64,000 nt of DNA from an uncultured Spirochaetota bacterium (GTDB taxonomy: Bacteria > Spirochaetota > Brevinematia > Brevinematales > JAOACQ01): contig CAWAOD010000005.1 in the NCBI GenBank assembly GCA_963783575.1, positions 448,001 through 512,000 on the forward strand, read 5' to 3'. Positions 1-64,000 of this stretch are shown here, piece after piece. The notes under the pieces are model-generated. The model was not told where the DNA came from, searched no databases, and saw nothing but the letters and a program-made list of their open reading frames with translations. Position 1 is the stretch's first letter. Every line of letters begins with the position of its first letter. The translations under genes and the position numbers were made by a program.

Positions 1-397
1 ACTGCTGTTTTGTGAGTCCCGAATTATCCAGAAGAGCCTGGTCTCTGTGAAGTATGGATTCGGTATATTCGCTTCTCGCTTCGGCGCGGTCATACTGTGC
101 CTGGGCAACACTGTGATCCATCTCAATCAGAAGCATTCCCTGGGTAATGCTTTCCCCTTCTTTTACATAAACCGCCTGAATTTGCCCTCCAGCCCCAAGA
201 TTGGCGATTTTCACAATATCGGCGTTAATTCGAGCATCTTCAGTTGTAATGTAAGGCCTGTAATCAAAATACCATATACGGAATCCGAGGATTGAACCCC
301 CGGTTATGACTATTAATGTTATGAATAACTTTATTATCCTGCCAAAAAGCCCTTTTCCATTTTCTTTTTGAATCTTGGTTTCAGTTTCCTGTGCCAT
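1..397 (-). CDS. HlyD/EmrA-family membrane-fusion protein (3' end outside window)
   Basis: Manual translation from ATG at 397: MAQETETKIQ...TM helix...YITTEDARINADIVKIAN...GQIQAVYVKEGESITQGMLL; lies downstream of tolC-like gene. Confidence 0.85.
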   Translation of the reverse strand, partial: MAQETETKIQKENGKGLFGRIIKLFITLIVITGGSILGFRIWYFDYRPYITTEDARINADIVKIANLGAGGQIQAVYVKEGESITQGMLLIEMDHSVAQAQYDRAEARSEYTESILHRDQALLDNSGLTKQQ

Positions 398-414
398 AAA
401 TCATCTCCTTTATT

Positions 415-1806
415 TTATTCCCCGATCAGCCTTTTCATTCTGAGCATGCCGGTGTAATACTCAAGAACGGCACCAAGATAACCGGCTTGCGCCTGGCTCA
501 TTGCCGCTTCTGCGTCAATAACTTCAAATTCGCTTGAAATTCCGGCTTTGTATCTTTCATCCGCGAGCTTGTAGCCCAATTGAGCCTGATGCTCATTATT
601 TTCCCTGCTTTTTATATCCTCATGGCTCTGACCGATTTGAATAAGCAATGATTGAACCTGGAGAGAAACGGTATCATAAATCTGATGTTTTTGTATTTCC
701 AGGATTTTGATGTTTTTTTCTATTTCAATGCGGTTGTTCCAGTTTCTGGATACTACTGGAATCAGGCTGTCAATCGGTATGGTTAATTGCAGGCCTGTAT
801 TCCAGGATGAATTCCAAGCTCTGTCGATTGGAATTGAGGCATTTGTTTTCTCATAGTTATAATTAAAGTTGAAAAATGCACTTAAAGAAGGCATATTACC
901 GGCTTCAACTAATTTCCCCTGCAAACTGTATATTTTAATATCTATCTCGATATTTTTAAGTAGTATATTGTTTGAAAGGGCCATACTGATTAGCTTTTCA
1001 GTATTGGTTTCAAATAATATGATATTGGTTGTATCATAAAGACTTCCGACAAATTCGACCGATGACGGATCAGCTATACCGATCTGCTGGCAGAAAGCCA
1101 ATTTTGAGGTTATATAGGAATTACTTACCTGAAGAAGCACTGCCAGATTGTTTTTATATTGAACATCTGCCCTTATGGAATCATACTCCATTGCATTCCC
1201 GGCCAGATAATTCTTTCTTGTATATTCTGCGCTCTCCTTTAAACCGCGGTTTAAATCTTCCGTCATTTTAATATTTTCTTTTATAAGAAAGAGATTGTAA
1301 AAAGATACCGCCGCCCTGGATGCAATTTCCCTTTTCGTATCGTTCAATCTAGCCCGGACAAGATCAAGATTCGCCTGTTTAATGTTCAGGGAATTCAACA
1401 GCCTGAATCCGGCAAAGATGGGTTTTACAATTGAAATTCCGGTCTTATAATTGTCAGTGTAGATATTTGTTAAGACATCCGGTTCAATGGGTAACCCGCC
1501 CAGCGCAGGATTCGGAGTTTTTGTCAGTTCAAAAGATTCCATCATCCCATTTTTAACAGTGTCTGGATCAAGAACAGTATAGCCGGCAGACGCATAAATT
1601 GAGGGCATTGTTAAATCCGCCCTGGCCTCCGCATATTGGGCTTCTGCCACACCCATTTCCTCTTTGGCCCGGCTTATATCAAGATTATTCATAAGAGCTA
1701 GTTCGATAGAATTTGATAAAGTTAGTGTTCTGATTTCTGTAAAAACAGGTTTGGATAAAATCAGAACGAGAATCCCGATCAATATGTACTTCATTTTTAC
1801 CTCCAA
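415..1806 (-). CDS. TolC-family outer-membrane efflux protein
   Basis: Signal peptide, LTLSNSIELALMNN start, C-terminal ERYKAGISSEFEVIDAE motif. Confidence 0.9.
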   Translation of the reverse strand: MEVKMKYILIGILVLILSKPVFTEIRTLTLSNSIELALMNNLDISRAKEEMGVAEAQYAEARADLTMPSIYASAGYTVLDPDTVKNGMMESFELTKTPNPALGGLPIEPDVLTNIYTDNYKTGISIVKPIFAGFRLLNSLNIKQANLDLVRARLNDTKREIASRAAVSFYNLFLIKENIKMTEDLNRGLKESAEYTRKNYLAGNAMEYDSIRADVQYKNNLAVLLQVSNSYITSKLAFCQQIGIADPSSVEFVGSLYDTTNIILFETNTEKLISMALSNNILLKNIEIDIKIYSLQGKLVEAGNMPSLSAFFNFNYNYEKTNASIPIDRAWNSSWNTGLQLTIPIDSLIPVVSRNWNNRIEIEKNIKILEIQKHQIYDTVSLQVQSLLIQIGQSHEDIKSRENNEHQAQLGYKLADERYKAGISSEFEVIDAEAAMSQAQAGYLGAVLEYYTGMLRMKRLIGE

Positions 1807-1825
1807 CTTTTACTGGTATTATAAC

Positions 1826-1843
1826 ATACCGGACGCCCGGTAT
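1826..1843. promoter_or_regulatory. Putative TetR operator ATACCGGACGCCCGGTAT
   Basis: Dyad upstream of tolC; related copies at 1913-1930 and 2587-2604. Confidence 0.6.
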
Positions 1844-1912
1844 ATTAATGTGAATAGTTTCAAAGTATTATAATCCATTACTTGATATAGTATCATCAAA
1901 TTTTCTGCAAAT

Positions 1913-1930
1913 ATACCGGCCGTTCGGTTT
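1913..1930. promoter_or_regulatory. Putative TetR operator ATACCGGCCGTTCGGTTT
   Basis: Second copy of the ACCG-N6-CGGT dyad. Confidence 0.5.
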
Positions 1931-1968
1931 AATATATATGAGACTCTGCCTCGAGGATTCTTTATTGA

Positions 1969-2586
1969 CTAAGCTTTCAATTCCTCATAAAAAGCATCCC
2001 ACAATACCGATACCTCTTTTTTCCAGTCCAGGATTCTTTCTTCAATTACCAATTGCATACTTACACCCTGCTCGATATGATGAAAGAACCTGCTGATCTG
2101 TTCATTGTCCATTTTTGAAATAATCTCACCCTTTTTTTTTGCTATAGATACAACTGCCGTCCAGGCTTCTATTTCCTTATTACTCATTTCTTTCATCTTT
2201 TCAAGAAATTCCGGGTAAATCTTGATTGCATCGAACATTAAAATGAAGTAATTAAATGCTACCTTTCCTTCATTGTTCTCCGTGAATTTTCTAAAGTATG
2301 ACATTGTAATTGTATCCTGATTGTTCAGGTAATCCTGGTAAAATCGATAAAGAGATTCATGGGAATACTTGCTGAAATCAATTGTCATAATTGAATATAT
2401 AAAATAATCCAATATCTCCCGAAAGAGCTGTTCCTTGCTTTCAAAGTAATGGTAAAAAGCGCCTTTCGATAATCCTGTTTTCTTGACAATCTCTTTCATT
2501 GTTACTTCCTTAAAACTTTTCTGTAAAAAAAGTCTAAAGGCTACATTTAAAATATGTTCTTTTGAGTCGCTCATGATCTTCTCCAT
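1969..2586 (-). CDS. TetR/AcrR-family regulator
   Basis: HTH motif TMKEIVKKTGLSKGAFYHYFESKEQL. Confidence 0.92.
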   Translation of the reverse strand: MEKIMSDSKEHILNVAFRLFLQKSFKEVTMKEIVKKTGLSKGAFYHYFESKEQLFREILDYFIYSIMTIDFSKYSHESLYRFYQDYLNNQDTITMSYFRKFTENNEGKVAFNYFILMFDAIKIYPEFLEKMKEMSNKEIEAWTAVVSIAKKKGEIISKMDNEQISRFFHHIEQGVSMQLVIEERILDWKKEVSVLWDAFYEELKA

Positions 2587-2604
2587 AAACCGACCGTTTG
2601 GTAT
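2587..2604. promoter_or_regulatory. Putative TetR autoregulatory operator AAACCGACCGTTTGGTAT
   Basis: Third copy of the dyad, directly upstream of tetR. Confidence 0.55.
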
Positions 2605-2689
2605 GATATTAGTTTATCTATTATTCTATGATTTGTCAATATTTATTAAATAAATTTTTCCTATCCTCAAGGACAAAGGGGCATGCCCC

Positions 2690-4040
2690 CATAAGCGCTA
2701 ACTTGATTCTTGATATTTTTACAAATCATAGCTATAATATTTATATGGAGGTGGCTATGATTAATGAAGATTGGAATATTTTAGTTTCAATGTTTCCAAT
2801 AGGTTGGCGTGAAAAGGCAAAGGAAACGGGTGCATTAAGGGGATTGCGTAAGTGCAAATCTGAGGAGGACTTGCTCAGAACCCTTTTGATTCATCTGGCT
2901 GGCGGGTTTTCTCTAAGAGAAACAGTAGTAAGGGCTCGTGAAGCCAATTTAGCAGATTTATCTGATGTTGCCTTGCTGAAGCGATTAAGAAAGAGTTCGG
3001 ATTGGTTGGCGTCATTATGTGAAGGTTTATTTGAGGAGCGAGGTGTGAAACTGGAAAATAAAGATGGATTTGAAGTTCGCCTTCTTGATGCTACTGTAGT
3101 TAAAGAACCTGGAAGGACGGGAAGTTTATGGAAGGTTCATTACAGTCTTAGACTACCTACATTCAAGTGTGACTACTTTCGCGTAACTCAAATGAACGGT
3201 ATAGGGACGGGTGAGTCGTTTAAACAATTTGATTTGAAACCGGGTGATTATATTATAGGTGATCGAGGTTATGGTCAGGCTCCGGGAATAAAGTTTGCCG
3301 TTGAGCAGAAAGCTTCTCTATTGGTCCGCATCAGCCCTCATCATGTTGTAGTTAGCGATTCATCCGGTAAGCCATTTAATTGGCTGGATAGATTATCAGA
3401 AGTTTCGAAATCGGGACAAGCATGTTCATGGAATGTTCATTTACAATGCCCTGATAAAACCACTGTTTCCGGTAGAGTTTGTGTTATAAGAAAATCTGAA
3501 CAAGCTATTCTTAAGGCTCACAAACGTATTAAAAAGCATGCTATAAAAAAGAGTCAGAAGTTAAAACCGGAGACACTAATATATGCGGAGTTTGTGATTG
3601 TATTCACAACTTTTGAAGAGTCAAGTTTTCCGCCGGCAGAAATACTGCGATGGTATAGATTACGATGGCAGGTTGAATTAGTATTTAAACGTTTTAAGCA
3701 ACTTGCGGAACTTGGGCATTTGCCTAAATATACAGATGAAAGTTCCAAGGCTTGGCTGTATGGCAAATTGTTTGTGGCCCTGTTAAACGAAAAACTTATC
3801 TGGCAAGCCCAGACTTTTTCCCCCTGGGGTTATGATATTATTAATCAGGGCAGGGATAGTAAGCCGTTGGCGTGAATTTGCATTTATGCTTCATGAAATG
3901 CAGAGAGTAATTATTCCATGCCTTTCGCTTACCGGTATTTTTATAAATTGGATAAGAATTTCCAGAGGACTTATTAATAAAAAGAGAAGAAGAAAAATGC
4001 AAATTGTGGAATATTTTTCCTTAACAAGTTAGCGCTTGTG
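2690..4040 (+). mobile_element. IS4-family insertion sequence
   Basis: TIRs CATAAGCGCTAACTT / AAGTTAGCGCTTGTG; 11-bp direct repeat GGGCATGCCCC at 2679-2689 and 4041-4051. Confidence 0.9.
2757..3875 (+). CDS. IS4-family DDE transposase (start probably 2745 or 2757)
   Basis: LLDAT, IGDRGY and YRLRWQVELVFKRFK motifs. Confidence 0.9.
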   Translation: MINEDWNILVSMFPIGWREKAKETGALRGLRKCKSEEDLLRTLLIHLAGGFSLRETVVRAREANLADLSDVALLKRLRKSSDWLASLCEGLFEERGVKLENKDGFEVRLLDATVVKEPGRTGSLWKVHYSLRLPTFKCDYFRVTQMNGIGTGESFKQFDLKPGDYIIGDRGYGQAPGIKFAVEQKASLLVRISPHHVVVSDSSGKPFNWLDRLSEVSKSGQACSWNVHLQCPDKTTVSGRVCVIRKSEQAILKAHKRIKKHAIKKSQKLKPETLIYAEFVIVFTTFEESSFPPAEILRWYRLRWQVELVFKRFKQLAELGHLPKYTDESSKAWLYGKLFVALLNEKLIWQAQTFSPWGYDIINQGRDSKPLA

Positions 4041-4118
4041 GGGCATGCCCCCTTATCCTTGAGGATAGGCTTGACCAAATAATAGAAATTTAGTATCAAT
4101 TATAATAATAATAAAGGA

Positions 4119-4201
4119 CCCGCAGCAAGCTGCGAGGTATTATAATGGCACGATAATGGAAGCGAAGCAAGCTTCGAGGAATTAAACCCGAAGAGATTAA
4201 A
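4119..4201. repeat. Small palindromic repeat/MITE-like element
   Basis: Two related hairpins, CGCAGCAAGCTGCG and CGAAGCAAGCTTCG, in an intergenic region; loosely similar GAGACTCTGCCTCG at ~1940 and ~51549. Confidence 0.35.
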
Positions 4202-4215
4202 CCTGGAGGATCAAA

Positions 4216-5331
4216 ATGACCGTAAAATCTTTTATAATTTTTTTCATCTTTATGATAGTTACTTTTACCTGGGCTGAGGATTTGGAATTACCGCTGGTTA
4301 AAATAAAACTGCCCGCGGGTTTTAAGATTGAGGTTTATGCTGATCATATTGAAAACGCAAGAGAAATGGTTTTCTCACCGGCCGGAGTATTATTTGTAGG
4401 ATCGAACAATGCAGGGAAGGTTTATGCAATAACCAGGGATGGAATGAACGGCAGGGCAGGTAAAGTATATGTAATTGCCAGCGGGTTAACGCTTCCCGTT
4501 GGGGTCGCTTATTACAATAAAGCGCTCTATATTTCCGCCGTTAACAGGATACTTCGCCTGGATGATATTGAGGAACACCTGCAAAAACCGCCAATTCCTG
4601 TTATTGTTAGCGATGCATTTCCAAATGCATATATGCATGGATGGAAATTCATCCGGTTCGGACCCGATGCTTTGCTTTATGTTCCTGTCGGCGCGCCTTG
4701 CAATATCTGCAAGCCCGACGATCCACGTTTTGAAACAATCCAGAGAATGAATGCCGACGGCAGCAGCCTTGAGATATTTGCTTCAGGAATAAGGAACAGT
4801 GTTGGTTTTGATTGGAGTCCGCTTACAAAAGAACTCTGGTTTACCGACAATGGAAGGGACTATCTTGGCGATAACCAGCCGCCGGATGAATTGAACCGGG
4901 CTCCTGAAAAGGGAATGAACTTCGGATTTCCGTATGTCCATGGCAGGAATATATTAGACCCGGAATTTAAAAATAAAATACCTCCGGATTTTAAATTCAC
5001 ACCGCCGGAAATGGGACTTGGACCTCATGTCGCGTCTCTGGGTATGCGGTTTTATACAGGGAAGCAGTTTCCAGAACAATATAAGAACCAGATCTTTATT
5101 GCCGAGCATGGGTCCTGGAATAGGTCTGTCCCGATCGGATACCGTGTTACACTGGTACGCCTTGATCCGGCAGGAAAACTTGCCCTGAGTTATGAGGTTT
5201 TCGCGGAAGGATGGCTTGAAGGAAGTTATGCCTGGGGAAGGCCTGCCGATGTTGAAATAGGCCCTGATGGCGCATTGTATGTGTCCGATGATAAAGCTAA
5301 TGCTGTTTATAGAATCTATTATGAGCCTTAA
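4216..5331 (+). CDS. PQQ-dependent sugar (glucose/sorbosone) dehydrogenase family protein
   Basis: GIRNSVGFDW, PPDELN and GRPADV motifs; signal peptide. Confidence 0.88.
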   Translation: MTVKSFIIFFIFMIVTFTWAEDLELPLVKIKLPAGFKIEVYADHIENAREMVFSPAGVLFVGSNNAGKVYAITRDGMNGRAGKVYVIASGLTLPVGVAYYNKALYISAVNRILRLDDIEEHLQKPPIPVIVSDAFPNAYMHGWKFIRFGPDALLYVPVGAPCNICKPDDPRFETIQRMNADGSSLEIFASGIRNSVGFDWSPLTKELWFTDNGRDYLGDNQPPDELNRAPEKGMNFGFPYVHGRNILDPEFKNKIPPDFKFTPPEMGLGPHVASLGMRFYTGKQFPEQYKNQIFIAEHGSWNRSVPIGYRVTLVRLDPAGKLALSYEVFAEGWLEGSYAWGRPADVEIGPDGALYVSDDKANAVYRIYYEP

Positions 5332-5453
5332 TTTTAAAAAATATTAATTTTAAAAATATTAATTTTCAAAATCCTAACTCTTCCGATACTTGACAAATAT
5401 GATTTATATTGATATTTTATTGTAGCAGATTATCAAAAAAGGAATTTTAGTTT

Positions 5454-6491
5454 ATGGAAGAAAAAAAAACCTCGGAAAGAATAAATAAGCTTAAAAAATT
5501 AAATATTTATGAAAGCTACTGGAGTGATTATAATAAAATCATTCATCAGATTATGGAAGAAAATATCAATATTATCGATTTCAGAAATAATTTAAATAAT
5601 CTTACCGCCAGTATAATTAAAGAAACTGTTAATTATGAGATGTTTTTTATAAAAATGCTGGCCTGCCTCGACACTCCTCATAGGTTCATATCACATTCAT
5701 TAAATACTGGTATATTTGCTTATATATTATCATCATATTTAAATGTTGATAAAAAGATGATTCCGAAAATTATTCAGGCGGCGCTTCTCCATGATATCGG
5801 TAAGCTTAATTACAATGAAAGTATTAAAGGATTATATCTTTACAGGAATGAAGACCCTTCTCAGGTTATTAAATATCACAGTATCTGGGGCAACAGAATT
5901 CTGCAGTATCATCTTAAAAGCGATCCTGAAATAGCGAGAATGGTATTAAACCATCATGAAAGAATTGACGGCTCGGGATTTCCGCGCGGATTAAAAGGCT
6001 CGGATCTAACTATTTATGATAACATTGTTATGACTGCCAATCTTATTGATAATATCATACAAAAAACCAATTATTCCTGTTTTGACGATACCGCTAAAAA
6101 TATTGATATGTTATTGACGAAATACAGCGAAAAATTTATTTTACCGATAAGAAATGTTCTGTATGAGATTTTTACATTAAGAAATGAAGAAAGAAAGCAC
6201 AAACGATACAAAATATACGCAAAGGGCTTACTGGAAAATGACAGCCTTACTACACCGGTTCCCCTTGAAATATTCAACATATCCACAAGCGGTATGGAGG
6301 TTTCAACGCCTGTATCTTTGAACAATAGTATGATTTATACCCTTAATTCAAAAATCTCACAGAACCTGTCGCTTAGAAATAAAGAATGTGAGATTATCTG
6401 GAAGAAGACTGAAAGAGACAAGTTTATATACGGTATGAAGTTTAACAGCCCACAGGATTACGATTTTTCAAAACTGTTAACTGAAGAATAA
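5454..6491 (+). CDS. HD-GYP-like phosphohydrolase with C-terminal PilZ domain
   Basis: LLHDIGK and HHERIDGSGFPRG; ERKHKR...NISTSG PilZ motif. Confidence 0.85.
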   Translation: MEEKKTSERINKLKKLNIYESYWSDYNKIIHQIMEENINIIDFRNNLNNLTASIIKETVNYEMFFIKMLACLDTPHRFISHSLNTGIFAYILSSYLNVDKKMIPKIIQAALLHDIGKLNYNESIKGLYLYRNEDPSQVIKYHSIWGNRILQYHLKSDPEIARMVLNHHERIDGSGFPRGLKGSDLTIYDNIVMTANLIDNIIQKTNYSCFDDTAKNIDMLLTKYSEKFILPIRNVLYEIFTLRNEERKHKRYKIYAKGLLENDSLTTPVPLEIFNISTSGMEVSTPVSLNNSMIYTLNSKISQNLSLRNKECEIIWKKTERDKFIYGMKFNSPQDYDFSKLLTEE

Positions 6492-6505
6492 TACCGGAGT
6501 ATTGA

Positions 6506-7522
6506 ATGGCATTAAAAAATTCTATCACTGACATACCTGGAATAGTTGTAGGCCAGGATCAAAATAATGAAGCTCTTACCGGATGCACTGTAATATTATG
6601 CGAAAAAGGAGCGGTAGGCGGAGTTGATCAAAGAGGCGGCGCGCCAGGTACAAGAGAAACCGACGCTCTTCATACTATGCATCTTGTTGAAAGGGTTCAT
6701 GCAGTCCTTTTGTCGGGCGGGTCGGCTTTCGGCCTTGACGCAGCTTCGGGAGTAGTGAAATATCTTGAGGAAAAGGGCGTTGGTTTTAATGCAGGTGTAG
6801 CTAAAGTTCCAATTGTCCCTGCCGCAATACTTTTCGACCTGAATATTGGCCGTGCCGACATAAGACCAGATGCGGCTATGGCGTACAAAGCCTGTCAGGC
6901 AGCTTCGGGTAAACCTCCGGCCCAGGGAAATTTCGGGGCCGGATGCGGAGCGACTGTGGGGAAAATCCTCGGTTTGGGGCAGGCAATGAAGTCCGGAATC
7001 GGTACTGCAAGTATGGGAATAGGCGGAGGCGTTATTGTCGGAGCGATCGCCGCGGTGAACGCATTCGGAGATATAGTTGATCCGGAGAACGGTGAAATAA
7101 TCGCCGGTGTCAGAAGCATCAATCAGGGCCCGTTAAAAATCGGTTACCAGGGATATTTTGCCGATACGCTTAAAATTATGAAGGGTTTAATCGGACGTAC
7201 AACTATGGGTTTTGCTACAAGACAGCAAACGGTTATTGGCGTGGTTGCCACAAACGCATCATTAAACAAAGAACAAATCAATAAGGTCGCACAGATGGCT
7301 CAGGACGGCCTTGCGCGGACAATCCGCCCGGCACACACAATGCTTGACGGCGATACGATTTTCGCGCTATCTATGGGGAAACATAAAGCCGATGTTAGCA
7401 TTATCGGATCTTTTGCAGCCGAGGTTTTTGCCATGGCGATTTTGAACGCCGTCAAATCGGCAAAAAGCTTGACCGGACTTCCGGCGTATAGCGATATTCC
7501 CGTTCCTGAAAATCAGCAATAA
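6506..7522 (+). CDS. P1/S58 (DmpA-like) peptidase
   Basis: GGAPGTRETD, LSGGSAFGL and PAHTMLDGDTIFA motifs. Confidence 0.9.
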   Translation: MALKNSITDIPGIVVGQDQNNEALTGCTVILCEKGAVGGVDQRGGAPGTRETDALHTMHLVERVHAVLLSGGSAFGLDAASGVVKYLEEKGVGFNAGVAKVPIVPAAILFDLNIGRADIRPDAAMAYKACQAASGKPPAQGNFGAGCGATVGKILGLGQAMKSGIGTASMGIGGGVIVGAIAAVNAFGDIVDPENGEIIAGVRSINQGPLKIGYQGYFADTLKIMKGLIGRTTMGFATRQQTVIGVVATNASLNKEQINKVAQMAQDGLARTIRPAHTMLDGDTIFALSMGKHKADVSIIGSFAAEVFAMAILNAVKSAKSLTGLPAYSDIPVPENQQ

Positions 7523-7604
7523 TTATGACTATTAATATATACCAGTTTATCAATCCTCAGAAGAAGTTGTGTGAAAAATAAAATAAAATTTGCAAGGATG
7601 AGTT

Positions 7605-9023
7605 ATGGACAGTAAAAGTCAAAAAACATTACTCCTTGTGGAAGATGAACCCTATATAGCAACAGCCGTTTCTATGCTCTTAAAAGATTATGATTATGAT
7701 ATTATCCATGCTTTAAACGGACAGAAAGCGATAGATACAATGAATGATAATAAATCCTCCATTGATCTGATCCTTATGGATATTAATCTCGGCCTGGGAA
7801 TAGACGGCACGGAAGCGGCTAAAATAATACTAAAAGATCATGATATTCCTGTTTTGTTCCTTTCAAGCCATACGGAACGTGAAATCGTTGATAAAACCAT
7901 AAATATTACTTCCTATGGATATATCACAAAGGATTCCGGTATTTCCGTAATCGACGCTTCAATTAAAATGGCATTCAGACTTCATGAAGCGTATAAGAAT
8001 TTGAAAAAACAGAAAATGGAAATTGAAGTCAAAGATGACGAACTACGATTTTATGAAAAACGATACCGGAGACTTTTTGAAACGGCCAGGGATGGGATAT
8101 TGATTCTTGACGCCGAAAGTGGAATGATTATCGACGTCAATCCTTTTTTAATTGAAATGCTGGGTTATTCGAAAGATCAGTTTCTTAAAAAAAATATCTG
8201 GGATATCAGCGCTTTCAAAAACATCGATTATTCAAAAAAATTATTTAAAGAATTGCAGGATAAAGAATATGTCCGCTATGAAGATTTACCGCTGGAAACT
8301 AATTTCGGAAATCAAATACATGTAGAATTTGTAAGTAATGTTTATTTAGTTGACAGTGAAAAGGTAATCCAATGCAATATCCGTGATATAACCGAAAGAA
8401 AGCTGAGTGAGAAAGCGCTCGCAAATAATATGGACAAAAAGGATGCTTTGCTTAGAGAAATACTGCACCGGACAAAAAACAGCTTTAATATGATAACAAG
8501 TTTAATTCATCTCAGATCCAGCGTTGTTCAATCAGAAGAAACAAAAAACGCGCTTGAAGAATTAACTTTAAGGGTCAAATCAATTTCGGATTTATATACA
8601 TTACTTTATGAAACGGATTCTTATTATAATGTTCAGCTTAAAACCTATTTCAGTAAAGTAATTGAATCGATGCTCAAATTTTCAGAAAGCATAACTATTA
8701 ATAAAGATATTGAAGAAATTACCGTTTCCGCCAAAAACGCGGCTACTATCGGAATGATACTTGTCGAATTATTATCAAACGCGATAAAGTACGCGTTTCC
8801 CGATACTCATAAGGGGATAATAAATATAGAATTGAAAACAATAAATTCTAAATTAATTATGGTAATTGAGGATAACGGCATAGGCCTGCAGGATGATTTT
8901 GATATCAATAAAATAAAAAGCATGGGACTTCATCTTGTAAATTTGATGGTCAGCCAGCTTGACGGCAATATTAAATTCATCACGGAAAATGGAACAAAAA
9001 TCATTATTGAATTCCTGTTATAA
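7605..9023 (+). CDS. REC-PAS-HisKA_2 histidine kinase
   Basis: LLVED/LMDI receiver domain, PAS, EILHRTKN, ELLSNAIKYA, DNGIG. Confidence 0.9.
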   Translation: MDSKSQKTLLLVEDEPYIATAVSMLLKDYDYDIIHALNGQKAIDTMNDNKSSIDLILMDINLGLGIDGTEAAKIILKDHDIPVLFLSSHTEREIVDKTINITSYGYITKDSGISVIDASIKMAFRLHEAYKNLKKQKMEIEVKDDELRFYEKRYRRLFETARDGILILDAESGMIIDVNPFLIEMLGYSKDQFLKKNIWDISAFKNIDYSKKLFKELQDKEYVRYEDLPLETNFGNQIHVEFVSNVYLVDSEKVIQCNIRDITERKLSEKALANNMDKKDALLREILHRTKNSFNMITSLIHLRSSVVQSEETKNALEELTLRVKSISDLYTLLYETDSYYNVQLKTYFSKVIESMLKFSESITINKDIEEITVSAKNAATIGMILVELLSNAIKYAFPDTHKGIINIELKTINSKLIMVIEDNGIGLQDDFDINKIKSMGLHLVNLMVSQLDGNIKFITENGTKIIIEFLL

Positions 9024-9128
9024 TATATTGTAAATCAAGTATTTTTGCCTTTTCTCATTACCTGTTAATTCCAGAAAAATCATTATTCCTGAATTTGACA
9101 TAAAATTAATATTATCTCAAAATTTAAT

Positions 9129-10193
9129 ATGTTAAATAACGATATATTCGCAAAAATATCGACTATATCCGCCGAACGCGATTTCAACGGCATCATAAAA
9201 CTGTCTATTCCGTATGATACGGCATTGATTAATAAAGTCAAATCCCTTCCTGTCAGAAAGTGGGAGCCACTGGATAAGAAATGGCTTATACCGGATACAG
9301 ACGAGAACCGCAAATCAATCTTACTTTTGTTCGGCATCAATATTAAAGATAAAACCGGCTGTAAATGGACCGAACCAATCGCCCAGGAACTCAGGATAAG
9401 GAAATACAGCCAGAGAACAAGCAAAAGTTACCTGTTTTATAATCAGGATTTCATCGGATTTACAGGAAAAGTCCCGAAGGCATTCAAAATCAGGACATAA
9501 AGAATTACCTTGATTACCTGGCGGATGAAAAGAACTCTTCAGCATCCACAATTAATTGCGCAATCAATGCTCTCCGGTTCTTTTACGGCGAAATCAGGCA
9601 TCAAAATTTTATTTATGAAATAAAACGGGCGAAAAAAGAGAAAAAATTACCTGTTGCTCTAAACCGGAATGAGATAAAAAAACTAATTTGTTCATATCAG
9701 AACTTAAAACATAAAACCATAATCGCTCTAACATATTCCGCGGGAATGCGTGTCAGTGAAACAGCCGGTTTAAAAGTCTCTGATATAGATAAAATACGCC
9801 ATATGATCCATATCAGAGGAGCAAAAGGTAAAAAAGACCGATATACAATATTTTCAAATTCTATTTTAAATCTATATGACAGGTATTTAAATGAATATGA
9901 GCCTGTATTCTGGCTTTTCGAGGGTCTTATGCCGAGATCAAAAATAAGCATTCGTACAATAAAGGCTATTTTTGAACAGGGCTTGAAAAAAACCGGTATT
10001 CAAAAAGATGCGACAGTCCATACCTTGAGGCATAGCTTTGCGACCCATCTTCTTGAGAATGGGGTTGATATCAGGTATATCCAGGAATTATTAGGGACAT
10101 GAATCAAGTAAAACGACAGAAATTTATACCCATATATCAGAAAAAAATCTGTCAAATATAAAAAGCCCATTAGATGGAATAAATGTTTTTTAA
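9129..10193 (+). pseudogene. Integron-like tyrosine recombinase (~354 aa when repaired), frameshifted at ~9467-9470 and ~10094-10096
   Basis: Joined frames read ELRIRKYSQRTSKSY...STINCAINALRFFY...YSAGMRVSE...KGKKDR...[38 protein letters not shown]...IKSPLD; R, K, HxxR, H and Y catalytic residues all present; frameshifts could be sequencing errors. Confidence 0.88.
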
Positions 10194-10256
10194 TTGCGTA
10201 TATCACTCCGAAATTTGAGTAATATACGCAATGCGTATATATCGAGTTAAACGAAA
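10194..10256 (+). other. attI-like primary recombination site
   Basis: Between integrase stop and first cassette GTT (10246); inverted repeats TTGCGTATAT...ATATACGCAA and core TGCGTATA-TATCGAGT-TAAACGAAA. Confidence 0.7.
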
Positions 10257-10302
10257 TTTTTGTGCCGGTTTGTTACTTATTGAAAAATAATGAGGAATAT
10301 CA

Positions 10303-10692
10303 ATGATTATTAATGCATCAAACAGATCAGTTCATGATAATTATATTGTTAATGCTTTAATTGATATTGAAAACTCGAATATAATTTTATCCACAAAATA
10401 CGAGAATGAAAATACAGTAATATTATTTGAAAATGTTTTGTGTCACAGTTTTGAAAATATAATCAACCAAAATATTATTTTAGATATTACTGAATATAAT
10501 ATTTCAGAATTTATTGATAGAATATCGCAACATTTATTAAATAATAAAAAATATTGTGATCCTCCAATTAATTGGGAAAATATTGATGATTTAAAAACAA
10601 AATTAACAAATTTGAAATATTTTGGATATGATATTTATAGTTCAATTGGTTTGAACGGTTGGGTTATTTCAAAACAAATGATTATAAAATAA
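10303..10692 (+). CDS. Cassette 1: hypothetical protein
   Basis: ORF with GAGG RBS in cassette 10246-10732. Confidence 0.75.
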   Translation: MIINASNRSVHDNYIVNALIDIENSNIILSTKYENENTVILFENVLCHSFENIINQNIILDITEYNISEFIDRISQHLLNNKKYCDPPINWENIDDLKTKLTNLKYFGYDIYSSIGLNGWVISKQMIIK

Positions 10693-10729
10693 GAAGTTAG
10701 ATGCTTATACAGGCACAAAAACTTCGTTT

Positions 10730-10974
10730 AACAGCGGCTATATCGCTCCGGTGCTCGAAAAAACTTTTCAGGGCGTAACGGAGGAGAAAGAGAAAAGTTT
10801 TTCCTGCGCTCCTCGGGTTCGCCCGTTTTTGCTTTTAGTAAAAAGAGAAAGGGGTTCAAATTGACTATGATGATTATTAAAATAAAGGTTATTATTTACG
10901 GGCTCACCAAACCCGCAAACTTAAGCGCGCGGGGCTGGCGCTAAGGTTTGCGGGCTTCGTATAGCCGCACCGTT
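10730..10974 (+). repeat. attC-like site 1 (type A, 245 bp)
   Basis: AACAGCGGCTATATCG...CGTATAGCCGCACCGTT with internal hairpins. Confidence 0.88.
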
Positions 10975-11004
10975 CTACGCAATTTTGCAAAGGATGGTTC
11001 TATT

Positions 11005-11451
11005 ATGGATAATATAGAAAAAAGATATGATATTAAGAGTGAAAAAACAATTAGTGAAATTATACTTAAAAATGGATGGGCTGATAGAATTTATTGGGAT
11101 AGAAATGATTGGTATATTGAATGGTCTGTAAAAGGTAAAAATATATTAAATAGAATTCCTAATATTCTCAATCAAATTGATGAATTAAATGATTCTGATA
11201 AGAATTGTATAAACTTTATGGTTAACTATTTTGGTATTAATAAGATTAAAAAGGATTTTGATGAAATCACTTTAAATATGCAAGAAGAAATTATAAAAAT
11301 TATTCAGAAAAGACTAATTATGAAAATACCAGATAAAATACTTGATAGTATTAGAAAAAATGGTCGTTCATATATAGCATTAGAAATGATTTTAGATACA
11401 GTAAAATCAGAACCATTAAAAGAATTAAAAAAATATATAAAGTCTTTGTAA
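11005..11451 (+). CDS. Cassette 2: hypothetical protein
   Basis: ATG at 11005; the longer ORF call from 10948 starts inside the attC-like site. Confidence 0.7.
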   Translation: MDNIEKRYDIKSEKTISEIILKNGWADRIYWDRNDWYIEWSVKGKNILNRIPNILNQIDELNDSDKNCINFMVNYFGINKIKKDFDEITLNMQEEIIKIIQKRLIMKIPDKILDSIRKNGRSYIALEMILDTVKSEPLKELKKYIKSL

Positions 11452-11473
11452 TACGCTTTGCAAAACTGCGCAG

Positions 11474-11717
11474 AACAACGGCTATATCGCTGCGGTGCTC
11501 GAAAAAACTTTTCAGGGCGTAACGGAGGAGAAGAGAAAAGTTTTTCTTGCGCTCCTCGGGTTCGCCCGTATTTGCTTTTTGGAAAAAGAGAAAGGAGTTC
11601 AACTTGACTATGATGATTAATAAAATAAAAGTCATTGTTTACGGGCTCACCACATTTGCAAGCCTAAGCGCGCGGGGCTGGCGCTAAGGCTTGCAAACGT
11701 CGTATAGCCACACCGTT
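11474..11717 (+). repeat. attC-like site 2 (type A)
   Basis: Near-copy of site 1. Confidence 0.88.
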
Positions 11718-11758
11718 GTACGAAATGGTGCAACAACTTATTAAATTAAGGATAATTT

Positions 11759-12310
11759 ATGCCTGAAAATCAACATTTAAAATCTGCTCGTAATGATTAC
11801 AATCCTGACCCTTTTTATTTTTTTGAAGAAAATGAGACCTTCAAAAGGTATGTTGTTTATAATCCTTTTTATGATGTCATCAAAAATATTTTTATTGATA
11901 TAATTAGTAATTACAATTCTGAAATTGAAATATTATTAAAAGATTTAAAGGATTATGATGAAACAGGAAAAAAAGATATAATTTGGGATCACTACTATAC
12001 TAAAACAACAAAAGATAAAATTCTAGAAGCATTGGATGTTCATTCAAAATACATATTTTATGATGGCTATCAACAATTATGCATTAGAGATTCAATAACT
12101 GAGGATTATTTTGCTTTCGATGATCATGGTATTTTATTTATCTATTCTGAAAATAAATTGATTGAAGATATTCTAAAAAAATATAAAATTAAGAACTCTA
12201 AAAATGAATTAATTCTTGAAAAACCGCATTGGCATATAAGACCTAAAGATGCAGATGATTTAAAAATTAGTTTCATAAAAGATCTTAAAATAGATAGGTC
12301 TAATGATTAA
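11759..12310 (+). CDS. Cassette 3: hypothetical protein (paralog of cassette 13)
   Basis: Shares FKRYVVYN, FDDHGILFIY and HWHIRPKDAD with 31397-31939. Confidence 0.8.
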   Translation: MPENQHLKSARNDYNPDPFYFFEENETFKRYVVYNPFYDVIKNIFIDIISNYNSEIEILLKDLKDYDETGKKDIIWDHYYTKTTKDKILEALDVHSKYIFYDGYQQLCIRDSITEDYFAFDDHGILFIYSENKLIEDILKKYKIKNSKNELILEKPHWHIRPKDADDLKISFIKDLKIDRSND

Positions 12311-12331
12311 ATATGTTGCACCACTTCGTAC

Positions 12332-12545
12332 AACACGGCATAGCTGTTCCGCTCCGTCCTCGCGCGGCTCCGGGCGGTGCTCAGCCTTCGGCACATTTGC
12401 CTTTGTCATCTTTTTTGCATATTTTAAATTTAATAAAAAGGGTTATAAAATGAAATGCTTTAATATATTTAAAGGCTGGTTCTGGAGTTGCAAAAAAGAC
12501 GCCAATCGCTGACGCGAGCGGCAAACGTCAGCTATGCCTACCGTT
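12332..12545 (+). repeat. attC-like site 3 (type B, long)
   Basis: AACACGGCATAGCTG...CAGCTATGCCTACCGTT. Confidence 0.85.
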
Positions 12546-12596
12546 GTACGAAATGTCTTGGTGCCAAGATTTTAGTTAAAGGAGATTATTATAATT

Positions 12597-13082
12597 ATGA
12601 AAAAACAATTAAAAAAAGAACCTACTAATATTGAGTTTATTTATAGTGTTATAAATAATATTCGAGGATCGAAATTAAATTATTCTTGGCGTGATTCTGG
12701 TACTATCTTCTTCGAAATTGGAACTATCATTAAAAAAGATAATCGTAATCATCCAGAAGGAAAATTTTCTTTTATGATTGATTATCCATGGCGTTTTGAA
12801 AAAAGCAATGCTATTATCTGTTCTTCAGAATTTAGTACTACAGAAAGAGACAATTTTCTCCAAAACATAATTGGGAAATCAATATTAAATATTGATTTTG
12901 TTACATGTTGTAATGATTTAATTATTGAATTTAATGATTTAGTATTCCGGCAATTTTCAATTGAATCTGATTTACACTCTTGGTCATTACGTATCAGGAA
13001 TGAAAATAACGAATATTTAAAAAATGATGTAGATCATTTTTGGTTATCTTTTGAAGAAAAAAATTTCTTGATTGAATTTTGA
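12597..13082 (+). CDS. Cassette 4: hypothetical protein
   Basis: ORF with AAGGAG RBS inside cassette. Confidence 0.75.
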   Translation: MKKQLKKEPTNIEFIYSVINNIRGSKLNYSWRDSGTIFFEIGTIIKKDNRNHPEGKFSFMIDYPWRFEKSNAIICSSEFSTTERDNFLQNIIGKSILNIDFVTCCNDLIIEFNDLVFRQFSIESDLHSWSLRIRNENNEYLKNDVDHFWLSFEEKNFLIEF

Positions 13083-13139
13083 TAAATTAATGATTATAGA
13101 AAGAAAATAATAAAACATTGGCACCAAGCCACTTCGTAC

Positions 13140-13382
13140 AACCGCGGCTATATCGCTCCGGTGCTCGAAAAAACTTTTCCGGGCGTAACGGAGGAGAAGA
13201 GAAAAGTTTTTCCTGCGCTCCTCGGGTTCGCCCGTTTTAGATTTTGATTAAAGAGAAAGGAGTTCAACTTGACTATGATGATTATTAAAATAGAAGTCAT
13301 TATTTACAGGCTCACCACATTTTCGGGCCTAAGAGCGCGGGGCTAGCTCTAAGGCCCAAAAACGTCGTATAGCCGCACCGTT
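13140..13382 (+). repeat. attC-like site 4 (type A)
   Basis: Near-copy of site 1. Confidence 0.88.
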
Positions 13383-13462
13383 GTACGCAAGCCTGGCTGA
13401 AGCTGGTTTAAATAAAATAATTCGGCATCCTTGCCGAATAAAATAAATTAAGGGGTTTTATT

Positions 13463-14254
13463 ATGATAACAAAAATATTTTATTTTTCGACAACGGGTAA
13501 TTCATTATATGTGGCTCGCACAATAGCTGGAAAATTAGGTGAAACTGAAATTATTTCTATTCCAAAAGTTATTAAAGGACAAATTAATACAGATTCTGAA
13601 AGTGTTGGAATAATATTTCCAGTTTATGCCTGGGGACTTCCTCGAATTGTTGCCGAATTTACTGAAAAACTCAAATTAAACAAAAATCAATATGTTTTTG
13701 CAATAGCTACATGTATTGAAATGCCTGGAGCCACATTAGGACAGTTAAATAAAATTTTAAATAAAAATGGATCACATTTAAATGCTGGTTTTTTAATAAG
13801 AGAAAATTTCCGTCCAAATAGTGATAATGAAATGTCTATAGTAAAATTCATTAAAAAAGCCACAAAGATAAAGCCAATTCAATTAAAAGGGAGGCTTCAA
13901 GAAATAACAGATATTCTAAAAAATAAAAAGAAGCATAAACTGGAAATGAGTGCCAAAATGGCTCAAATTTTAGGTAATTCTTTTCATAAGGTTGCAATCA
14001 AAAAATATATGGCAGCAGATTTGAATTATAAATTGGATGAAAAATGTAATTTATGCGGTATTTGTATCAAGATATGTCCTCGTGAAAATATTAAAATGGA
14101 AAATGGAAAAATTTTATGGAATCAAAACTGTGAAGGTTGTCAAGGATGTTATCAGTGGTGTCCAAAGGAAGCGATTCATTTGACAGATGGTACAGATATA
14201 AAAGTTGGGTATCATCACCCTGAAATTGTCCTTGGAGACATTGTTTTAAGATAA
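13463..14254 (+). CDS. Cassette 5: EFR1-family flavodoxin/4Fe-4S ferredoxin
   Basis: YFSTTGNS, FPVYAWG, and two CxxCxxCxxxCP motifs. Confidence 0.88.
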   Translation: MITKIFYFSTTGNSLYVARTIAGKLGETEIISIPKVIKGQINTDSESVGIIFPVYAWGLPRIVAEFTEKLKLNKNQYVFAIATCIEMPGATLGQLNKILNKNGSHLNAGFLIRENFRPNSDNEMSIVKFIKKATKIKPIQLKGRLQEITDILKNKKKHKLEMSAKMAQILGNSFHKVAIKKYMAADLNYKLDEKCNLCGICIKICPRENIKMENGKILWNQNCEGCQGCYQWCPKEAIHLTDGTDIKVGYHHPEIVLGDIVLR

Positions 14255-14436
14255 AACTGCGGAATTTTTGTAAATTAACGCCATCCTTGGCTTGGCTTTT
14301 TGTACCGATTTTCAGCAAGGCTGGAAATGATAAACTAATTTACCAGGGTAGCAATAAATGAAATTCCCATACCTGTCACAAACAGATTTCCCATAGAGAA
14401 GCTTGAAGATTACCTTTAATGAAAATTCATTAAAGG

Positions 14437-15999
14437 ATGGCAGGAATGGTGAAAAATATTATGTATCAGGACATAAAAAAACTGAAACTTTTGGGGAAAA
14501 GTAAAAATGGTGTATCCCGGGAACTGTCAATAGATATTAAGACAGTCCGGAAATATTGGACTATGAACGATGCTGAATACCAGAAAAGCCTGATGGAATT
14601 CTCTTTCCGTGAAAAAGAATTCGAAGGAATAAAAACAGATATATTGAAAGTATATGCAAAGAATGATTACATCCGGCTGAATATGTCTGCTTTGTATGAC
14701 TATTTATTGGAGGTAAAAGGCAAACTACCGGCGAATGAAAATACGATGAGGAATTTCGTACATTACCTGATTGAAAGCGGGCAGCTTACCTTGAATGAAA
14801 AGCGACGGTATTACACAAAAGTGCCTGACATGCCATATGGAAAGCAGCTCCAGCTTGATTTCGGTCAATATACCGACAGATATGGCAGAAGGTATTACAT
14901 ATTTGCCGCGGTGTTATCCGCCAGTCGTTTTAAGTATGCGGCCCTCCAGGAGAGGCCATTCCGGACAGAAGACCTGATCAATCATCTGTTGGACTGTTTC
15001 GCATATATGGGCGGGATACCGCATGAACTTGTCATCGATCAGGACTGCACGATGGTTGCGAGTGAGAACTCAGGCGATATCATCTACACGAAAGACTTTC
15101 AGTATTTCATCGGGGAAATGGGTCTTAAAATGTATGTGTGCCGACCTGCTGACCCGGAAAGTAAGGGAAAGATTGAAAACGTAGTCAAATTCATCAAGCA
15201 CGGTTTCTTCTCAGTCCGGGAGTTCAACAGTTTAATGGAAGCGGAAGAAAGCCTGATGAAATGGCTGGAAAGAAAAGCCAACGGGAGAATATCCCAGGCT
15301 ACAATGAAAATACCACTGATAGAGATTGAAACGGAAAGACCATATCTCCAATCTGTCAGGAATTCGATATTCCGTAAAGACAGGATAGGAGCAAGGGAAG
15401 AGCGCAGTGTAAGCGATAAATGCCGGATCGCAGTTGATGCAAGCCAGTATGATATTCCCGAAAAATACAGGAACGGTTCGGTGGACATCTACAAGACGGG
15501 CAGTCGGCTTTTTGTCTTTGACAGGATAACGGGAGAGCAAATCGCCGAATACCGGCTTTCAGTGATTCCGGGGCAGATTGTAACCAACAGGGCAATGATC
15601 CGGGAAATGGGAAAGAGTGTGCAGTTATTGAAAGAAGAAGTAAGCGGGTACTTTGATATTCCCGGCTGGAAGGATTTTCTTGAATGTAATTTCAGGAAGT
15701 TCAATCGTTATGTAAGGGACCAATGTCTTTCCGGAAGAAAATACTTCAGGGACAAGATAATTGATACCGGGAAGCTTACACAAGCGATCTCAAACTGCCT
15801 GGAGAGTGATAGTTATTCCATGAAGGATTTGTGGGATAATTACCTGAACTGTTTTATAACAGAAAAGGCAGAAATACCCTTGAATGTTGAAAAGATTGTC
15901 AGGCCTTCAGTGAATCCTGAACACTATCTTGAAGTAGCTAAATCAGACATCGGGAAATACCAGAGTTTCTGTGACTCCATCGGGGGCCGGCAATGTTGA
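14437..15999 (+). CDS. istA: IS21 transposase
   Basis: QLDFG, VIDQD and PESKGKIENVVK motifs. Confidence 0.92.
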   Translation: MAGMVKNIMYQDIKKLKLLGKSKNGVSRELSIDIKTVRKYWTMNDAEYQKSLMEFSFREKEFEGIKTDILKVYAKNDYIRLNMSALYDYLLEVKGKLPANENTMRNFVHYLIESGQLTLNEKRRYYTKVPDMPYGKQLQLDFGQYTDRYGRRYYIFAAVLSASRFKYAALQERPFRTEDLINHLLDCFAYMGGIPHELVIDQDCTMVASENSGDIIYTKDFQYFIGEMGLKMYVCRPADPESKGKIENVVKFIKHGFFSVREFNSLMEAEESLMKWLERKANGRISQATMKIPLIEIETERPYLQSVRNSIFRKDRIGAREERSVSDKCRIAVDASQYDIPEKYRNGSVDIYKTGSRLFVFDRITGEQIAEYRLSVIPGQIVTNRAMIREMGKSVQLLKEEVSGYFDIPGWKDFLECNFRKFNRYVRDQCLSGRKYFRDKIIDTGKLTQAISNCLESDSYSMKDLWDNYLNCFITEKAEIPLNVEKIVRPSVNPEHYLEVAKSDIGKYQSFCDSIGGRQC

Positions 16000-16742
16000 A
16001 GATAAGAGAACAAATCATAACTGCGCTTACAACTCTCGGGTTGAAGGGTATGATAAAACGGATTGATGAGGAAATTGGTGAGGCTGAAAAGGCAAAAGAG
16101 TCTTATCTGAGTTTTCTGCAGAGGCTGCTTTCTCTGGAATTGAATTATAGAGTGGAAAAACGTTTTCAGCGGAATATGGCAGGAGCACACTTCCCGGTCC
16201 GCAAAGATGTGGAAGGTTTTAATTTTGAAAAAGTGAATGGAATATCTAAAATGGATGTTTCACAGCTATTGGATTTCTGCTGGATTGATAATCATCATAA
16301 CCTGTTGTTCTTTGGGTCTCCGGGGCTGGGGAAAACGCATCTGGCAATTAGTATCGGAATCCGGGCAGTTGAAAAGGGATATATTGTCTGCTTTGAAAGG
16401 ATGACTACTCTCATTAAGTTTCTGAAAACGGCGGACATCCAGAGAAGCTCTGCTTTCAGGCTGAACCGGATGATGAAGTCACACTTATTAATCATTGATG
16501 AGATAGGTTACACACCTATCGAAAAGAAGGAGGCAAATCTATTCTTTAGTCTTGTAAGTGAATTGTATGAAAAGACATCAATTGTGATAACATCGAATAA
16601 GGGATTTCAGGATTGGGCTGAAATGATGGGAGACCCGATTATGACAACCGCTCTTCTGGATAGGCTTTTACATCATTCAAATATTTATAACTTGAGCGGA
16701 GAATCTTACAGAATACAAAATTTGAATAAGGAGGTTGAGTAA
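15993..16742 (+). CDS. istB: IS21 helper ATPase
   Basis: GSPGLGKTHLA, LIIDEIGY, ALLDRLLHH, GESYR. Confidence 0.94.
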   Translation: MLKIREQIITALTTLGLKGMIKRIDEEIGEAEKAKESYLSFLQRLLSLELNYRVEKRFQRNMAGAHFPVRKDVEGFNFEKVNGISKMDVSQLLDFCWIDNHHNLLFFGSPGLGKTHLAISIGIRAVEKGYIVCFERMTTLIKFLKTADIQRSSAFRLNRMMKSHLLIIDEIGYTPIEKKEANLFFSLVSELYEKTSIVITSNKGFQDWAEMMGDPIMTTALLDRLLHHSNIYNLSGESYRIQNLNKEVE

Positions 16743-16896
16743 CCATTCTTTGCCTCCTCACTATGGGAAATACTCACGTGGAAGGTATGGGGAAAACTCT
16801 TGTGAAGCATATGGGAAATACTCTTGTGGAAGGGGTGGGAAATTACCCGAGCGCAGATATGGGAAAAACTCTTGACATTTCCAAAGGCCAGCGTAC

Positions 16897-17048
16897 AACA
16901 GCGGCTATACGCTGCGGTGCGTCCTCGCGGGGCTCCGGGCGCTCCTCGGTCCTGCGGACACATTTTGCTTTGTCACGGCTTTTGCTGCGTGGGATGCAAA
17001 AGCCGCGCCAACCCTACGGGACGCAAAACGTCGTATAGCCGCACCGTT
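16897..17048 (+). repeat. attC-like site 5 (152 bp)
   Basis: AACAGCGGCTATACG...CGTATAGCCGCACCGTT. Confidence 0.85.
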
Positions 17049-17544
17049 AAACGAAAGTACGTTCGCCAGCTTAATAATTTAATGAGGTATTATGACAAAT
17101 AAAAATTTTACAAACAATGTTTTTAATAAGTTGGTTAAAAATGAAAATACTTTAACTGAATGTTTTAGAAATTTATTAGGATATAAATCATTTTTGAAAT
17201 TATTCCTTCTATTTTTAAAAAATAAATGTGGTGATATATCTTTTTCTTCAGATGAAATTGAGACACAAAAAGACTTATCTGAATATGGAAAACCTGATAT
17301 TTATATTGAAAACAATAAAACGGTAATTATTATTGAGAATAAACTTAAGTATACTTCATTAACAAATAATCAACCCTTATCATATTTACAATACTTAATA
17401 AACAATGATAAGCAATTTAAGTATTTAATCTTTATTATATCAAAAGTCTACATCCACTTAAATGAGCTAAATAATATTATTAAAGAAACTGATTCTGTTA
17501 TACCAATAAAACTTGTGTTTTGGGAAGATTTTTTAGATCAACTA

Positions 17545-18677
17545 GTGCTTAATTGCGTAAGTTAACGATAGTATTTCTTAATTGAGAACCTTTCACTTCC
17601 CGTTTTCTCCACACAAAAGGTTTTGCGGTTTCAGTGTATGCTTTAACAAATGCATCTATTGCTTCTCTCAATTCTTCCGTGTTTTTAAAACTGGCGCCTC
17701 TAAGAGCTTTTCGGCTCATAATACCAAACCATATTTCCACCTGATTTAACCAACTTGCCGAAGTAGGCGTGTAATGAAAAAAAACATTCTTATTCCGGGA
17801 TAACCATTCATCGTTCTTTTTGTGAATACAATAATTGTCTAAAATTACATGAATTTCTTTATCTTTTGAAACATCTACCACCACTCTATCCATAAACTCA
17901 AGAAATTCAATACGTCTTTTGTATTCAGTAGTTTGGGTGTGTATTAACCCTGTAGCTACTTCCAGCGCAGCAAATAGGTTCAGCGTTCCATTTCTTTTAT
18001 ATGTACTTTTGTATCCTCTTACAATTTTTCCATTATCCGTCTCTACATAGCCGGTTGTCCTTTCCAACGCTTGAATACCAGGTTTTTCGTCTACAGATAT
18101 AACCAATGCATTCATCGGCGGATTTAAATACAACCCAATAATATTTGTGGCTTTTGTCGAAAATTCAGGATCAGTGCTGACACACCAACTTCGCTGTCGG
18201 GATAAGCAAATTCCTTCTTTTCTTAAAACCCTCCATACCGCATGCGTTGATGTGTTTAAATGTTTTGCTAAAGCCGGACCATCCCAAATTGCCTGCCCGA
18301 TAGGCGGTGTTTTTTCCAGAGTTTCTAAAACTTTGTCCCTGAAATTCTGCCCATATATTTTTGGCTTTCCTGACCTGGGCAGATCATACAATCCATCAAT
18401 TCCTTTTTGCTGAAATCTTTTTTTCCAATCAATAACCGTATTTGGTCTTATGTGAAGGTCAGCCGCAATCTCAGATACATTTTGTCCTTTCAGGCTATTG
18501 ACAATTATTTTCGCCCTCTCTACAAGTCGCGCTTCCATAGTTCGGCTTCTCACCCAACTATCAAGAATAATTTCATCCGCTTTGGTGCATGTTATAACTT
18601 GCGTTTTCTTAGACATACAACCTCCTTTTTTATGTCTAAGATTATAATTAATAACGCTTATTATTGCAATTAAGCAC
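17545..18677 (-). mobile_element. IS630-family insertion sequence
   Basis: TIRs GTGCTTAATTGC / GCAATTAAGCAC flanked by duplicated TA (in CTAG context). Confidence 0.92.
17549..18616 (-). CDS. IS630 transposase
   Basis: SVDEKPGIQAL, ILDNYCIHK and TPTSASWLNQVEIWF motifs. Confidence 0.93.
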   Translation of the reverse strand: MSKKTQVITCTKADEIILDSWVRSRTMEARLVERAKIIVNSLKGQNVSEIAADLHIRPNTVIDWKKRFQQKGIDGLYDLPRSGKPKIYGQNFRDKVLETLEKTPPIGQAIWDGPALAKHLNTSTHAVWRVLRKEGICLSRQRSWCVSTDPEFSTKATNIIGLYLNPPMNALVISVDEKPGIQALERTTGYVETDNGKIVRGYKSTYKRNGTLNLFAALEVATGLIHTQTTEYKRRIEFLEFMDRVVVDVSKDKEIHVILDNYCIHKKNDEWLSRNKNVFFHYTPTSASWLNQVEIWFGIMSRKALRGASFKNTEELREAIDAFVKAYTETAKPFVWRKREVKGSQLRNTIVNLRN

Positions 18678-19201
18678 TAGATCAAAGTGGCCTTTGTGAA
18701 ATAAATCCAATTATTTTTGATTTTAGATTAATTATGAAAAAGTGGTTTTATGTTTGTGAAATTGTATTTTCAATGGAGGATATTGAAATGATTGATAATA
18801 GACAAATTCCAGAGTTAATTATAAAAATCTATTCTGTAATTAATGATGTAAAAAATAATTTAGAAAATTATAATACATCAAATTTGGAAGAAAGGCCACC
18901 CGATGCAACAACAACAGGCTTTTATATTAAAGATGAAAATAAAAATATCATTTTATGGTTTGGAACTTGGTTTGATTTATGGAAAGAGAAAGGCTTTTCA
19001 CTAGCATTTGGTTTACATAAAGATACTGATAATATTATTCTGGATAAATTTAATACTTGCTTTAAAGATAAAATATTTCAATATGATGATTGGTTATTAT
19101 GTGGTATTGACAAATTAATTCTGGAAGATAAGAAACCAGTTGATAATATACTTGAACTACTAAATAACTATTTGTAAAACATGGCGAACCTACCTTCGTT
19201 T

Positions 19202-19412
19202 AACAGCGGCTATACGCTGCGGTGCGTCCTCGCTTCGGCTCCGGTCGCTCCTCGGGTTCGCCCGTTTTTGCTTTTGATAAAATAGAAAGGAGTTCAAATT
19301 GACTATGATGATAAGTAAAATAGAAGTCTTTGTTTACGGGCTCACCACATTTGCAAGCCTAAGCGCGCGGGGCTAGCTCTAAGGCCCGAAAACGTCGTAT
19401 AGCCACACCGTT
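19202..19412 (+). repeat. attC-like site 6 (hybrid: site-5-type left arm, type A right part)
   Basis: Direct comparison with sites 5 and 2. Confidence 0.85.
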
Positions 19413-19445
19413 AAATGCAATTTTGGCCGGATTTGAGGTAAAAGA

Positions 19446-20285
19446 ATGAAAATAATAATAATTATGATTTTATTCGCATCAATTTCAGTTTTTGCTGATA
19501 CTCATTCACCTGTTATACTTTTACCAAATATTAAAATTACTTCGTCAGAATTATTTACAGAAAAGAATAAATATCCACTTTACAATCTTATCGATAAAAA
19601 TTCAAATACAACTTGGGTATTCAAAACCAGTAATATAAATCAAAGTAACATCTTTATTAATATTGAGGTAATAGATGACGATTTAATAAAATATATTAGA
19701 CTTATAAATGGATTTTCAAAATCTGAAAATCTCTATTTTGCTAACAACAGGATTATACAAATAGGATTAACAATTGATAATAATAATAAAAGTATCATTG
19801 ATTTAAAGGAAACATTAGATTTTCAAGATATTGAATTAAATAAATCAACAAAATCATTAATAATGTCTATATTAAAAGTAAATAAAGGCAGAAAATATCT
19901 GGATATTTGTATATCTGAGCTAGAATTATTAGATAGTAATAAAAACAATATATTAGATAAATATAACTATTTTATTTTCAATGAATCAGGTGAATACTCT
20001 GATATTTATATATATGATAAAAAGATAAATAAATATTTTCATTCAAATAAAGAAGGTATAACTGGTTATGGATTTTCACCAAATGGCGATAAAATATTTT
20101 TGAATTATAGTGAAATTGATGGCGTTGGTTTTGATGTCTATTATCTTAAAACAAAAGAAATAAAATCATATTTAACAAACAATAAATATGTAGAGACTAT
20201 GGATTGGATAAGTAATAATTATATAAAAATTAAGTGGTACGATTTGCGGGATATTAAAGGTATTACAAACATACTGATAAATTAA
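19446..20285 (+). CDS. Cassette 7: secreted protein with NADase-type glycan-binding/discoidin-like domain
   Basis: Signal peptide; NLIDKNSNTTW, INGFSKSENLYFANNRI, YLDICISEL. Confidence 0.65.
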   Translation: MKIIIIMILFASISVFADTHSPVILLPNIKITSSELFTEKNKYPLYNLIDKNSNTTWVFKTSNINQSNIFINIEVIDDDLIKYIRLINGFSKSENLYFANNRIIQIGLTIDNNNKSIIDLKETLDFQDIELNKSTKSLIMSILKVNKGRKYLDICISELELLDSNKNNILDKYNYFIFNESGEYSDIYIYDKKINKYFHSNKEGITGYGFSPNGDKIFLNYSEIDGVGFDVYYLKTKEIKSYLTNNKYVETMDWISNNYIKIKWYDLRDIKGITNILIN

Positions 20286-20305
20286 ACACGGCCAAAACTG
20301 CATTT

Positions 20306-20549
20306 AACAGCGGCTATATCGCTCCGGTGCTCGAAAAAACTTTTCAGGGTGTAACGGAGGAGAAGAGAAAAGTTTTTCCTGCGCTCCTCGGATTCGCCCG
20401 TATTTGTTTTTGATAAAAATAGAAAGGAGTTCAACTTGACTATGATGCTTATTAAAATAGAAGTCATTATTTACTGGCTCACCACATTTGCAAGCCTAAG
20501 CGCGCGGGGCTGGCGCTAAGGCTTGCAAACGTCGTATAGCCGCACCGTT
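20306..20549 (+). repeat. attC-like site 7 (type A)
   Basis: Near-copy of site 2. Confidence 0.88.
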
Positions 20550-20592
20550 GTGCGAAAGTCGTGGCAGCTCTATATTAAAATAGGAGTTAGTT

Positions 20593-21162
20593 ATGGATCA
20601 TAATTTAGAGAAAGTATTAAAAAATGGGAAAAAACAAGAGTTTATAAAATTTACATCTTTAATGAATGTAATTGATGATAAAGGGCAATTTCCTTTAAAA
20701 TATTCAGTAGTAAATTCAAATTATGATACTTTTAAAGAATTAATTCCTTACACAAATGTAAATTTGGCAGATAATTATGGTGTAAATGCATTAATAACTA
20801 TAATAAGTAATATCAAAAATGACAAAAATCAAATTGATAAAATAAAATTACTATTACAATATGGTGCAGATGTAAATTCTAAAACTATTGCTGGAATTAC
20901 TCCTTTAATGACTGCTGTATTTATTGGGAAGATTGATATAATTAATATATTAATAAATTCAGGTGCAAATATCAATGATATAGGAAATGATGGTAAATCT
21001 GCTTTATTTCTAGCTGTCATAGCTAATAATAAAGCTATAGTAGAATGTTTATTAAAATATAATGCGAATACTAATTTGATTGATAAAGATAATAAGTCAA
21101 TATTAAATTATTCTAGAAATAAGGATATAACAAAATTATTAGTTGATGCAGGTGCTAAGTAA
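20593..21162 (+). CDS. Cassette 8: ankyrin-repeat protein
   Basis: GITPLMTA...LINSGANIN and GKSALFLA repeats. Confidence 0.9.
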   Translation: MDHNLEKVLKNGKKQEFIKFTSLMNVIDDKGQFPLKYSVVNSNYDTFKELIPYTNVNLADNYGVNALITIISNIKNDKNQIDKIKLLLQYGADVNSKTIAGITPLMTAVFIGKIDIINILINSGANINDIGNDGKSALFLAVIANNKAIVECLLKYNANTNLIDKDNKSILNYSRNKDITKLLVDAGAK

Positions 21163-21195
21163 GTTTGTTGGTTAAATATGCCCCGACCATCGCAC

Positions 21196-21438
21196 AACAA
21201 CGGCTATATCGCTCCGGTGCTCGAAAAAACTTTTCAGGGCGTAACGGAGGAGAAGAGAAAAGTTTTTCCTGCGCTCCTCGGGTTCGCCCGTTTTAGATTT
21301 TGATAAAATAGAAAGGAGTTCATCTTGACTATGATGATTATTAAAATAAAAGTCATTGTTTACGGGCTCACCACATTTGCAAGCCTAAGCGCGCGGGGCT
21401 GGCGCTAAGGCTTGCAAACGTCGTATAGCCGCACCGTT
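21196..21438 (+). repeat. attC-like site 8 (type A)
   Basis: Near-copy of site 2. Confidence 0.88.
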
Positions 21439-21520
21439 AGCTGAAAGTTACGGGAAGGGTTTAAATGAAAAATAACCGCGGCGTCCTGCCGCGATATGAT
21501 AATTATTTTTAGGAGATTTT

Positions 21521-24079
21521 ATGTATAAATCAGAAAATTTAGATGAATTACGGAAAAATAATCCAAACTATTTATCTAAAAAACCATTTGAACATCAAAA
21601 AGATGCTTTTATTAAGTTATCAAATTTATATGATTTAATAGACTTTAAGTCTGGAATTTTAGTTTTACCAACTGGAGCAGGAAAAACTTTTACTTCAATA
21701 AATTGGATATGTCGTAATATTATAGCAAAAGATATAAAAGTTTTATGGTTAGCCCATACATCTCATTTATTAGAACAAGCATACCATGAGTTTTGTAATA
21801 ATTTCTTAGATATTCCACCGCAAAAACAAATTATTAATATAAGAGTTGTTTCAAGTAATCCAAAACACTCAAATCCAAGCGAAATAAAAAACACTGACGA
21901 TGTGTTGATAATTACTTCTCAAACAGCCATTAGTAACTATAATTCTAATGCGACAGATATTTATGGAAAAAAAATTACAACACAATTTGAAATTTTTCTT
22001 TTCAATTCCAATGATAAAGGTCTATTTGTAGTTTTGGATGAAGCTCATCATGCTCCTGCTTATGGAGTACGAAATTTATTAATAGGAGGTTCAAAATTTA
22101 AAAAAGGAATCATGCAGATTGTACCTAATTGTAATTTTCTGGGTTTGACCGCTACGCCAACTTATTCTGAACCAAATAGAAGAGGTTGGTTATGGGAAAT
22201 TTTCAAAGATGGGATAATTTATCAAGCAGATAAAACAGAACTTGAAAAACAAGGAATTCTCGCAATACCTAATTATATTGATTATAATACAGAAATTCAA
22301 TTTGATTTAGATCAAAAATCCTATCAGCAAATTGTCAGAGAACATAAAGACCTACCAGAAAATATTATTGATAATTTAGCTAAAAATGAGCAAAGAAATA
22401 ATTTTATTGCTGAAATTTTTATTAAGAATAGAAAAACATTCGGAAAAACGTTTATATTTGCAGATCGTTGGTATCAATGTGTTTATATAAAAGAAAAATT
22501 TAAAAAGGCGAGAATAAAAGCTGATGCTGTTTTTTCAAGAATAGATGCAAAACTAACAACTGTAGAAGAAAGGAACTCAAATATAAAAACTGATAATGAT
22601 GAAATCCTTAATAAATTTAAACAGAATCAATTAGAAGTTTTATTAAATGTTCAAATGTTAACTGAAGGTACAGATGTCCCTGACGTAGATACAGTGTTCA
22701 TTACAAGACAAACAACAAGTTCAATTTTATTAACACAAATGATTGGAAGAGCATTAAGAGGAACACAGGCGCAGAAAAATGGAAAGATAAAAAATACAGC
22801 TAATATAGTATATTTTATTGATAATTGGCGTCAAGTCATTAACTTTGCATCAGCAACAGAAGGCGGTCTTGCTGAAACAGAAAAAGTAAAAGGTTATTAT
22901 CCAATTGAGTATGTTTCCATTAAATTGATTGAAGAGCTTTCCAGAAGAATTGATAGCGGAACTGTTCTTGCTGATATCCCATTTATTCAGTTATTACCTT
23001 ATGGTTGGTATGAAACTGAAATAACAGTCACAAAAGATGATGAGACTCAAAATTTCAAAGAATTTGTAATAGTATTTGAATCAAATAAAGTTAAATTTGA
23101 AAAATTTATTAATGATATACAAAAATCATTACCTTCTGAATGGGAAGATGAGAATTTATCTGAAGATTATATGTCTAAGCAAATTAAACAATGGGTTTAT
23201 AAGTATTTTTCAAAAGAAGATAATTTAAAAAATACTCTGGATTATGATTTATCAATAATAGCAAGGCATATTGCTCAAAATGAAAAAAAGCCACCGAAGA
23301 TTGTTTTATTTAAAGATCGCAATACACATGATTTATACAAAATTGCCTATGAAACAGTCGAAAAACGTATGGATGAACTGTCTATCTATGATATGTTAGA
23401 ATCAACTTATAATGACTCTGAAAAATTATGGAAAGCTTTTTATAAAAGTTTTGACAGATTTCAATCTGCATTTGATTTTGAAAAGAGATGTGCTGTTTAT
23501 AAAATTAAATATGGCAATACTCCTATAATTAAAATTGCAGACCCCGATATAATAAAACCAACACGGGAACCAACAGAAGAAGAAAAAGAAAAAATATTTA
23601 AACATGATAACTATACCTGTCAATGTTGTGGAAAATATATAAACCCCAATAGTAAAAAAGAAAGGCGGCTTTTAGTAATTGATCATGTAAGTGCTTATAA
23701 ATTTAGAGGAGATAGTTCTGATACTAATCTACAAACACTTTGTGTGACTTGTAATACACATAAAAATATTAACGAGATTAATTTTAGAGTTACTTGTTCA
23801 AAATTATTGAACCCAAAAGATTTTGAGGCTTTTAATGTAGATCAAAATGAAGATTTTGGTACAGTTTTAAAACGCATAATAAATTTCTTTTATAACTGTA
23901 AAGCAGTTTTAAATATAAATTGGTCTACTGATGGAAGAAATAAATATTCAAAAATATGGGAGATAGAACTGTATCCTGAAAATAAAATTGAATGGTTGAA
24001 ACAGAATAAACAAAAATTGATGAATTTTATTCGAAATGAGTTAGAATATAAACAATTAGAAAATATTATTATTAAATAA
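21521..24079 (+). CDS. Cassette 9: SF2 DEAH-box helicase (ResIII-like) fused to C-terminal HNH endonuclease
   Basis: LPTGAGKT, DEAHH, GLTATP, QMIGRALR; CQCCG...IDHV...NLQTLCVTCNTHK. Confidence 0.88.
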   Translation: MYKSENLDELRKNNPNYLSKKPFEHQKDAFIKLSNLYDLIDFKSGILVLPTGAGKTFTSINWICRNIIAKDIKVLWLAHTSHLLEQAYHEFCNNFLDIPPQKQIINIRVVSSNPKHSNPSEIKNTDDVLIITSQTAISNYNSNATDIYGKKITTQFEIFLFNSNDKGLFVVLDEAHHAPAYGVRNLLIGGSKFKKGIMQIVPNCNFLGLTATPTYSEPNRRGWLWEIFKDGIIYQADKTELEKQGILAIPNYIDYNTEIQFDLDQKSYQQIVREHKDLPENIIDNLAKNEQRNNFIAEIFIKNRKTFGKTFIFADRWYQCVYIKEKFKKARIKADAVFSRIDAKLTTVEERNSNIKTDNDEILNKFKQNQLEVLLNVQMLTEGTDVPDVDTVFITRQTTSSILLTQMIGRALRGTQAQKNGKIKNTANIVYFIDNWRQVINFASATEGGLAETEKVKGYYPIEYVSIKLIEELSRRIDSGTVLADIPFIQLLPYGWYETEITVTKDDETQNFKEFVIVFESNKVKFEKFINDIQKSLPSEWEDENLSEDYMSKQIKQWVYKYFSKEDNLKNTLDYDLSIIARHIAQNEKKPPKIVLFKDRNTHDLYKIAYETVEKRMDELSIYDMLESTYNDSEKLWKAFYKSFDRFQSAFDFEKRCAVYKIKYGNTPIIKIADPDIIKPTREPTEEEKEKIFKHDNYTCQCCGKYINPNSKKERRLLVIDHVSAYKFRGDSSDTNLQTLCVTCNTHKNINEINFRVTCSKLLNPKDFEAFNVDQNEDFGTVLKRIINFFYNCKAVLNINWSTDGRNKYSKIWEIELYPENKIEWLKQNKQKLMNFIRNELEYKQLENIIIK

Positions 24080-24169
24080 ATATCTAATTTATTGATTAAA
24101 TAAAGGATGATTATAAACAGCGCCATCCTTGGCTTTTCTGGTTGTGCCGACTTCCCGTAACCTTCAGCT

Positions 24170-24321
24170 AACAAGGCATAGCTGTTCCGCTCCGTCCTCG
24201 CGCGGCTCCGGGCGGTGCTCAGCCTTCGGCACATTTGCCTTTGTCATCTTTTTTGCGCGTGGGATGCAAAAAAGACGCCAATCGCTGACGCGAACGGCAA
24301 ACGTCGCCAAGCTGTACCGTT
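24170..24321 (+). repeat. attC-like site 9 (type B, short)
   Basis: Matches site 3 but lacks its AT-rich loop insert and differs near the GTT end. Confidence 0.85.
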
Positions 24322-24378
24322 ATATGCAATGCCTTAAATTTTCTTGTTTTATAAATATTAGTATAATAGGAGGTTAAA

Positions 24379-24873
24379 ATGAATCCTAATGTTAATTTGA
24401 CATTATTTTCTAAGGATAGTTATCGCTCGACCCGACAAGGGAAAATGGTGCTTAATTTTAGTGCGCTCCAAATATTTCCCTTATTGTGCCCAGTAGAAGA
24501 GTATAAATGGTTCCCAGGCTGGGAATGTATAATGGTATATTCCAAAACAGGGATTGCAGAGAAAGATGCCGTCTTTTTAACCAAAGAAAAGGACGGTTCT
24601 AATATTGTCTGGACAGTTATCACATATGATCCACCCAATTTAATTGAATTTAGTATCGTAAACGGTCTGAATTCCGTCGAGAGATTCAGTATTATTTTGA
24701 CAGAGATATCTCATAAAAGTACTGAACTTGAATGGAAAATCATGAATACATCTTATTCAAAAAATAGTATTGAACAAAACAAAAATCAAAATAATGAATC
24801 TTTTAATATTTTTTTAGAAGATAGAAAAAAGGAAATGGACTACTATCTACGGACAGGGAAAATAATTCAATAA
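24379..24873 (+). CDS. Cassette 10: SRPBCC-like protein
   Basis: IFPLLCPVEEYKWFPGW...WTVITYDPP pattern. Confidence 0.65.
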   Translation: MNPNVNLTLFSKDSYRSTRQGKMVLNFSALQIFPLLCPVEEYKWFPGWECIMVYSKTGIAEKDAVFLTKEKDGSNIVWTVITYDPPNLIEFSIVNGLNSVERFSIILTEISHKSTELEWKIMNTSYSKNSIEQNKNQNNESFNIFLEDRKKEMDYYLRTGKIIQ

Positions 24874-24897
24874 TTATATTAATAAGGCACTGCGCAC

Positions 24898-25050
24898 AAC
24901 AGCAAGTCAGCGGTTGCGCTCGAGTACTCGCTCCACCCAAATCGCCGGGCTGGTTGAAAGCAATTAAATATGTTAATTTTTATAAATGCTTTTTGATATA
25001 ATATTTACAGCTTAATTAAATACCGGCGACTTCGCCGACTTGCACCCGTT
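24898..25050 (+). repeat. attC-like site 10 (type C, divergent)
   Basis: AACAGCAAGTC...GACTTGCACCCGTT; internal TCGCCGG/CCGGCGA stem. Confidence 0.8.
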
Positions 25051-25164
25051 GTACGAAAATTTCCGGGCCGAAGCTGATGATATTACTTTTCCGGCGTCCT
25101 TGCCGGAAAAATGATTTATTATTTAAAATGTATTAGAATTTATATCGATTAGTAGAGGTTTTAA

Positions 25165-26439
25165 ATGGCATTATTATCAGAAATTGAATCTGCACTAATG
25201 CTTGGAATTACAGTTGAATTATTAAATTCATATACAAAATATTGTCCAAAATCTGGCGAAAATGTTAAATTAAAATATAAAATAGTAAAAGGTATAAAAC
25301 ATTTTGAAAAAGATGATATTCTATTTTATCATAAATATTTAAACAGTCCGTGGCCTATGCCAAAAAAAGGAGAAAGACCATATATTCCTAAAGCAATCCA
25401 AGATTTTATAAAGTTTGAATCACATTATTCCTGTTCAATTTGCGGTCATATGGATAATGGTGAAATAGCACATATTGAAGCAGTTTCAACAACACTAAAT
25501 AATAGTCCAGATAATCTTATTTATTTATGTCCAAATCATCATACAAAATATGATTATGGTTACAAACCTAATAGTAATGTTACATTAGAAGAAATTCGTG
25601 CTTCAAAACTTTTAAAAAGAAATGCTTTACAAAGAGTGATGAAATATGAGTCTAATACAGTTAAATTATTAAAAGTTACATTATTAAACATAAAATCAAT
25701 CAGTGAAAAACTAGCCTTTGAAAGTGATAAAACAATGCTAGAGATTTATAATGTTGAATTACAAAACATTGTGAAGAATTTACCAGAATATATAGATAAA
25801 GCAAATGATGACGCAAAAAAAGATATAAGTTTAGTAAATGAAAAAGAACTATTATCTAAAAATGCACCAAATTTAATAAAATATTCAAATATAATAATAA
25901 AAGATTCTTCTTTGTTCAAAACATCCGTTGACTCAATAATCAAGATTTCTAACGAAATATTTATTGATTTAGATGAATATCCCTGTCCTCATTGTGGAGG
26001 AAGCGGACTAACAGGATTACTCGGTGATATATGTGTTTATTGTAAAGGTTCTTGTGTAGTCTCAAAGCAAATGGTTAATAGTTATGACTCTAATAAAATT
26101 GATGAAGTTGAATGTCCTCATTGTGGAGGAAGCGGACTAACAGGATTACTCGGTAATATATGTATTTATTGTAAAGGTTCTCGTAGAGTATCTCATAAAA
26201 AGTTTGATCAGTATGATCCAGATAAAATCGATGAAGTTGATTGCCCTCGTTGTGGGGGAAGCGGACTAACAGGATTACTCGGTGATATATGTACTTATTG
26301 TAAAGGTTCTCGTAGAGTATCTCATAAAAAGTTTGATGAGTATGATCCCGATGAAACCAATGAAGTTGAATGTCCTCATTGTAGGGGAAGTGGTCTATCA
26401 GGATTAGTCGGTAATGTATGTAAATTATGTAAAGGTTAA
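25165..26439 (+). CDS. Cassette 11: HNH endonuclease with four C-terminal CxxCxGxG zinc-finger repeats
   Basis: CSICG...EIAHI...NLIYLCPNHHTKYD; repeats CPHCGGSGLTGLLGDICxYCKGS. Confidence 0.8.
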   Translation: MALLSEIESALMLGITVELLNSYTKYCPKSGENVKLKYKIVKGIKHFEKDDILFYHKYLNSPWPMPKKGERPYIPKAIQDFIKFESHYSCSICGHMDNGEIAHIEAVSTTLNNSPDNLIYLCPNHHTKYDYGYKPNSNVTLEEIRASKLLKRNALQRVMKYESNTVKLLKVTLLNIKSISEKLAFESDKTMLEIYNVELQNIVKNLPEYIDKANDDAKKDISLVNEKELLSKNAPNLIKYSNIIIKDSSLFKTSVDSIIKISNEIFIDLDEYPCPHCGGSGLTGLLGDICVYCKGSCVVSKQMVNSYDSNKIDEVECPHCGGSGLTGLLGNICIYCKGSRRVSHKKFDQYDPDKIDEVDCPRCGGSGLTGLLGDICTYCKGSRRVSHKKFDEYDPDETNEVECPHCRGSGLSGLVGNVCKLCKG

Positions 26440-26566
26440 TGTGTTGTAACTAAGATAGTATATAAAGAATATATCAAGAAATATGGAACTATTGGCGATT
26501 AAAGCCTCCGCCGTCCTGGGCTCCGGCTTTTTGCTTAAACATTCGGCCCGGAAAACATCGTACAAC

Positions 26567-28361
26567 GGCCTTGTAGAAAAAGTTAATTTCAGGTAATAAT
26601 CCTCCATTCCCAAACAGTTTGTTTTTTTTGATCTGTCTGGAATTACTTTATTTATATAAAACCGGGCTGAATTTACCGGCAAAGCTGCTTTTATTCCATC
26701 ACTATGCCATTATATCCCTCCATAGACCTGAATTTTCCCGATATTGTGCACAGTATTATATAATACCCATTGAATATTCACTTTTCCCTTTCCCCTCAGC
26801 GTAAATCGATCCATACCTTTACATGCCCTTATATTCCCGAATACAGGCTCAACTATAGCCATTCTTTTCGCATAAAGCTTTCTGCCTTAAGGTGTATCTA
26901 TGAACTTTCTCATTTCGTCCGAGTAATGTCTGTTATCCGCATTCAATGGCCTTTGCAACATCGTGTTGCTGTCGAACTAACGTTCGACGGCCTTTTTGGC
27001 TATATAGTAGCTCTTATGGAACCTCCGTGTTCCCAAGGTTGTTTGATTTTATTTTAATTCTTCAGGAAGTCTTTCCGGAATGGACAATTACGGCAGGACA
27101 ATAACCGGCAGATATACTTCGCATATGTAATATGATTCACCGTATGGTTATATCTGAACCTGAGTTCCTCTCCTTTCTTGCATATATAAACATTATTTTC
27201 CGGATCATATTGAAAATCATCAATTGTATACTGCCCTTTCTTCGCAGGCTTATGTCTGTCAGCGGTTTCAAACCTGCAATCGCGCTTCCTGAAATTCGTA
27301 TCCGGGATGACCGGTTTCATACCGTTTTGCGAAATATATTTCAGGTTCTTTTCGCTGAAATAATTGGTGTCCGCAGTGATTATTTTATCCTTTAAATCTT
27401 TTCCCAATTCTACTTTTGCTTTACGGATCATCCCTTTCAGGAATTCCCCCTCAGACCCGCTCCCAAAAGCTTCGGGATATACCACAACCTGATACTTCGA
27501 ATCCACTACAGAAAGTCCGTTGTAGCCCTGGATAACACCATGTGAACTCTTTATTTTCGCACTCTCGTTGTCAGTGACATTGGACTGCTTTTCACCATGC
27601 CGTGCCTTGTTTTTGGGTTTTTCACTTTCCAGAAACTTTTCTATCTTTTCCGCTTTCTTTAAAATCTTCTCGATCCGTGCCAGATCTTTTTCCTTATCCT
27701 TCTCAGGAAAACCGCCGGCCTGATCACGCTTTTCATGTTCATCAAGCATTTCCTTAACCAGGTTTTCCAGCTTCTCTTTTTTCTTCTTCAAATCCTTAAA
27801 TGTTCCGCTCCATTCCTTTGATGCATTTGACGATAGTTTGCACCCGTCCAGCGCGAACATATCCCCGCCTATGAGATTCAGTTCGTCACAAACCATTAAT
27901 ATATTCAGGAATACGGTATTTATCTCATTTTTCATCGATGATACAAAATCGGCGATGGAAGTAAAGTGCGGTATTGAATTGGCGGAAATGGCTTTGGCTA
28001 TAATATTCGTTTTACACAAATACTCGATTTCACGTGATGTAAAAATACCGCGGGAATAGCTGTAGAGTATTATTTTGAGCATAACCCGCGGATTATAAGC
28101 CGGGGCACCGGTAGCATCGTTCTTATACTTATTCTCAAAGATTTTAAGATCAATTCTGTTGTCAACAAGAAAACTGAGTGTATATTCAAATGTTCCCGGT
28201 ATAATCTGCTCATCGAATGAGACAGGTATGAGTTCCATTTGATCGTAATTAACTTTCTTATATCTTGCCATAATTGCTTTTACCTCTTGATTTTATTTCC
28301 AATATATTTTAAAGTATATACGATATTCTGTACATGAATGACGGACTTTTTCTACAGGCTC
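26567..28361 (-). mobile_element. IS1182-family element, copy 1, inserted at attC AAC core
   Basis: TIRs GGCCTTGTAGAAAAAGT / ACTTTTTCTACAGGCTC; (C)AAC duplicated. Confidence 0.9.
27054..28271 (-). CDS. IS1182 transposase N-terminal part; C-terminal part 26710-26961 has an extra stop in this copy
   Basis: GAPAYNPRVMLKIILY, FALDGCK, SNVTDNES, QGYN, TADTNY. Confidence 0.85.
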   Translation of the reverse strand: MARYKKVNYDQMELIPVSFDEQIIPGTFEYTLSFLVDNRIDLKIFENKYKNDATGAPAYNPRVMLKIILYSYSRGIFTSREIEYLCKTNIIAKAISANSIPHFTSIADFVSSMKNEINTVFLNILMVCDELNLIGGDMFALDGCKLSSNASKEWSGTFKDLKKKKEKLENLVKEMLDEHEKRDQAGGFPEKDKEKDLARIEKILKKAEKIEKFLESEKPKNKARHGEKQSNVTDNESAKIKSSHGVIQGYNGLSVVDSKYQVVVYPEAFGSGSEGEFLKGMIRKAKVELGKDLKDKIITADTNYFSEKNLKYISQNGMKPVIPDTNFRKRDCRFETADRHKPAKKGQYTIDDFQYDPENNVYICKKGEELRFRYNHTVNHITYAKYICRLLSCRNCPFRKDFLKN

Positions 28362-28516
28362 AACAGCGCGTAGACGCTGCGCTCCTCGGCTATCGCTAAG
28401 GCGACCGGCTGCGGCCTTAGCCTGCGGTGCTCGGGCTTCGCCAAATTTGCCTTTGGCACACATTTTTGCAAAGCAAAAAGATGTGACAAAGGCAAACTTC
28501 GTCTACGCGAACCGTT
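28362..28516 (+). repeat. attC-like site 11 (separated from its cassette by IS1182)
   Basis: AACAGCGCGTAGACG...CGTCTACGCGAACCGTT. Confidence 0.83.
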
Positions 28517-28575
28517 GTACGCCATATCGTCCAGCAAAATTGAATTATACAAATAATAATACAAATAATATGTAC

Positions 28576-28604
28576 TTGACATCATAAATAAAAAATGATA
28601 TAGT
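28576..28604 (+). promoter_or_regulatory. Sigma70-type promoter of TA cassette
   Basis: TTGACA-17 nt-TATAGT with TGn extension; ATG follows after 5 nt. Confidence 0.7.
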
Positions 28605-28609
28605 TATTT

Positions 28610-28972
28610 ATGTGGATTATTGATAGATCTGAAGAAATAATTAAATGGATTCAAGGATTGGATGATGATGCAAAGGAATCAATATTACAGCATTTGATTA
28701 TTCTAAAAAATATTGGACCTTCTTTAGGAAGACCATATGTTGACTTAATTGATGAAAGTAAACATAAGAATATGAAAGAATTAAGGGTTCAAAATAAAAA
28801 AAGAGCTTTTAGAATATTCTTTGCCTTTGATCCTGAAAGAAAAGCAATCTTATTAATTGGTGGAGATAAAAAAGGCAATAAAAATTTCTACAAAGAAATA
28901 ATACCAAAAGCAGATAATTTATATGACATACATTTAAAAGAATTGGAGAAAAAATATGAAAGAAAAAGTTAG
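28610..28972 (+). CDS. Cassette 12: RelE/ParE-like (Gp49/HigB-type) toxin
   Basis: GPSLGRPYVD...MKELRVQ...RIFFAFDPERKAILLIGGDK. Confidence 0.9.
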   Translation: MWIIDRSEEIIKWIQGLDDDAKESILQHLIILKNIGPSLGRPYVDLIDESKHKNMKELRVQNKKRAFRIFFAFDPERKAILLIGGDKKGNKNFYKEIIPKADNLYDIHLKELEKKYERKS

Positions 28973-29279
28973 TAAGAGAGACTTTTTAGATGAATTATCA
29001 AATACTCTCTCTCCTGAAAGAGTTGAAAGAGCTAAAACAAATGCTGATAAAGAAATATTTAAGATCAGATTGTCAGAATTAAGAAAACAAATGGGAGTTA
29101 AACAAGAAGAAATAAAATCCTTTTCTCAATCCAGTATATCCAGAATAGAATCAAGAAAAGATATGAAAGTTTCAACTCTTATTGAATATTTAGAAGATAT
29201 TGGAATGGGTCTTGAAATTAAAGTATATCCAAAAAAAAGAAGTAATAAAAACAAAGAAGTAACATTATTGCGAGTCTGA
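28956..29279 (+). CDS. Cassette 12: XRE-HTH antitoxin
   Basis: LSELRKQMGVKQ...SQSSISRIESRKDMKVSTL; overlaps toxin gene. Confidence 0.88.
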   Translation: MKEKVSKRDFLDELSNTLSPERVERAKTNADKEIFKIRLSELRKQMGVKQEEIKSFSQSSISRIESRKDMKVSTLIEYLEDIGMGLEIKVYPKKRSNKNKEVTLLRV

Positions 29280-29455
29280 TTCTACCGACAGCTGGACGAT
29301 ACGGCGTACAACGGCCTTGTAGAAAAAGTTAATTTCAGGTAATAATCCTCCATTCCCAAACAGTTTGTTTTTTTTGATCTGTCTGGAATCACTTTTTTTT
29401 TATAAAACCGGGCTGAATTTACAGGCAAAACTGTTTTTATTCCATCACTATGCCA

Positions 29456-29707
29456 TTATATACCTCCATAGACCTGAATTTTCCCGATATTGTGCACAGT
29501 ATTATATAATACCCATTGAATATTCACTTTTCCCTTTCCCCTCAGCGTAAATCGATCCATACCTTTACATGCCCTTATATTCCCGAATACAGGCTCAACT
29601 ATAGCCATTCTTTTCGCATAAAGCTTTCTGCCTTCAGGCGTATCTATGAACTTTCTCATTTCGTCCGAGTAATGTCTGTTATCCGCATTCAATGGCCTTT
29701 GCAACAT
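29456..29707 (-). CDS. IS1182 transposase C-terminal part
   Basis: YAKRMAIVEPVFGNIR...FTLRGKGKVNIQW...VHNIGK. Confidence 0.75.
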   Translation of the reverse strand: MLQRPLNADNRHYSDEMRKFIDTPEGRKLYAKRMAIVEPVFGNIRACKGMDRFTLRGKGKVNIQWVLYNTVHNIGKIQVYGGI

Positions 29708-29799
29708 CGTGTTGCTGTCGAACTAACGTTCGACGGCCTTTTTGGCTATATAGTAGCTCTTATGGAACCTCCGTGTTCCCAAGGTTGTTTGATTTTATT

Positions 29800-31017
29800 T
29801 TAATTCTTCAGGAAGTCTTTCCGGAATGGACAATTACGGCAGGACAATAACCGGCAGATATACTTCGCATATGTAATATGATTCACCGTATGGTTATATC
29901 TGAACCTGAGTTCCTCTCCTTTCTTGCATATATAAACATTATTTTCCGGATCATATTGAAAATCATCAATTGTATACTGCCCTTTCTTCGCAGGCTTATG
30001 TCTGTCAGCGGTTTCAAACCTGCAATCGCGCTTCCTGAAATTCGTATCCGGGATGACCGGTTTCATACCGTTTTGCGAAATATATTTCAGGTTCTTTTCG
30101 CTGAAATAATTGGTGTCCGCAGTGATTATTTTATCCTTTAAATCTTTTCCCAATTCTACTTTTGCTTTACGGATCATCCCTTTCAGGAATTCCCCCTCAG
30201 ACCCGCTCCCAAAAGCTTCGGGATATACCACAACCTGATACTTCGAATCCACTACAGAAAGTCCGTTGTAGCCCTGGATAACACCATGTGAACTCTTTAT
30301 TTTCGCACTCTCGTTGTCAGTGACATTGGACTGCTTTTCACCATGCCGTGCCTTGTCTTTGGGTTTTTCACTTTCCAGAAACTTTTCTATCTTTTCAGCT
30401 TTCTTTAAAATCTTCTCGATCCGTGCCAGATCTTTTTCCTTATCCTTCTCAGGAAAACCGCCGGCCTGATCACGCTTTTCATGTTCATCAAGCATTTCCT
30501 TAACCAGGTTTTCCAGCTTCTCTTTTTTCTTCTTCAAATCCTTAAATGTTCCGCTCCATTCCTTTGATGCATTTGACGATAGTTTGCACCCGTCCAGCGC
30601 GAACATATCCCCGCCTATGAGATTCAGTTCATCGCAAACCATCAGTATATTAAGGAATATGGTATTTATCTCATTTTTCATCGAAGAAACAAAATCGGCG
30701 ATTGAAGTAAAGTGCGGTATTGAATTGGCGGAAATGGCTTTGGCTATAATATTCGTTTTACACAAATATTCGATTTCACGTGATGTAAAAATACCGCGGG
30801 AATAGCTGTAGAGTATTATCTTCAGCATAACCCGCGGATTATAAGCCGGGGCACCGGTAGCATCGTTCTTATACTTATTCTCAAAGATTTTAAGATCAAT
30901 TCTGCTGTCAACAAGAAAACTGAGTGTATATTCAAATGTTCCCGGTATAATCTGCTCATCGAATGAGACAGGTATGAGTTCCATTTGATCGTAATTAACT
31001 TTCTTATATCTTGCCAT
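29800..31017 (-). CDS. IS1182 transposase N-terminal part
   Basis: Near-identical to 27054-28271. Confidence 0.85.
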   Translation of the reverse strand: MARYKKVNYDQMELIPVSFDEQIIPGTFEYTLSFLVDSRIDLKIFENKYKNDATGAPAYNPRVMLKIILYSYSRGIFTSREIEYLCKTNIIAKAISANSIPHFTSIADFVSSMKNEINTIFLNILMVCDELNLIGGDMFALDGCKLSSNASKEWSGTFKDLKKKKEKLENLVKEMLDEHEKRDQAGGFPEKDKEKDLARIEKILKKAEKIEKFLESEKPKDKARHGEKQSNVTDNESAKIKSSHGVIQGYNGLSVVDSKYQVVVYPEAFGSGSEGEFLKGMIRKAKVELGKDLKDKIITADTNYFSEKNLKYISQNGMKPVIPDTNFRKRDCRFETADRHKPAKKGQYTIDDFQYDPENNVYICKKGEELRFRYNHTVNHITYAKYICRLLSCRNCPFRKDFLKN

Positions 31018-31107
31018 AATTGATTTCCCCTCTTGATTTTATTTACAATATATTTTAAAGTATAACCGTTATTTTGTACATGAATGACGGACTTTTTCTA
31101 CAGGCTC

Positions 31108-31351
31108 AACAGCGGCTATATCGCTCCGGTGCACGAAAAAACTTTTAAAGGCGTAACGGAGAAGAAGAGAAAAGTTTTTCCTGCGCTCCTCGGGTTCGCC
31201 CGTTTTTGCTCTAAGTTAAAAGAGGAAGGAGTTCAAATTGACTATGATAATTAATAAAATAGAAGTTATTGTTTACGGGCTCACCACATTTGCAAGCCTA
31301 AGCGCGCGGGGCTTGCGCTAAGGCTTGCAAACGTCGTATAGCCGCACCGTT
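31108..31351 (+). repeat. attC-like site 12 (type A)
   Basis: Near-copy of site 2, follows IS copy 2. Confidence 0.87.
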
Positions 31352-31396
31352 GTACGAAATGGTGCAACGCTTTTTAATATAATTTAAGGAGTATTT

Positions 31397-31939
31397 GTGA
31401 ACAATGATCCAATGAAATCAGCTAGAGAAGATTATAAACCTACTCCATTTTACTTTTCTGAAGAAAATAATAATTTTAAAAGATATGTTGTTTATAACAA
31501 TTCATTTGAAATCATTAAACAACTATTAAAAGAAATAATAAGTTCCTATGATAATATAATAGAAATATTATTAAAAGATTCTCAAGGTTATGATGATAAA
31601 AAGGAAGAAGATATTTGGGACAGATATTATTCAGAAACCACAAAAGAAAACATTTTAAAATTACTTGAAATTCATTCAAAATATATTTTCTTTGATGGAA
31701 ATAATCAATTATGCATAAAAGATTCATCAACTGGTGATTATATTTCTTTTGATGATCATGGAATTTTATTTATTTATACTGATAAGTTTATTGATGACTT
31801 ATTATTAAAAAATGGAATAGAAAAAAAGAAAAATGAATTAATTTATGATCAAGGTCATTGGCATATAAGACCAAAAGATGCTGATGTATTAATGAATAAT
31901 TTTATTAAGGACTTACAATTAAAAAAGCTTGAAGATTAA
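31397..31939 (+). CDS. Cassette 13: hypothetical protein (paralog of cassette 3)
   Basis: AAGGAG RBS then GTG; similar to 11759-12310. Confidence 0.8.
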   Translation: MNNDPMKSAREDYKPTPFYFSEENNNFKRYVVYNNSFEIIKQLLKEIISSYDNIIEILLKDSQGYDDKKEEDIWDRYYSETTKENILKLLEIHSKYIFFDGNNQLCIKDSSTGDYISFDDHGILFIYTDKFIDDLLLKNGIEKKKNELIYDQGHWHIRPKDADVLMNNFIKDLQLKKLED

Positions 31940-31963
31940 ACATGTTGCGCCACTTCGCACAAC

Positions 31964-33338
31964 GGCCTTGTAGAAAAAGTTAATTTCAGGTAATAATCCT
32001 CCATTCCCAAACAGTTTGTTTTTTTTGATCTGTCTGGAATCACTTTTTTATATAAAACCGGGCTGAATTTACCGGCAAAACTGCTTTTATTCCATCACTA
32101 TGCCATTATATACCTCCATAGACCTGAATTTTCCCGATATTGTGCACAGTATTATATAATACCCATTGAATATTCACTTTTCCCTTTCCCCTCAGCGTAA
32201 ATCGATCCATACCTTTACATGCCCTTATATTCCCGAATACAGGCTCAACTATAGCCATTCTTTTCGCATAAAGCTTTCTGCCTTCAGGTGTATCTATGAA
32301 CTTTCTCATTTCGTCCGAGTAATGTCTGTTATCCGCATTCAATGGCCTTTGCAACATCGTGTTGCTGTCGAACTAACGTTCGACGGCCTTTTTGGCTATA
32401 TAGTAGCTCTTATGGAACCTCCGTGTTCCCAAGGTTGTTTGATTTTATTTTAATTCTTCAGGAAGTCTTTCTGGAATGGACAATTACGGCAGGCCGATAA
32501 CCGGCAGATATACTTCGCGTATGTAATGTGATTCACCGTATGGTTATATCTGAACCTGAGTTCCTCTCCTTTCTTGCATATATAAACATTATTTTCCGGA
32601 TCATATTGAAAATCATCAATTGTATACTGCCCTTTCTTCGCAGGCTTATGTCTGTCAGCGGTTTCAAACCTGCAATCGCGCTTCCTGAAATTCGTATCCG
32701 GGATGACCGGTTTCATACCGTTTTGCGAAATATATTTCAGGTTCTTTTCGCTGAAATAATTGGTGTCCGCAGTGATTATTTTATCCTTTAAATCTTTTCC
32801 CAATTCTACTTTTGCTTTACGGATCATCCCTTTCAGGAATTCCCCCTCAGACCCGCTCCCAAAAGCTTCGGGATATACCACAACCTGATACTTCGAATCC
32901 ACTACAGAAAGTCCGTTGTAGCCCTGGATAACACCATGTGAACTCTTTATTTTCGCACTCTCGTTGTCAGTGACATTGGACTGCTTTTCACCATGCCGTG
33001 CCTTGTCTTTGGGTTTTTCACTTTCCAGAAACTTTTCTATCTTTTCAGCTTTCTTTAAAATCTTCTCGATCCGTGCCAGATCTTTTTCCTTATCCTTCTC
33101 AGGAAAACCGCCGGCCTGATCACGCTTTTCATGTTCATCAAGCATTTCCTTAACCAGGTTTTCCAGCTTCTCTTTTTTCTTCTTCAAATCCTTAAATGTT
33201 CCGCTCCATTCCTTTGATGCATTTGACGATAGTTTGCACCCGTCCAGCGCGAACATATCCCCGCCTATGAGATTCAGTTCATCGCAAACCATCAGTATAT
33301 TAAGGAATATGGTATTTATCTCATTTTTCATCGAAGAA
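31964..33338 (-). mobile_element. IS1182-family element, copy 3 (transposase 5' end deleted)
   Basis: Begins after CACAAC; ORFs 32450-33331 and 32106-32357; fused directly to the right part of an attC-like site. Confidence 0.87.
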
Positions 33339-33401
33339 CCCGCAAACCTAAGCGCGCGGGGCTGGCGCTAAGGTTTGCGGGCTTCGTATAGTCGAGCCGT
33401 T
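33339..33401 (+). repeat. Right remnant of attC-like site 13
   Basis: CCCGCAAACCTAAGCGCGCGGGGCTGGCGCTAAGGTTTGCGGGCTTCGTATAGTCGAGCCGTT matches the end of site 1. Confidence 0.83.
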
Positions 33402-33453
33402 GTACGCCATTCAATGTGAACTATATCCCTATTCCTAAGTTTTTAAATTTTAA

Positions 33454-33482
33454 TTGACAAATTTATAAATATGTATTACTAT
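33454..33482 (+). promoter_or_regulatory. Sigma70-type promoter of second TA cassette
   Basis: TTGACA-17 nt-TACTAT. Confidence 0.6.
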
Positions 33483-33490
33483 GTTTACAT

Positions 33491-33760
33491 ATGGTATATT
33501 ATGAAGAAGATGTGGAAAAAAATTTGTCTAAAGGTAAAATTCCACAAGATGTTTTTGTCCACATGAATAATGCTTTTATTTCTATTGATTCGACTAAAGA
33601 TTTAACTTTATTCGATATTAAAAAGCTGATATCTAAAAAAAAAACAGCTTATTACAGGTTAAGAAAAGGAAAATATAGGGCTATTTTTTATTTAGAAGAT
33701 GATAGTGTGTATGTTATTAAAATTTCAAAAAGGGAGGATGTGTACAAAAAATGGGAGTAA
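33491..33760 (+). CDS. Cassette 14: RelE-family toxin
   Basis: DIKKL...YYRLRKGKYRAIF...ISKREDVYK. Confidence 0.85.
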   Translation: MVYYEEDVEKNLSKGKIPQDVFVHMNNAFISIDSTKDLTLFDIKKLISKKKTAYYRLRKGKYRAIFYLEDDSVYVIKISKREDVYKKWE

Positions 33761-34002
33761 TCTCAGTTCGTTTCAATCCAAAAGAAGAAAAAGTTCTTAA
33801 TTATTTGTCTAAATATTATGATAAAGAAAAATCATCGCTGATAAAACAAGCATTGATAGATATGTATGAAGATATAGTTGATCGTGAGGAAATAGATAAA
33901 TTTTTGATTAGAAAGGAAAAAGGGAAGATTAGTTTTAAATCAGCTGATGAAATACTGGATGCACAGGGCACGGCGCACAACGGCCTTATAGAAAAAGTCT
34001 AA
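33751..34002 (+). CDS. Cassette 14: RHH (RelB/DUF6290-like) antitoxin
   Basis: VISVRFNPKEE...SSLIKQAL...YEDIVD; reads through the cassette end into the IS remnant. Confidence 0.75.
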   Translation: MGVISVRFNPKEEKVLNYLSKYYDKEKSSLIKQALIDMYEDIVDREEIDKFLIRKEKGKISFKSADEILDAQGTAHNGLIEKV

Positions 34003-34140
34003 TTTAAGTTACAGTTTTCCTATCCATCCGGTTCCAAAAATATTATTTTGCCGAATAGCATTAATTTTCTATATGTTGAAAAATATTGATTATAATGCCC
34101 CCCGCAGTATTAACGCCATTTCTGATTGAGCCTTTGTGCA
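33982..34140 (-). mobile_element. Remnant end of a related IS1182-like element at cassette-14 AAC
   Basis: CACAAC followed by GGCCTTATAGAAAAAGT; inner boundary uncertain. Confidence 0.6.
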
Positions 34141-34671
34141 TTAAAAAGTGAACTCGGTATAATTTTAGTCGTTATTCATCATTAACATGGTAAGAACAAG
34201 CATAAGGGTTTTGCCATGGAGGGCAAAAACCGAGGAATCAGTCAAAGGACGGACTGATGACGAGGCGATTTTTTAAAAGAGTGGTTTGAAAAATACACCG
34301 AATAACATCTCAATACTTAAAGACCACTTTGCATGAAATGACGCTCATGCGAAGGGGCTACTCTTTCTTGGCACACCTTCTATCTGTTCGCCACAGAAAG
34401 AAGGTGTGAAAGCCACATTGCCGAGGCTCTGCGGCAACTAATATTTGAAAAGAACCTTATGGGCCAAATTGATTTGAAAACTTTTATGTTTAGTTCTATA
34501 ATGAAACAAAAAGTGTTTCGTTAGGAATAAAAGTGTTACCCATGTCTTGAGGTTGGACCCCAGACAAAAATTAGTTATAGGCGCGCGCGAAAGGAGATAA
34601 TTCGTAGTATCTGGAATAGCAACCAATCGCAATAAGACTTCTGATAACAATAATTGGGATAAGATTGCTTA

Positions 34672-35268
34672 TTACACTGTAAAAACAGGAAGCAGTATTT
34701 CATCGACAAATAACGCAATCCGGTTCGAATCAACATTTTTATACATAAGATTTTCCATACGAATAAGGTTAAACGGTAAGGTCAGTGTTATGTCGCTGAC
34801 CTCTTTTATCTTTTCGCCTCTTGACTTTGCATTTTCCAGTAATTTTCGCATAACCAGGATATTTTTTGCTGCTGCGTCTACCTCAGCTTCGGGGACTTTG
34901 TTATTACCTTGCCCTATTTCAAATAAAACTGCACTCAAAATTTCCGGACCAATTTCTGCGTAGATACTCTGGTAGAGTGTAAGCAAATTTAACAGATCCC
35001 CACGTAAAGCTCCGCTATTTTCTATTCTGTCGATTAATTGACCACCAAGCGCTTTAGATGATCTGTCATCAACTATTTCCATAAGTAAGTCAAACATGTT
35101 TACCCACCGTCGATACAACACACTGCGGCTGGTTTTTGCTGTCTTCGCAATCTGCAGAAAAGTGAGATTGGCGTAACCGACTTTTTTTATGAGCTTTACA
35201 GCCGCGTCATAAATACTTTCGACTAAAGTATCTCCCCGCTTTCGTGTATTCACACTTGTCTCATTCAT
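34672..35268 (-). CDS. TetR-family regulator
   Basis: GYANLTFLQIAKTAKTSRSVLYRRW HTH. Confidence 0.88.
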   Translation of the reverse strand: MNETSVNTRKRGDTLVESIYDAAVKLIKKVGYANLTFLQIAKTAKTSRSVLYRRWVNMFDLLMEIVDDRSSKALGGQLIDRIENSGALRGDLLNLLTLYQSIYAEIGPEILSAVLFEIGQGNNKVPEAEVDAAAKNILVMRKLLENAKSRGEKIKEVSDITLTLPFNLIRMENLMYKNVDSNRIALFVDEILLPVFTV

Positions 35269-35328
35269 GGATATACATCTCCTCAGTCTGTATTTCTGTA
35301 ATAGTATACAATATTTTTAAAAAAAATA

Positions 35329-35396
35329 TAAGATACATCTTGTATTTTATATTTGGATAGTGTATACTATTAATATAAGATACATATAGTATCTTA
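35329..35396. promoter_or_regulatory. Two TetR-like operators TAAGATAC-N5-GTAT(C/T)TTA
   Basis: Palindromes at 35329-35349 and 35376-35396 between divergent genes. Confidence 0.65.
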
Positions 35397-35442
35397 TCGA
35401 AGAATTGTCGAAATTAACCAGGCAAAAATTAAAGGAGGGAAT

Positions 35443-36175
35443 TATGACACAGAGCATACAGAAATCCAAACCGGATTATGGTTTTGATGGTTCGCCATTC
35501 GGAGTCACCATTATTTGTTTAGCGGGAGTAGTTTGTTTTGGCGGGGGAGCTGCTTTAATCACTTTTCCCAGTCTCATCCTGAAGATTGTGGCCGTTGTTC
35601 TTATGATTTGCGGTTTGTTAATAATTCTTGTTTGTGGTTCATATCTTTATTACGTCAAGCTCGGCAAATTCCACCGCAGGGACAAGATGCTTTCCATGAT
35701 TGATTGGAAAGGAAATGAAAAAGTCCTTGATATCGGCACTGGACGGGGACTTTTAATGATTGGAGCTGCCAAAAAATTGACTCAGGGAAAGAGCATCGGC
35801 ATTGATATTTGGAATGCGGGAGATATGCACAGCAATACTTATCAAAATACCATGAGAAATGCCGAGCTTGAGGGGGTACTTGAAAAAGTTGAAGTAAGAA
35901 ATGAGGATGTGCGAGGTATGTCCTTTCCCAATGATTCCTTTGATGTTGTTCTTTCCAACCTTTGTATCCACAACATCCCTGCCAAAGATGGACGAGAGAA
36001 AGCCTGCCGGGAAATAGCGAGAGTCTTGAAATCAAATGGAACAGCGATCATTGCCGATAAATCTCACCTAAAAGAATACGGTGAAATTTTCGCAATGGAA
36101 GGGTTAACAGTGGAGGTTTTTCGTACTTCTTTTGACGGTTCGCTCCGCGGGATTGTAAAGGCGGTCAAAAAGTGA
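35443..36175 (+). CDS. Class I SAM-dependent methyltransferase with N-terminal TM helices
   Basis: VLDIGTGRG and FDVVLSNLCIHNI; GGAGGG RBS before ATG at ~35444. Confidence 0.87.
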
Positions 36176-36303
36176 AGCTTATATTTGATACAAAACTCTT
36201 CAAAACTATTGGGGATTGGTGATTTTTGCAATAGGAGAATATTAAAGAAATGCGCAAGTAAGAAATTGATATATAGTAGTTTGCCTTGCTTACTTCACAC
36301 AAC

Positions 36304-36385
36304 GGCTTTGTAGAATAAGTTAATTTCAGGTAATAATACTCCCTTTCCAAAGAGTATGTTTTTTATCGATCTGTCCGGAATTTTA
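36304..36385 (-). mobile_element. Degenerate IS1182 end following CACAAC
   Basis: GGCTTTGTAGAATAAGTTAATTTCAGGTAATAAT resembles the copy 1-3 end. Confidence 0.65.
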
Positions 36386-36475
36386 GAGAGGGTGATGGAT
36401 AAAATAGCAAGGCATGGATACTGAGGCACTTATCGATTTCTATTATAAATTCAATCTTTTTTCTAAGCCTTTCAA

Positions 36476-37051
36476 TCATATTGGCCCCTTAAATAATTCT
36501 GTTTGATAATTATAAAATGCTATCGCAGCAGGATGGAGATATTCCTTTTTATTAATAACAAAAAATATTTTTTGTTTGGCAATTTCCAGAATACCTTTCT
36601 CAAAATCATCTAAGACTAGGTTTAAATATGGCTTATAATCATAACCGCGGTTTGGGTCCAGGAAATCTGCTGCAAAAATGATCTTTGAAAACATTGTCAT
36701 ACCTGTTTTTCCTGTTGCATGATTTGATATAGCATTCAGGATTTCCCTGTCTTTAATCCCAAATTTTTTATTTGCGATTGCGCTGCCGATTTTTGCATGA
36801 ATTATACCCCTTGCTTTAATGTCGTCTTTAGAAAAAGAAATATGGTAATGCCTACCAATCCGCAATTGATCTTCTACACTCAATGATTTTCCTATATCAT
36901 GAAGAAGGGCAGCAGCCCTTAGCCTGTTTGTGTCGACTAAGTATTTTTCTCCGATCAGATTGCATATTTCCTCAACCCCCAATGTATGGAGGAATCTTTC
37001 ATCGCTAAGCATAATCTGAATTTCATGCCGTATTTTGTCTAATTCAATCAT
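36476..37051 (-). CDS. yqeK: YqeK-like HD hydrolase (Ap4A hydrolase)
   Basis: RFLHTLGV, ALLHDIGK, HAKIGS, HATG, IIFAADFLDPNR. Confidence 0.8.
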   Translation of the reverse strand: MIELDKIRHEIQIMLSDERFLHTLGVEEICNLIGEKYLVDTNRLRAAALLHDIGKSLSVEDQLRIGRHYHISFSKDDIKARGIIHAKIGSAIANKKFGIKDREILNAISNHATGKTGMTMFSKIIFAADFLDPNRGYDYKPYLNLVLDDFEKGILEIAKQKIFFVINKKEYLHPAAIAFYNYQTELFKGPI

Positions 37052-37186
37052 AAAATATTCCTGAATTAAATTAATTTTACATTTTAATCAGCTGGTATAA
37101 TTTAGGTTTGCGGTTAAATCCCGATCATATTCAATACTTTAAAACAGATTATCGTAAAAATCAAGTCCGTGGATTAAGAATGGCAA

Positions 37187-37375
37187 TCACTTTTTCGTAC
37201 TTCTAGTTAATTTTCTCTGCTTCTTGAATTGACCCCAAGCCAGGTCTTTTTTAATTAATTCCTTAATATAATTTGTTATACTAATTTCTTTTTCAATACA
37301 ATGTTGTTGTATAATATTGTATAGTTGTATTTCTTTAGGACTAAACAATACTTGTATCAACTTTTCTTCTTGCAT
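37187..37375 (-). CDS. Small hypothetical, possibly RHH DNA-binding protein
   Basis: GGAG RBS; ISITNYIKELIKKDL. Confidence 0.5.
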   Translation of the reverse strand: MQEEKLIQVLFSPKEIQLYNIIQQHCIEKEISITNYIKELIKKDLAWGQFKKQRKLTRSTKK

Positions 37376-37667
37376 ATAATTCTCCTTTTTTATGAAATGG
37401 AAAAATATACAGAACAGCAGCTAAATATCTTAGGTATAAAATAATTGTATAAGTCCATCATTTCATTAGCAAGCCTAATGCTGCCTGAAGTTTTTCCTTA
37501 CAATTATTATTTTTGTAAAAGGCGGACATTATCAGCAATAATATTATCATTAAATACTGATGGCTTAACATGTTCAACATTTGCATATCCTTCAAATATG
37601 TATTTTCGTTTTGAATGAATGACAATTTACTTTATTGAACTTAACAAATATTATATAATTTTAAAGT

Positions 37668-38918
37668 TCATATCAACGGTTTTGGGGATTTATTTTTTTC
37701 TTTTTCATAAAAATAAAGGCCATACATCAAGATGGCGCTGAATATTCCCAGAAAAAACATAACCGCCCATACCGACCGGATGCTGTGATATCGTATATAA
37801 ATTCCCATAATCAAAGGACTTAATGAATAACCTGTTCCTGTAATGAATGATATTATACCGTTAAAGCGTCCCCTATGACTCACAGGGGTATGGCTGTTTA
37901 TAAAAACATTTGTGTTTGTTACCCCTAGAATTTCACCAAATGTCCAGATTACAGCGCATGCTATGAATACAGGTAATGATCGTGCAAAGTAAAGAAGTCC
38001 AAGGCCCGTTGCATAAAAAACTCCTGACGCTGTTATATTAAGTATAGGTTTTATTCTATGAGTCAACGCTGTAATAAAGATTGTTGCCGCAACTATGACT
38101 AATCCGTTTGTTGACATTACCATACCATAAAATCCGGGTCCTTTTTTCCCGAACAGTTCATTAAGATAAAGAGGAAGGCTGAACAACTGCTGAGTGAATA
38201 TAAAATAATAAATAACAGTAACAAGAGAAAACCAGACCAATTCCGGCCTTTTTATAAGCAGAATAAATGAGTTCCCGCTTTGAGACTTTTCAAGTCCGGA
38301 TAACGATTTGCCTGGCATTGGTAAATTCCCCTTTGCCGGAAGGGTTTCAGGAACATAAAAAATTATCAAAGCAACTGAAAGCAGATTTGCAATAATATTA
38401 CCTATAAAGAGCCACGCAATGTGATTATTGAAAAGGTAACCGGCTATCATCGTACCTATGGCAAAACCCAGGTTATTCCCCAGGTATGTAAGGGAAAAAG
38501 CGGCCTTTCTATTTGACGGGCCTGTTAAATCGGCAACAATGGCATTCTGCAGGGGCCAGCTTCCGATTATGAAAAAATTTGCAAGGGCTATAAGCCAAGG
38601 TATTATTTGGTTATTTTTATATAAGAGGCATACTGAAAATATAAAGGCGCAAGCTAAGTTCATCAATATAAAGATCTTTTTCCTGCCGAAATGGTCTGCG
38701 AGCTTTCCTTCCAGAATCATTCCGGAACCTCCGGCAAGCGAGGAAAGCGTTACGATAAATCCGGCAAATTGTGTTGTAAAATGAGCTTTTTCAGTAAGGT
38801 AAAGCGTTAAAAACGGCAGGACAAAATTTCCCGTGCTGTTGATAACCCTGGCAATTGATAGAGCATAAACACTTCCGGGAAGATTCCTATAAATTGAAAA
38901 TCGTTCGGATATTTTCAT
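37668..38918 (-). CDS. MFS transporter
   Basis: GKLADHFGRK motif A; about 12 TM segments. Confidence 0.9.
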   Translation of the reverse strand: MKISERFSIYRNLPGSVYALSIARVINSTGNFVLPFLTLYLTEKAHFTTQFAGFIVTLSSLAGGSGMILEGKLADHFGRKKIFILMNLACAFIFSVCLLYKNNQIIPWLIALANFFIIGSWPLQNAIVADLTGPSNRKAAFSLTYLGNNLGFAIGTMIAGYLFNNHIAWLFIGNIIANLLSVALIIFYVPETLPAKGNLPMPGKSLSGLEKSQSGNSFILLIKRPELVWFSLVTVIYYFIFTQQLFSLPLYLNELFGKKGPGFYGMVMSTNGLVIVAATIFITALTHRIKPILNITASGVFYATGLGLLYFARSLPVFIACAVIWTFGEILGVTNTNVFINSHTPVSHRGRFNGIISFITGTGYSLSPLIMGIYIRYHSIRSVWAVMFFLGIFSAILMYGLYFYEKEKNKSPKPLI

Positions 38919-39182
38919 AAAATAACCTTTTTGTTTCACTATTTACAAAAATATAATGAATTATAGATTATTTTAATGATACTAGCGTAATATGTAAACA
39001 TTAGATGAATTCATCATGAGAAATAATTTGATAATTTTATAAGATTAAATATTTTCTATATTGTATATTCAATAAAATGTTGACAAAGGTTTTTGTCATA
39101 CTTATATTAACATACTGTAATATAAGTTTTATAAATTTATTACCTAATCCGGTATGAACACTTTATAAAGCAGGGGATTCTG

Positions 39183-39718
39183 ATGGAAAAGCAAATTGTT
39201 CAGTCTAACAAGCGTCATAGGATTTATATCGATTCAAGGCTGAGAAGAGCTTTCATTTTATGGAACCTTTCTTATATAGTAATAACAGCAGTTTTGATCC
39301 TTATACTAATTTTTATCTGGTATAAAATCCAGTTCAAACAGAGTTTTGTTTTTCAATGCCCACAAATGAAGAAATTAGCTCCTGGGCGCAGAATAACAAC
39401 ATTAAGCCGACAGATGCGGCTTACTGGCAGGAATTCATTGTCAGAAGCAAACCTATTATATTACTGTCGCTTGTCTGGAAGCCGGTTCTTGGTGTTTCAA
39501 TCATTTCCTCATTAATTATGATTGTTTGTTTTTTTGTTTTATTCCGAAAAAATGCAGGAGTGATTTCAGGTCCTATATACAGGATCACGAAAACCCTTCA
39601 GGATATTGTGGATGGAAAGCCGGTAATTCCGATTAAAATCCGAAAAAAGGATTATTTTTCAGACCTGGCAAGCTTACTTAATGAAGTGCTGAGTAAAAAT
39701 TCTAATAAGAACGGCTAA
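39183..39718 (+). CDS. Membrane protein with HAMP-like C-terminus (1-nt frameshift in T-run ~39349-39353)
   Basis: ORFs 39183-39515 and 39356-39718 join; ISGPIYRI...IRKKDYFSDLA. Confidence 0.6.
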
Positions 39719-39787
39719 ACTTGAACCAATGCTTTTAATTTCATTTCCAATTAAAATTAGAGTATTCTCAGGGCCTGAATATAACAA

Positions 39788-39815
39788 AAGGGGCTGCTTT
39801 TTCTGGCAGCCCCTT
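39788..39815. terminator. Bidirectional hairpin terminator
   Basis: AAGGGGCTGC-loop-GCAGCCCCTT between convergent genes. Confidence 0.65.
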
Positions 39816-39830
39816 AAATCTTAAATAATA

Positions 39831-41458
39831 TTACCTTTTATGTTTCAGACGGGTTTTTTTGTTCAAAGTTTTATTGTTTATCGATTTTGATAATTTCTTC
39901 GATATAATACTTCTATAAGCATCCGGAATTATTCCATAATTTGTGTTTGTAATGCAATTAGTACTCATGAAGCCATATTCACCGGAATCCCAGTCCTGGC
40001 TGACAAAATACAAATAAAGAGGAGTGCCGGTAGTAAGATCGGGATCGCTAAAATCCAGCTCCAGAATCCCTGTATCTACTCCATAACCGTCTCCAATGTA
40101 ATTGGTATTCATTCTATCCATTAAATTGGTATAATTATCATCATAAGTTAAATTCTCATCTGTCAGTGTTTCATTATAAGAAATAATATCAGAAGTTGTT
40201 ACAGGGCTGGTATAAATATAAAAATAATCGTCAATATTTGCGCTGGCTTCGACGAGGTAATCGTAAACTCCATTGTAAATATCCTGGACAGCGCTATTGT
40301 CCGAATTATCGGCCGCCGCTTCATTAGAGTAGCTGTCATATTTAGTGTAATAAAGCGAACTTACCTGATTTGAGTCTCCGGTATATATATACCAGGTGCT
40401 GCCGCCGTCTTCCGAATCCGCAGCATAAACTGTTCCGGTTGAATTGAACCCTTCCTGGTACAGATAGGTATATTGCGGAGATCCGACATCATGCTCTTTA
40501 TATGTAGTGGTTAGATAACCCCCGCTATCATCCGCGAAACCGACGGTCTGGTAGGAATATTTTCCGTAACTGTCCGAGTAATTCTCGGTATATGCTACCC
40601 AAACACCGTGCAGACTGCTGTTTGTATCCTGCTTCATGGAAAGATTTGCCAGATAATTATAATCATTCGGAGCTTGCTCCAAATAGAGCATTTTAGCGGC
40701 TTTCCTATTGTCGTCATATGTGAAAATATAGCCGTTGGTACCATAGTTTGTGTCTGTATAATCCAGTTTAAGACTGCTCCAATTTGAACTCCAGGAGGCT
40801 GTAAAATCTTCCGAGGGATCATATGTAAATTGGTAATCATAATTAGAATCCCCCGATAGCTTTGTATAAAGGAAAGGGTCTAAAAGGTAGGGTGTACTGC
40901 TTAAAAAGTTGTCCAGATAATCAATGTCAATTCCTTCGGGGTCAGGAACAACGGACATGACTTTATTGGTATAATACTGATCATAGGTTACTTCTACGTT
41001 AGTATAATCCTGAGTACTGGGAATAAGGTTGCTGACCGCGACATAAACTAAAACCAGGTCCATGGCGGCATAGCCTTCGCTTGTTACCATATTGCTTACC
41101 ATACCCGTTATCTCCTGATATGCCCCGCTGTCACTTATAGTATTTCTTGCCAAGCCATGCCTCTTTTTTGATGCGGCAATTTTGTTCTGTGATTTTGATA
41201 AATGCACCGACCTGCCCTTTATAACAATATGATGGTTCCAGATTAAGCTTTTCAGCTTCAATTTTAGTGAATCAGGCGTCTGAAGGCCCATTTTTAGCTT
41301 TAAATCATTATTGGAATTGCCAGGTGTACTGGAATTAACTGCTGTGCTTGACGTTGAGCTCGAGTTTGAATTTCCTCCCTTAGGACTCGTGAACATGACC
41401 AAAAAAGCCACCCGACAAGACTTAAAACAAAAATTAATTTTATATACTTAGTCAGCAT
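39831..41458 (-). CDS. Acidic Tyr/Asp-rich putative lipoprotein (frameshift near 41390)
   Basis: ATG at 41458 after AAGGAGG gives MLTKYIKLIFVLSLVGWLFWSC lipobox in another frame; Ser-rich linker follows. Confidence 0.6.
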
Positions 41459-41549
41459 AAAAATTCCTCCTTAAAAAACTTGTTTTTACTATAATACCTT
41501 TTTTTAAAAAAATCAATGAATAATTTATAATAATCTAAAATATTTATAA

Positions 41550-43258
41550 CCCAAACTGAGCGATTTTTTAATAAATACCAAAAACAGGTTTATAAAAGCC
41601 AAAATTTATAAAAATTTGGATATATTTTTTTGTCACCGGTTAATTTGCCGAATTTATGCGTTTGAAAGCACTAAAATCATCAATCTCTGAGATATTTTCA
41701 ATTTTTGGCGCAATACCCCCTTATTAATCCATGAAAACAGAGCGCATCTTTAAATCGGGGTAACCGTTCCGCATTTCTCCCACAAATCTAACAATTTAAA
41801 CCTGTCAACTACTTCTTCCCTGAATTTTAAAATAGCCCGCCCGCCTGTTTTAACAATCTTTCCCGCAATATCAATAAATATTCGCCTGACCGTATCCGGA
41901 TAACTTTCCACTGGTATTTCCGGTATATCCATATCCGCCTGATAAGCCGACAGCAGATTATACGCTATTATCGATAAAAAATAATATACACCGTTTGATA
42001 CAAAACTCTTAAACGGCAGTGTTTCATCCACGAATTCTTTTATTCCACGGTTCACCAGTTCATCTTTTGCCCTCAGATGATAGAGCCTCACTATTTCCTC
42101 TGCCGTCATATATTTCACAAGCCCCTTTTCTTTCAATACTTCCGCTTCTTCAAGATTTGTATAAATAATATTTTCAGGCCTGTCGAACGCTAATCTGAAA
42201 ACCCCGTCTTCACATTCATATTTGGTATAAATGGCACGGTATCCCTTTTCCCAGCTATCCCGTCTGTCCCGAAAGTCCAGGTATTCAATTACATCTCCTT
42301 TTTTCTCAAACCTTCTCCATTCTTCCGGCAATCGCTTCATCAAATCGAGTTTGATTGAATCCAGTATTCTCCCGCCGCATATAAAGAACAGTTTCAGGTC
42401 TTCCAGCTTCTTAAAATACTTTTGGTCAAAAAACCCGCTATCAGACACAACGATAATCGGCACCTCTTTGTCATAGCATTTCCGGATTTCCTTCACTGTT
42501 TCTTCCAGCATTGTAAACAGATCGTCACCGTGATTCGGGGATTCGCTTCCTTCGTGGAACGCCAGGTTCACGATAAAACCATTCCAATACATATGCAGCG
42601 GATGATACCCGTTAACCTTTTTGTAGGTATAAGTCACGCCGTTTCGCTTTTTAGCGTCATCATTATTCAGTACCATCGTATCAAGTCCGAGAATAATAAC
42701 TTTCGGGTTCTTTATCTTGAGACGCCAGACAAAAAGCTTAATTAGAATCTTTTGAAGCTCTTTAAACATTGTCTTTTTTACCACTGAAAAAAATCTCTTT
42801 ATCACATGGGATGAGCACATATTGTCTTTGCTGCATTCAATGGCCTTTCTGTGCCCGATATCATTTGCCAATTCATCAAACCGGGTCATGGTAAATTTGC
42901 TTCCATCTATGAAAAACAGCATCAATTGAGAAATAATTTTTTCTATATCTTTACCTTTGCGGCTCTTGCGAATTCCCTGAAATACTTCGCTGATCAGGGG
43001 AATAACTTTAATATTCTTGAGATATCTCAGGACAAACGTAAGCCCGCCGCGGCTGGTAAGACAATCTTTCGTTATGCCGATTTTTTGAATCTCATTTCCC
43101 TGAATTTTGCGATTTTTATTTTTTTCAGTCATAATTTACCTGCTTTTGCACCCAATGGGTGTTATTCCGGGGTAAGGATGGCTGTAACCATTTCCTTACC
43201 CCATTTTATTTTAGCATGGTTTTATTTTTATGGATAGTTAAGAATCGCTCAGTTTAGG
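41550..43258 (-). mobile_element. IS1380-family insertion sequence
   Basis: TIRs CCCAAACTGAGCGATT / AATCGCTCAGTTTAGG; 5-bp DR TATAA. Confidence 0.9.
41750..43132 (-). CDS. IS1380 transposase
   Basis: LTSRGGL, GLDTMV, GYHPL, SDSGF, YHLRAKDE. Confidence 0.9.
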   Translation of the reverse strand: MTEKNKNRKIQGNEIQKIGITKDCLTSRGGLTFVLRYLKNIKVIPLISEVFQGIRKSRKGKDIEKIISQLMLFFIDGSKFTMTRFDELANDIGHRKAIECSKDNMCSSHVIKRFFSVVKKTMFKELQKILIKLFVWRLKIKNPKVIILGLDTMVLNNDDAKKRNGVTYTYKKVNGYHPLHMYWNGFIVNLAFHEGSESPNHGDDLFTMLEETVKEIRKCYDKEVPIIVVSDSGFFDQKYFKKLEDLKLFFICGGRILDSIKLDLMKRLPEEWRRFEKKGDVIEYLDFRDRRDSWEKGYRAIYTKYECEDGVFRLAFDRPENIIYTNLEEAEVLKEKGLVKYMTAEEIVRLYHLRAKDELVNRGIKEFVDETLPFKSFVSNGVYYFLSIIAYNLLSAYQADMDIPEIPVESYPDTVRRIFIDIAGKIVKTGGRAILKFREEVVDRFKLLDLWEKCGTVTPI

Positions 43259-43412
43259 TATAATAAAAATTTTTACAAAATAATAGTAAATTCTATTGAC
43301 AGAAATTTTATAATAATTAGAATAACATGCCGCCAGAAATATGGCTGGCAGGAAAACCGGAATCAACTGTAATAAAATGTTTTAAAGTAAAATTTACCGG
43401 GGGTATGTTATT

Positions 43413-46310
43413 ATGATAAAAAAGACAAGTCTATTAGCGCTGTTAATGTTTTTTATTTGTGCCGGTTCGGCTTTTTGTGTTTTTGACTACGGGCGCAAGC
43501 TATATACAACCAGCACAAAGTATTTCGATATTATTTACGCGGAAAATTCCAAAGATACGGCTTTTTATATCGCTTCATTTGCCGATGACTTTTTTGAGAA
43601 AATCAATGCCCTGGTTCAAGACAAATGGAAGGAAAGAATCACGGTAGTTATTAGCGATGATCATGACGATGCTCAGGGCTATGCCAATGTAACCCCGGGT
43701 TATTCAACCATTACTATATTCGATACCCCGGCTGAAGTTGACACGACTGTCGGTAACAGTAAAAATTTTGTAAAATATGAATTTTTTCATGAATCGACGC
43801 ATGTCATCTCTCTGAATACCAGGAGCAAGCTCCTTGAGATTTTATCAAAAATTTTCGGTAACTGGGTCTACCCCCAATCGGCATTGCCATGGTTTATGGT
43901 TGAGGGAATAACCGTAAGCACTGAAAATTCGGATGCGAGAGAAGACTTCAATCATACCGACGGAAGGATCAATCACCCATGGATAGCCGAACAGCTTAAG
44001 CAGGATATCGTGGAAAACAGGTTTAAAAATCCGCAGCAGGCTACCGGAACTTATGATACTTATCCTATCAGATATATATTCTACCATTACGGCGGTTTTT
44101 TTAACCACTATATCGAAAAAAAATACGGGGCTGAAAAATACTCGGAATTATGGCATAAAACGGGGGATAATATTCTGGCCGCAATCGGGAACGGCTGGCA
44201 GTTGAATGGGGCAGGAGTTTTCGACGCTTATACACCGGTTATGTTTTTAGGAAATACCTTCGGTTTCGGCATGGCTTTTAAATCGGTTTATGGAGTTTCT
44301 ATAGAAGACGAATGGAAGAATTTTATGGAGGATATGCGTTACAAGGGAAAACTGGACACCAACACCAATACATTGATCGACAGCAATATATGGGTTGATT
44401 ATCCGGTCCTGGTTAAAGGTAAACTCTATTATATCGACCATTTTAACGAAGCCGTCGTCTGTTATGATATTCAGAGCAAGAAATCGGTTTACCTGGTGGA
44501 AGGTGAAGGAATTGAATCCATTTCAGTCTCAAAAGACGGAAAAAACATGCTTGTCAACCGCTTTGTTTATAAAGACAGGGTAAATGGTCTGACAAAGGCG
44601 GTCACTCAGTTTTATGATCTTGAGAAAAGATGTTTTACCGGAAAAGAAATAGAAGGGTTCCGTGAAGTCAGCTTTTTCAATGACGGCTTGATCGGCATTA
44701 GGGCCAAGAAACACTATACCGATCTTGTAAAAATCGATTTAAATGGAAATTCAGATATTGTGCTGGCCGGTAATGACACCCTTTATTACAGTACGCCGAA
44801 GCAGTTCAATGATAATGAGATAGTTTTCCTGATGAGCGATAATAATATTATTAAAATCGGTAAATATAATTTTGAAACTAAGTCCGCTCAATCGCTCGAA
44901 GCCCCCGTAAAATATGTAAAAAATATCGGTGTTTATGAGGGTAAGATATTCTTCTGCTACAATAATGACTTTACATTTTATAAAATGGCTGTGGCGGATG
45001 GAACAAATTTAACCATACAGACAAACAATGTTTCCGGCGGCGTATTTTTCCCAATGATGGAAAATAACCGGATCTATTATGCCGGGAGCTTTTCACAGGG
45101 TTATAAGTTTATGGTTTATCCCGAAAATTTCAATAGTCTTACCGGAACAAATATAGCAGCCGTTTATGCGGATTTTAACGGAAATAGCAGTACAAACGGA
45201 AGAATTGTAGATTATAAGGGAACTGTCAGTGATTATAACGCATTTCCTTATTTACTTCCGCATAACTGGATTCCAATGATCGGCTTTATGGGAGCCGATA
45301 TGCTTGATTACAACACTCTCTATTCCTGGACAACAGGGCAGCAGCAATTCAACGGAATAGACAGCGCAGGTATATTTACGCGAATGGAAGACCCGACGGC
45401 TATGAACACGATTAATTTAATGTTATTATACAATTTTCTCTATCCCTTTGCTGATGTCGGAATAGACTGGAAAAGCAGCGCCCTGCCGGTTCATTTCGAG
45501 GTGATAGCCGGAGACAAATTGAAATATCCTTTATCATTATACGGTTTTGTTTTTTATTCTTATTACAGGGATACAAGCGGAGCGCTTGATTTAAACTATA
45601 CTTTTAACTTTATATCTCAAAATCAGTATTTGAAAATCGGAACAACGCAATCCTATGACGTTAACTTCGCAGATTTTAGTATGGCGATTATTAACCCTTA
45701 TTCATGGCCAGAGTTACAGGATACTTATTCTTCGAAAGTTTACTTCAAACTGGCTGATTATACCATGTTCCATCAGTACCGGACATATAACTATGTTAGA
45801 GGATTTGAATTAAACGGATATTATACTTATAATATTCTTAACCAGGATATTAATAACACATATTGGCAAACCGGCGGAGATTTACAGGTATATCCTTATT
45901 ATTTCCCACTGATTATTAAAATTAACGCCGCTTATAATTCTATCGGTATTTTAAGTCCATACAGCCAGGGATATAATGAATTTTCATATGTGGGATTATA
46001 TTCCTATTATTATACAGGAGGAGATGCAGCTGCCGAACTTTTAAATTTTGATACCCAGTATGGCCTGCCGCTTTTTCTTCCAGTTTATATTAACCAGATT
46101 TCCTGGACAGCCGGCTACAGAAACGCTTACCTTGCAGAAACTTACCTGCAGTCGATATACAGCAGGTTAACATTAACGATGCCGTATATGTACGGGTCTT
46201 ATTCGCAGGTAAAAGTAAATATCTTTGGAGAGGTTTACTACGCTATAAGTACAGGCGGATATGGCTTTTTTATAGGGTTTGATATCGGAAAGCAGGGACA
46301 GGAGAATTGA
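43413..46310 (+). CDS. Secreted/outer-membrane protein: zincin-like HExxH domain, beta-propeller and probable C-terminal beta-barrel
   Basis: Signal peptide, HESTH, PWFMVEG; aromatic alternating C-terminal strands. Confidence 0.6.
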   Translation: MIKKTSLLALLMFFICAGSAFCVFDYGRKLYTTSTKYFDIIYAENSKDTAFYIASFADDFFEKINALVQDKWKERITVVISDDHDDAQGYANVTPGYSTITIFDTPAEVDTTVGNSKNFVKYEFFHESTHVISLNTRSKLLEILSKIFGNWVYPQSALPWFMVEGITVSTENSDAREDFNHTDGRINHPWIAEQLKQDIVENRFKNPQQATGTYDTYPIRYIFYHYGGFFNHYIEKKYGAEKYSELWHKTGDNILAAIGNGWQLNGAGVFDAYTPVMFLGNTFGFGMAFKSVYGVSIEDEWKNFMEDMRYKGKLDTNTNTLIDSNIWVDYPVLVKGKLYYIDHFNEAVVCYDIQSKKSVYLVEGEGIESISVSKDGKNMLVNRFVYKDRVNGLTKAVTQFYDLEKRCFTGKEIEGFREVSFFNDGLIGIRAKKHYTDLVKIDLNGNSDIVLAGNDTLYYSTPKQFNDNEIVFLMSDNNIIKIGKYNFETKSAQSLEAPVKYVKNIGVYEGKIFFCYNNDFTFYKMAVADGTNLTIQTNNVSGGVFFPMMENNRIYYAGSFSQGYKFMVYPENFNSLTGTNIAAVYADFNGNSSTNGRIVDYKGTVSDYNAFPYLLPHNWIPMIGFMGADMLDYNTLYSWTTGQQQFNGIDSAGIFTRMEDPTAMNTINLMLLYNFLYPFADVGIDWKSSALPVHFEVIAGDKLKYPLSLYGFVFYSYYRDTSGALDLNYTFNFISQNQYLKIGTTQSYDVNFADFSMAIINPYSWPELQDTYSSKVYFKLADYTMFHQYRTYNYVRGFELNGYYTYNILNQDINNTYWQTGGDLQVYPYYFPLIIKINAAYNSIGILSPYSQGYNEFSYVGLYSYYYTGGDAAAELLNFDTQYGLPLFLPVYINQISWTAGYRNAYLAETYLQSIYSRLTLTMPYMYGSYSQVKVNIFGEVYYAISTGGYGFFIGFDIGKQGQEN

Positions 46311-46379
46311 TTCTACCGGATTAACTGAAATTATCCTTAAATTCTATAGTACTAAAGTTGTAATCAAAAGGAGTAAAGC

Positions 46380-49190
46380 ATGGCTGAACCAATTTCAATG
46401 AAAGAAAAAATAAATATCTCCAAGAAAACTATTATTGCTATTGTTGGAACTTTTATTATTATCATATTAGTTTTTACCGCACTTTTATTTACCGGAAAAA
46501 TTGTTGACCTGGGTTTATTCTCAAAAATAGATAAGGATTTTTCATTTGTCTCTCCTTATCTTGTCTCACTTGACTCAAAGAATAACATCTGCCTTGTTGA
46601 CAATCGTTCCAAAAGACTGACCAAATTAACTCCAAAAGGTGAAGTAGTCTTTTCCCTTCAGGGCGGAAAGAGAAACAAGGGGGATTTTTACCTTCTATTG
46701 GATACGGCCCTTGACGACCATGATTATATCTATATCCTAAACGTCATTGTTGATATAGTAGATGGATATCCCGGGGTTTACGAAATTCTGCGTTACACGC
46801 CTGAAGGGCATTATGACAGCACAATATTCAGGTATGAACGCAGTAAAGAGGAACGTCAGGATACCAGTGACGGTTATATTCTGGGGAATATCCAGGTAAA
46901 GAATAACTTCGTTTATTATGTTTTTTATACCAAAAAGGAAGGCAGTCAATTCTTCAAAGCTCCAATTAACGGAGGGAAGCCGGAACTTATCCTTACCATG
47001 AAGGACAAGGTCGATTTTATTAACATGGTCGGTACCGAACCGGGAAATATTTATCTGACAAAGTTTAACGGAAAGATTTATAAAGTTCTGGAAGACGGTT
47101 CATTAAAACCGCTGGATGATATCAATAAAGCAATTTCCGCTCCATGGGGGCTGAGGATTGATGAAGATAAAAACCTTTATGTTACTGATATTGATACCCA
47201 GAATATTTTCAAGATACTTCCCGGTAATGTTGTTTCAACATTTATAACAAAAGATATTTTAGGTGATCAGGGTTATAAAGTAAAAAATGTGGTTTTCAGA
47301 TACTTTTCATTAACCTCATCCGGAAGCATCACAGTTGTTGATGAATTAAACGACTCCATTCTGACTTTCGGTCCCGATGGAAAAATTGTAAACAAGCTCA
47401 ATAAAGGTTATTATTCCCCAAAGATAATAATTCTTAATATTATTTATAAAGTGGAATTTGTTATACTAGTAATAGCTCTTTTATTCCTGATAATCTTATT
47501 CTACTTGAAGGTATTATTTAGAAGGCTGCCTCTAGTATTTAAACAGTTCGCCGTTTTCCTTCCGCTGATAGCCCTATCTATAGCGATTGCTTCGATCCAG
47601 ACATATAACCAGCTTTACAATAAACAATTGGATGCTTTGTATGATCATGTGGCTATGATTGCGCAAATCGGCTCTGAAAAAATAGACGGGGATGCCCTTG
47701 AAAGAATTACCAAACCTGAAGATTTCATGGGCAAGGATTATCTCAAAGTTGAAAAAGAAATGCATGATATAATGCATGATAACCAGGACAAGTGGAATGA
47801 GCTGCCGTATTCCAGAATTTATAAGTTTAGAAATGGTTTGTGTTACATTACAGTCGACTGGTCCAGCCGTTACGGAGTACTCTATCCGTTTACCTATTTT
47901 CAGCAAGTCCACAAAGACGCTTATGAAAAGGGTAAAATCGGCTATACAAGATACAGCGATTTTGACAGCGATCTGCTGGTAGGTGTCGCACCGATCAGGA
48001 ACTCCAAGGGAGTTATCACAGGCGTATATGAGGTTATGATTGATTCTTACATTCTTAATGAACAGCAGAAGGAATTTGTAAGGAACCTGATATCAACCGT
48101 TACAATATCCCTTGTCGTTATTATAGGAGCGTTCTCGATATTTATCTATCTGCTGCTCCAGGCCCTGGGAAAACTGCGGAGCGCATTAATTGAAGTTTCA
48201 AGCGGTATGTGGGATGCATCAATCGACATCCGGAGCCGTGATGAAATTGAAGACCTTGGAAAGGGATTTAATATAATGGCAGGAACAATACGTTCTTATA
48301 TTGCTCAAATTACAAACTTGAACAGGGCCTACTTCAGATTTGTGCCTAACGAGTTTTTGAAGTTTCTAGAAAAGCAGAGCATTTTAGAAATCAGCCTGGG
48401 CAACCAGGTTCAGAAAGAGATGACGATTATGTTCTCGGATATCCGTTCATTCACAAGCCTCTCGGAAAAGATGACTCCGGAGGAAAATTTTAACTTCATA
48501 AACGGCTATCTGAAACGAATGGGACCTGTCATCAGGCAAAATAAGGGATTTATTGATAAATATATTGGTGACGCTATTATGGCGCTCTTCGCTGAAAAGG
48601 CCGAAGACGGCGTAAAAACCGGGATTGAGATGAAGATAAAATTGGCGGATTATAACAAAAAAAGGCAGGAAAACGGCTTGCAGGAGATAAGCATCGGTGT
48701 TGGGCTTCATACTGGGAATCTAATGCTTGGAATCATAGGCGAAGAGGAAAGAATGGATGGTACGGTAATATCAGATAATGTTAACCTCGCATCGCGTCTG
48801 GAAGGATTGACGAAAATGTACGGAGCAGGCATTATTATTAGTGAAAATACATTCAGCCGTATTCAAGACATAGAAAAAAAATACCATTACCGTTTTCTGG
48901 ACAAAGTCCGGGTTAAAGGTAAAAATGAGTCTGTTACAATTTATGAAATCCTTGACGGATCTTCCGAAGGACAAATTGAACTCAAAACAAAAACCAGGGA
49001 TAATTATTATGCGGCTTTAAAGATGTACCAGATTGGTAAATTTAAGGAAGCTATACAAATGTTTGAACAAATCCTTAAAATCAATGATCATGACAAAGCC
49101 TGCAATCTGTTTATTGAACGCTGTGAAAAATACATAAAATTCGGTTCTCCTGAAAACTGGGATGGAGCAGAGCACCTGGACGAAAAATAA
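46380..49190 (+). CDS. Membrane adenylate/guanylate cyclase (NHL propeller, HAMP, class III cyclase, TPR)
   Basis: MFSDIRSFT, IDKYIGDAIMALF, TVISDNVNLASRLEGLTK. Confidence 0.92.
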   Translation: MAEPISMKEKINISKKTIIAIVGTFIIIILVFTALLFTGKIVDLGLFSKIDKDFSFVSPYLVSLDSKNNICLVDNRSKRLTKLTPKGEVVFSLQGGKRNKGDFYLLLDTALDDHDYIYILNVIVDIVDGYPGVYEILRYTPEGHYDSTIFRYERSKEERQDTSDGYILGNIQVKNNFVYYVFYTKKEGSQFFKAPINGGKPELILTMKDKVDFINMVGTEPGNIYLTKFNGKIYKVLEDGSLKPLDDINKAISAPWGLRIDEDKNLYVTDIDTQNIFKILPGNVVSTFITKDILGDQGYKVKNVVFRYFSLTSSGSITVVDELNDSILTFGPDGKIVNKLNKGYYSPKIIILNIIYKVEFVILVIALLFLIILFYLKVLFRRLPLVFKQFAVFLPLIALSIAIASIQTYNQLYNKQLDALYDHVAMIAQIGSEKIDGDALERITKPEDFMGKDYLKVEKEMHDIMHDNQDKWNELPYSRIYKFRNGLCYITVDWSSRYGVLYPFTYFQQVHKDAYEKGKIGYTRYSDFDSDLLVGVAPIRNSKGVITGVYEVMIDSYILNEQQKEFVRNLISTVTISLVVIIGAFSIFIYLLLQALGKLRSALIEVSSGMWDASIDIRSRDEIEDLGKGFNIMAGTIRSYIAQITNLNRAYFRFVPNEFLKFLEKQSILEISLGNQVQKEMTIMFSDIRSFTSLSEKMTPEENFNFINGYLKRMGPVIRQNKGFIDKYIGDAIMALFAEKAEDGVKTGIEMKIKLADYNKKRQENGLQEISIGVGLHTGNLMLGIIGEEERMDGTVISDNVNLASRLEGLTKMYGAGIIISENTFSRIQDIEKKYHYRFLDKVRVKGKNESVTIYEILDGSSEGQIELKTKTRDNYYAALKMYQIGKFKEAIQMFEQILKINDHDKACNLFIERCEKYIKFGSPENWDGAEHLDEK

Positions 49191-49211
49191 TATTATTGAT
49201 TTGACATCATA

Positions 49212-49856
49212 ATGAAATTTATATTAATTTTTACTGTTTCATTCTTTTTAATTACTGTTTCAAGCTGTTTTGACTATAGCAATGTCAAAGGTATCGCAGT
49301 GCCAAAAGCTGATTCAGTTGTGCTTCCTGATAAAATAAAAATAAATGTTGTTCACATTTCACAGCTTGATAAGAAATCATGCGCGACCACTTCAGCCGCG
49401 ATGGCTATTTCCCATTACAAAGGCCTGGATGATAAACCACTGGATAAAGAAGCAGTCTGGAAAATATCAGAAACAGACGAAAAAACTGTTCGTACTTTAG
49501 GTAATGATATGAAAGGGTTGGAGCGTATTGCAAATTATTATGGTTTTAAAAGCGAGTATGTGGAATATCTAACTTTTTTTGATCTTGAATTCCTTTTATC
49601 AAAAGGTATTTTGGTTTTAATTAATATAAGAGTTTATAAATCAGAATACACCACTCATGCTGTTTTAGTTACTGGATATGACAGGACTAAGGAGGTATTC
49701 TATGTTAACGATCCGGCAGACAACGGCTTATATAGCGGCGGATATGAACTGATTTATTCCGATCTTGACTCACGATGGTCTGCATACTTAAGTTCTCCTA
49801 GAGGTATGTCATACAGAAGCGGATTTATTATTTATCCAAAAACAGAAATAAAATAG
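49212..49856 (+). CDS. C39-like cysteine peptidase (lipoprotein)
   Basis: SQ...SCATTSAAM, HAVLVTGYD, VNDP. Confidence 0.8.
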   Translation: MKFILIFTVSFFLITVSSCFDYSNVKGIAVPKADSVVLPDKIKINVVHISQLDKKSCATTSAAMAISHYKGLDDKPLDKEAVWKISETDEKTVRTLGNDMKGLERIANYYGFKSEYVEYLTFFDLEFLLSKGILVLINIRVYKSEYTTHAVLVTGYDRTKEVFYVNDPADNGLYSGGYELIYSDLDSRWSAYLSSPRGMSYRSGFIIYPKTEIK

Positions 49857-49893
49857 ATTGTGCCTATAAGTTCAAAGAAAGGAGAATTTATTA

Positions 49894-50237
49894 ATGATAA
49901 TTAAAAAAGAAGAGATTAATGCAACTGATTTTAATGGTTTAAGCATTTTTGATTATACTTCAAAATGTAAAGAAAAATCTTCATTTGCTGTATAAACGTA
50001 CCACCTAATGTTAGTCATCAATTGTCGTGGTCAAAAAGATCTGATAAATTTTATTATATTATGGATGGTAAAATAGATTTTACGATTAATGATATGAATT
50101 ATACTCAAAATAATGGTGATTTTAGTATTATTAAAAAAGGAGAAAAATTTAAATACAAAAATAATTCCAATGAAGTTGCAACACTCATACTGGTTCATAC
50201 ACCAAATTTTAAACTAAATGAAGAAGTATTTGAATAA
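49894..50237 (+). CDS. Cupin-domain protein (1-nt frameshift ~49991)
   Basis: MIIKKEEIN...SSFAV joins NVPPNVSHQLSWSKRSDKFYYIMDG. Confidence 0.65.
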
Positions 50238-50602
50238 ATTGAAATTGGGTGATTTGGAATTTTAAATAAATTAAAATTCCAAACTTTATACAGTTGCATC
50301 ATGCTTGATTCCCTTATGTTTTATGAGCATTAACCACTCGGGATCATCAATAAATAAATGCTTCATTTTTTTATCAAATTCATCTATGACGAATGAGTCA
50401 ATATTCTTATCATCCTCGCCGTATTTTGCAAGAATTGCTGCTTTGGGTTTTCGATCATAAATAAAAAGGATCGAATATATGCTTAAGTCTCACTTGATTA
50501 TTATATTATTTTTGAGTAAATTTAATAGTTATTTAATCTTTAATTCTGAAAAAGTTATTTCTAATCAAATTACAATCAAATCTATTCTCATGGAGGTATT
50601 CA

Positions 50603-51427
50603 ATGTCCTCACATCAAATTTTGTTGGTAGATGATGAAATTGAAATCCATGATTCGTTTAAACAAATATTTTTTGACCGTAAGAATTTGAACTTATACTT
50701 TGCAAAAAATAGCAATGAGGGAATGAAAGTATTGGAAAATGATGTTATTGATATTGTTATTTCCGATTTGATAATGCCGGATACTTTTGGAATTGATTTT
50801 CTAAAAGAGGTAAAAAGGCATTATCCTGAAACTATACGGATGCTATTAACCGGATATTCGGATATAAACGCCACAATAGAAGCGATAAATAAAGATGAAA
50901 TATACCGCTATTTGACAAAGCCCTGGAACAGTGATGAATTGATAATTATTATTGATCAGGCGCTTGAATTCCTTGATCTTAAGAAAAAAACAAAAGAACT
51001 TTCCAAAAAACTTCAGAAAAAGAATAGGGAGCTTAAAGAGAGCAGGGATCTTTTTATCAGTATTTTAAACAGCATCGGGGATGGTGTGATTACAACCGAT
51101 TTTGAAGGTGTTGTTACTTTCATCAATCCTGTTTCTGAAGCTTACACCGGTTTTACATCGAAAGATGCAATTGGTAAAATGCTTTCGGAGATTTTTTATA
51201 TTATTCATGGAAATAAACGTATACCATTGGAAAATCCGATTGCAAAAATGCTAAAAGAAGGGATTACAATTAAACATTATAAAAATTATCTTCTGGTAAA
51301 CAAAAAAGGTGTGGAAATAGAGGTTGATTTCAGTATCTCGCCGATTATCAACAAAGAAAATAATATGACCGGTAAAGGAATCGTGCTTGTCTTTCATGAA
51401 ACCTGCATGAATAATCCTGAACATTGA
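50603..51427 (+). CDS. Response regulator with PAS domain
   Basis: LLVDDE, ISDLIMP, YLTKPW; SIGDGVITTD. Confidence 0.88.
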   Translation: MSSHQILLVDDEIEIHDSFKQIFFDRKNLNLYFAKNSNEGMKVLENDVIDIVISDLIMPDTFGIDFLKEVKRHYPETIRMLLTGYSDINATIEAINKDEIYRYLTKPWNSDELIIIIDQALEFLDLKKKTKELSKKLQKKNRELKESRDLFISILNSIGDGVITTDFEGVVTFINPVSEAYTGFTSKDAIGKMLSEIFYIIHGNKRIPLENPIAKMLKEGITIKHYKNYLLVNKKGVEIEVDFSISPIINKENNMTGKGIVLVFHETCMNNPEH

Positions 51428-51570
51428 ATATATTCTTCAACAAGCGTGCCGCTTGACCCAGATGTAGATTCCTTACGCAACAAAGTTGCGTATAGCTCTG
51501 CTGCGATTCCAATAGAAATACTTTCAGTTGTTCTGACTTTAATACCTTGAGACTCTGCCTCGTGAATGCT

Positions 51571-52698
51571 TTATTCCGGGTCTTTCCGGTTGGGAAGGGT
51601 AAATGTTACTTTTGTACCTTTTCCGGCATTACTCTCTACAGATATCTTTCCATCATGTTTATCTATAAATTCTTTGCAGAGAATTAATCCAAGGCCTGTG
51701 CCCTTTTCCCCGGCAGTGCCAGCCTGCTGGCTTCTAACATCGATATGGAATAAGTTCGGCAGTATTTCTTCCGGGATACCTATACCGGTATCGGAGACAG
51801 AAATTTCAGCGCTATTATCCGTCAATTTACAATCAATCTCAACGGTTCCATTATTATCCGTAAATTTAATCGCATTTGACAAAAGATTCCTGACTATAGT
51901 ATTAAGCATATTTTCATCCGCAAATACCAATGATTCATTAAGTATATTATTTTTAATTGTAATTTTTTTCTGTTCGGCATTCGGTGCCAAAAGTTTGATA
52001 TTCCATGAAATAATATTATTGACATTGATATGCGCGGGTGAACAATCTATCATTCCACGCTGTATTCTTGACCAGGTTAAAAGGTTTTCAAGCAGGGCGA
52101 CAAGATTCCTGGCAGATTCATGAAATTGTTTTGTAAATATTTTTAGTTTTTCTGGTTCCATGTTTTCTATTTTATCGAGAATTTGCGAATAAGATAAAAA
52201 TACTACCATAGGATTCTTAAGATCATGGGCAAGTATGGAAAAAAACTTGTCTTTACTAGCGTTTAAAGCCTCAAGCTCTTCATTTTTCTTCTTAAGCTGA
52301 ATTTGAAGGTTTTTTATTGTTAAATGTGCATTAATTCTTGCAAGAACTTCTTCTATCTGAAAAGGTTTGGTTATATAATCCGATCCTCCGACCTCAAATC
52401 CCTTTAATTTATTAACTGTTTCAGACAATGCCGTCATAAATATAACCGGAATTTCTTTAAACTCATCTTTTTCCTTAATGCGGCAGCAAGTTTCAAATCC
52501 GTCAATTCCCGGCATCATAACGTCCATAAGTATTAAATCCGGTTTTTTATATGATATTTGCTCAATAGCGTCATAACCGTTTGTTGCGACAAAAGTTCTG
52601 TAATTTGATTTATCAAGGAAATCGATCAAAACATTTAAATTATCAATATCATCATCAATAATAAAAATATCAGCAATCCGGGACAACTCTGCATCCAT
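51571..52698 (-). CDS. Hybrid REC-histidine kinase
   Basis: Receiver domain; AHDLKNP, NLLSNAIKFT, GTGLGL. Confidence 0.92.
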   Translation of the reverse strand: MDAELSRIADIFIIDDDIDNLNVLIDFLDKSNYRTFVATNGYDAIEQISYKKPDLILMDVMMPGIDGFETCCRIKEKDEFKEIPVIFMTALSETVNKLKGFEVGGSDYITKPFQIEEVLARINAHLTIKNLQIQLKKKNEELEALNASKDKFFSILAHDLKNPMVVFLSYSQILDKIENMEPEKLKIFTKQFHESARNLVALLENLLTWSRIQRGMIDCSPAHINVNNIISWNIKLLAPNAEQKKITIKNNILNESLVFADENMLNTIVRNLLSNAIKFTDNNGTVEIDCKLTDNSAEISVSDTGIGIPEEILPNLFHIDVRSQQAGTAGEKGTGLGLILCKEFIDKHDGKISVESNAGKGTKVTFTLPNRKDPE

Positions 52699-52888
52699 AA
52701 TTTTCTCCTGAGCTTGCAGGACTTACAGCTCCAATGCAATTCCACTCAAATATTCTTTTATAAAAAAATTTGCCTAAGTTCATCATTATCAATATATTTA
52801 TAATTGACAAATTTTACTTATTCTTTATAAAATTGTCAAACAAAATAGATTTAATCAATATTGATGTTAAAGTAACTGGGAGGCGTAT

Positions 52889-53884
52889 ATGAGGTTGGGT
52901 TTAATAGGATTAGGCAGGATGGGCTTAAATATGTCAAAACGTTTAATTGAAGGTGGGCATGAAGTAGTAGTATATAACAGGTCTCCTGAAAAAATTGATG
53001 AAATCATAAAAGAGGGAGGGATAGGATCTGTCTCGCTTGAGGATTTCATTCGAAAACTTTATCCAGAAAGATTCGTCTGGCTCATGCTTCCTTCGGGTGA
53101 TGTGACCGATGAACATATAGAAAGATTAAAAGGATTGATGTCCAAAGGAGATGTGATTATAGAAGGCGGCAATACATATTATAAAGATGATATTAGAAGG
53201 GCGGGGGAATTACAGAAATCAGGCATACATTATCTCGATGCCGGTGTTTCCGGAGGAATATGGGGTTTGAAGAACGGCTATTGTACAATGATCGGCGGGG
53301 AAAGGAAGATTTTCGAGAAGCTGGAACCTGTATTCCAAACACTGGCTCCGGCTGAGGGATACCTTTATTGCGGTGCTACAGGGGCCGGGCATTTTGTCAA
53401 AATGCTACATAACGGTATAGAATATGCTCTTATGGAAGCTTACGGAGAGGGTTTTCAAATATTGAAAGCTTCAGGGTATGGTAATGGAGTGGAATTAAAA
53501 AATATTGCCCGTCTGTGGAACAGTGGGAGCGTTATCCGTTCATGGCTTCTTGAATTGCTTGAATCCGTTTTCTCCAGAGACCCTGATTTGAATAATATAA
53601 AGGGCTATGTTGAAGATTCCGGGGAGGCAAGGTGGACTGTTAAGGAAGCCTTAGAACTTGGGGTTGCAGCCGATTTAATTGCTTTGTCTCTTTTTAAAAG
53701 ATTTAATTCAAGACAAAAAGATGTTTTTGCAGATAAAATAACGGCTGCATTAAGGAATGAATTCGGAGGGCATGCTTTAGCAAAAAATGATGAAGATATA
53801 AGAATTTCAAGTACCGGCGCCGGAAGCTTTCATCATGCGATTGGTGAAGATAATAAAAATCCCGGGAGGGGCAATGGAATTTAA
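52889..53884 (+). CDS. gnd: 6-phosphogluconate dehydrogenase (short YqeC type)
   Basis: GLGRMG, DAGVSGGIWG, GAGHFVKMLHNGIEY, ALRNEFGGH. Confidence 0.93.
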   Translation: MRLGLIGLGRMGLNMSKRLIEGGHEVVVYNRSPEKIDEIIKEGGIGSVSLEDFIRKLYPERFVWLMLPSGDVTDEHIERLKGLMSKGDVIIEGGNTYYKDDIRRAGELQKSGIHYLDAGVSGGIWGLKNGYCTMIGGERKIFEKLEPVFQTLAPAEGYLYCGATGAGHFVKMLHNGIEYALMEAYGEGFQILKASGYGNGVELKNIARLWNSGSVIRSWLLELLESVFSRDPDLNNIKGYVEDSGEARWTVKEALELGVAADLIALSLFKRFNSRQKDVFADKITAALRNEFGGHALAKNDEDIRISSTGAGSFHHAIGEDNKNPGRGNGI

Positions 53885-55415
53885 AACTATTATTAAGACA
53901 AACGGTTACTGTGAACTGCCGAAAGCAGGGCCATGCGGGATTGTAATATTCGGGGCATCCGGTAATCTGGCGCAGAAAAAATTGCTGCCTTCTATATATA
54001 ATATTTTTTTGGCCGGAAGTGTCCCGGAAAATTTCTTTATTGCAGGAATCGCTCGTACTGATATGGATGATGCCTCCTTCCGTATGTTTGTCCATGATTC
54101 GGTTAAAGATGCCGATGAAAAGGCTGATGATGTCATTCTGGGAAAATTATGCTCCCGTTTATTTTATATAAAAGGCGGATATGATGATGATAACACATAT
54201 CTTATTTTAAAAAGTAAATTAGCGGAATTTGAGCGAAAATTTAATACGCTTGGCAATATTATTTTCAACCTGGCCATTCCGCCGGATCTTTATGCAGTGA
54301 TAACGGAAAAGCTAAGTATTAACGGAATTATAAATAAGGGGCAGGATCATAATCCATTTCATAGGATTATGGTGGAAAAACCCTTCGGCAGGGACATTGT
54401 AAGTGCGTCTGCATTAAATGAACATTTACTGAAATATTTGAGCGAGAGCCAGATTTACAGGATAGATCATTATCTCGGTAAGAATACGGTACAGAATATA
54501 CTTGTATTCCGGTTCGCCAATATGATTTTTGAGCCTGTCTGGAACAACAGTTCAATAGACAGCGTTCAAATTACGGTATCTGAAGACATCGGAATTGAAA
54601 ATAGGGCCGGTTACTTTGAAAAAGCCGGACTTGTGCGGGATATGCTTCAGAATCATATGATGCAGCTTCTGGCTATAGTGGCCATGGAACAGCCTGGTTC
54701 ATTTGATTCATCGGCTGTGATGGATGAGAAAGTTAAAGTTTTTAAAGCCATCAAACCTTTTGATAGGGATCATTTGAATGATTTGTTCATTATGGGGCAA
54801 TATACAGCGGGAGAAATCGGAGGAAAGAACGTCCCTTCTTACCGGGAAGAACCGGGTGTGAATAAAAACTCCTGTATTGAAACATATTTTGCTTCCAAAT
54901 TTTTTATCGACAATACCAGATGGAAAGGAGTACCGTTTTATTTAAAATCGGGCAAAAGACTTGACAGAAAGAAGACCTCTATTAATATAGTTTTTAAGCA
55001 GGCTGTCGATTGTCTTTTCTGTAAAATGGGTATTGAACATGAATCCAATATGCTAACATTTAATATACAGCCTGAACAGGGTGTTATTTTGAAATTTACG
55101 GCGAAAATTCCAGGCGCTAAATTGTGCCTTAGCCCGCTGGGTATGGAATTTAATTACAAGGATTTATTCGGCCAGGATATTGGGGGCGATTATGAGACCG
55201 TAATTCTCGACTGTATGCTTGGAGACCAGACGATATTCTGGAGAAAAGACGGAATTGAAGCCGCCTGGGATATACTGACACCGGTACTGGATCAATGGGA
55301 TAATTGTGAAATGGCTGAAAAAAAACAGCGGCTTCATTTTTATCCTGCAGGATCGAAAGGCCCCTCTGCTGCTGATGAATTTATAAAAAAGGACGGGAGG
55401 GAATGGATACTGTAG
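53874..55415 (+). CDS. zwf: Glucose-6-phosphate 1-dehydrogenase
   Basis: IFGASGNLA, EKPFG, YRIDHYLGK, RDMLQNH. Confidence 0.95.
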   Translation: MEFKTIIKTNGYCELPKAGPCGIVIFGASGNLAQKKLLPSIYNIFLAGSVPENFFIAGIARTDMDDASFRMFVHDSVKDADEKADDVILGKLCSRLFYIKGGYDDDNTYLILKSKLAEFERKFNTLGNIIFNLAIPPDLYAVITEKLSINGIINKGQDHNPFHRIMVEKPFGRDIVSASALNEHLLKYLSESQIYRIDHYLGKNTVQNILVFRFANMIFEPVWNNSSIDSVQITVSEDIGIENRAGYFEKAGLVRDMLQNHMMQLLAIVAMEQPGSFDSSAVMDEKVKVFKAIKPFDRDHLNDLFIMGQYTAGEIGGKNVPSYREEPGVNKNSCIETYFASKFFIDNTRWKGVPFYLKSGKRLDRKKTSINIVFKQAVDCLFCKMGIEHESNMLTFNIQPEQGVILKFTAKIPGAKLCLSPLGMEFNYKDLFGQDIGGDYETVILDCMLGDQTIFWRKDGIEAAWDILTPVLDQWDNCEMAEKKQRLHFYPAGSKGPSAADEFIKKDGREWIL

Positions 55416-56158
55416 AATCTAAAATCCTGGAATTTGTGGATCCTAATGAACTAGCTGAAAAAGCAGCCGAATATATTAATAATCTTGCCAATGAATATAT
55501 AAAGTTGAATAGCCGATTTACAATCGCTTTATCAGGCGGAAGTTCGCCCAAAAGAGTTTATGAAAGGCTTGGCGGAACGGTATTCGGGAATAGAATGCCC
55601 TGGGATAAAATATTCATTTTCTGGGGTGATGAAAGAATTGTAGATTATCGTAATAAAGACAGCAATTTTTATACGGCAGAAAGGACATTATTGTCAAAAA
55701 TAAATATTCCAAAAGAAAATGTCTTCCGTATTGAAGTTGAAGAAAGTCCACCTGAAAAAGCGGTCTCACAATATGAATATAAGATGAAAATAATATTTAA
55801 AAAATTTGGAGCGATTAATACCGTTAAACAAACGCCGGTTTTTGATCTTGCTCTTCTGGGAGTAGGTGAAGACGGGCATACGGCATCATTATTTCCGGGG
55901 TCGGACGCTTTAAATGAGAAAAATAAATGGGTTGCATATGTGAAAGGTATGGGTAATCCGCCAGTCATTGACAGAATTACATTGACCCTGCCGGTTTTTA
56001 ATTCTGCACAAAACATAATGTTTATTGTTTCGGGGAAAGGGAAGGGTGAAATTGTTAAGAATATTTTATCAGGAGCCGGAAAATACCCGGCATCTTTAAT
56101 AAAACCGGAAGGTCAAACAGTCTGGTTTATCGATAAAGATATTTATAATAACGGGTAA
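55403..56158 (+). CDS. pgl: 6-phosphogluconolactonase
   Basis: ALSGGSSP, FWGDER, GEDGHTASLFPG. Confidence 0.93.
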   Translation: MDTVESKILEFVDPNELAEKAAEYINNLANEYIKLNSRFTIALSGGSSPKRVYERLGGTVFGNRMPWDKIFIFWGDERIVDYRNKDSNFYTAERTLLSKINIPKENVFRIEVEESPPEKAVSQYEYKMKIIFKKFGAINTVKQTPVFDLALLGVGEDGHTASLFPGSDALNEKNKWVAYVKGMGNPPVIDRITLTLPVFNSAQNIMFIVSGKGKGEIVKNILSGAGKYPASLIKPEGQTVWFIDKDIYNNG

Positions 56159-56274
56159 TAGTAAAATTAGGTTTTTCACCACTTCATTATCATTTGCTTT
56201 TTTTGTTTGTATTTACTAAAATACTTTGTTTTTTTTGTTAAATTGATTAAAGAGCATAATAATAAAGGTTTTTT

Positions 56275-58007
56275 ATGGAAAATGAAAGTGAAATAATATC
56301 TTCATATTTATCTGCTCACGAACAGTTGATTCATGTCTTGGGATTGTCTATGTTCACAGGAAAACCAATGACGGGGGAGATATATATTTGACTCAATATG
56401 GCCTGCCGGTGGCTCATTTGCTTGATCTTGAAAACTGGTATGAAAAGGAATGGTTTGATTCTCATAAAGAAAAACTTGAGGGAACCAGTTCAGTTTATAA
56501 AGTGTCGACAAAGGAAATAAACTGCCTCAGTCTTGAGCTTGTTGTAAAAAATTGCCGGGTGGGTGAGGATGTTCCGCTTGAGACACAAACTTTGATTGAG
56601 AATATTAATGCCGAATTTAACAGCCCCTGGGAAGAGTTTGCTATGGTAATGGAGATGCGCGAAGGAAAACATGGTCCGGAAAATATAAAGATAAATACCC
56701 AGGATCCTCTCGCAATTTATGTTCCTCCGGAAAAGATGCAGGTATGGCAAAGCGGGCGGTCAATCGCAAAAATCAACAGGATAATAGCCAAACATCCAGG
56801 CATAGGAATTGATATCTTAAAGCAATATAAATTAATTTACGGATGGATTAAAGGGAAAAACATTGTTGAGACTTTTCAGGATATCGGTTTATATGATTCC
56901 GAATTGGATAAAAATCTTGCCCCGATTACAAAAAAGGTTATAATCGATCTTGATAAAAAAGGATATGTCGTGGCAGATATGAAACCGGCCCATATAATCA
57001 TAAGCGAAAAATTTACTGAAAAATCTCCGGGTTACGAAAACCAGCATTATCCTGAACCTTCTGAAAAACAAAAAAAATATATACTTGATTTGATAGATCA
57101 GGGAGAATATTCCATAGTAGATTATGAATTACTTGTCAGAACCGCAACTTATGATGAGGAAGTAAAATATTCGCGAAGGCATTCCTATCTTGATGATCAA
57201 AGGGATAGACTTATTCCCTCAAAACTTCCGGCGCATTTGAAGGCAATGGATATTTTCGGCGTTCCTTATATTTTCGGCAGGGCTGAAAGCACCGGAGGAA
57301 ATTTATGGGTTGTAGGCAGGAATCCAAGGCTATTTGATTATTTTCTGCCTGAGCGCTGGCGTAAAACTCATAGCTGGAAATTATCAGGATCAAATGAGGT
57401 TTATTACACGGTTACTAAAGATAACGTGCATATTGTCTGGAAATCATCAAGAGTTGGAGAAACTCCTCAAATAAAAACAGAAGATGAACTTTCATCAAAG
57501 ATAATGGAATATGGATTCAACAGCCCTTTTGAGGAATTTGCCATAGCGCAATTTCTGGATAAAAACGGTATTCCGGCAGTTTATGCAAGGGCTATATATA
57601 TGACAGGCAGTTTAAAACTGGAACAATCCTCCGACTTGAGAAGATTCGAATCGCACAAACATAAACTCTGCCCTGATGGAAAACCAATTTTAAGGAAGGA
57701 TCATAATTATATTAGTATCCGCGGTTATTACAACGGCTCCGATCAATGGGTAGCTCAACAAAATAGGCAGTTATGCAGGCCGGTTGACCTGTTAAAAGCA
57801 TTGCATATGGGAATAATACTTCAGCCTGATTTTGAAAAGATTTATAAAACCATAATTGTTAAATTAAAAAATATAGGATATGACGGAACTTTATTACAGG
57901 CAAACGATATAATTCTTGTAATGGACCCTGAAGAAAGTTTAATATTGGACAATGAAGGACTTCCTGAAGCCCGTATATGTAATTTCGAACTTATTCATAA
58001 GTATTAA
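56275..58007 (+). CDS. Hypothetical protein with two kinase-like repeats (frameshift ~56340)
   Basis: Internal repeat SRVGE...FNSP(W/F)EEFA; ADMKPAH and IVDYEL resemble kinase loops. Confidence 0.55.
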
Positions 58008-58217
58008 CAGTAATCCGCTGAAAAATCTTTATGCCATTCAAATTTTACTGAATAGAACGAATTTTCGTTTGTGAAATAAAATATCCTTACAGCAAGATGG
58101 GTTATTATAAATGCAGAATAGCGGGAGACCCAATCAGTAATAAAACTGCAAGGAATTATATAGCCGGCAGAGCCAGTCTAAAGTGGTTACTGGGTCAAGA
58201 AGCCTGCCCTGAGCCTG

Positions 58218-59908
58218 CAGACTGTGTGAAAACTCAGTAAATATGCTATAATTATTAGAACAAAAATAATCGGAGTAAAAGATGAAGCATATTGAGGGAG
58301 AATCAAGGGATCAGATAGTTCTGTTCAATGAAACACTGGAAGATCTGTTAGGAGAAGAAGATCCGGTAAGGTTTATAGATATTTTTGTTGATAAGCTAAA
58401 TATGAAAGGAGTTGGTTTTAAAGTAAAAGAAGCATCAACCGGCAGAAGTTCATATAAATCCGAAATACTTTTAAAAATCTATATTTACGGATATTTGAAT
58501 AAAATCAGGACAAGCAGGAAATTAGAGAGAGAGTGCCGAAGAAACACAGAGTTGATGTGGCTGACTGGACGACTAGCGCCGGATTTCAAGACGATTGCCG
58601 ACTTCAGGAAAGACAATAAGAAGGGAATACAGTCGATATTCAGAGAATTTTTGAAGATATGTCATAAAGCCGGGCTTTTATCATTTGACGTTGTTGGAAT
58701 TGATGGAACCAAGATCAGTGCGCAAAACCACAATAACAATGTTTATCATAGGAAAAACATAGAAGAAATCATACATAGAATAGATCAAAAGATCGAAGAA
58801 TATTTGAATGAGATGGATAAGAACGATAAGGAAGAAAAGAATGAATTTGAATTTCTTTCCGGAAAGATAGCGGAACGTTTAAAGAAAATGAAAACAAAAA
58901 AGGATAAAGTTGAGGCTATTAAAAAGATTTTTGAGGGAAATCCTGAAATGGAGAAATATTATTCAAATGACCCGGAAAGCCGGTTTATGAATGATAAAGG
59001 GAAATCCGACATTGCATATAATCTGCAGATGGCAGTAGATGATGCGAATAAACTGATTGTGGTGATTGATGTGACGAATGAAAACAATGATATCAAACAG
59101 ATGGCAGGAATGTGTGACCGAGTAGAAGAAATAAAGGACGAGCTTAAGGTAGAGACTGAAACGGTCAAAGTATCGGATGCCGGTTATTACAGCGAACCGC
59201 AGATACTGGAATGTATAGATAAGGGACATAACGTATATATGCCGAATCCGGATGACGGACATAAGGCAAGGATTCGAGGCAAAGAAGATAATAAAGGAGT
59301 ACCTGCTGAAGAATACCAGGTTGATAAATTCAAATATGATCCGGGACAAAATGTTTATTATTGTCCGGAGGGAAACCCATTAGTGAGAAATGGGAAAAAA
59401 GTAGAGAAGGTCAATGGAGGAAAAGAGATAGTCAGGTACAAGTGCGGCTTATGCAGCCAATGTGAAGTAAGAAATAAGTGTACTGAAAGCGTGGAAGGAC
59501 GAAGTATCAAAGTACCAGTTAGAAAAGAAGAAATTGAGAACTTCAAGAGGAAAATTCGTTCTGAAGCCGGGAAAAAGATCATAGAGAAAAGGAAAGAGAT
59601 ATGTGAACATCCATTTGGATCGATAAAAAGGAATATGGGTTACAGTTATTTTTTAATGAAGGGAAAGGATGGCGTTCTGACGGAATCCAGTTTGGCAGGA
59701 TTCATTCATAATTTAATAAAAGTATTGAATATATTGGGAATAAAGAGACTTATGACTCTGGTTTGATGCTAATAAACCATCGTTTATCGTATTCGGATAG
59801 ATTTTTTAAACTAAGATTTTTTTAGCTTGAAAAATATATCAAAAAATGGAGTTTTTGTATAATTAATCGATTTTACTATAAAATTTTACTGAGTTTTCAC
59901 ACAGTCTG
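58218..59908 (+). mobile_element. IS1182-family element (distinct from the array copies)
   Basis: 24-bp TIRs CAGACTGTGTGAAAACTCAGTAAA; 3-bp DR CTG. Confidence 0.92.
58282..59766 (+). CDS. IS1182 transposase (intact)
   Basis: PDFKTIADFR, IDGTK, SDAGY, EHPFGSIK. Confidence 0.92.
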   Translation: MKHIEGESRDQIVLFNETLEDLLGEEDPVRFIDIFVDKLNMKGVGFKVKEASTGRSSYKSEILLKIYIYGYLNKIRTSRKLERECRRNTELMWLTGRLAPDFKTIADFRKDNKKGIQSIFREFLKICHKAGLLSFDVVGIDGTKISAQNHNNNVYHRKNIEEIIHRIDQKIEEYLNEMDKNDKEEKNEFEFLSGKIAERLKKMKTKKDKVEAIKKIFEGNPEMEKYYSNDPESRFMNDKGKSDIAYNLQMAVDDANKLIVVIDVTNENNDIKQMAGMCDRVEEIKDELKVETETVKVSDAGYYSEPQILECIDKGHNVYMPNPDDGHKARIRGKEDNKGVPAEEYQVDKFKYDPGQNVYYCPEGNPLVRNGKKVEKVNGGKEIVRYKCGLCSQCEVRNKCTESVEGRSIKVPVRKEEIENFKRKIRSEAGKKIIEKRKEICEHPFGSIKRNMGYSYFLMKGKDGVLTESSLAGFIHNLIKVLNILGIKRLMTLV

Positions 59909-59919
59909 CTGTCGAAGGG

Positions 59920-60543
59920 TTAAAATCCCAATACTTCTCCTACAAGTATGAGGTTAAGATTCCTGTGCAGAAATGGTGATTCCCGCTCAAATATTAATAA
60001 TTTCCCTATCATTGTGCCTGATTGCGGCCCGTAAAGCTGTTTCATATGCCGGTCTTCAAGAGGAATAATATATTCTCGAACCCTTTTTATCCCATCTTCA
60101 AGCGATGAAGTTATTTTTTGAGTACCGGCTATCCAGATAATATTGCTGCTGGAAAATGCGTAAGCGGGCAGCTGGCTACCGGTAGCGCTGGCAAAAACTA
60201 TTTCACCTGTTTGGGCAATTGCATGAACGCTTCCGAGAAAATAATCCGCCATTGTGCTTTGTTTACGCAATATTACTTGACTGGCCGGATCCTTTTCGGT
60301 TAATAATTTATCTTTCAGGTTATTCCAGGAATGCTTGCCCGATATAAGTAAATCTTCAAAACCAATCTGCTGGAGTGTTATTGAAGCGCCGGTCATAACG
60401 CTTGCGCCGGCTGGAATCATATTGACAACCAGTTCAAGCGCTTTTTCTTTACTCTCAACAAATTGAGCTTTGATACCGCGTTCATTTACGGCTTCCAATA
60501 CTTTATTCACAATTTCCAATGATGGAAGGGAATAATAATTCAT
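59920..60543 (-). CDS. LUD-domain (lactate utilisation-like) protein
   Basis: ADYFLGSVHAI...ASATGSQ...AGTQKI; ends EVLGF. Confidence 0.8.
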   Translation of the reverse strand: MNYYSLPSLEIVNKVLEAVNERGIKAQFVESKEKALELVVNMIPAGASVMTGASITLQQIGFEDLLISGKHSWNNLKDKLLTEKDPASQVILRKQSTMADYFLGSVHAIAQTGEIVFASATGSQLPAYAFSSSNIIWIAGTQKITSSLEDGIKRVREYIIPLEDRHMKQLYGPQSGTMIGKLLIFERESPFLHRNLNLILVGEVLGF

Positions 60544-60771
60544 ATCCAGTCCTCCTAGAAAAATAAATTCTATTTGATAATAATAAATAAATGACTTGAA
60601 AGGCAAATTTCTTTTAAAGTTATATTTTACTAATTATAAAATGATTCTTTAATGCTTCAGTTTTATAATCAATCATGAAAAAATTTAATTTAGAAATTCA
60701 CTTTTCATATCAATATGTTTATATTATCACAAATAATTAATAGAATTGGGCCGGATTTTAAAGGCGGTTTT

Positions 60772-63081
60772 ATGGTACAAAGGAAGGAAATGAAATTTTC
60801 ATTCTTTATTTTATTTTTAATTCTGATTATTGTTCCTTATATTTTTGGTGCTGATACAGCCGTAACTAATTACAATACAGGAGCATGGGATGATAAAAGT
60901 GTTCGGATTTCTTTTACAAATCTTAGCTTCACGGAAAGCGAATTTAACCCCGGATATATGATCCGTTCCAATCCTGAAGGAAGCGGTTTTGAATCATATA
61001 CAAATCAGCATTTCCCTGATGAAAAAAGGTTTCATAAGAGGATGATAACTTTAAGAGGTGAATTCTTTCTTGATGAAAATCTTATAAATACCTCGCTTTC
61101 ATTTTTTATTGGACCTACTGAATACCCATTTGCTTTTTATTTAAATCAAAAACTTCTTTTCAGGCATGGTTCAACCGGAAAAAATTATCAGTCAAGTATT
61201 TTTGAAGCCACGGATTACCAGGTTCCGGAAGGGATTTTGAATTACGGAAATAATGTTAATGTAATCTGGATTGAGCTTTATCCGGCTTTTGAGACCGCGC
61301 CTTTTACTTTTCCTGTTCTTGCAGATGAAAGGTCAGCAGCAAAATGGACTTTTATCCGCAGCCTGTTTAACGTACATTTTATTCAATGTGCCGAGATTCT
61401 CGGGGTATTTATAGGCCTGTTTTTTTTGATAAGAAGCTTTTCCAGGAAATTTCACGATAAGGAGTACCTATATTTTTCACTTATGTGCTTATTTTTCAGC
61501 TTCAGCTATTTCAATATTTTTTTCAGCAATAACGCCGCAAATGAATTGCTGAACGAAAAGATCACACGGGTTTGTTTCCCTGCCGCCGCTATGTTTATCA
61601 CGATGTTCATCAGGGAATTTACCGGGCTGACACATAAAAAAAACTGGATTACTCTTCTTTTGATAGCTTCTACAGCTATAGTTTGTTTTTTTACAGCGCT
61701 GCAAACGGCAAAAGAGGCGATATACCAGGTTTTCAGCAAAATCACTTCAAATATAATTATTACACCTTTCCTGATTTACAGCATTATTCTTCTTGTTATT
61801 GCTTACATTAAAAATCGAAAGAATGAATATCTGGCGCTTTTCACTTCATTTGCCATTATTGTCGCGGCAAGCCTTCACGATCTTCATTATTTTAGCGAAG
61901 GAACAACGCCATACTGCTGGCTTGTTCCTTACGGTTATTTTATTCTCATAATCAGCATTTTTGCAATTCTTGCGATGGATGAATATGCTCTTTTCAAGGA
62001 ATCGGTTGACAGGACTGAGGAAATCAGGATTAAAAACGAATCGATGAAGCAGGTAATGGAGAAGATTGAGCTGGTTTCTCAAAATTTGATCAAATCCAGC
62101 GCAGGAATGGAAGACAATATTCATAAGGCTGTAACTGTGATAGGTGATACCAGCGGCAGTAATAAAAAAATACTGCAGGGTATGGTGAAAGAATTATCGA
62201 ATATTGAAAACCTTACAAAACAGATAGCCTTACAGATAGATATAGCCGGCGACAGGATCCCGAAAGCGATTCAAAGCCAGACTTCCATTGTTGAAAAAAC
62301 CAATCAGGCTGTTGAAAAACTGAATTTGCAGATTGAAAAAATGATGGATTCCACTATTAAAACAAATTCTACAGCGCAGGAATTATCCGATATGGCTTTT
62401 GAAAGCAAGGAAATTGTTTTGAAATCAAAGGAGTCTATGAGCAGAATTGCTGAATATTCAAATTTTTTGGTTGAAATACTGGGTAAAATCGAATCTATTG
62501 TGGAGGAAAGCAACGTTCTTTCAATAAATACCGCGATTGAATCGGCCCATGCCGGGGAAATCGGGAAAGGTTTTTCCATTGTCGCATTTGAAATCAGGGA
62601 ACAGGCTGTAAGGTCAAAAGAAAGTCTTGAAGAAAGCCAGATAAAACTGAGGCAAATGAGTTCTTTTATAGAACAGGGTTTGTTGCTGTCCGAAAAAGTA
62701 ACCGCGCTTCTGTTGTCGATTATTGAAAAGGCGGGCCAATCGGCAAAGATGGTCAGCGGCATTTCCGAAGGAATGAGCTGGCAGAAGTCCGAATCCAGAG
62801 CAATTTATGAGGGAGCGAAAAGGCTTCTAAAAGAAACGCTTTCTATTAAGGAATTATCGGAAAATGAACAGAATGAAAATGAAAAACTGAAAGTCTCATT
62901 AAACAGTTTAAAGATATCTTTTGAAGAAATTTCATCAAATATCCGTACTCAATCGGAAAGCGAAGAATTGGTTAATGAAGCAATGGATAAAATCCGTAAT
63001 GTTCTTCTGGAAAACCGGAAGAATAGTGCCATCCTTGAAGAAACACTGCTTCTTGCAAATAAAAGACAGGAACGAACTTAA
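60772..63081 (+). CDS. Methyl-accepting chemotaxis-like protein with 7TM sensor region
   Basis: Multiple TM segments; SNVLSINTAIESAHAGEIGKGFSIVAFEIR. Confidence 0.85.
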   Translation: MVQRKEMKFSFFILFLILIIVPYIFGADTAVTNYNTGAWDDKSVRISFTNLSFTESEFNPGYMIRSNPEGSGFESYTNQHFPDEKRFHKRMITLRGEFFLDENLINTSLSFFIGPTEYPFAFYLNQKLLFRHGSTGKNYQSSIFEATDYQVPEGILNYGNNVNVIWIELYPAFETAPFTFPVLADERSAAKWTFIRSLFNVHFIQCAEILGVFIGLFFLIRSFSRKFHDKEYLYFSLMCLFFSFSYFNIFFSNNAANELLNEKITRVCFPAAAMFITMFIREFTGLTHKKNWITLLLIASTAIVCFFTALQTAKEAIYQVFSKITSNIIITPFLIYSIILLVIAYIKNRKNEYLALFTSFAIIVAASLHDLHYFSEGTTPYCWLVPYGYFILIISIFAILAMDEYALFKESVDRTEEIRIKNESMKQVMEKIELVSQNLIKSSAGMEDNIHKAVTVIGDTSGSNKKILQGMVKELSNIENLTKQIALQIDIAGDRIPKAIQSQTSIVEKTNQAVEKLNLQIEKMMDSTIKTNSTAQELSDMAFESKEIVLKSKESMSRIAEYSNFLVEILGKIESIVEESNVLSINTAIESAHAGEIGKGFSIVAFEIREQAVRSKESLEESQIKLRQMSSFIEQGLLLSEKVTALLLSIIEKAGQSAKMVSGISEGMSWQKSESRAIYEGAKRLLKETLSIKELSENEQNENEKLKVSLNSLKISFEEISSNIRTQSESEELVNEAMDKIRNVLLENRKNSAILEETLLLANKRQERT

Positions 63082-63097
63082 ACTGGAGGATTATAAT

Positions 63098-63601
63098 ATG
63101 GAAGCTTTCTTTGAAAGAATCATTTCCAAAAAAAAGGATATGAAGGATATAATTTTTATTATTTGCATTATTTGCGCAGGATTGATTATATTTTCAATAA
63201 TATTGAGGATCAGCTATTTGAGAACTTTCTCAATTGTTCTCTTAGCCGCTGAGATATTTGGCATATATTATTTAATACGTATAAGAAATATAGAATATGA
63301 ATATTCCTTTTCCGGCGGTGATTTGAAGATTGTTAAAATAGTAGCAAAAAGTAAAAGAAGAGAAGTATTCAGTTCAAACTGCAGGGATTTTAATACCGTT
63401 GCCAGGCTGACCGATCCCCGCTATAATCAGGAAATTGGAGGGACTGTTAAAAAATTGGATTTTACAAGTACATTATCTCATCCGGATGTGTTTTTTATCA
63501 CCATTAATTATTCGGGTCAGAAGACAATGCTTTTTTTGGAAATAAATCAAAATATGCTCAAAACTATTAAGATGTTCATTCCTAATAAAGTTTTTGAATA
63601 A
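63098..63601 (+). CDS. DUF6106-like membrane protein
   Basis: GGAGG RBS; two TM segments then IEYEYSF...KIVAKSKRR. Confidence 0.6.
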   Translation: MEAFFERIISKKKDMKDIIFIICIICAGLIIFSIILRISYLRTFSIVLLAAEIFGIYYLIRIRNIEYEYSFSGGDLKIVKIVAKSKRREVFSSNCRDFNTVARLTDPRYNQEIGGTVKKLDFTSTLSHPDVFFITINYSGQKTMLFLEINQNMLKTIKMFIPNKVFE

Positions 63602-63625
63602 GTTAAACAGGAGCCTGGAGGGAAT

Positions 63626-64000
63626 ATGGTCAGGTCTTCTAATGACAGCAGCAGAAAAAATATCAGAGGAAATACTGTTACAGATGCCGAAAACATTCTT
63701 TCGGGAAAAAGTAAAAGAATCGGATTTTTTAAAATACTTCCTTTTTTAGGGCCCGCTTTTATCGCTTCAATAGCATATATGGATCCAGGAAATTTTGCGA
63801 CCAATATTCAGGGCGGAGCGGAATTCGGTTATACACTTTTATGGGTTATACTTGCGAGCAATTTAATGGCAATGCTGATACAGATATTGTCGGCAAAGCT
63901 CGGAATCGCATCGGGACTCAATCTCGCCGAACATTGCAGAAAGAACTATCACCCCATCTTTATTTACGCGATGTGGATTTTAATGGAAATTGTCGCGATG
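63626..64000 (+). CDS. mntH: Nramp Mn2+ transporter (partial)
   Basis: Manual translation [29 protein letters not shown]. Confidence 0.9.

Follow-up and report, generated by a model that had tools for sequence, protein, structure and literature searches.

Introduction

In an uncultured Spirochaetota bacterium, an attI-like site and a series of gene cassettes lie downstream of a tyrosine recombinase gene, and the recombinase lacks a segment thought to be essential to integron integrases (IntI). The question raised by this locus is whether an integron-type system can be built around such an enzyme. According to Escudero 2020 (PMC7790495), the prevailing account is that integron integrases shifted from double-strand to single-strand recombination via the I2 helix; the same paper states that direct proof of causality is absent, as deletion of I2 abolishes IntI1 activity. 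A recombinase without this segment is therefore a natural test of integron origins. No published description of such an insertion-less integron-like system was found.

The locus, at 9129-33981 of the window (the whole stretch of DNA analysed, 64,000 nucleotides), had been assigned to a distinct, parallel integron-like family in a preliminary description. This assignment was supported by the missing insertion, the recurrence of the layout and a site grammar of its own, each of which was seen directly. The locus is probably a chromosomal gene-capture platform of the integron type whose lineage is distinct from that of the classical integrons.

Recombinase gene

The head of the locus is composed of two features:

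9129-10193, + strand: tyrosine recombinase pseudogene, two frameshifts, without the IntI insertion
10194-10252, + strand: attI-like site (motifs, 5-nt spacer, insertion core)

The recombinase gene was found where the preliminary description had placed it, at the head of the array, and was dead. Translation showed that the three frames of 9129-10201 form a single tyrosine recombinase interrupted by two frameshifts, at about 9465-9480 and 10097-10102. The assembly is not prone to indels, as 13 copies of an IS630-type element were compared with 0 gaps; the frameshifts are therefore probably real. The domain order is an N-terminal beta-rich domain (weakly HARP-like), which IntI does not have, a SAM-like core-binding domain and a catalytic domain. 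The middle frame, 9443-10099, matched PF13495 and PF00589.

The stretches RGAKGKKDRYTIF and EPVFWLFEGLMPRSKISIRT and a further 13-residue stretch had been reported to follow one another with no insertion, and this order was exact in the translation. In a search with the IntI profile TIGR02249, the 219-aa recombinase frame scored 161.6 bits in two stretches, below the curated cut-off of 265 bits, and profile positions 175-232 were absent between the two matched pieces. The window recombinase has 24 residues where VchIntIA (2a3v) has 66, and the IntI rows of the alignment carry 31+10 columns more than the insertion-less recombinases. The IntI insertion of about 41 residues (I2/additional domain) is absent from the window recombinase, as had been claimed.

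VchIntIA and archaeal XerA were the nearest solved structures by both sequence and fold, and VchIntIA was the best PDB match on both counts. Like archaeal XerA (4a8e, 5hxy), the enzyme has a catalytic domain without the insertion and aligns contiguously. The score against NF040815 (XerA_Arch) was 183.4 bits versus a cut-off of 220, the query covering 219 aa of a protein that is about 355 aa long. Unlike XerC, XerD and XerA, the recombinase is not a single-copy housekeeping gene (its distribution is patchy, the related genome G216 has four copies, and the window copy is a pseudogene), and it is tied to cassette arrays rather than to a dif site. Separate host Xer-like genes of 293-295 aa scored 95-107 bits, and members of the family scored 190 bits or more.

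The recombinase tree was small (58 rows, quick search, backbone support of at most 83). The 11 IntI rows formed one clade with a support of 100, and a single clade of all 44 insertion-less rows was not rejected (AU p 0.73). The phylogeny is compatible with insertion-less proteins and canonical IntI being sister groups.

attI-like site and gene cassettes

The attI-like site consists of three GCGTATAT-type motifs (repeated/palindromic), followed by ATCGA and then by GTTAAAC. This insertion core, at 10246-10252, starts 53 nt past the recombinase stop codon and is complementary to R'' of cassette 1. The same architecture recurred 3' of the stop codon in at least 13 homolog loci, which bore out the claim of an attI-like site. 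The cassettes, their sites (S1 to S13) and the inserted elements were as follows; all cassettes are on the + strand:

10246-10978, cassette 1: ORF 10303-10692, without Pfam match; S1 10726-10978 (253 nt)
10972-11721, cassette 2: ORF 11005-11451; S2 11470-11721 (252 nt); rare core pair GTTCTAC/GCAGAAC
11715-12549, cassette 3: ORF 11759-12310, a paralog of the cassette 13 ORF; S3 12328-12549 (222 nt)
12543-13386, cassette 4: ORF 12597-13082; S4 13136-13386 (251 nt)
13380-17052, cassette 5: flavodoxin/4Fe-4S ORF 13463-14254; S5 16893-17052 (160 nt)
about 14322-16883, IS21-type element inside cassette 5: istA and istB
17046-19416, cassette 6: PD-(D/E)XK-like ORF 17092-17565, ORF 18734-19177; S6 19198-19416 (219 nt)
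about 17539-18686, IS630-type element in cassette 6: transposase on - strand, interrupts the PD-(D/E)XK-like ORF
19410-20553, cassette 7: ORF 19446-20285, NADase_transloc domain; S7 20302-20553 (252 nt); core pair GTTAAAT/ATTTAAC
20547-21442, cassette 8: ankyrin-repeat ORF 20593-21162; S8 21192-21442 (251 nt); core pair GTTGTGC/GCACAAC
21436-24325, cassette 9: 852-aa ResIII helicase-HNH ORF 21521-24079; S9 24166-24325 (160 nt), a hybrid site with unpaired L boxes; core pair GTTAGCT/AGCTAAC
24319-25054, cassette 10: ORF 24379-24873; S10 24894-25054 (161 nt); sole cassette with disagreeing cores (3 mismatches)
25048-28520, cassette 11: HNH and DnaJ-type zinc-finger ORF 25165-26439; S11 with R'' 26560-26566, IS5-like element 26567-28361, remainder 28362-28520
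28514-31355, cassette 12: Gp49/HigB-like toxin ORF 28610-28972, partner ORF 28956-29279; S12 with R'' 29306-29312, IS5-like copy 29313-31107, remainder 31108-31355
31349-33405, cassette 13: ORF 31397-31939; S13 with R'' 31957-31963, shortened IS5-like copy to about 33338, then the right part alone, R' 33399-33405
33399-33981, cassette 14: ORFs 33491-33760 and 33751-34002, DUF6290 antitoxin-like pair; ends in R'' GCACAAC at 33975-33981, followed by a diverged IS-end remnant, where the array ends

The claim of 14 co-oriented GTT...AAC cassettes held. Each cassette starts with GTTNNNN and ends with NNNNAAC, and these boundaries were directly visible. The start and end cores were perfect complements in 10 of the 14 cassettes, differed by one mismatch in three and by three mismatches in one; this level of matching was reached in 0 of 100,000 permutations. 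Within one site, R'' and R' were perfect complements in only 4 of 13 cases. Core complementarity tracks the cassette, not the site, and such complementarity within cassettes is an integron hallmark. Two cassettes of the window recurred on contig C9 with 97.4% identity behind a different site, the identity beginning 2 nt ahead of GTT. Here and in G216, the variable bases that follow G|TT are part of the next cassette, as is the variable part of R' in integrons. The array is confirmed as a genuine integron-style set of 14 swappable gene cassettes.

The layout was consistent with that of sedentary chromosomal integrons such as the Vibrio cholerae superintegron (VchIntIA), in which the tyrosine recombinase adjoins attI and promoterless single-gene cassettes lie in one orientation. 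As in integrons, an imperfect palindrome with ...AAC and GTT... cores closes each cassette, sites are homogeneous within the array, and the cargo includes toxin-antitoxin and defence-like cassettes and many ORFs without a known family. The co-orientation of recombinase and cassettes, as in 'inverted' integrons, had been noted as a departure from the usual arrangement, with the Treponema denticola integron as a known precedent. It is present here, and it also occurs in canonical IntI arrays of the phylum.

Homologs and their distribution

In a related genome, an intact homolog with 61% identity heads the same order of gene, attI palindrome, GTT and chained cassettes. Contig 6 of G216, read base by base, carries an intact enzyme and a six-link chain, and a Chryseobacterium plasmid carries a homolog with an array that bears an IS110 element and a group II intron. 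To see if homologs lie next to similar arrays, as the preliminary description had advised, 18 homolog loci, which are mutually related and not independent, were searched with a chain detector built from the window (AAC/GTT cores plus stem), which favours look-alikes. Chained sites were found 3' of the homolog in 11 of the 18 loci (at least two links in four, exactly one link in seven), versus one link in 14 and two links in 0 of 150 random 20-kb control pieces. No chain link was found in the other seven phylum loci; several of these are short contigs, and two (L048 and L051) are long. The detector overlooked at least one real array (L099).

The insertion-less recombinase was found in 138 of 401 phylum genomes at E<=1e-40 and, within the taxonomic family, in 5 of 11 genomes. 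Canonical IntI was found in 42 of the 401 genomes, a few of which also hold the insertion-less type. No canonical IntI above the TIGR02249 cut-off was detected in the window genome, in any of five array-bearing relatives (G216, G043, G066, G029 and G011) or in any of the 11 family genomes.

The wider recombinase protein family is heterogeneous. Recombinases associated with IS91 belong to the same broad family, with 33-57% identity (NF040815; NCBI name 'site-specific tyrosine recombinase/integron integrase'), and also lack the insertion. In Clostridium estertheticum plasmids, an IS91 rolling-circle transposase lies directly 3' of a related recombinase, whereas the window gene is followed by attI and cassette 1. 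Among 80 metagenome homologs with 32-57% identity, 36 were followed by an IS91 transposase; 14 contigs without IS91 extended 3 kb or more beyond the gene, and the detector found no chained site in nine of these. A tblastn search found no IS91 transposase downstream of the recombinase in 47 phylum loci, nor in the window.

Under the rules of IntegronFinder, as given in Cury 2016 (PMC4889954) and Neron 2022 (PMC9024848), an array without a protein matching the IntI profile is filed as a CALIN (cluster of attC sites lacking an integron integrase), if its sites are detected. A CALIN has two or more attC sites and no neighbouring IntI-profile protein. The array could thus be an ordinary CALIN built by a lost or trans-acting canonical IntI, its neighbour being an unrelated Xer-like or mobile-element enzyme. 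No protein passing the IntI profile was found in the host genome; the local recombinase is dead, the genome holds several satellite arrays without recombinase, canonical IntI does exist in the phylum, in a few genomes alongside the insertion-less type, and many distant homologs have a link to IS91 and none to arrays. This explanation is nevertheless unlikely. Unlike a CALIN, the array is headed by a dedicated recombinase gene and attI, and homologous arrays retain an intact copy in the same order of gene, attI and GTT array. Canonical IntI was not found in any of the six array-bearing genomes, and the sites do not have the extrahelical pattern of canonical sites described below.

Structure of the sites and proposed mechanism

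The 12 measurable window sites spanned 160-253 nt from R'' to R' inclusive, two of them after subtraction of the inserted IS. Palindromic repeats had been described correctly, with a length of 152-245 bp that is replaced by this span. Most related insertion-less arrays have sites of 97-177 nt, and canonical IntI arrays of the phylum have sites of 63-128 nt. The extra length of the window sites is due to inserts in the loops of sites that are about 100 nt long in relatives. The description of giant attC-like sites was right for the window but not as a trait of the system; giant size is a local elaboration.

Canonical attC sites are roughly 57-141 bp long, have the core consensus GTTRRRY and recombine as a folded single strand, the bottom one. 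The core in insertion-less arrays was GTT-R-T-A-Y. In predicted pairing of the two arms, all 36 canonical IntI-adjacent sites of the phylum had a helix of 5-6 bp, a bulge of 1-2 nt on the R'' arm and a further helix, and this extrahelical-base pattern was predicted in 0 of 38 sites beside insertion-less recombinases. Instead of two extrahelical bases, the latter have an asymmetric spacer and an unbroken L stem of 9-11 bp: the predicted unbroken stem was at least 8 bp in 33 of 38 sites, and the R''-side spacer was the shorter one in 35 of 38. No Rfam match was found in the window, and Rfam has no attC family.

We infer that this enzyme is the cassette recombinase and that its substrate is single-stranded, as well as which strand is used. 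Intact relatives encode an IntI/XerA-like recombinase without I2 directly upstream of their own attI, which consists of pairs of a 9-nt motif with a GTT core 5-7 nt beyond. The recombinase would insert and excise circular cassettes by recombination between attI and the imperfect palindrome at the cassette end, with crossover at or adjoining G|TT. Most likely, the active form of each site is a folded hairpin with a predicted 7-bp R box, an unpaired asymmetric spacer (1-3 nt versus 3-7 nt) and an L stem of 9-11 bp. The spacer asymmetry may take the strand-marking role held by extrahelical bases in canonical attC.

The recombinase might instead act on double-stranded DNA, as in Xer/dif and Cre/lox, with the palindromes serving termination, RNA structure or regulation. 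In favour of this, the alignment of the enzyme with the double-strand recombinase XerA is unbroken; it has no I2, the element by which folded attC is read (Escudero 2020, PMC7790495); and the attI resembles a conventional double-stranded site with inverted motifs. Yet R'' and R' lie 150-250 nt apart, so a two-armed site requires folding. L-box sequences vary between sites and remain complementary (the 43 chained hits yielded 28 distinct 9-mers), a partly circular result because the detector demands a stem. XerCD uses a folded single-stranded CTX phage site without I2, as the same source reports, so I2 is no prerequisite in principle. Double-strand action is quite improbable. A reading of the repeats as REP- or MITE-like palindromes between genes, with a coincidental cassette look, can practically be dismissed, for although the sites are highly alike and occur at many genome places, core complementarity goes with the cassette, the same cassettes stand behind different sites with GTT as the breakpoint, and the array begins exactly at attI behind the recombinase gene.

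Implications

The chance is about even that I2-less recombinases run fully functional integron-like platforms on folded hairpin sites without extrahelical bases. In that case, cassette recombination on single strands does not need I2 and did not start from it. Classical IntI, together with attC sites bearing extrahelical bases, would be a specialised branch of a much wider, older family of cassette collectors, among whose sequence relatives would be the IS91 recombinases, which belong to rolling-circle (single-strand) elements. A lineage with the full integron layout and with neither I2 nor extrahelical bases is a comparison that has so far been missing, and it opens the question to bench tests; one member lies on the plasmid of the cultured Chryseobacterium. 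In Bacteroidota and in other groups, surveys that require an IntI-specific profile probably undercount such platforms or record them as orphan arrays.

IS elements and decay of the array

With its recombinase dead and no intact copy found in an assembly that is 90% complete, the array of 14 cassettes is a frozen relic. Its erosion proceeds by IS21 and IS630-type elements, an IS targeting the R'' core, and homologous recombination. Three sites (S11-S13) are split by copies of this last IS, one of them shortened, and an IS remnant at 33982 cuts the last site. All seven copies of the IS that were examined stood at a fixed position after AAC of R'' and shared a single orientation. IS1111-attC and group IIC-attC elements are mobile elements that target attC sites, and the window IS resembles them in its fixed site position. 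Unlike the DEDD transposase of the IS110-family IS1111-attC, its transposase is an IS5/IS1182-like DDE enzyme (DUF772 and DDE_Tnp_1). Elsewhere in the host genome, satellite arrays stand without a recombinase, and closely alike sites were found at many places.

Cassette boundaries and the attI-like site

The array in the window was read as a recombinase pseudogene, an attI-like site and a run of cassettes, with the following features:

9129–10193: pseudogene of a tyrosine recombinase
10194–10252: attI-like stretch after the recombinase stop codon; three GCGTATAT-type motifs are followed by ATCGA and GTTAAAC (10246–10252)
10246 to 33981: 14 co-oriented cassettes, separated by sites S1–S13
Cassette 5: IS21 element inserted
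Cassette 6: IS630-type element inserted
26567–28361, 29313–31107 and 31964–~33338: IS5-like element, inside three sites
From 33982: remnant of the IS5-like element, which ends the array

The opening core (GTTNNNN) and the closing core (NNNNAAC) were located for each cassette. The two were exact complements in 10 of the 14 cassettes, with a one-base difference in three and a three-base difference in cassette 10. When the closing cores were permuted among the cassettes, none of 100,000 permutations reached the observed complementarity. These results bear out the preliminary description of 14 co-oriented GTT...AAC cassettes after an attI-like site. The informative rare cores were GTTCTAC/GCAGAAC, GTTAAAC/GTTTAAC (twice), GTTAAAT/ATTTAAC, GTTGTGC/GCACAAC, and GTTAGCT/AGCTAAC. 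The two outer cores of the same site, R'' and R', were perfectly complementary in only 4 of 13 sites. Core pairing within the cassette is the outcome of integron recombination at G|TT. A first site detector, which accepted a site only if its R'' and R' were complementary, found only three sites, no better than shuffled sequence; it was replaced because each core is part of a cassette rather than of a site.

Cassettes 10 and 11 recur on contig C9 of the same genome (G000) with 97.4% identity, insertion sequence (IS) included (window 24317–28469 and C9:383975–388066). The identity starts 2 nt before GTT, and the upstream site on C9 differs and has a different L box (the inner paired arms L'' and L'). 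This recurrence is a second, independent sign of the cassette boundary. On the right-hand side, the copies diverge just past the IS, which suggests that the duplication arose by exchange through IS copies. Both the boundaries of the cassettes and the layout are shown by the sequence.

The recombinase and its missing insertion

Frames 1 and 3 of 9129–10201 combined into one tyrosine recombinase of ~355 residues, and frame translation placed two frameshifts near 9465–9480 and 10097–10102. The middle frame (9443–10099, 219 aa) matched PF13495 and PF00589. As a fragment of the ~355-residue protein, it scored 183 bits for NF040815 (XerA_Arch/"integron integrase"), where the cut-off is 220; for the integron-integrase model TIGR02249, with its cut-off of 265, it reached 161.6 bits. 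Sequencing error is an unlikely source of the frameshifts: the 13 IS630-type copies in the genome had no indel differences. An assembly of this kind is not prone to indels, which makes it probable that the frameshifts are genuine. Public reads gave one run (share 0.10) with a single 162-nt contig, which spans 9283–9444 only, with the frameshifts and joints outside it; no RNA run was listed.

The TIGR02249 match to the window recombinase fell into two stretches, with profile positions 175–232 skipped. The intact homolog P0002 (351 aa, 61% identity to the window recombinase) from the related genome G216 was compared with solved structures. Against VchIntIA (2a3v), the alignment was in two pieces, with homolog residues 251 and 276 corresponding to IntIA residues 181 and 248; 24 residues of P0002 stood opposite 66 in VchIntIA at the insertion region. 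Against archaeal XerA (4a8e, 5hxy), the alignment was in one piece. At the insertion, our own alignment had 31+10 extra columns for IntI1 and for ten IntI proteins from the same phylum, and these columns were absent from the insertion-less proteins and from host Xer proteins. The recombinase therefore lacks the IntI-specific insertion (I2 helix), as had been read from the sequence at the outset. The same was true of all measurable metagenome homologs (32–57% identity): the KxKDR-to-HxLRH spacing was 61–75 residues in 70 of the 71 metagenome loci with both motifs, and the remaining value was spurious, from a mis-picked motif.

The structure model of P0002 had a pLDDT of 86.9. Its best solved folds were VchIntIA (E 1e-16) and XerA (E 1e-15), and the next tier was at E 1e-9. 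The N-terminal domain was modelled as beta-beta-alpha-beta-beta-alpha. HARP-like Pfam matches of this domain scored 17.7 bits for the window protein and 27.0 and 24.7 bits for two homologs (cut-off 25), a faint hint of a HARP-like domain. The N-terminal 78 residues gave best scores of 0.78 and 0.75 in the protein atlas, to unnamed clusters, which was uninformative.

Association of the enzyme with arrays

A search for related loci with a single fragment as query gave 4 loci. Links (successive sites with R' of the first complementary to R'' of the second) were counted at 18 homolog loci from 15 genomes of the phylum. The detector scored a site that had AAC...GTT and an L stem of 9 bp or longer, and a link could contain no more than one mismatch between R' and the next R''. 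At least two links were found at 4 of the 18 loci, one link at 7, and none at 7, several of which were contigs ending within 1–2 kb; the genomes are related, and the counts are not independent of one another. Of 150 random 20-kb control pieces taken from the window's genome outside the arrays, 14 showed a single link, the other 136 showed none, and two links were never seen. Homologs thus sit beside similar arrays, a point raised in the preliminary description, with at least one link at 11 of 18 phylum loci vs 14 of 150 control pieces with one link.

At 13 or more loci, the homolog's stop codon was followed by the attI architecture (an inverted motif pair, 5–7 nt, and GTT). On contig 6 of G216, read base by base, an intact gene was followed by attI TTATACGCATTGCGTATATAAAGA|GTTGTAC and a six-link cassette chain. 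The same layout, with an intact insertion-less recombinase, was found on plasmid NZ_CP041688 of the cultured isolate Chryseobacterium sp. SNU WT5 (locus L062). Co-oriented small genes and chained sites of 133–148 nt occupy 9956–20000 of this locus, and the array also contains, in opposite orientation, an IS110-family transposase and a group II intron. This plasmid is a convenient experimental system.

No canonical IntI above cut-off was found in the window's own genome (0/1; 89.85% complete), in array-bearing relatives (0/5), or in sampled genomes of the same taxonomic family (0/11). Canonical IntI was present in 42 of 401 genomes of the phylum, and a few carried both types.

An IS91-type transposase lay directly downstream of the homolog in 36 of 80 metagenome loci (L090–L165), and likewise beside Clostridium estertheticum plasmid homologs (L063). 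It followed the homolog in none of 47 phylum loci. IS91-family enzymes are rolling-circle, single-strand transposases. Downstream sequence of 3 kb or more was available for 14 non-IS91 metagenome contigs; of these, one had two links, four had one, and nine had none, as counted by a detector that is incomplete and missed clear sites at locus L099. Given these IS91-linked and link-free homologs, the array-linked enzymes make up just part of a wider insertion-less family. The link of this family to single-stranded mobile DNA may be deeper than the integron-like arrays.

Phylogeny and earlier literature

A quick IQ-TREE search was run on 58 rows: 44 insertion-less proteins and 11 IntI, rooted on 3 host Xer. 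The IntI rows formed one clade (SH-aLRT 100), and the insertion-less rows were arranged around it with backbone support of at most 83. When a single insertion-less clade was forced, the likelihood was better (+9.3) and the constrained tree was not rejected (AU p 0.73). The sequences therefore fit a sister-group relationship of insertion-less and IntI proteins, with host Xer clearly separate from either, and do not decide between gain and loss of the insertion. The proposal of a distinct, parallel family was supported: the single IntI clade and the sister-group fit favor it, and the low backbone support weighs against it.

In the main texts of the open-access papers searched, no account was found of an insertion-less integrase that operates cassette arrays. 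Smyshlyaev 2021 (PMC8138268) remarks only that, within its integron-like subgroup, the insertion is "not fully conserved". Escudero 2020 (PMC7790495) presents I2 acquisition as an innovation toward single-strand recombination, for which direct proof is said to be lacking.

Site architecture and proposed mechanism

The same detector found chained sites of 63–128 nt beside canonical IntI in 6 of 10 phylum loci; the canonical loci (L076–L085) included both co-oriented and divergent intI. For each arm, the predicted pairing of the outermost 26 nt was compared, with site lists taken from our own detector's output. Canonical sites (36 from 6 loci) had symmetric 2–3 nt spacers, and a 5–6 bp helix followed by a 1–2 nt bulge on the R'' arm occurred in 36/36; usually 6 further bp and a second bulge followed, which are the classical extrahelical bases. 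In contrast, the canonical bulge pattern occurred in 0/38 sites of insertion-less arrays (11 loci); a stem of 8 bp or more without interruption was predicted in 33/38, and the R''-side spacer was shorter in 35/38. The contrast is not a selection artefact, since the detector would accept canonical-type sites at insertion-less loci. Given the 36/36 and 0/38 patterns, the predicted extrahelical bases and the enzyme element reading them are present or absent together.

From these data we infer the role of the enzyme, a single-stranded substrate and a strand choice. In intact relatives, the recombinase would most likely bind double-stranded attI and a folded cassette-end site, and would cut at or beside G|TT. 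Cassettes would be inserted or excised as in integrons. The spacer asymmetry may stand in for the extrahelical bases as the strand mark.

Site size and folding

The 12 measurable sites spanned 160–253 nt from R'' to R'. In predicted folds of both strands, R''/R' and L''/L' paired around a branched middle. Homologous sites in related arrays were ~98–177 nt and had inner motifs in common, such as GGGCTTCGCCACATT and GCAACGTC; the 220–253 nt versions carried AT-rich inserts within loops. The repeats, initially sized at 152–245 bp, are indeed large here, but the giant size is a local elaboration. An Rfam scan of the whole window gave no matches.

The loop inserts of the 219–253 nt sites contained a Shine-Dalgarno-like motif and an ORF of ~20–25 codons (e.g., 11595–11690; 12440–12505; G000 C9:383850–383950). 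The mini-ORF reaches into the hairpin's right arm, with its stop ~45 nt before R'. One type, MMI(I/N)KI(K/E)V...ARGWR*, was present in 16 genome copies. Other site types had other mini-ORFs, one of which was kept between the window's genome and G216. They may serve as leader ORFs, opening the hairpin so that the next cassette can be translated; their substitutions gave no clear signal of protein-level selection. Three 24-nt tandem repeats lie at 16762–16842, just upstream of S5.

State of the system and cassette contents

The pseudogene was the only family member in the window's genome, and the cassette system there is dead. Satellite arrays lacking a recombinase were found on six other contigs of G000. 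Outside the window, attC-like sites, in arrays or single, were seen at C10:73–86 kb, C16:111–119 kb, C4:21–26 kb, C9 (127, 180, 383–389, and 534 kb), C12:24 kb, and C13:207 kb; no family recombinase gene adjoined them. Site S9 (24166–24325) is a hybrid, with L'' and L' from two site types and pairing lost. Insertion sequences and homologous exchange are dismantling the array; the exchange shows in this hybrid and in the IS-bounded duplication on C9.

The majority of cassette ORFs had no Pfam family. Those that could be named were the following:

Flavodoxin/4Fe-4S
PD-(D/E)XK fragment
NADase-translocation domain
Ankyrin
852-aa helicase-HNH
HNH plus zinc-finger
Two toxin-antitoxin-like pairs

PADLOC on 12 cassette proteins gave matches at domain level only. 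The zinc-finger region of the cassette 11 ORF contained three tandem 129-nt repeats (25972–26437).

The element inside the sites is an IS5/IS1182-like DDE IS (DUF772 plus DDE_Tnp_1) with inverted ends GGCCTTGTAGAAAAAG, also present on G000 contigs C10, C9, C16, and C4. IS1111-attC likewise targets attC sites, but its transposase class differs; identity with it was rejected because the transposase here is a DDE enzyme. The IS directly follows the R'' core's AAC in 7/7 copies examined, always in one orientation, and insertion probably duplicates the 3-bp AAC. All genome copies sit in attC-like sites; the element is a site-specific parasite of these sites.

Follow-up and report, generated by a model that had tools for sequence, protein, structure and literature searches.

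Each of the 14 gene cassettes in the window (the whole stretch of 64,000 nucleotides that was analysed) carries an A at position 11 of its left arm and a C at the partner position of its right arm, as an earlier note on this DNA had claimed, and the same A:C mismatch recurs in 129 of 133 distinct cassettes from 35 arrays. This mismatch may be a conserved recognition mark that lets a recombinase without the IntI-specific insertion tell the cleavable end of a cassette from its mirror image, a reading to which the sequence comparisons give roughly an even chance. Classical attC sites recombine as folded bottom strands, and the choice of strand is attributed in integrons to extrahelical bases, which an IntI-specific domain reads. 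Because cassettes are uniformly oriented beside recombinases that lack this domain, their orientation must be governed by a different rule. Within the outer binding arm, the best conserved candidate is the position-11 mismatch, whose role can be tested by a single base change.

The cassettes are co-oriented and bounded by GTT and AAC, like those of classical integrons, and follow a recombinase gene and an attI-like site, all on the forward (+) strand:

9129..10193 (+): tyrosine recombinase gene without the IntI-specific insertion, co-oriented with the array, two frameshifts in this assembly
10193..10248 (+): attI-like site with an inverted box (10230-10239), 6-nt spacer and GTT; further box copies at 10223-10232 and 10193-10202
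10246..10732 (+): cassette 1; A 10256 opposite C 10722
10733..10971 (+): attC body 1, 239 nt; branched hairpin with a short inner stem
10972..11476 (+): cassette 2; A 10982 opposite C 11466
11477..11714 (+): attC body 2, 238 nt
11715..12334 (+): cassette 3, homologue of cassette 13; A 11725 opposite C 12324
12335..12542 (+): attC body 3, 208 nt
12543..13142 (+): cassette 4; A 12553 opposite C 13132
13143..13379 (+): attC body 4, 237 nt
13380..16899 (+): cassette 5, EFR1 ferredoxin with an IS21 element within; A 13390 opposite C 16889
16900..17045 (+): attC body 5, 146 nt
17046..19204 (+): cassette 6, PD-(D/E)XK protein split by IS630, and a second ORF; A 17056 opposite C 19194
19205..19409 (+): attC body 6, 205 nt
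19410..20308 (+): cassette 7; A 19420 opposite C 20298
20309..20546 (+): attC body 7, 238 nt
20547..21198 (+): cassette 8, ankyrin repeats; A 20557 opposite C 21188
21199..21435 (+): attC body 8, 237 nt
21436..24172 (+): cassette 9, ResIII-type helicase with HNH domain; A 21446 opposite C 24162
24173..24318 (+): attC body 9, 146 nt
24319..24900 (+): cassette 10; A 24329 opposite C 24890
24901..25047 (+): attC body 10, 147 nt
25048..26566 (+): cassette 11, HNH and DnaJ-type zinc fingers; A 25058 opposite C 26556
26567..28513 (+): attC body 11, with an IS1182 element inserted immediately after the AAC of the cassette
28514..29312 (+): cassette 12, Gp49/RelE-type gene and a second ORF; A 28524 opposite C 29302
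29313..31348 (+): attC body 12, with IS1182 after the AAC
31349..31963 (+): cassette 13; A 31359 opposite C 31953
31964..33398 (+): attC body 13, its 5' part replaced by a truncated IS1182
33399..33981 (+): cassette 14, an ORF and a RelB-type antitoxin; A 33409 opposite C 33971; followed by an IS1182-like end

The two genes of cassette 12 are likely a toxin-antitoxin pair. A search of the window against Rfam found no family at gathering thresholds. The attI-like site lies directly after the recombinase stop, a layout that is repeated, at the level of sequence, at the heads of other arrays; by analogy with classical integrons, its crossover would presumably be G|TT at 10246-10248.

The outer stem is an inverted repeat particular to each cassette, about 21 bp long in the window (15-21 bp overall), in which positions 1-10 pair on average at 9.4 of 10 and positions 12-21 at 8.6 of 10. 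No two of the 14 left arms are alike, and the pairing of positions 12-21 within a cassette compares with 3.0/10 between cassettes and 2.6/10 at array junctions. Since the arms are the two ends of one cassette, the stem is complete only when those ends meet, as in the excised circle; the earlier note had missed this dependence on joining. At the other 238 arm positions in the window (4-21 minus 11), A:C occurs only 5 times, so its presence in 14 of 14 cassettes at one position is not due to chance. A scan of the entire genome (G000), seeded with a motif, found A:C in 24 of 24 cassettes, 12 of which are in the window. The further remark that several other mismatches are also A:C holds weakly in the window (5 A:C versus 4 G:T or T:G among 29); in the survey, positions 4-17 minus 11 of 129 cassettes contained 26 A:C or C:A versus 2 G:T or T:G, and most of the C:A mismatches sit at position 10.

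The survey used detectors blind to position 11, with orientation set independently by ORF strand. Besides the 129 cassettes with A:C, two more have it in an array that a near-tie vote had oriented the wrong way. A search of the 35 arrays for inverted cassettes or for many perfect-pair cassettes found no array of mixed polarity, the A always being at the attI-proximal end, and one perfect pair. The counts of 82 and 129 rows exclude L168 (likely a false match), L218 (near-tie orientation) and one IS-broken site of G000. In two further phyla the strict detector found chains at only 2 of 40 loci because the arms there are about 15 bp long; with a relaxed detector, 30 of 32 matches had A:C at position 11, from 14 of the 40 loci (26 had no matches), and the same search of shuffled loci gave no matches. 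The earlier note had named a lack of conservation in other arrays as grounds for abandoning the idea; instead, the mismatch recurs in other arrays and is absent from canonical-IntI controls, where A:C at position 11 was found in 0 of 8 cassettes and in 0 of 4 long-armed ones at locus L103, a small control of 12 cassettes from 5 loci. The relaxed canonical attC detector recovered only 8 cassettes from 41 control loci, most class 1 cassettes being missed, and a first, stricter version recovered one. The control cassettes pair out to position 8-12.

The mismatch is position-specific, for positions 12-17 vary freely and yet are paired in 127-131 of the 133 cassettes. In 80 of 129 cassettes position 11 alone is unpaired within the first 14 positions; it is thus usually the only feature that separates the top from the bottom outer stem. 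The longest unbroken paired run has a median of 10 bp, which would be 17 bp if position 11 were paired, as might be expected if the mismatch served to limit the perfect stem and so kept circles or replication intermediates safe from hairpin nucleases or from stable misfolded forms. Such a palindrome breaker is very improbable, because it leaves the fixed identity and polarity of the mismatch unexplained, the canonical array at L103 retains 15-bp perfect arms, and the attC bodies separate the arms by at least 68 nt.

The distal arm sequence is peculiar to each cassette, whose two ends mirror it perfectly, and some copying or repair process is needed to account for this. The mismatch could accordingly be a scar of cassette genesis, if an assembly step copied one arm from the other and always left C opposite A, but this origin is hardly probable: homologous cassettes 3 and 13 (71-75% identical) differ at other arm positions and keep position 11, and the transition that would restore pairing was found in only one distinct cassette across three phyla, a sign of ongoing selection. 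All three real exceptions retain the A of the left arm and have only the partner altered (A:T once, A:A twice), which fits a read-out of the T on the cleaved strand.

The bottom strand is favoured in 81 of 82 sites by predicted fold, with a mean advantage of 6.2 kcal/mol. The wobble at position 11 might accordingly provide a purely thermodynamic bias, letting the bottom strand fold better in the manner of the G:T mispairs of classical attC sites, which are reported at 1.24 per bottom strand versus 0.39 per top strand among 263 sites (PMC5027507). This too is improbable, because an in-silico Watson-Crick pair at position 11 removes only 1.0 of the 6.2 kcal/mol and leaves the bottom strand ahead in 79 of 82 sites (in the window, 10 of 10), and stability would not fix the position of a mismatch that is rare elsewhere in the arm (11 A:C in 129 cassettes).

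Three inner asymmetries are also conserved: C precedes GTT at every one of the 82 junctions, the spacer is longer by 2-4 bases on its R' side in 82 of 85, and past the L stem lies a mismatch with a 2-nt bulge. The L stem itself is continuous in 61 of 82 registered sites, with the bulge beyond it. The combination of a 5/6-nt central spacer with an extrahelical G inside L'' was not found; a subset (family f15, genus g37 and three window sites) has one extra base in the stem. The inner asymmetries alone could set strand choice, and in classical sites the central spacer can reportedly impose it without extrahelical bases (PMC2727003). The shape of the T·G wobble, or flexibility at positions 10-11, might then be needed for efficient binding or activation on the hairpin while the inner asymmetries select the strand. 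A requirement of this kind would account for a partner that is nearly always C (G on the bottom strand) rather than just any non-T base, and position 10, too, is frequently unpaired (32 of 133 cassettes); it is nevertheless unlikely, given that the attI R box, which the same enzyme would have to cut, has an ordinary A:T pair at position 11 and that A:T and A:A exceptions occur in arrays. The proposal of the earlier note that position 11 is the strand-selection or recognition determinant is supported insofar as the mismatch is conserved and is usually the sole asymmetry of the outer stem, but goes too far in making it the only one, in view of its small share of the folding bias, the inner asymmetries, and the first cassette of one array (L031 17585-18859), which has a perfect pair at position 11 and is correctly oriented.

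If the mismatch is a recognition mark, the bottom strand of the excised circle would fold into a mimic of a double-stranded Xer-type site, with a binding arm of about 11 bp and a spacer of 6-7 nt at attI. In the dif site a 6-bp centre lies between arms of 11 bp (PMC5357621), and XerCD are reported to integrate a folded single strand of CTX phage, with a stem that mimics double-stranded DNA, in the absence of I2-like domains (PMC4792948). Perfect arms would give identical outer stems in the top and bottom hairpins, a symmetry that the mismatch would break at the margin of the binding arm. On the strand destined for cleavage, position 11 would be T both in the double-stranded attI site (A:T) and in the bottom hairpin, where a T·G wobble would keep the stem closed, and the top hairpin would show C in an open A·C. 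By reading position 11, the cleaving subunit would favour bottom-strand exchange at G|TT and the correct orientation of the gene. The mark would act together with the three inner asymmetries, and would replace the extrahelical-base/I2 system of classical integrons. Position 11 varies in other double-stranded boxes near attI (T in six, A in four, C in three and G in two L boxes; A in 14 of 29 same-strand extra boxes), so the proposal needs the extra assumption that the read-out is peculiar to the cleaving subunit. For the same reason, the possibility that the A is plain binding-box consensus was rejected.

The recombinases adjoining these arrays, which by their adjacency probably act on them, belong to a consistent family. 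The window protein has 31 residues where 2A3V has 73 in the region of the IntI insertion, and thus lacks the I2 of classical integrons (about 35-40 residues). The spacing across this region is 58-64 residues in 25 of 25 array-adjacent recombinases and 98-100 in 15 of 18 canonical IntI proteins, the other three not being measurable. The helix before the HxLR motif has an Arg in 24 of the 25 (Lys in one) versus none of the 18. Among the best family matches of the window protein are 2A3V and TIGR02249; a 212-residue piece scored 161 bits against TIGR02249 (cut-off 265), 180 of 220 against XerA, 138 of 330 against XerD and 137 of 335 against XerC. The N-terminal 70 or so residues are weakly HARP-like (Pfam PF07443, E 1e-4 and 3e-3, below cut-off); the top Foldseek match of this module was SMARCAL1 HARP (E 0.027), and for VIA the values were Z 4.0, rmsd 2.6, 49 residues aligned and rank 32; the assignment is weak. 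In a tree of 24 insertion-less and 18 canonical proteins (gap columns trimmed, one short protein omitted), the canonical clade was separate with support 1.0; as the tree has no outgroup, no order of events is claimed. Relatives of the recombinase are present in 158 of 401 genomes sampled from this phylum, and in 37 of 121 and 15 of 81 genomes of two others. The arrays may represent a second, widespread kind of integron, with an Xer-like recombinase that lacks I2 and picks strand and orientation by reading one T·G wobble that is fixed in the long outer stem, a tentative proposal with somewhat less than even odds. If it is true, single-strand cassette recombination can dispense with a protein domain regarded as essential to it, a mark encoded in the DNA taking the domain's place, and a one-base switch is available to probe how integrons could work before or without I2.

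In the literature searched, mainly the main text of open-access papers, there is no description of the position-11 mark or of this system. Like classical integrons (class 1, Vibrio VchIntIA and the reverse-oriented integrons of Treponema), it combines a tyrosine recombinase and an attI-like site with GTT/AAC cassettes in a single orientation, whose bottom strand is predicted to fold better. Unlike them, it has a recombinase without the IntI insertion, arms of 15-21 bp in which position 11 is a fixed A:C (classical cassettes are reported to self-pair past the 7-nt R boxes to 9-11 nt; PMC2727003), and, in place of the 5/6 spacer, extra bases on the R' side, most sites having no single extrahelical base inside the L stem. 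An integron-like subgroup of simple tyrosine recombinases was recognized by Smyshlyaev et al. (2021); the sections of that paper drawn upon treat the insertion as indispensable to the working of integrons, and mention neither arrays nor sites for members that lack it. Recombination of CTX phage attP(+) by XerCD at dif likewise employs enzymes without an I2-like domain on a folded single strand, as is proposed here, with integration favoured over excision (PMC4792948, PMC5357621, PMC4246890); it differs in relying on two host recombinases and chromosomal dif, without a cassette array or a dedicated recombinase, and the sections of these papers drawn upon describe no fixed mismatch in the outer arm. 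A search that requires IntI domains would class the present arrays as integrase-less, like CALIN (Cury et al. 2016; PMC4889954), and the position-11 mismatch offers a precise signature for finding them; unlike CALIN, they are adjoined by a consistent recombinase family and an attI-like site.

Each of the 14 cassettes of the window lies downstream of a tyrosine recombinase gene on the same strand, starts with GTT, ends with AAC, and has two ends that are inverted repeats of each other over about 21 bp. With bases counted inward from GTT and paired with the arm ending in AAC, position 11 places a left-arm A opposite a right-arm C in 14 of 14 cassettes, as the earlier note had reported. Pairing averages 9.4/10 at positions 1-10 and 8.6/10 at positions 12-21. 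The distal half is cassette-specific: 3.0/10 positions pair between different cassettes and 2.6/10 at array junctions, so the full stem requires the two ends of one and the same cassette to be brought together, for example in an excised circle. Outside position 11, the remaining 238 arm positions contain 29 mismatches (5 A:C and 4 of G:T type among them), and the earlier note's remark that several of these are also A:C corresponds to no enrichment in the window. The features concerned are as follows.

9129-10193, + strand: tyrosine recombinase gene with two frameshifts
9129-9340: weakly HARP-like N-terminal module (Pfam E 3e-3)
10733-10971 and related: attC bodies (segments between cassettes) of 205-239 nt, containing a conserved AT-rich segment with putative promoter-like hexamers
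11715-12334 and 31349-31963, + strand: cassettes 3 and 13, diverged homologues with near-identical arms
21521-24079: cargo, ResIII-type helicase-HNH protein, defence-like
25048-26566, + strand: cassette 11, present again on contig C9 of the same genome (384706-386224) with the same arms and length
25165-26439: cargo, HNH protein with DnaJ-type zinc-finger repeats, defence-like
26567, 29313, 31964, 33982 and 36304: IS1182-type ends directly after a cassette-terminal AAC, as on other contigs of this genome

Genome-wide, 29 sequences loosely match the IS1182 left end and 22 of them follow AAC; the right end restores CAAC ahead of the attC body. Contig C6 carries at 13892-17324 a perfect inverted duplication spanning about 3.4 kb, possibly an assembly artefact.

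The mismatch is conserved in other arrays. DNA around recombinase relatives (143 loci, plus 18 contigs of this genome) was scanned with a detector blind to positions 10 and 11, matches had to be chained, and each array took its orientation from the summed strand of its ORFs, independently of the mismatch. The scan gave 145 matches in 33 sequences, this genome supplying 13. A:C occupies position 11 in 129 of 133 distinct cassettes, a count rather than a statistical test because related genomes are not independent. Two further A:C cassettes belong to a locus (L218) with a near-tied orientation vote (-4) and flanks reading the other way; the others are one A:T (L031) and one probable false match (L168). 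Mixed polarity occurs in none of the 35 arrays, whose sources are this genome, 22 others (in seven families of its phylum), four metagenome contigs and a single contig from Patescibacteria. A relaxed blind scan of 40 loci from two further phyla (those of genomes G402, recorded as Bacteroidetes, and G401, Patescibacteria), with orientation judged from recombinase coordinates, gave 32 matches in 14 loci, 30 with A:C and two with A:A, in arms of about 15 bp; shuffled loci gave none. All three real exceptions in the two samples retain the left-arm A. A scar of cassette genesis is considered an improbable explanation of the mismatch. The sole cassette seen with a perfect A:T at position 11 (L031, 17585-18859, genome G011) opens its array in the correct orientation. 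At position 10, 32 of 133 cassettes lack a pair, and the right-arm base is then always A (A:A 21, C:A 11), which places a bottom-strand T beside the wobble G.

Arrays lie downstream of the recombinase gene and co-oriented with it, or upstream and divergent. A stretch of 73 residues in VchIntIA (2A3V) corresponds to 31 in the window protein. Spacing from KDR to HxLR is 58-64 residues in 25 of 25 recombinases beside mismatch arrays and 98-100 in 15 of 18 canonical proteins, which carry the IntI-specific insertion (the other three were not measurable). An Arg begins the helix before HxLR in 24 of the 25 but in no canonical protein; this helix is presumed, from Xer structures, to contact the outer binding arm. 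In structural comparison, the predicted fold of an intact homologue resembles XerA (Z 21.7) and VchIntIA (Z 19.7). The N-terminal module is weakly HARP-like in many members (Pfam E 1e-4 in L005; Foldseek top match SMARCAL1 HARP, E 0.027); Patescibacteria proteins without it keep the mismatch, which is thus independent of the module. In 41 control loci that contain or adjoin canonical IntI genes, the attC detector recovered eight cassettes, a small control, in which position 8 pairs in 8/8, position 9 in 2/8, and A:C at position 11 occurs in 0/8. One canonical-IntI array (L103, 1136-5600; G095:C77) has self-complementary arms of 14-20 bp, so long arms are not unique to the insertion-less system, and position 11 is Watson-Crick in 4/4 of its cassettes. 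In these samples, the fixed mismatch was confined to the insertion-less system.

The base before GTT in the window is A at the first cassette and C at the other 13. Nineteen sites with A there were assigned as attI, an assignment resting on that base, and 15 of 20 attI-like sites have an inverted arm-motif copy 6 or 7 nt from GTT. Position 11 is variable in double-stranded attI boxes. The genome has seven attI-like leaders with a common core (C4 26903, C5 114990, C5 458232 in the window, C9 129786, C9 382272, C13 218537, C16 120169) versus one close recombinase match, the frameshifted window copy.

Alongside the observed anatomy, conservation, polarity and link to insertion-less recombinases, a mechanism may be proposed by analogy with classical attC and CTX phage: a cassette would leave its array as a circle, its bottom strand would fold to mimic double-stranded DNA, and replication would resolve a single strand exchange with attI at G|TT. 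For CTX phage with XerCD, the portions available of PMC4792948, PMC5357621 and PMC4246890 provide a precedent for folded-strand exchange resolved by replication.

Perfect arms would make the outer stems of top and bottom hairpins identical by symmetry, and in 80 of 129 cassettes nothing but position 11 interrupts pairing over positions 1-14. That it serves simply to break the palindrome is considered unlikely. On an 11-bp arm of Xer type, position 11 falls close to the boundary; the cleaved strand would there carry T in attI as well as in the bottom hairpin, the top hairpin having C instead, and of the substitutions only C has a complement still pairing with that T. Read on the bottom strand, A:C becomes T·G, and a wobble shape required for activity only is a somewhat better alternative than the others, though still doubtful. 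Folding with DNA energy parameters predicts that circle-form sites, in which both ends of one cassette meet, favour the bottom strand in 81 of 82 cases (mean 6.2 kcal/mol); pairing position 11 in silico lowers the advantage by 1.0 kcal/mol and leaves 79 of 82 favouring that strand. A pure stability effect is accordingly given little credence. Circle-form sites are predicted to exceed array junctions in stability by 12.5 kcal/mol, a difference that would make integration more favourable than excision. Three other asymmetries are present: at 82/82 internal junctions the base directly before GTT is C, which faces A or T in 81; the spacer has 2-4 additional bases on its R' side in 82 of 85 sites; and past the 8-bp L stem lies a C/T mismatch, where 6 of 61 sites pair, followed by positions at which a two-base bulge on the R'' side would let pairing resume in 41 and 46 of 61. 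The earlier proposal that the mismatch determines strand selection or recognition thus survives in part: the mismatch probably does not act as the only determinant, and the chances are about even that it is a recognition mark helping to choose strand and orientation.

The position-11 mismatch is real, highly conserved and, within the samples surveyed, specific to the insertion-less recombinase family. Literature searches covering mainly open-access main texts found neither the mark nor insertion-less arrays described, and the accessible parts of PMC8618304 and PMC7439510 had no bearing on the mark. Classical attC sites are enriched in G:T mispairs on bottom strands (PMC5027507) and classical cassettes self-pair over 9-11 nt (PMC2727003), but the portions seen of these two papers describe no fixed mismatch position. 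The system appears to work like an integron, yet it departs from the classical family in two defining features, the IntI insertion of the enzyme and the 5/6-nt spacer with extrahelical G of attC.

Follow-up and report, generated by a model that had tools for sequence, protein, structure and literature searches.

Homing to attC sites has so far been reported, in the literature searched, only for mobile elements unrelated to IS1182. Group IIC-attC introns insert in the R″ box, on the bottom strand (TTGT/T) and within the same AAC as the element studied here, antisense to cassette transcription and between the gene and its attC (PMC7923331 and PMC3001079); they are RNA retroelements that enter by reverse splicing with base pairing and leave no duplication. 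The IS1111-attC elements ISKpn4 and ISPst6 also occupy one defined place in attC, to which a seekRNA directs their IS110/IS1111 DEDD recombinase (PMC11187229). IS1182 elements, IS1272 and TnSha1 included, have, like the present element, short terminal inverted repeats and a transposase of about 495 aa with DUF772 and DDE parts, and some of them prefer palindromic targets (PMC5678879, PMC4923244); IS1272 itself deletes or replaces the hairpin, with no duplication and little sequence preference. IS1182 mechanisms are listed as unknown in the available part of PMC6199540. No report of IS1182 at attC was found in the literature searched, ISfinder lying outside the scope of that search, and the available portions of PMC9137128, PMC3971601, PMC13656550, PMC6199540, PMC12444791, PMC11089894, PMC8876359 and PMC4889954 hold no IS1182-attC link.

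Members of IS1182 combine a DDE triad and an IS4-like Y-R-E-K/R motif with terminal inverted repeats, a size of 1.3-2 kb and a single ORF. By its sequence the element analysed here is an IS1182 insertion sequence, as a first-pass annotation had proposed. Its full-length copies measure 1,795 bp and have 17-bp inverted ends, with 14 of 17 positions matching in the full copies of the window (the whole 64,000-nucleotide stretch of DNA that was analysed); the size of its relatives (1,717-1,922 bp) is likewise typical of the family. The intact copy lies on contig C16, not in the window. Its single 494-aa transposase ORF scores 278.6 bits against NF033551 (cut-off 270), three relatives score 277-297 bits and the truncated ORF of the window 216 bits. 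The DDE triad (D142, D301, E449) and the Y-R-E-K/R motif are both present, D142, D301 and E449 as well as Y441 and R444 being invariant in 35 sequences, and the predicted model of the protein has Tn5 transposase as its nearest structure, which suggests a Tn5-like fold. In the window copies of this element, the transposase is broken at codon 405, where a dispersed repeat family has contributed a net insert of 78 bp. Programmed frameshifting was ruled out, because the C16 copy is a single ORF without this insert. A scan for an outward promoter of the element gave 9 sites against 7.4 expected and no support for one, and a lookup of sequencing runs gave a single DNA run, in which the share was small, and listed no RNA run.

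In this genome the insertion point is the AAC of the attC R″ (inverse core) box, and the element is antisense to the cassettes (Table 1). All five IS ends noticed at first in the window (26567, 29313, 31964, 33982 and 36304) do share one orientation, and ACAAC immediately precedes each of them. Four of them had been assigned to clear cassette ends, and rightly so; the fifth (36304) is a cassette end as well. Genome G011 has the same methyltransferase segment (94% identity), and there the AAC in question is occupied by another full element, with 66% protein identity, after which an attC follows.

Table 1. Features of the integron-like locus and of a control element in the window.
Feature	Position	Strand	Remarks
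Tyrosine recombinase, integron-integrase-like, frameshifted	9129..10170	+	Cassette direction; profile match
attI-like entry site	10225..10252	+	First cassette from GTT 10246, no attC body upstream; cassette start complementary to R″ end at 10726
Proximal cassette array, 10 unoccupied attC sites, 160-253 bp	10726..25054	+	
Cassette, ORF 25165-26439, ends R″ GTACAAC	25048..26566	+	Start/end complementarity; cassette + element also on contig C9
IS1182 copy 1, full-length	26567..28361	-	Right end 26567, left end 28361; AAC duplicated (26564-26566, 28362-28364); transposase ORF 27054-28271, truncated
attC, R″ outer bases GCTC from element's left end	28358..28520	+	Bottom-strand fold
Toxin-antitoxin-type cassette, ORFs 28610-28972 and 28956-29279	28514..29312	+	
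IS1182 copy 2, full-length, AAC duplicated	29313..31107	-	Transposase interrupted (29800-31017, 29456-29707)
attC, 252 bp, R″ rebuilt by element's left end	31104..31355	+	
Cassette, ORF 31397-31939	31349..31963	+	Cassette of paralogue 11759-12310 ends in unoccupied attC, single AAC
IS1182 copy 3, left part deleted	31964..33337	-	Cut at 33337, fused to attC 3′ part (33337-33405)
Toxin-antitoxin-type cassette, ORFs 33491-33760 and 33751-34002	33399..33981	+	
Right-end remnant of diverged relative, after R″ GCACAAC	33982..34050	-	75-87% to similar remnants elsewhere
TetR regulator + methyltransferase cassette, ends R″ ACACAAC	34672..36303	.	
Right-end remnant, 79 bp, 87% identity	36304..36382	-	
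Control IS1182 element, unrelated, targets REP-like palindrome	58207..59919	+	

The preference for AAC extends well beyond the window. Across the genome, AAC stands immediately before 28 of 30 right ends (the other two being a 1-nt register shift and an end after TAC) and immediately after 9/9 left ends, for a background of AAC at 1.5% of positions, so that the copies do not lie mostly in unrelated targets. The right-end flanks, of which 29 are distinct since that at C9 386225 duplicates the 26567 flank, all have one orientation relative to AAC. Segmental duplication, the other outcome that could have undone the proposal, accounts for one pair only, a two-cassette block duplicated with its element between C5 and C9 and starting exactly at G/TT. 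Empty sites carry a single AAC; for the toxin-antitoxin cassette no empty allele was found, its G005 homologue having no attC. The duplication, first given as (C)AAC, stands for its AAC: two C10 copies are preceded by GAAC and TAAC and are still followed by CAAC, and thus the C is the element's last base. CAAC as target duplication was rejected on these flanks, in favour of 3 bp, and AAC as a part of the element (core-type recombination) was rejected because relatives duplicate other triplets. Beside the duplicated AAC, the element's left end rebuilds an RYYYAAC box, and the rest of the site does follow both full copies.

How is the R″ box singled out? A profile of its outer half alone matches 309 AAC sites in the genome, among which, in crude classes, 231 are non-attC and unoccupied and 36 R′-type and unoccupied. 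With the two-sided profile, each of the 16 best matches is an unoccupied R″ junction. Since the two-sided profile, unlike the outer half, picks out these junctions, the inner arm of attC matters for target choice. Elsewhere in the genome, contigs C12 and C13 have hybrid cassette boundaries that begin with the element's right end.

Several observations support the identification of the insertion targets as attC sites, by sequence and predicted folding. In the window, cassette starts complement cassette ends, with R″ boxes of the form RYYYAAC and R′ boxes of the form GTTRRRY; the local R″ consensus, GTACAAC, has A at one Y position. Bottom-strand folds of both full-copy sites keep 3/3 AAC:GTT pairs, while the rebuilt R″ keeps one of four outer pairs and is 2.4 kcal/mol weaker. 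An automated fold pass over the window paired AAC with GTT at 7 of 12 sites. For the reconstructed sites of relatives the AAC:GTT fold was obtained in 26/54 cases against 36/300 for random AAC, 28 of the 54 failing this strict test, and with a rigid L-box scorer few targets stood out from shuffles (3/47 at p<=0.05). A 3′-arm profile built from 16 class 1 attC sites gave 0.9 for the flanks of 58 metagenome elements, drawn from the best 80 of 570 matches, against -10.4 +/- 5.9 for random GTT. Furthermore, two complete genomes each have a single integron integrase above the cut-off, and no element match (6 in one genome, 3 in the other) is farther from it than 66 and 26 kb, respectively. The integrase of the window is its genome's best TIGR02249 match (E 2e-28), at 100.5 bits for a cut-off of 265, with model positions about 175-232 unmatched, and the locus does not count as a complete integron; the integrases of G331 and G379 pass the cut-off.

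The same register is found among relatives of 36-88% identity. Of 79 elements with both ends, 73 have an AAC/GTT duplication (68 AAC/AAC and 5 GTT/GTT), another 4 have other matching triplets and 2 are mismatched. That four relatives duplicate other triplets shows a true 3-bp staggered cut. The attC core proposed as the target can be specified further: the branch of this genome uses R″, and most of the distant relatives use the R′ crossover GTT, on the opposite arm, and are co-directional with the cassettes. The notion that all AAC-flanked relatives sit at R″ proved wrong, as 52 of 58 metagenome flanks, again from the best 80 of 570 matches, which do not define the limits of the clade, fit R′ better; strict thresholds assign 21 of 71 rows to R′ and 1 to R″ and leave 49 unclear. 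ORF orientation agrees with an R′ placement of most metagenome relatives. In G011, one copy lies at an AAC inside an apparent gene and another, which lacks a hairpin, ahead of an older right end; an attC hairpin is therefore not always needed. A plasmid search gave 3 distant matches and viral contigs one match, without usable ends.

The element thus differs from each described system. In contrast to IS1272, it duplicates a fixed triplet at one R box with a fixed polarity and keeps the hairpin, so that stem-loop replacement does not apply. Where IS1111-attC elements have a DEDD recombinase, it has terminal repeats, a 3-bp target duplication and a Tn5-like DDE transposase, with no IS110/IS1111 DEDD enzyme. 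Compared with group IIC-attC introns, it is a DNA transposon devoid of reverse transcriptase/maturase, and its relatives also use R′.

Taken as a whole, these data are probably best explained by an IS1182 DDE transposase that inserts at the AAC/GTT of an attC R box. Family, ends, duplication, target, orientation and conservation across relatives are established at the level of sequence; the cut-and-paste chemistry and the reading of the target by the protein are what they suggest. On duplex DNA, the transposase would attach the element's ends to the two strands at points 3 bp apart that bracket the conserved AAC/GTT, always in the same orientation. In the R″ branch, the element would land antisense between a cassette gene and its attC, its left end facing the hairpin. 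The duplicated AAC and the GCTC of the left end would then rebuild the RYYYAAC box, so that no gene would be cut, the attC could still fold and the target would not be simply destroyed. The element would become part of the occupied cassette, and the rebuilt attC may still function and the element move with it. The evidence is circumstantial for each of the two fates first suggested, hitch-hiking on cassettes or freezing them. An intact copy probably acted in trans to spread the broken copies of the window, and recombination among copies probably reshuffled them. Against this reading stand the sites that failed the fold test, the poor result of the L-box scorer, the two G011 copies, the four relatives with non-AAC triplets, the weaker rebuilt R″ and a resident integrase that is frameshifted and below the integron cut-off.

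The specificity most likely belongs to the transposase itself, which would recognize the R box and the adjoining attC inner arm. Alternatively, it could recognize the base of the hairpin or cruciform that an extruded attC forms, as has been proposed for IS1182 members that target stem-loops; AAC would then be used for its constant place there. IS1272 and TnSha1 target hairpins with little sequence conservation (available text of PMC5678879 and PMC4923244), relatives of the present element use either arm of a near-palindromic site, and attC interiors are very diverse. However, the product is a 3-bp duplication on one arm, without loss or duplication of a stem-loop, a linear 24-bp profile is enough to pick R″ sites out of this genome, where only that arm is used, and the two G011 copies lack an attC hairpin; guidance by structure is possible, if rather unlikely. 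We consider it improbable that IntI bound at the R box recruits the transposase, or that an RNA from the non-coding ends steers it as in IS1111-attC elements. The duplicated triplet is the one bound by integrases, and seekRNA guidance has been shown for ISKpn4 and ISPst6 (available part of PMC11187229). Moreover, the integrases of three R″ genomes lack the same model segment and those of two R′ genomes are full-length, in a small sample confounded by kinship. But the predicted protein is Tn5-like DDE rather than DEDD, the non-coding ends, of about 90 and 140 nt, are short, and recent-looking copies exist although the resident integrase is broken.

Targeting itself would be dispensable if many AAC sites were hit and harmless insertions survived, or if copies spread by duplication or recombination, as the flank duplicated with the two-cassette block and the mosaic copies of the genome could suggest. 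This is very hard to reconcile with 29 distinct, nucleotide-exact flanks in one orientation, with the many harmless intergenic AAC sites left empty and with a register that recurs in dozens of divergent relatives, whereas two other IS1182 lineages with palindrome targets persist at many other places in the same genome. Insertion by the transposase at the R box remains our preferred reading. A broader version of it, which we hold only tentatively and would not yet bet on, is that the transposases of a widespread DDE lineage recognize attC architecture by themselves, with neither a guide RNA nor the integrase, and that arm and polarity have changed from branch to branch: R″ and antisense here, R′ and co-directional in most, and the two remaining geometries in a few. 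As its ends rebuild the R box, such an element would live in working cassettes, travel with them and remodel arrays, the C12/C13 hybrid boundaries included.

If IS1182 does insert at attC in this way, integron recombination sites would be parasitised by a third route, independent of the other two in its chemistry, and the element and group IIC-attC introns would have converged on one triplet. The choice of a structured target by a DDE transposase could be approached directly through close relatives, which use different arms and polarities, and the element can mislead attC-finding tools. Repeated landing on the same three letters leaves the neighbouring genes unbroken. In this genome the element holds a large share of the sites, since 29 distinct ends are occupied and 16 R″ junctions are clearly empty, and it can therefore shape the ageing and break-up of arrays.

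The proposal of the first-pass annotation, that an IS1182-family element targets the AAC of attC sites, is well supported by the copies found throughout the host genome (G000). Among the 30 rows for right ends, AAC stands exactly before 28, with a 1-nt shift in one and TAC in another (one flank being a duplicate, 29 are distinct), against a background frequency of AAC of 1.5%. Each of the nine left ends runs into AAC and then an attC 5′ arm. Copies with GAAC or TAAC upstream nonetheless have CAAC downstream, which shows that the duplication, initially read as (C)AAC, is AAC. The left end plus this triplet reads GCTCAAC and fits the consensus R″ box and, after insertion, the fold of both window sites retains all three AAC:GTT pairs and one of the four outer pairs. 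A profile of the outer flank only matched 309 AAC sites of this genome, mostly unoccupied non-attC or R′-type sites, whereas the top 16 matches of a two-sided profile were all empty R″ junctions, indicating that the inner arm contributes to the target. Linear sequence thus suffices to single out targets in this genome, within which sequence and structure are inseparable.

The window covers positions 448001-512000 of contig C5 of G000; its integrase-like gene, attI-like site and cassette array all lie on the + strand. All cassettes that precede an element end open with GTTGTAC and close with a sequence nearly complementary to their own beginning, as is characteristic of cassettes. Since no attC body precedes the first cassette, the 3′ GTT is R′, the crossover box, and the 5′ AAC is R″. 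Ten attC sites of 160-253 bp, between 10726 and 25054, are unoccupied; across 10726-31355 the sites, which reach 253 bp, are of unusual length and contain large internal hairpins. The array integrases of the window and of two other genomes, G011 and G174, are about 40 residues short compared to the integron integrase model TIGR02249 (positions about 175-232); those of G331 and G379 are unlike them. The cassettes at 21521-24079 and 25165-26439 may carry defence genes: the former encodes a helicase that includes an HNH domain, the latter an HNH-like protein in which CXXCXGXG zinc-finger units recur. The cassette protein at 19446-20285 has an F5/8 type C-like domain (PF25302).

Integrase-like gene and full-length element copies of the window
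Feature	Position	Strand	Remarks
Frameshifted integrase-like gene	9129-10170	+	co-directional with cassettes
Full-length element copy	26567-28361	transposase on -	inverted ends agree at 14/17 positions
Full-length element copy	29313-31107	transposase on -	inverted ends agree at 14/17 positions

A net 78-bp insert, found whole or partial in five of seven aligned copies, cuts the window's transposase ORF short at 405 aa; the copy on contig C4 is broken in another way, and that on C16 keeps an intact 494-aa ORF. The intact transposase scores above the cut-off of the IS1182 model (NF033551), D142, D301 and E449 are invariant in the alignment, and the predicted structure (pLDDT 83) has Tn5 transposase as its nearest match (E 9e-5, TM 0.36). 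The insert (26960-27060) belongs to a family of dispersed palindromic repeats, of which the genome has dozens of 70-80% copies. Gene-less miniature elements of ~100-110 bp, with the same ends and at the same AAC, were seen at C16:118829-118937 and at locus L041, there in tandem with a full element.

Relatives were sought in genomes, plasmids, viral sequences and metagenomes (for the latter, the best 80 of 570), the near ones being in Spirochaetota genomes. After exclusion of own-genome and duplicate loci, 110 loci were examined; 79 had both ends, flanked by AAC/AAC (68), GTT/GTT (5), other matching triplets (4) or mismatched ones (2), and seven further ends in G174 and G351, overlooked by the profile and read by eye, are AAC. 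The four bases outside the AAC are RYYY. Hairpins resembling attC and closing on AAC:GTT were found at 26 of 54 reconstructed sites versus 36 of 300 random AAC; scoring with a rigid L-box gave no discrimination. Profiles built from 16 class 1 attC sites (leave-one-out orientation correct in 16/16) placed the flanks of 58 metagenome elements, within the best 80 of 570, far above random GTT sites. The matches in G331 and G379 are all clustered beside the sole integrase above cut-off. Exceptions in G011 are one copy at an AAC within an apparent gene and one ahead of an older right end. A Gracilibacter contig of a Bacillota assembly (L002, 2829-2901) has an attC-like hairpin whose AAC is occupied by an element; complete integrons are reported to be absent from this phylum (PMC4889954).

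The arm used differs among branches. With the class 1 profiles, R′ fits better than R″ in 52 of the 58 metagenome flanks (within the best 80 of 570), ORF orientation agrees with this assignment, and the large R′ group has a tree support of 0.999; a few GTT-flanked elements, read by eye, are apparently flipped. The window branch (G000, G001 and G011), to which the Gracilibacter element is sister (FastTree support 0.955), uses R″ in antisense orientation: in 8 of 10 G001 and G011 loci an antisense-strand gene ends 19-59 nt short of the AAC. For the spirochaete sites of this branch, the class 1 profile carries no information.

Insertion sequences have colonised the genome heavily, and two further IS1182 lineages serve as controls. 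An abundant IS1182 element (39 BLAST rows) lies at REP-like palindromes, once within an attC body, yet away from the R box, and a third IS1182 lineage (7 copies) lies in hairpin loops. Insertions ~4 nt within R″, apparently duplicating 4 bp, are made by another IS1182-like lineage (about 26% identity) and by its miniature counterpart (L159, L160 and L162 in G011; C16:112031-112128 and C9:128544 in G000). The window also holds an IS21-like pair, an IS630-like element, two more DDE elements and a REP-targeting IS1182 (14437-16742, 17549-18616, 2628-3875, 41750-43132, 58207-59919).

Regarding the independence of the insertions, the G011 counterpart of the cassette at site 36304 has another element inserted at that same AAC, and two cassette ends resembling it are unoccupied, each with only one AAC. 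The suggestion that the element hitch-hikes on cassettes has circumstantial evidence: a two-cassette block with its element (24317 onward) is found again on C9, beginning exactly at G|TT, with a different attC after it and a mosaic element copy, consistent with movement of cassettes combined with recombination among element copies. As for freezing, the first ten sites of the window array are empty and the last five occupied, hinting at accumulation in old cassettes or lowered mobility; on C10, occupied and empty sites alternate. At seven cassette boundaries (C13:203466-213752; C12:23373 and 25011), R″ is followed by 35-65 nt of element right end and a common 70-100-nt segment, often with an attI-like string at its end, then the next cassette; such boundaries may have been left where an integrase removed a related element, or may be hybrid sites that have been propagated.

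Elements known to target attC comprise the IS1111-attC group and the group IIC-attC introns; the introns insert into this R″ triplet too, and likewise in antisense orientation. Hairpins are the targets of known IS1182 members, with outcomes other than the one seen here; no report of IS1182 at attC was found in the open-access main texts searched. In the IS1272 model, as given in PMC5678879, both arms of a folded hairpin are attacked and the site is deleted or duplicated. No such deletion or duplication was present at the examined insertions. The sequences show a DDE enzyme and a 3-bp staggered insertion at the R-box triplet, with fixed polarity and regeneration of the R box. The transposase probably reads the R box and the inner arm on duplex DNA; the advantage to the element would be an abundant site that spares genes and travels from array to array.
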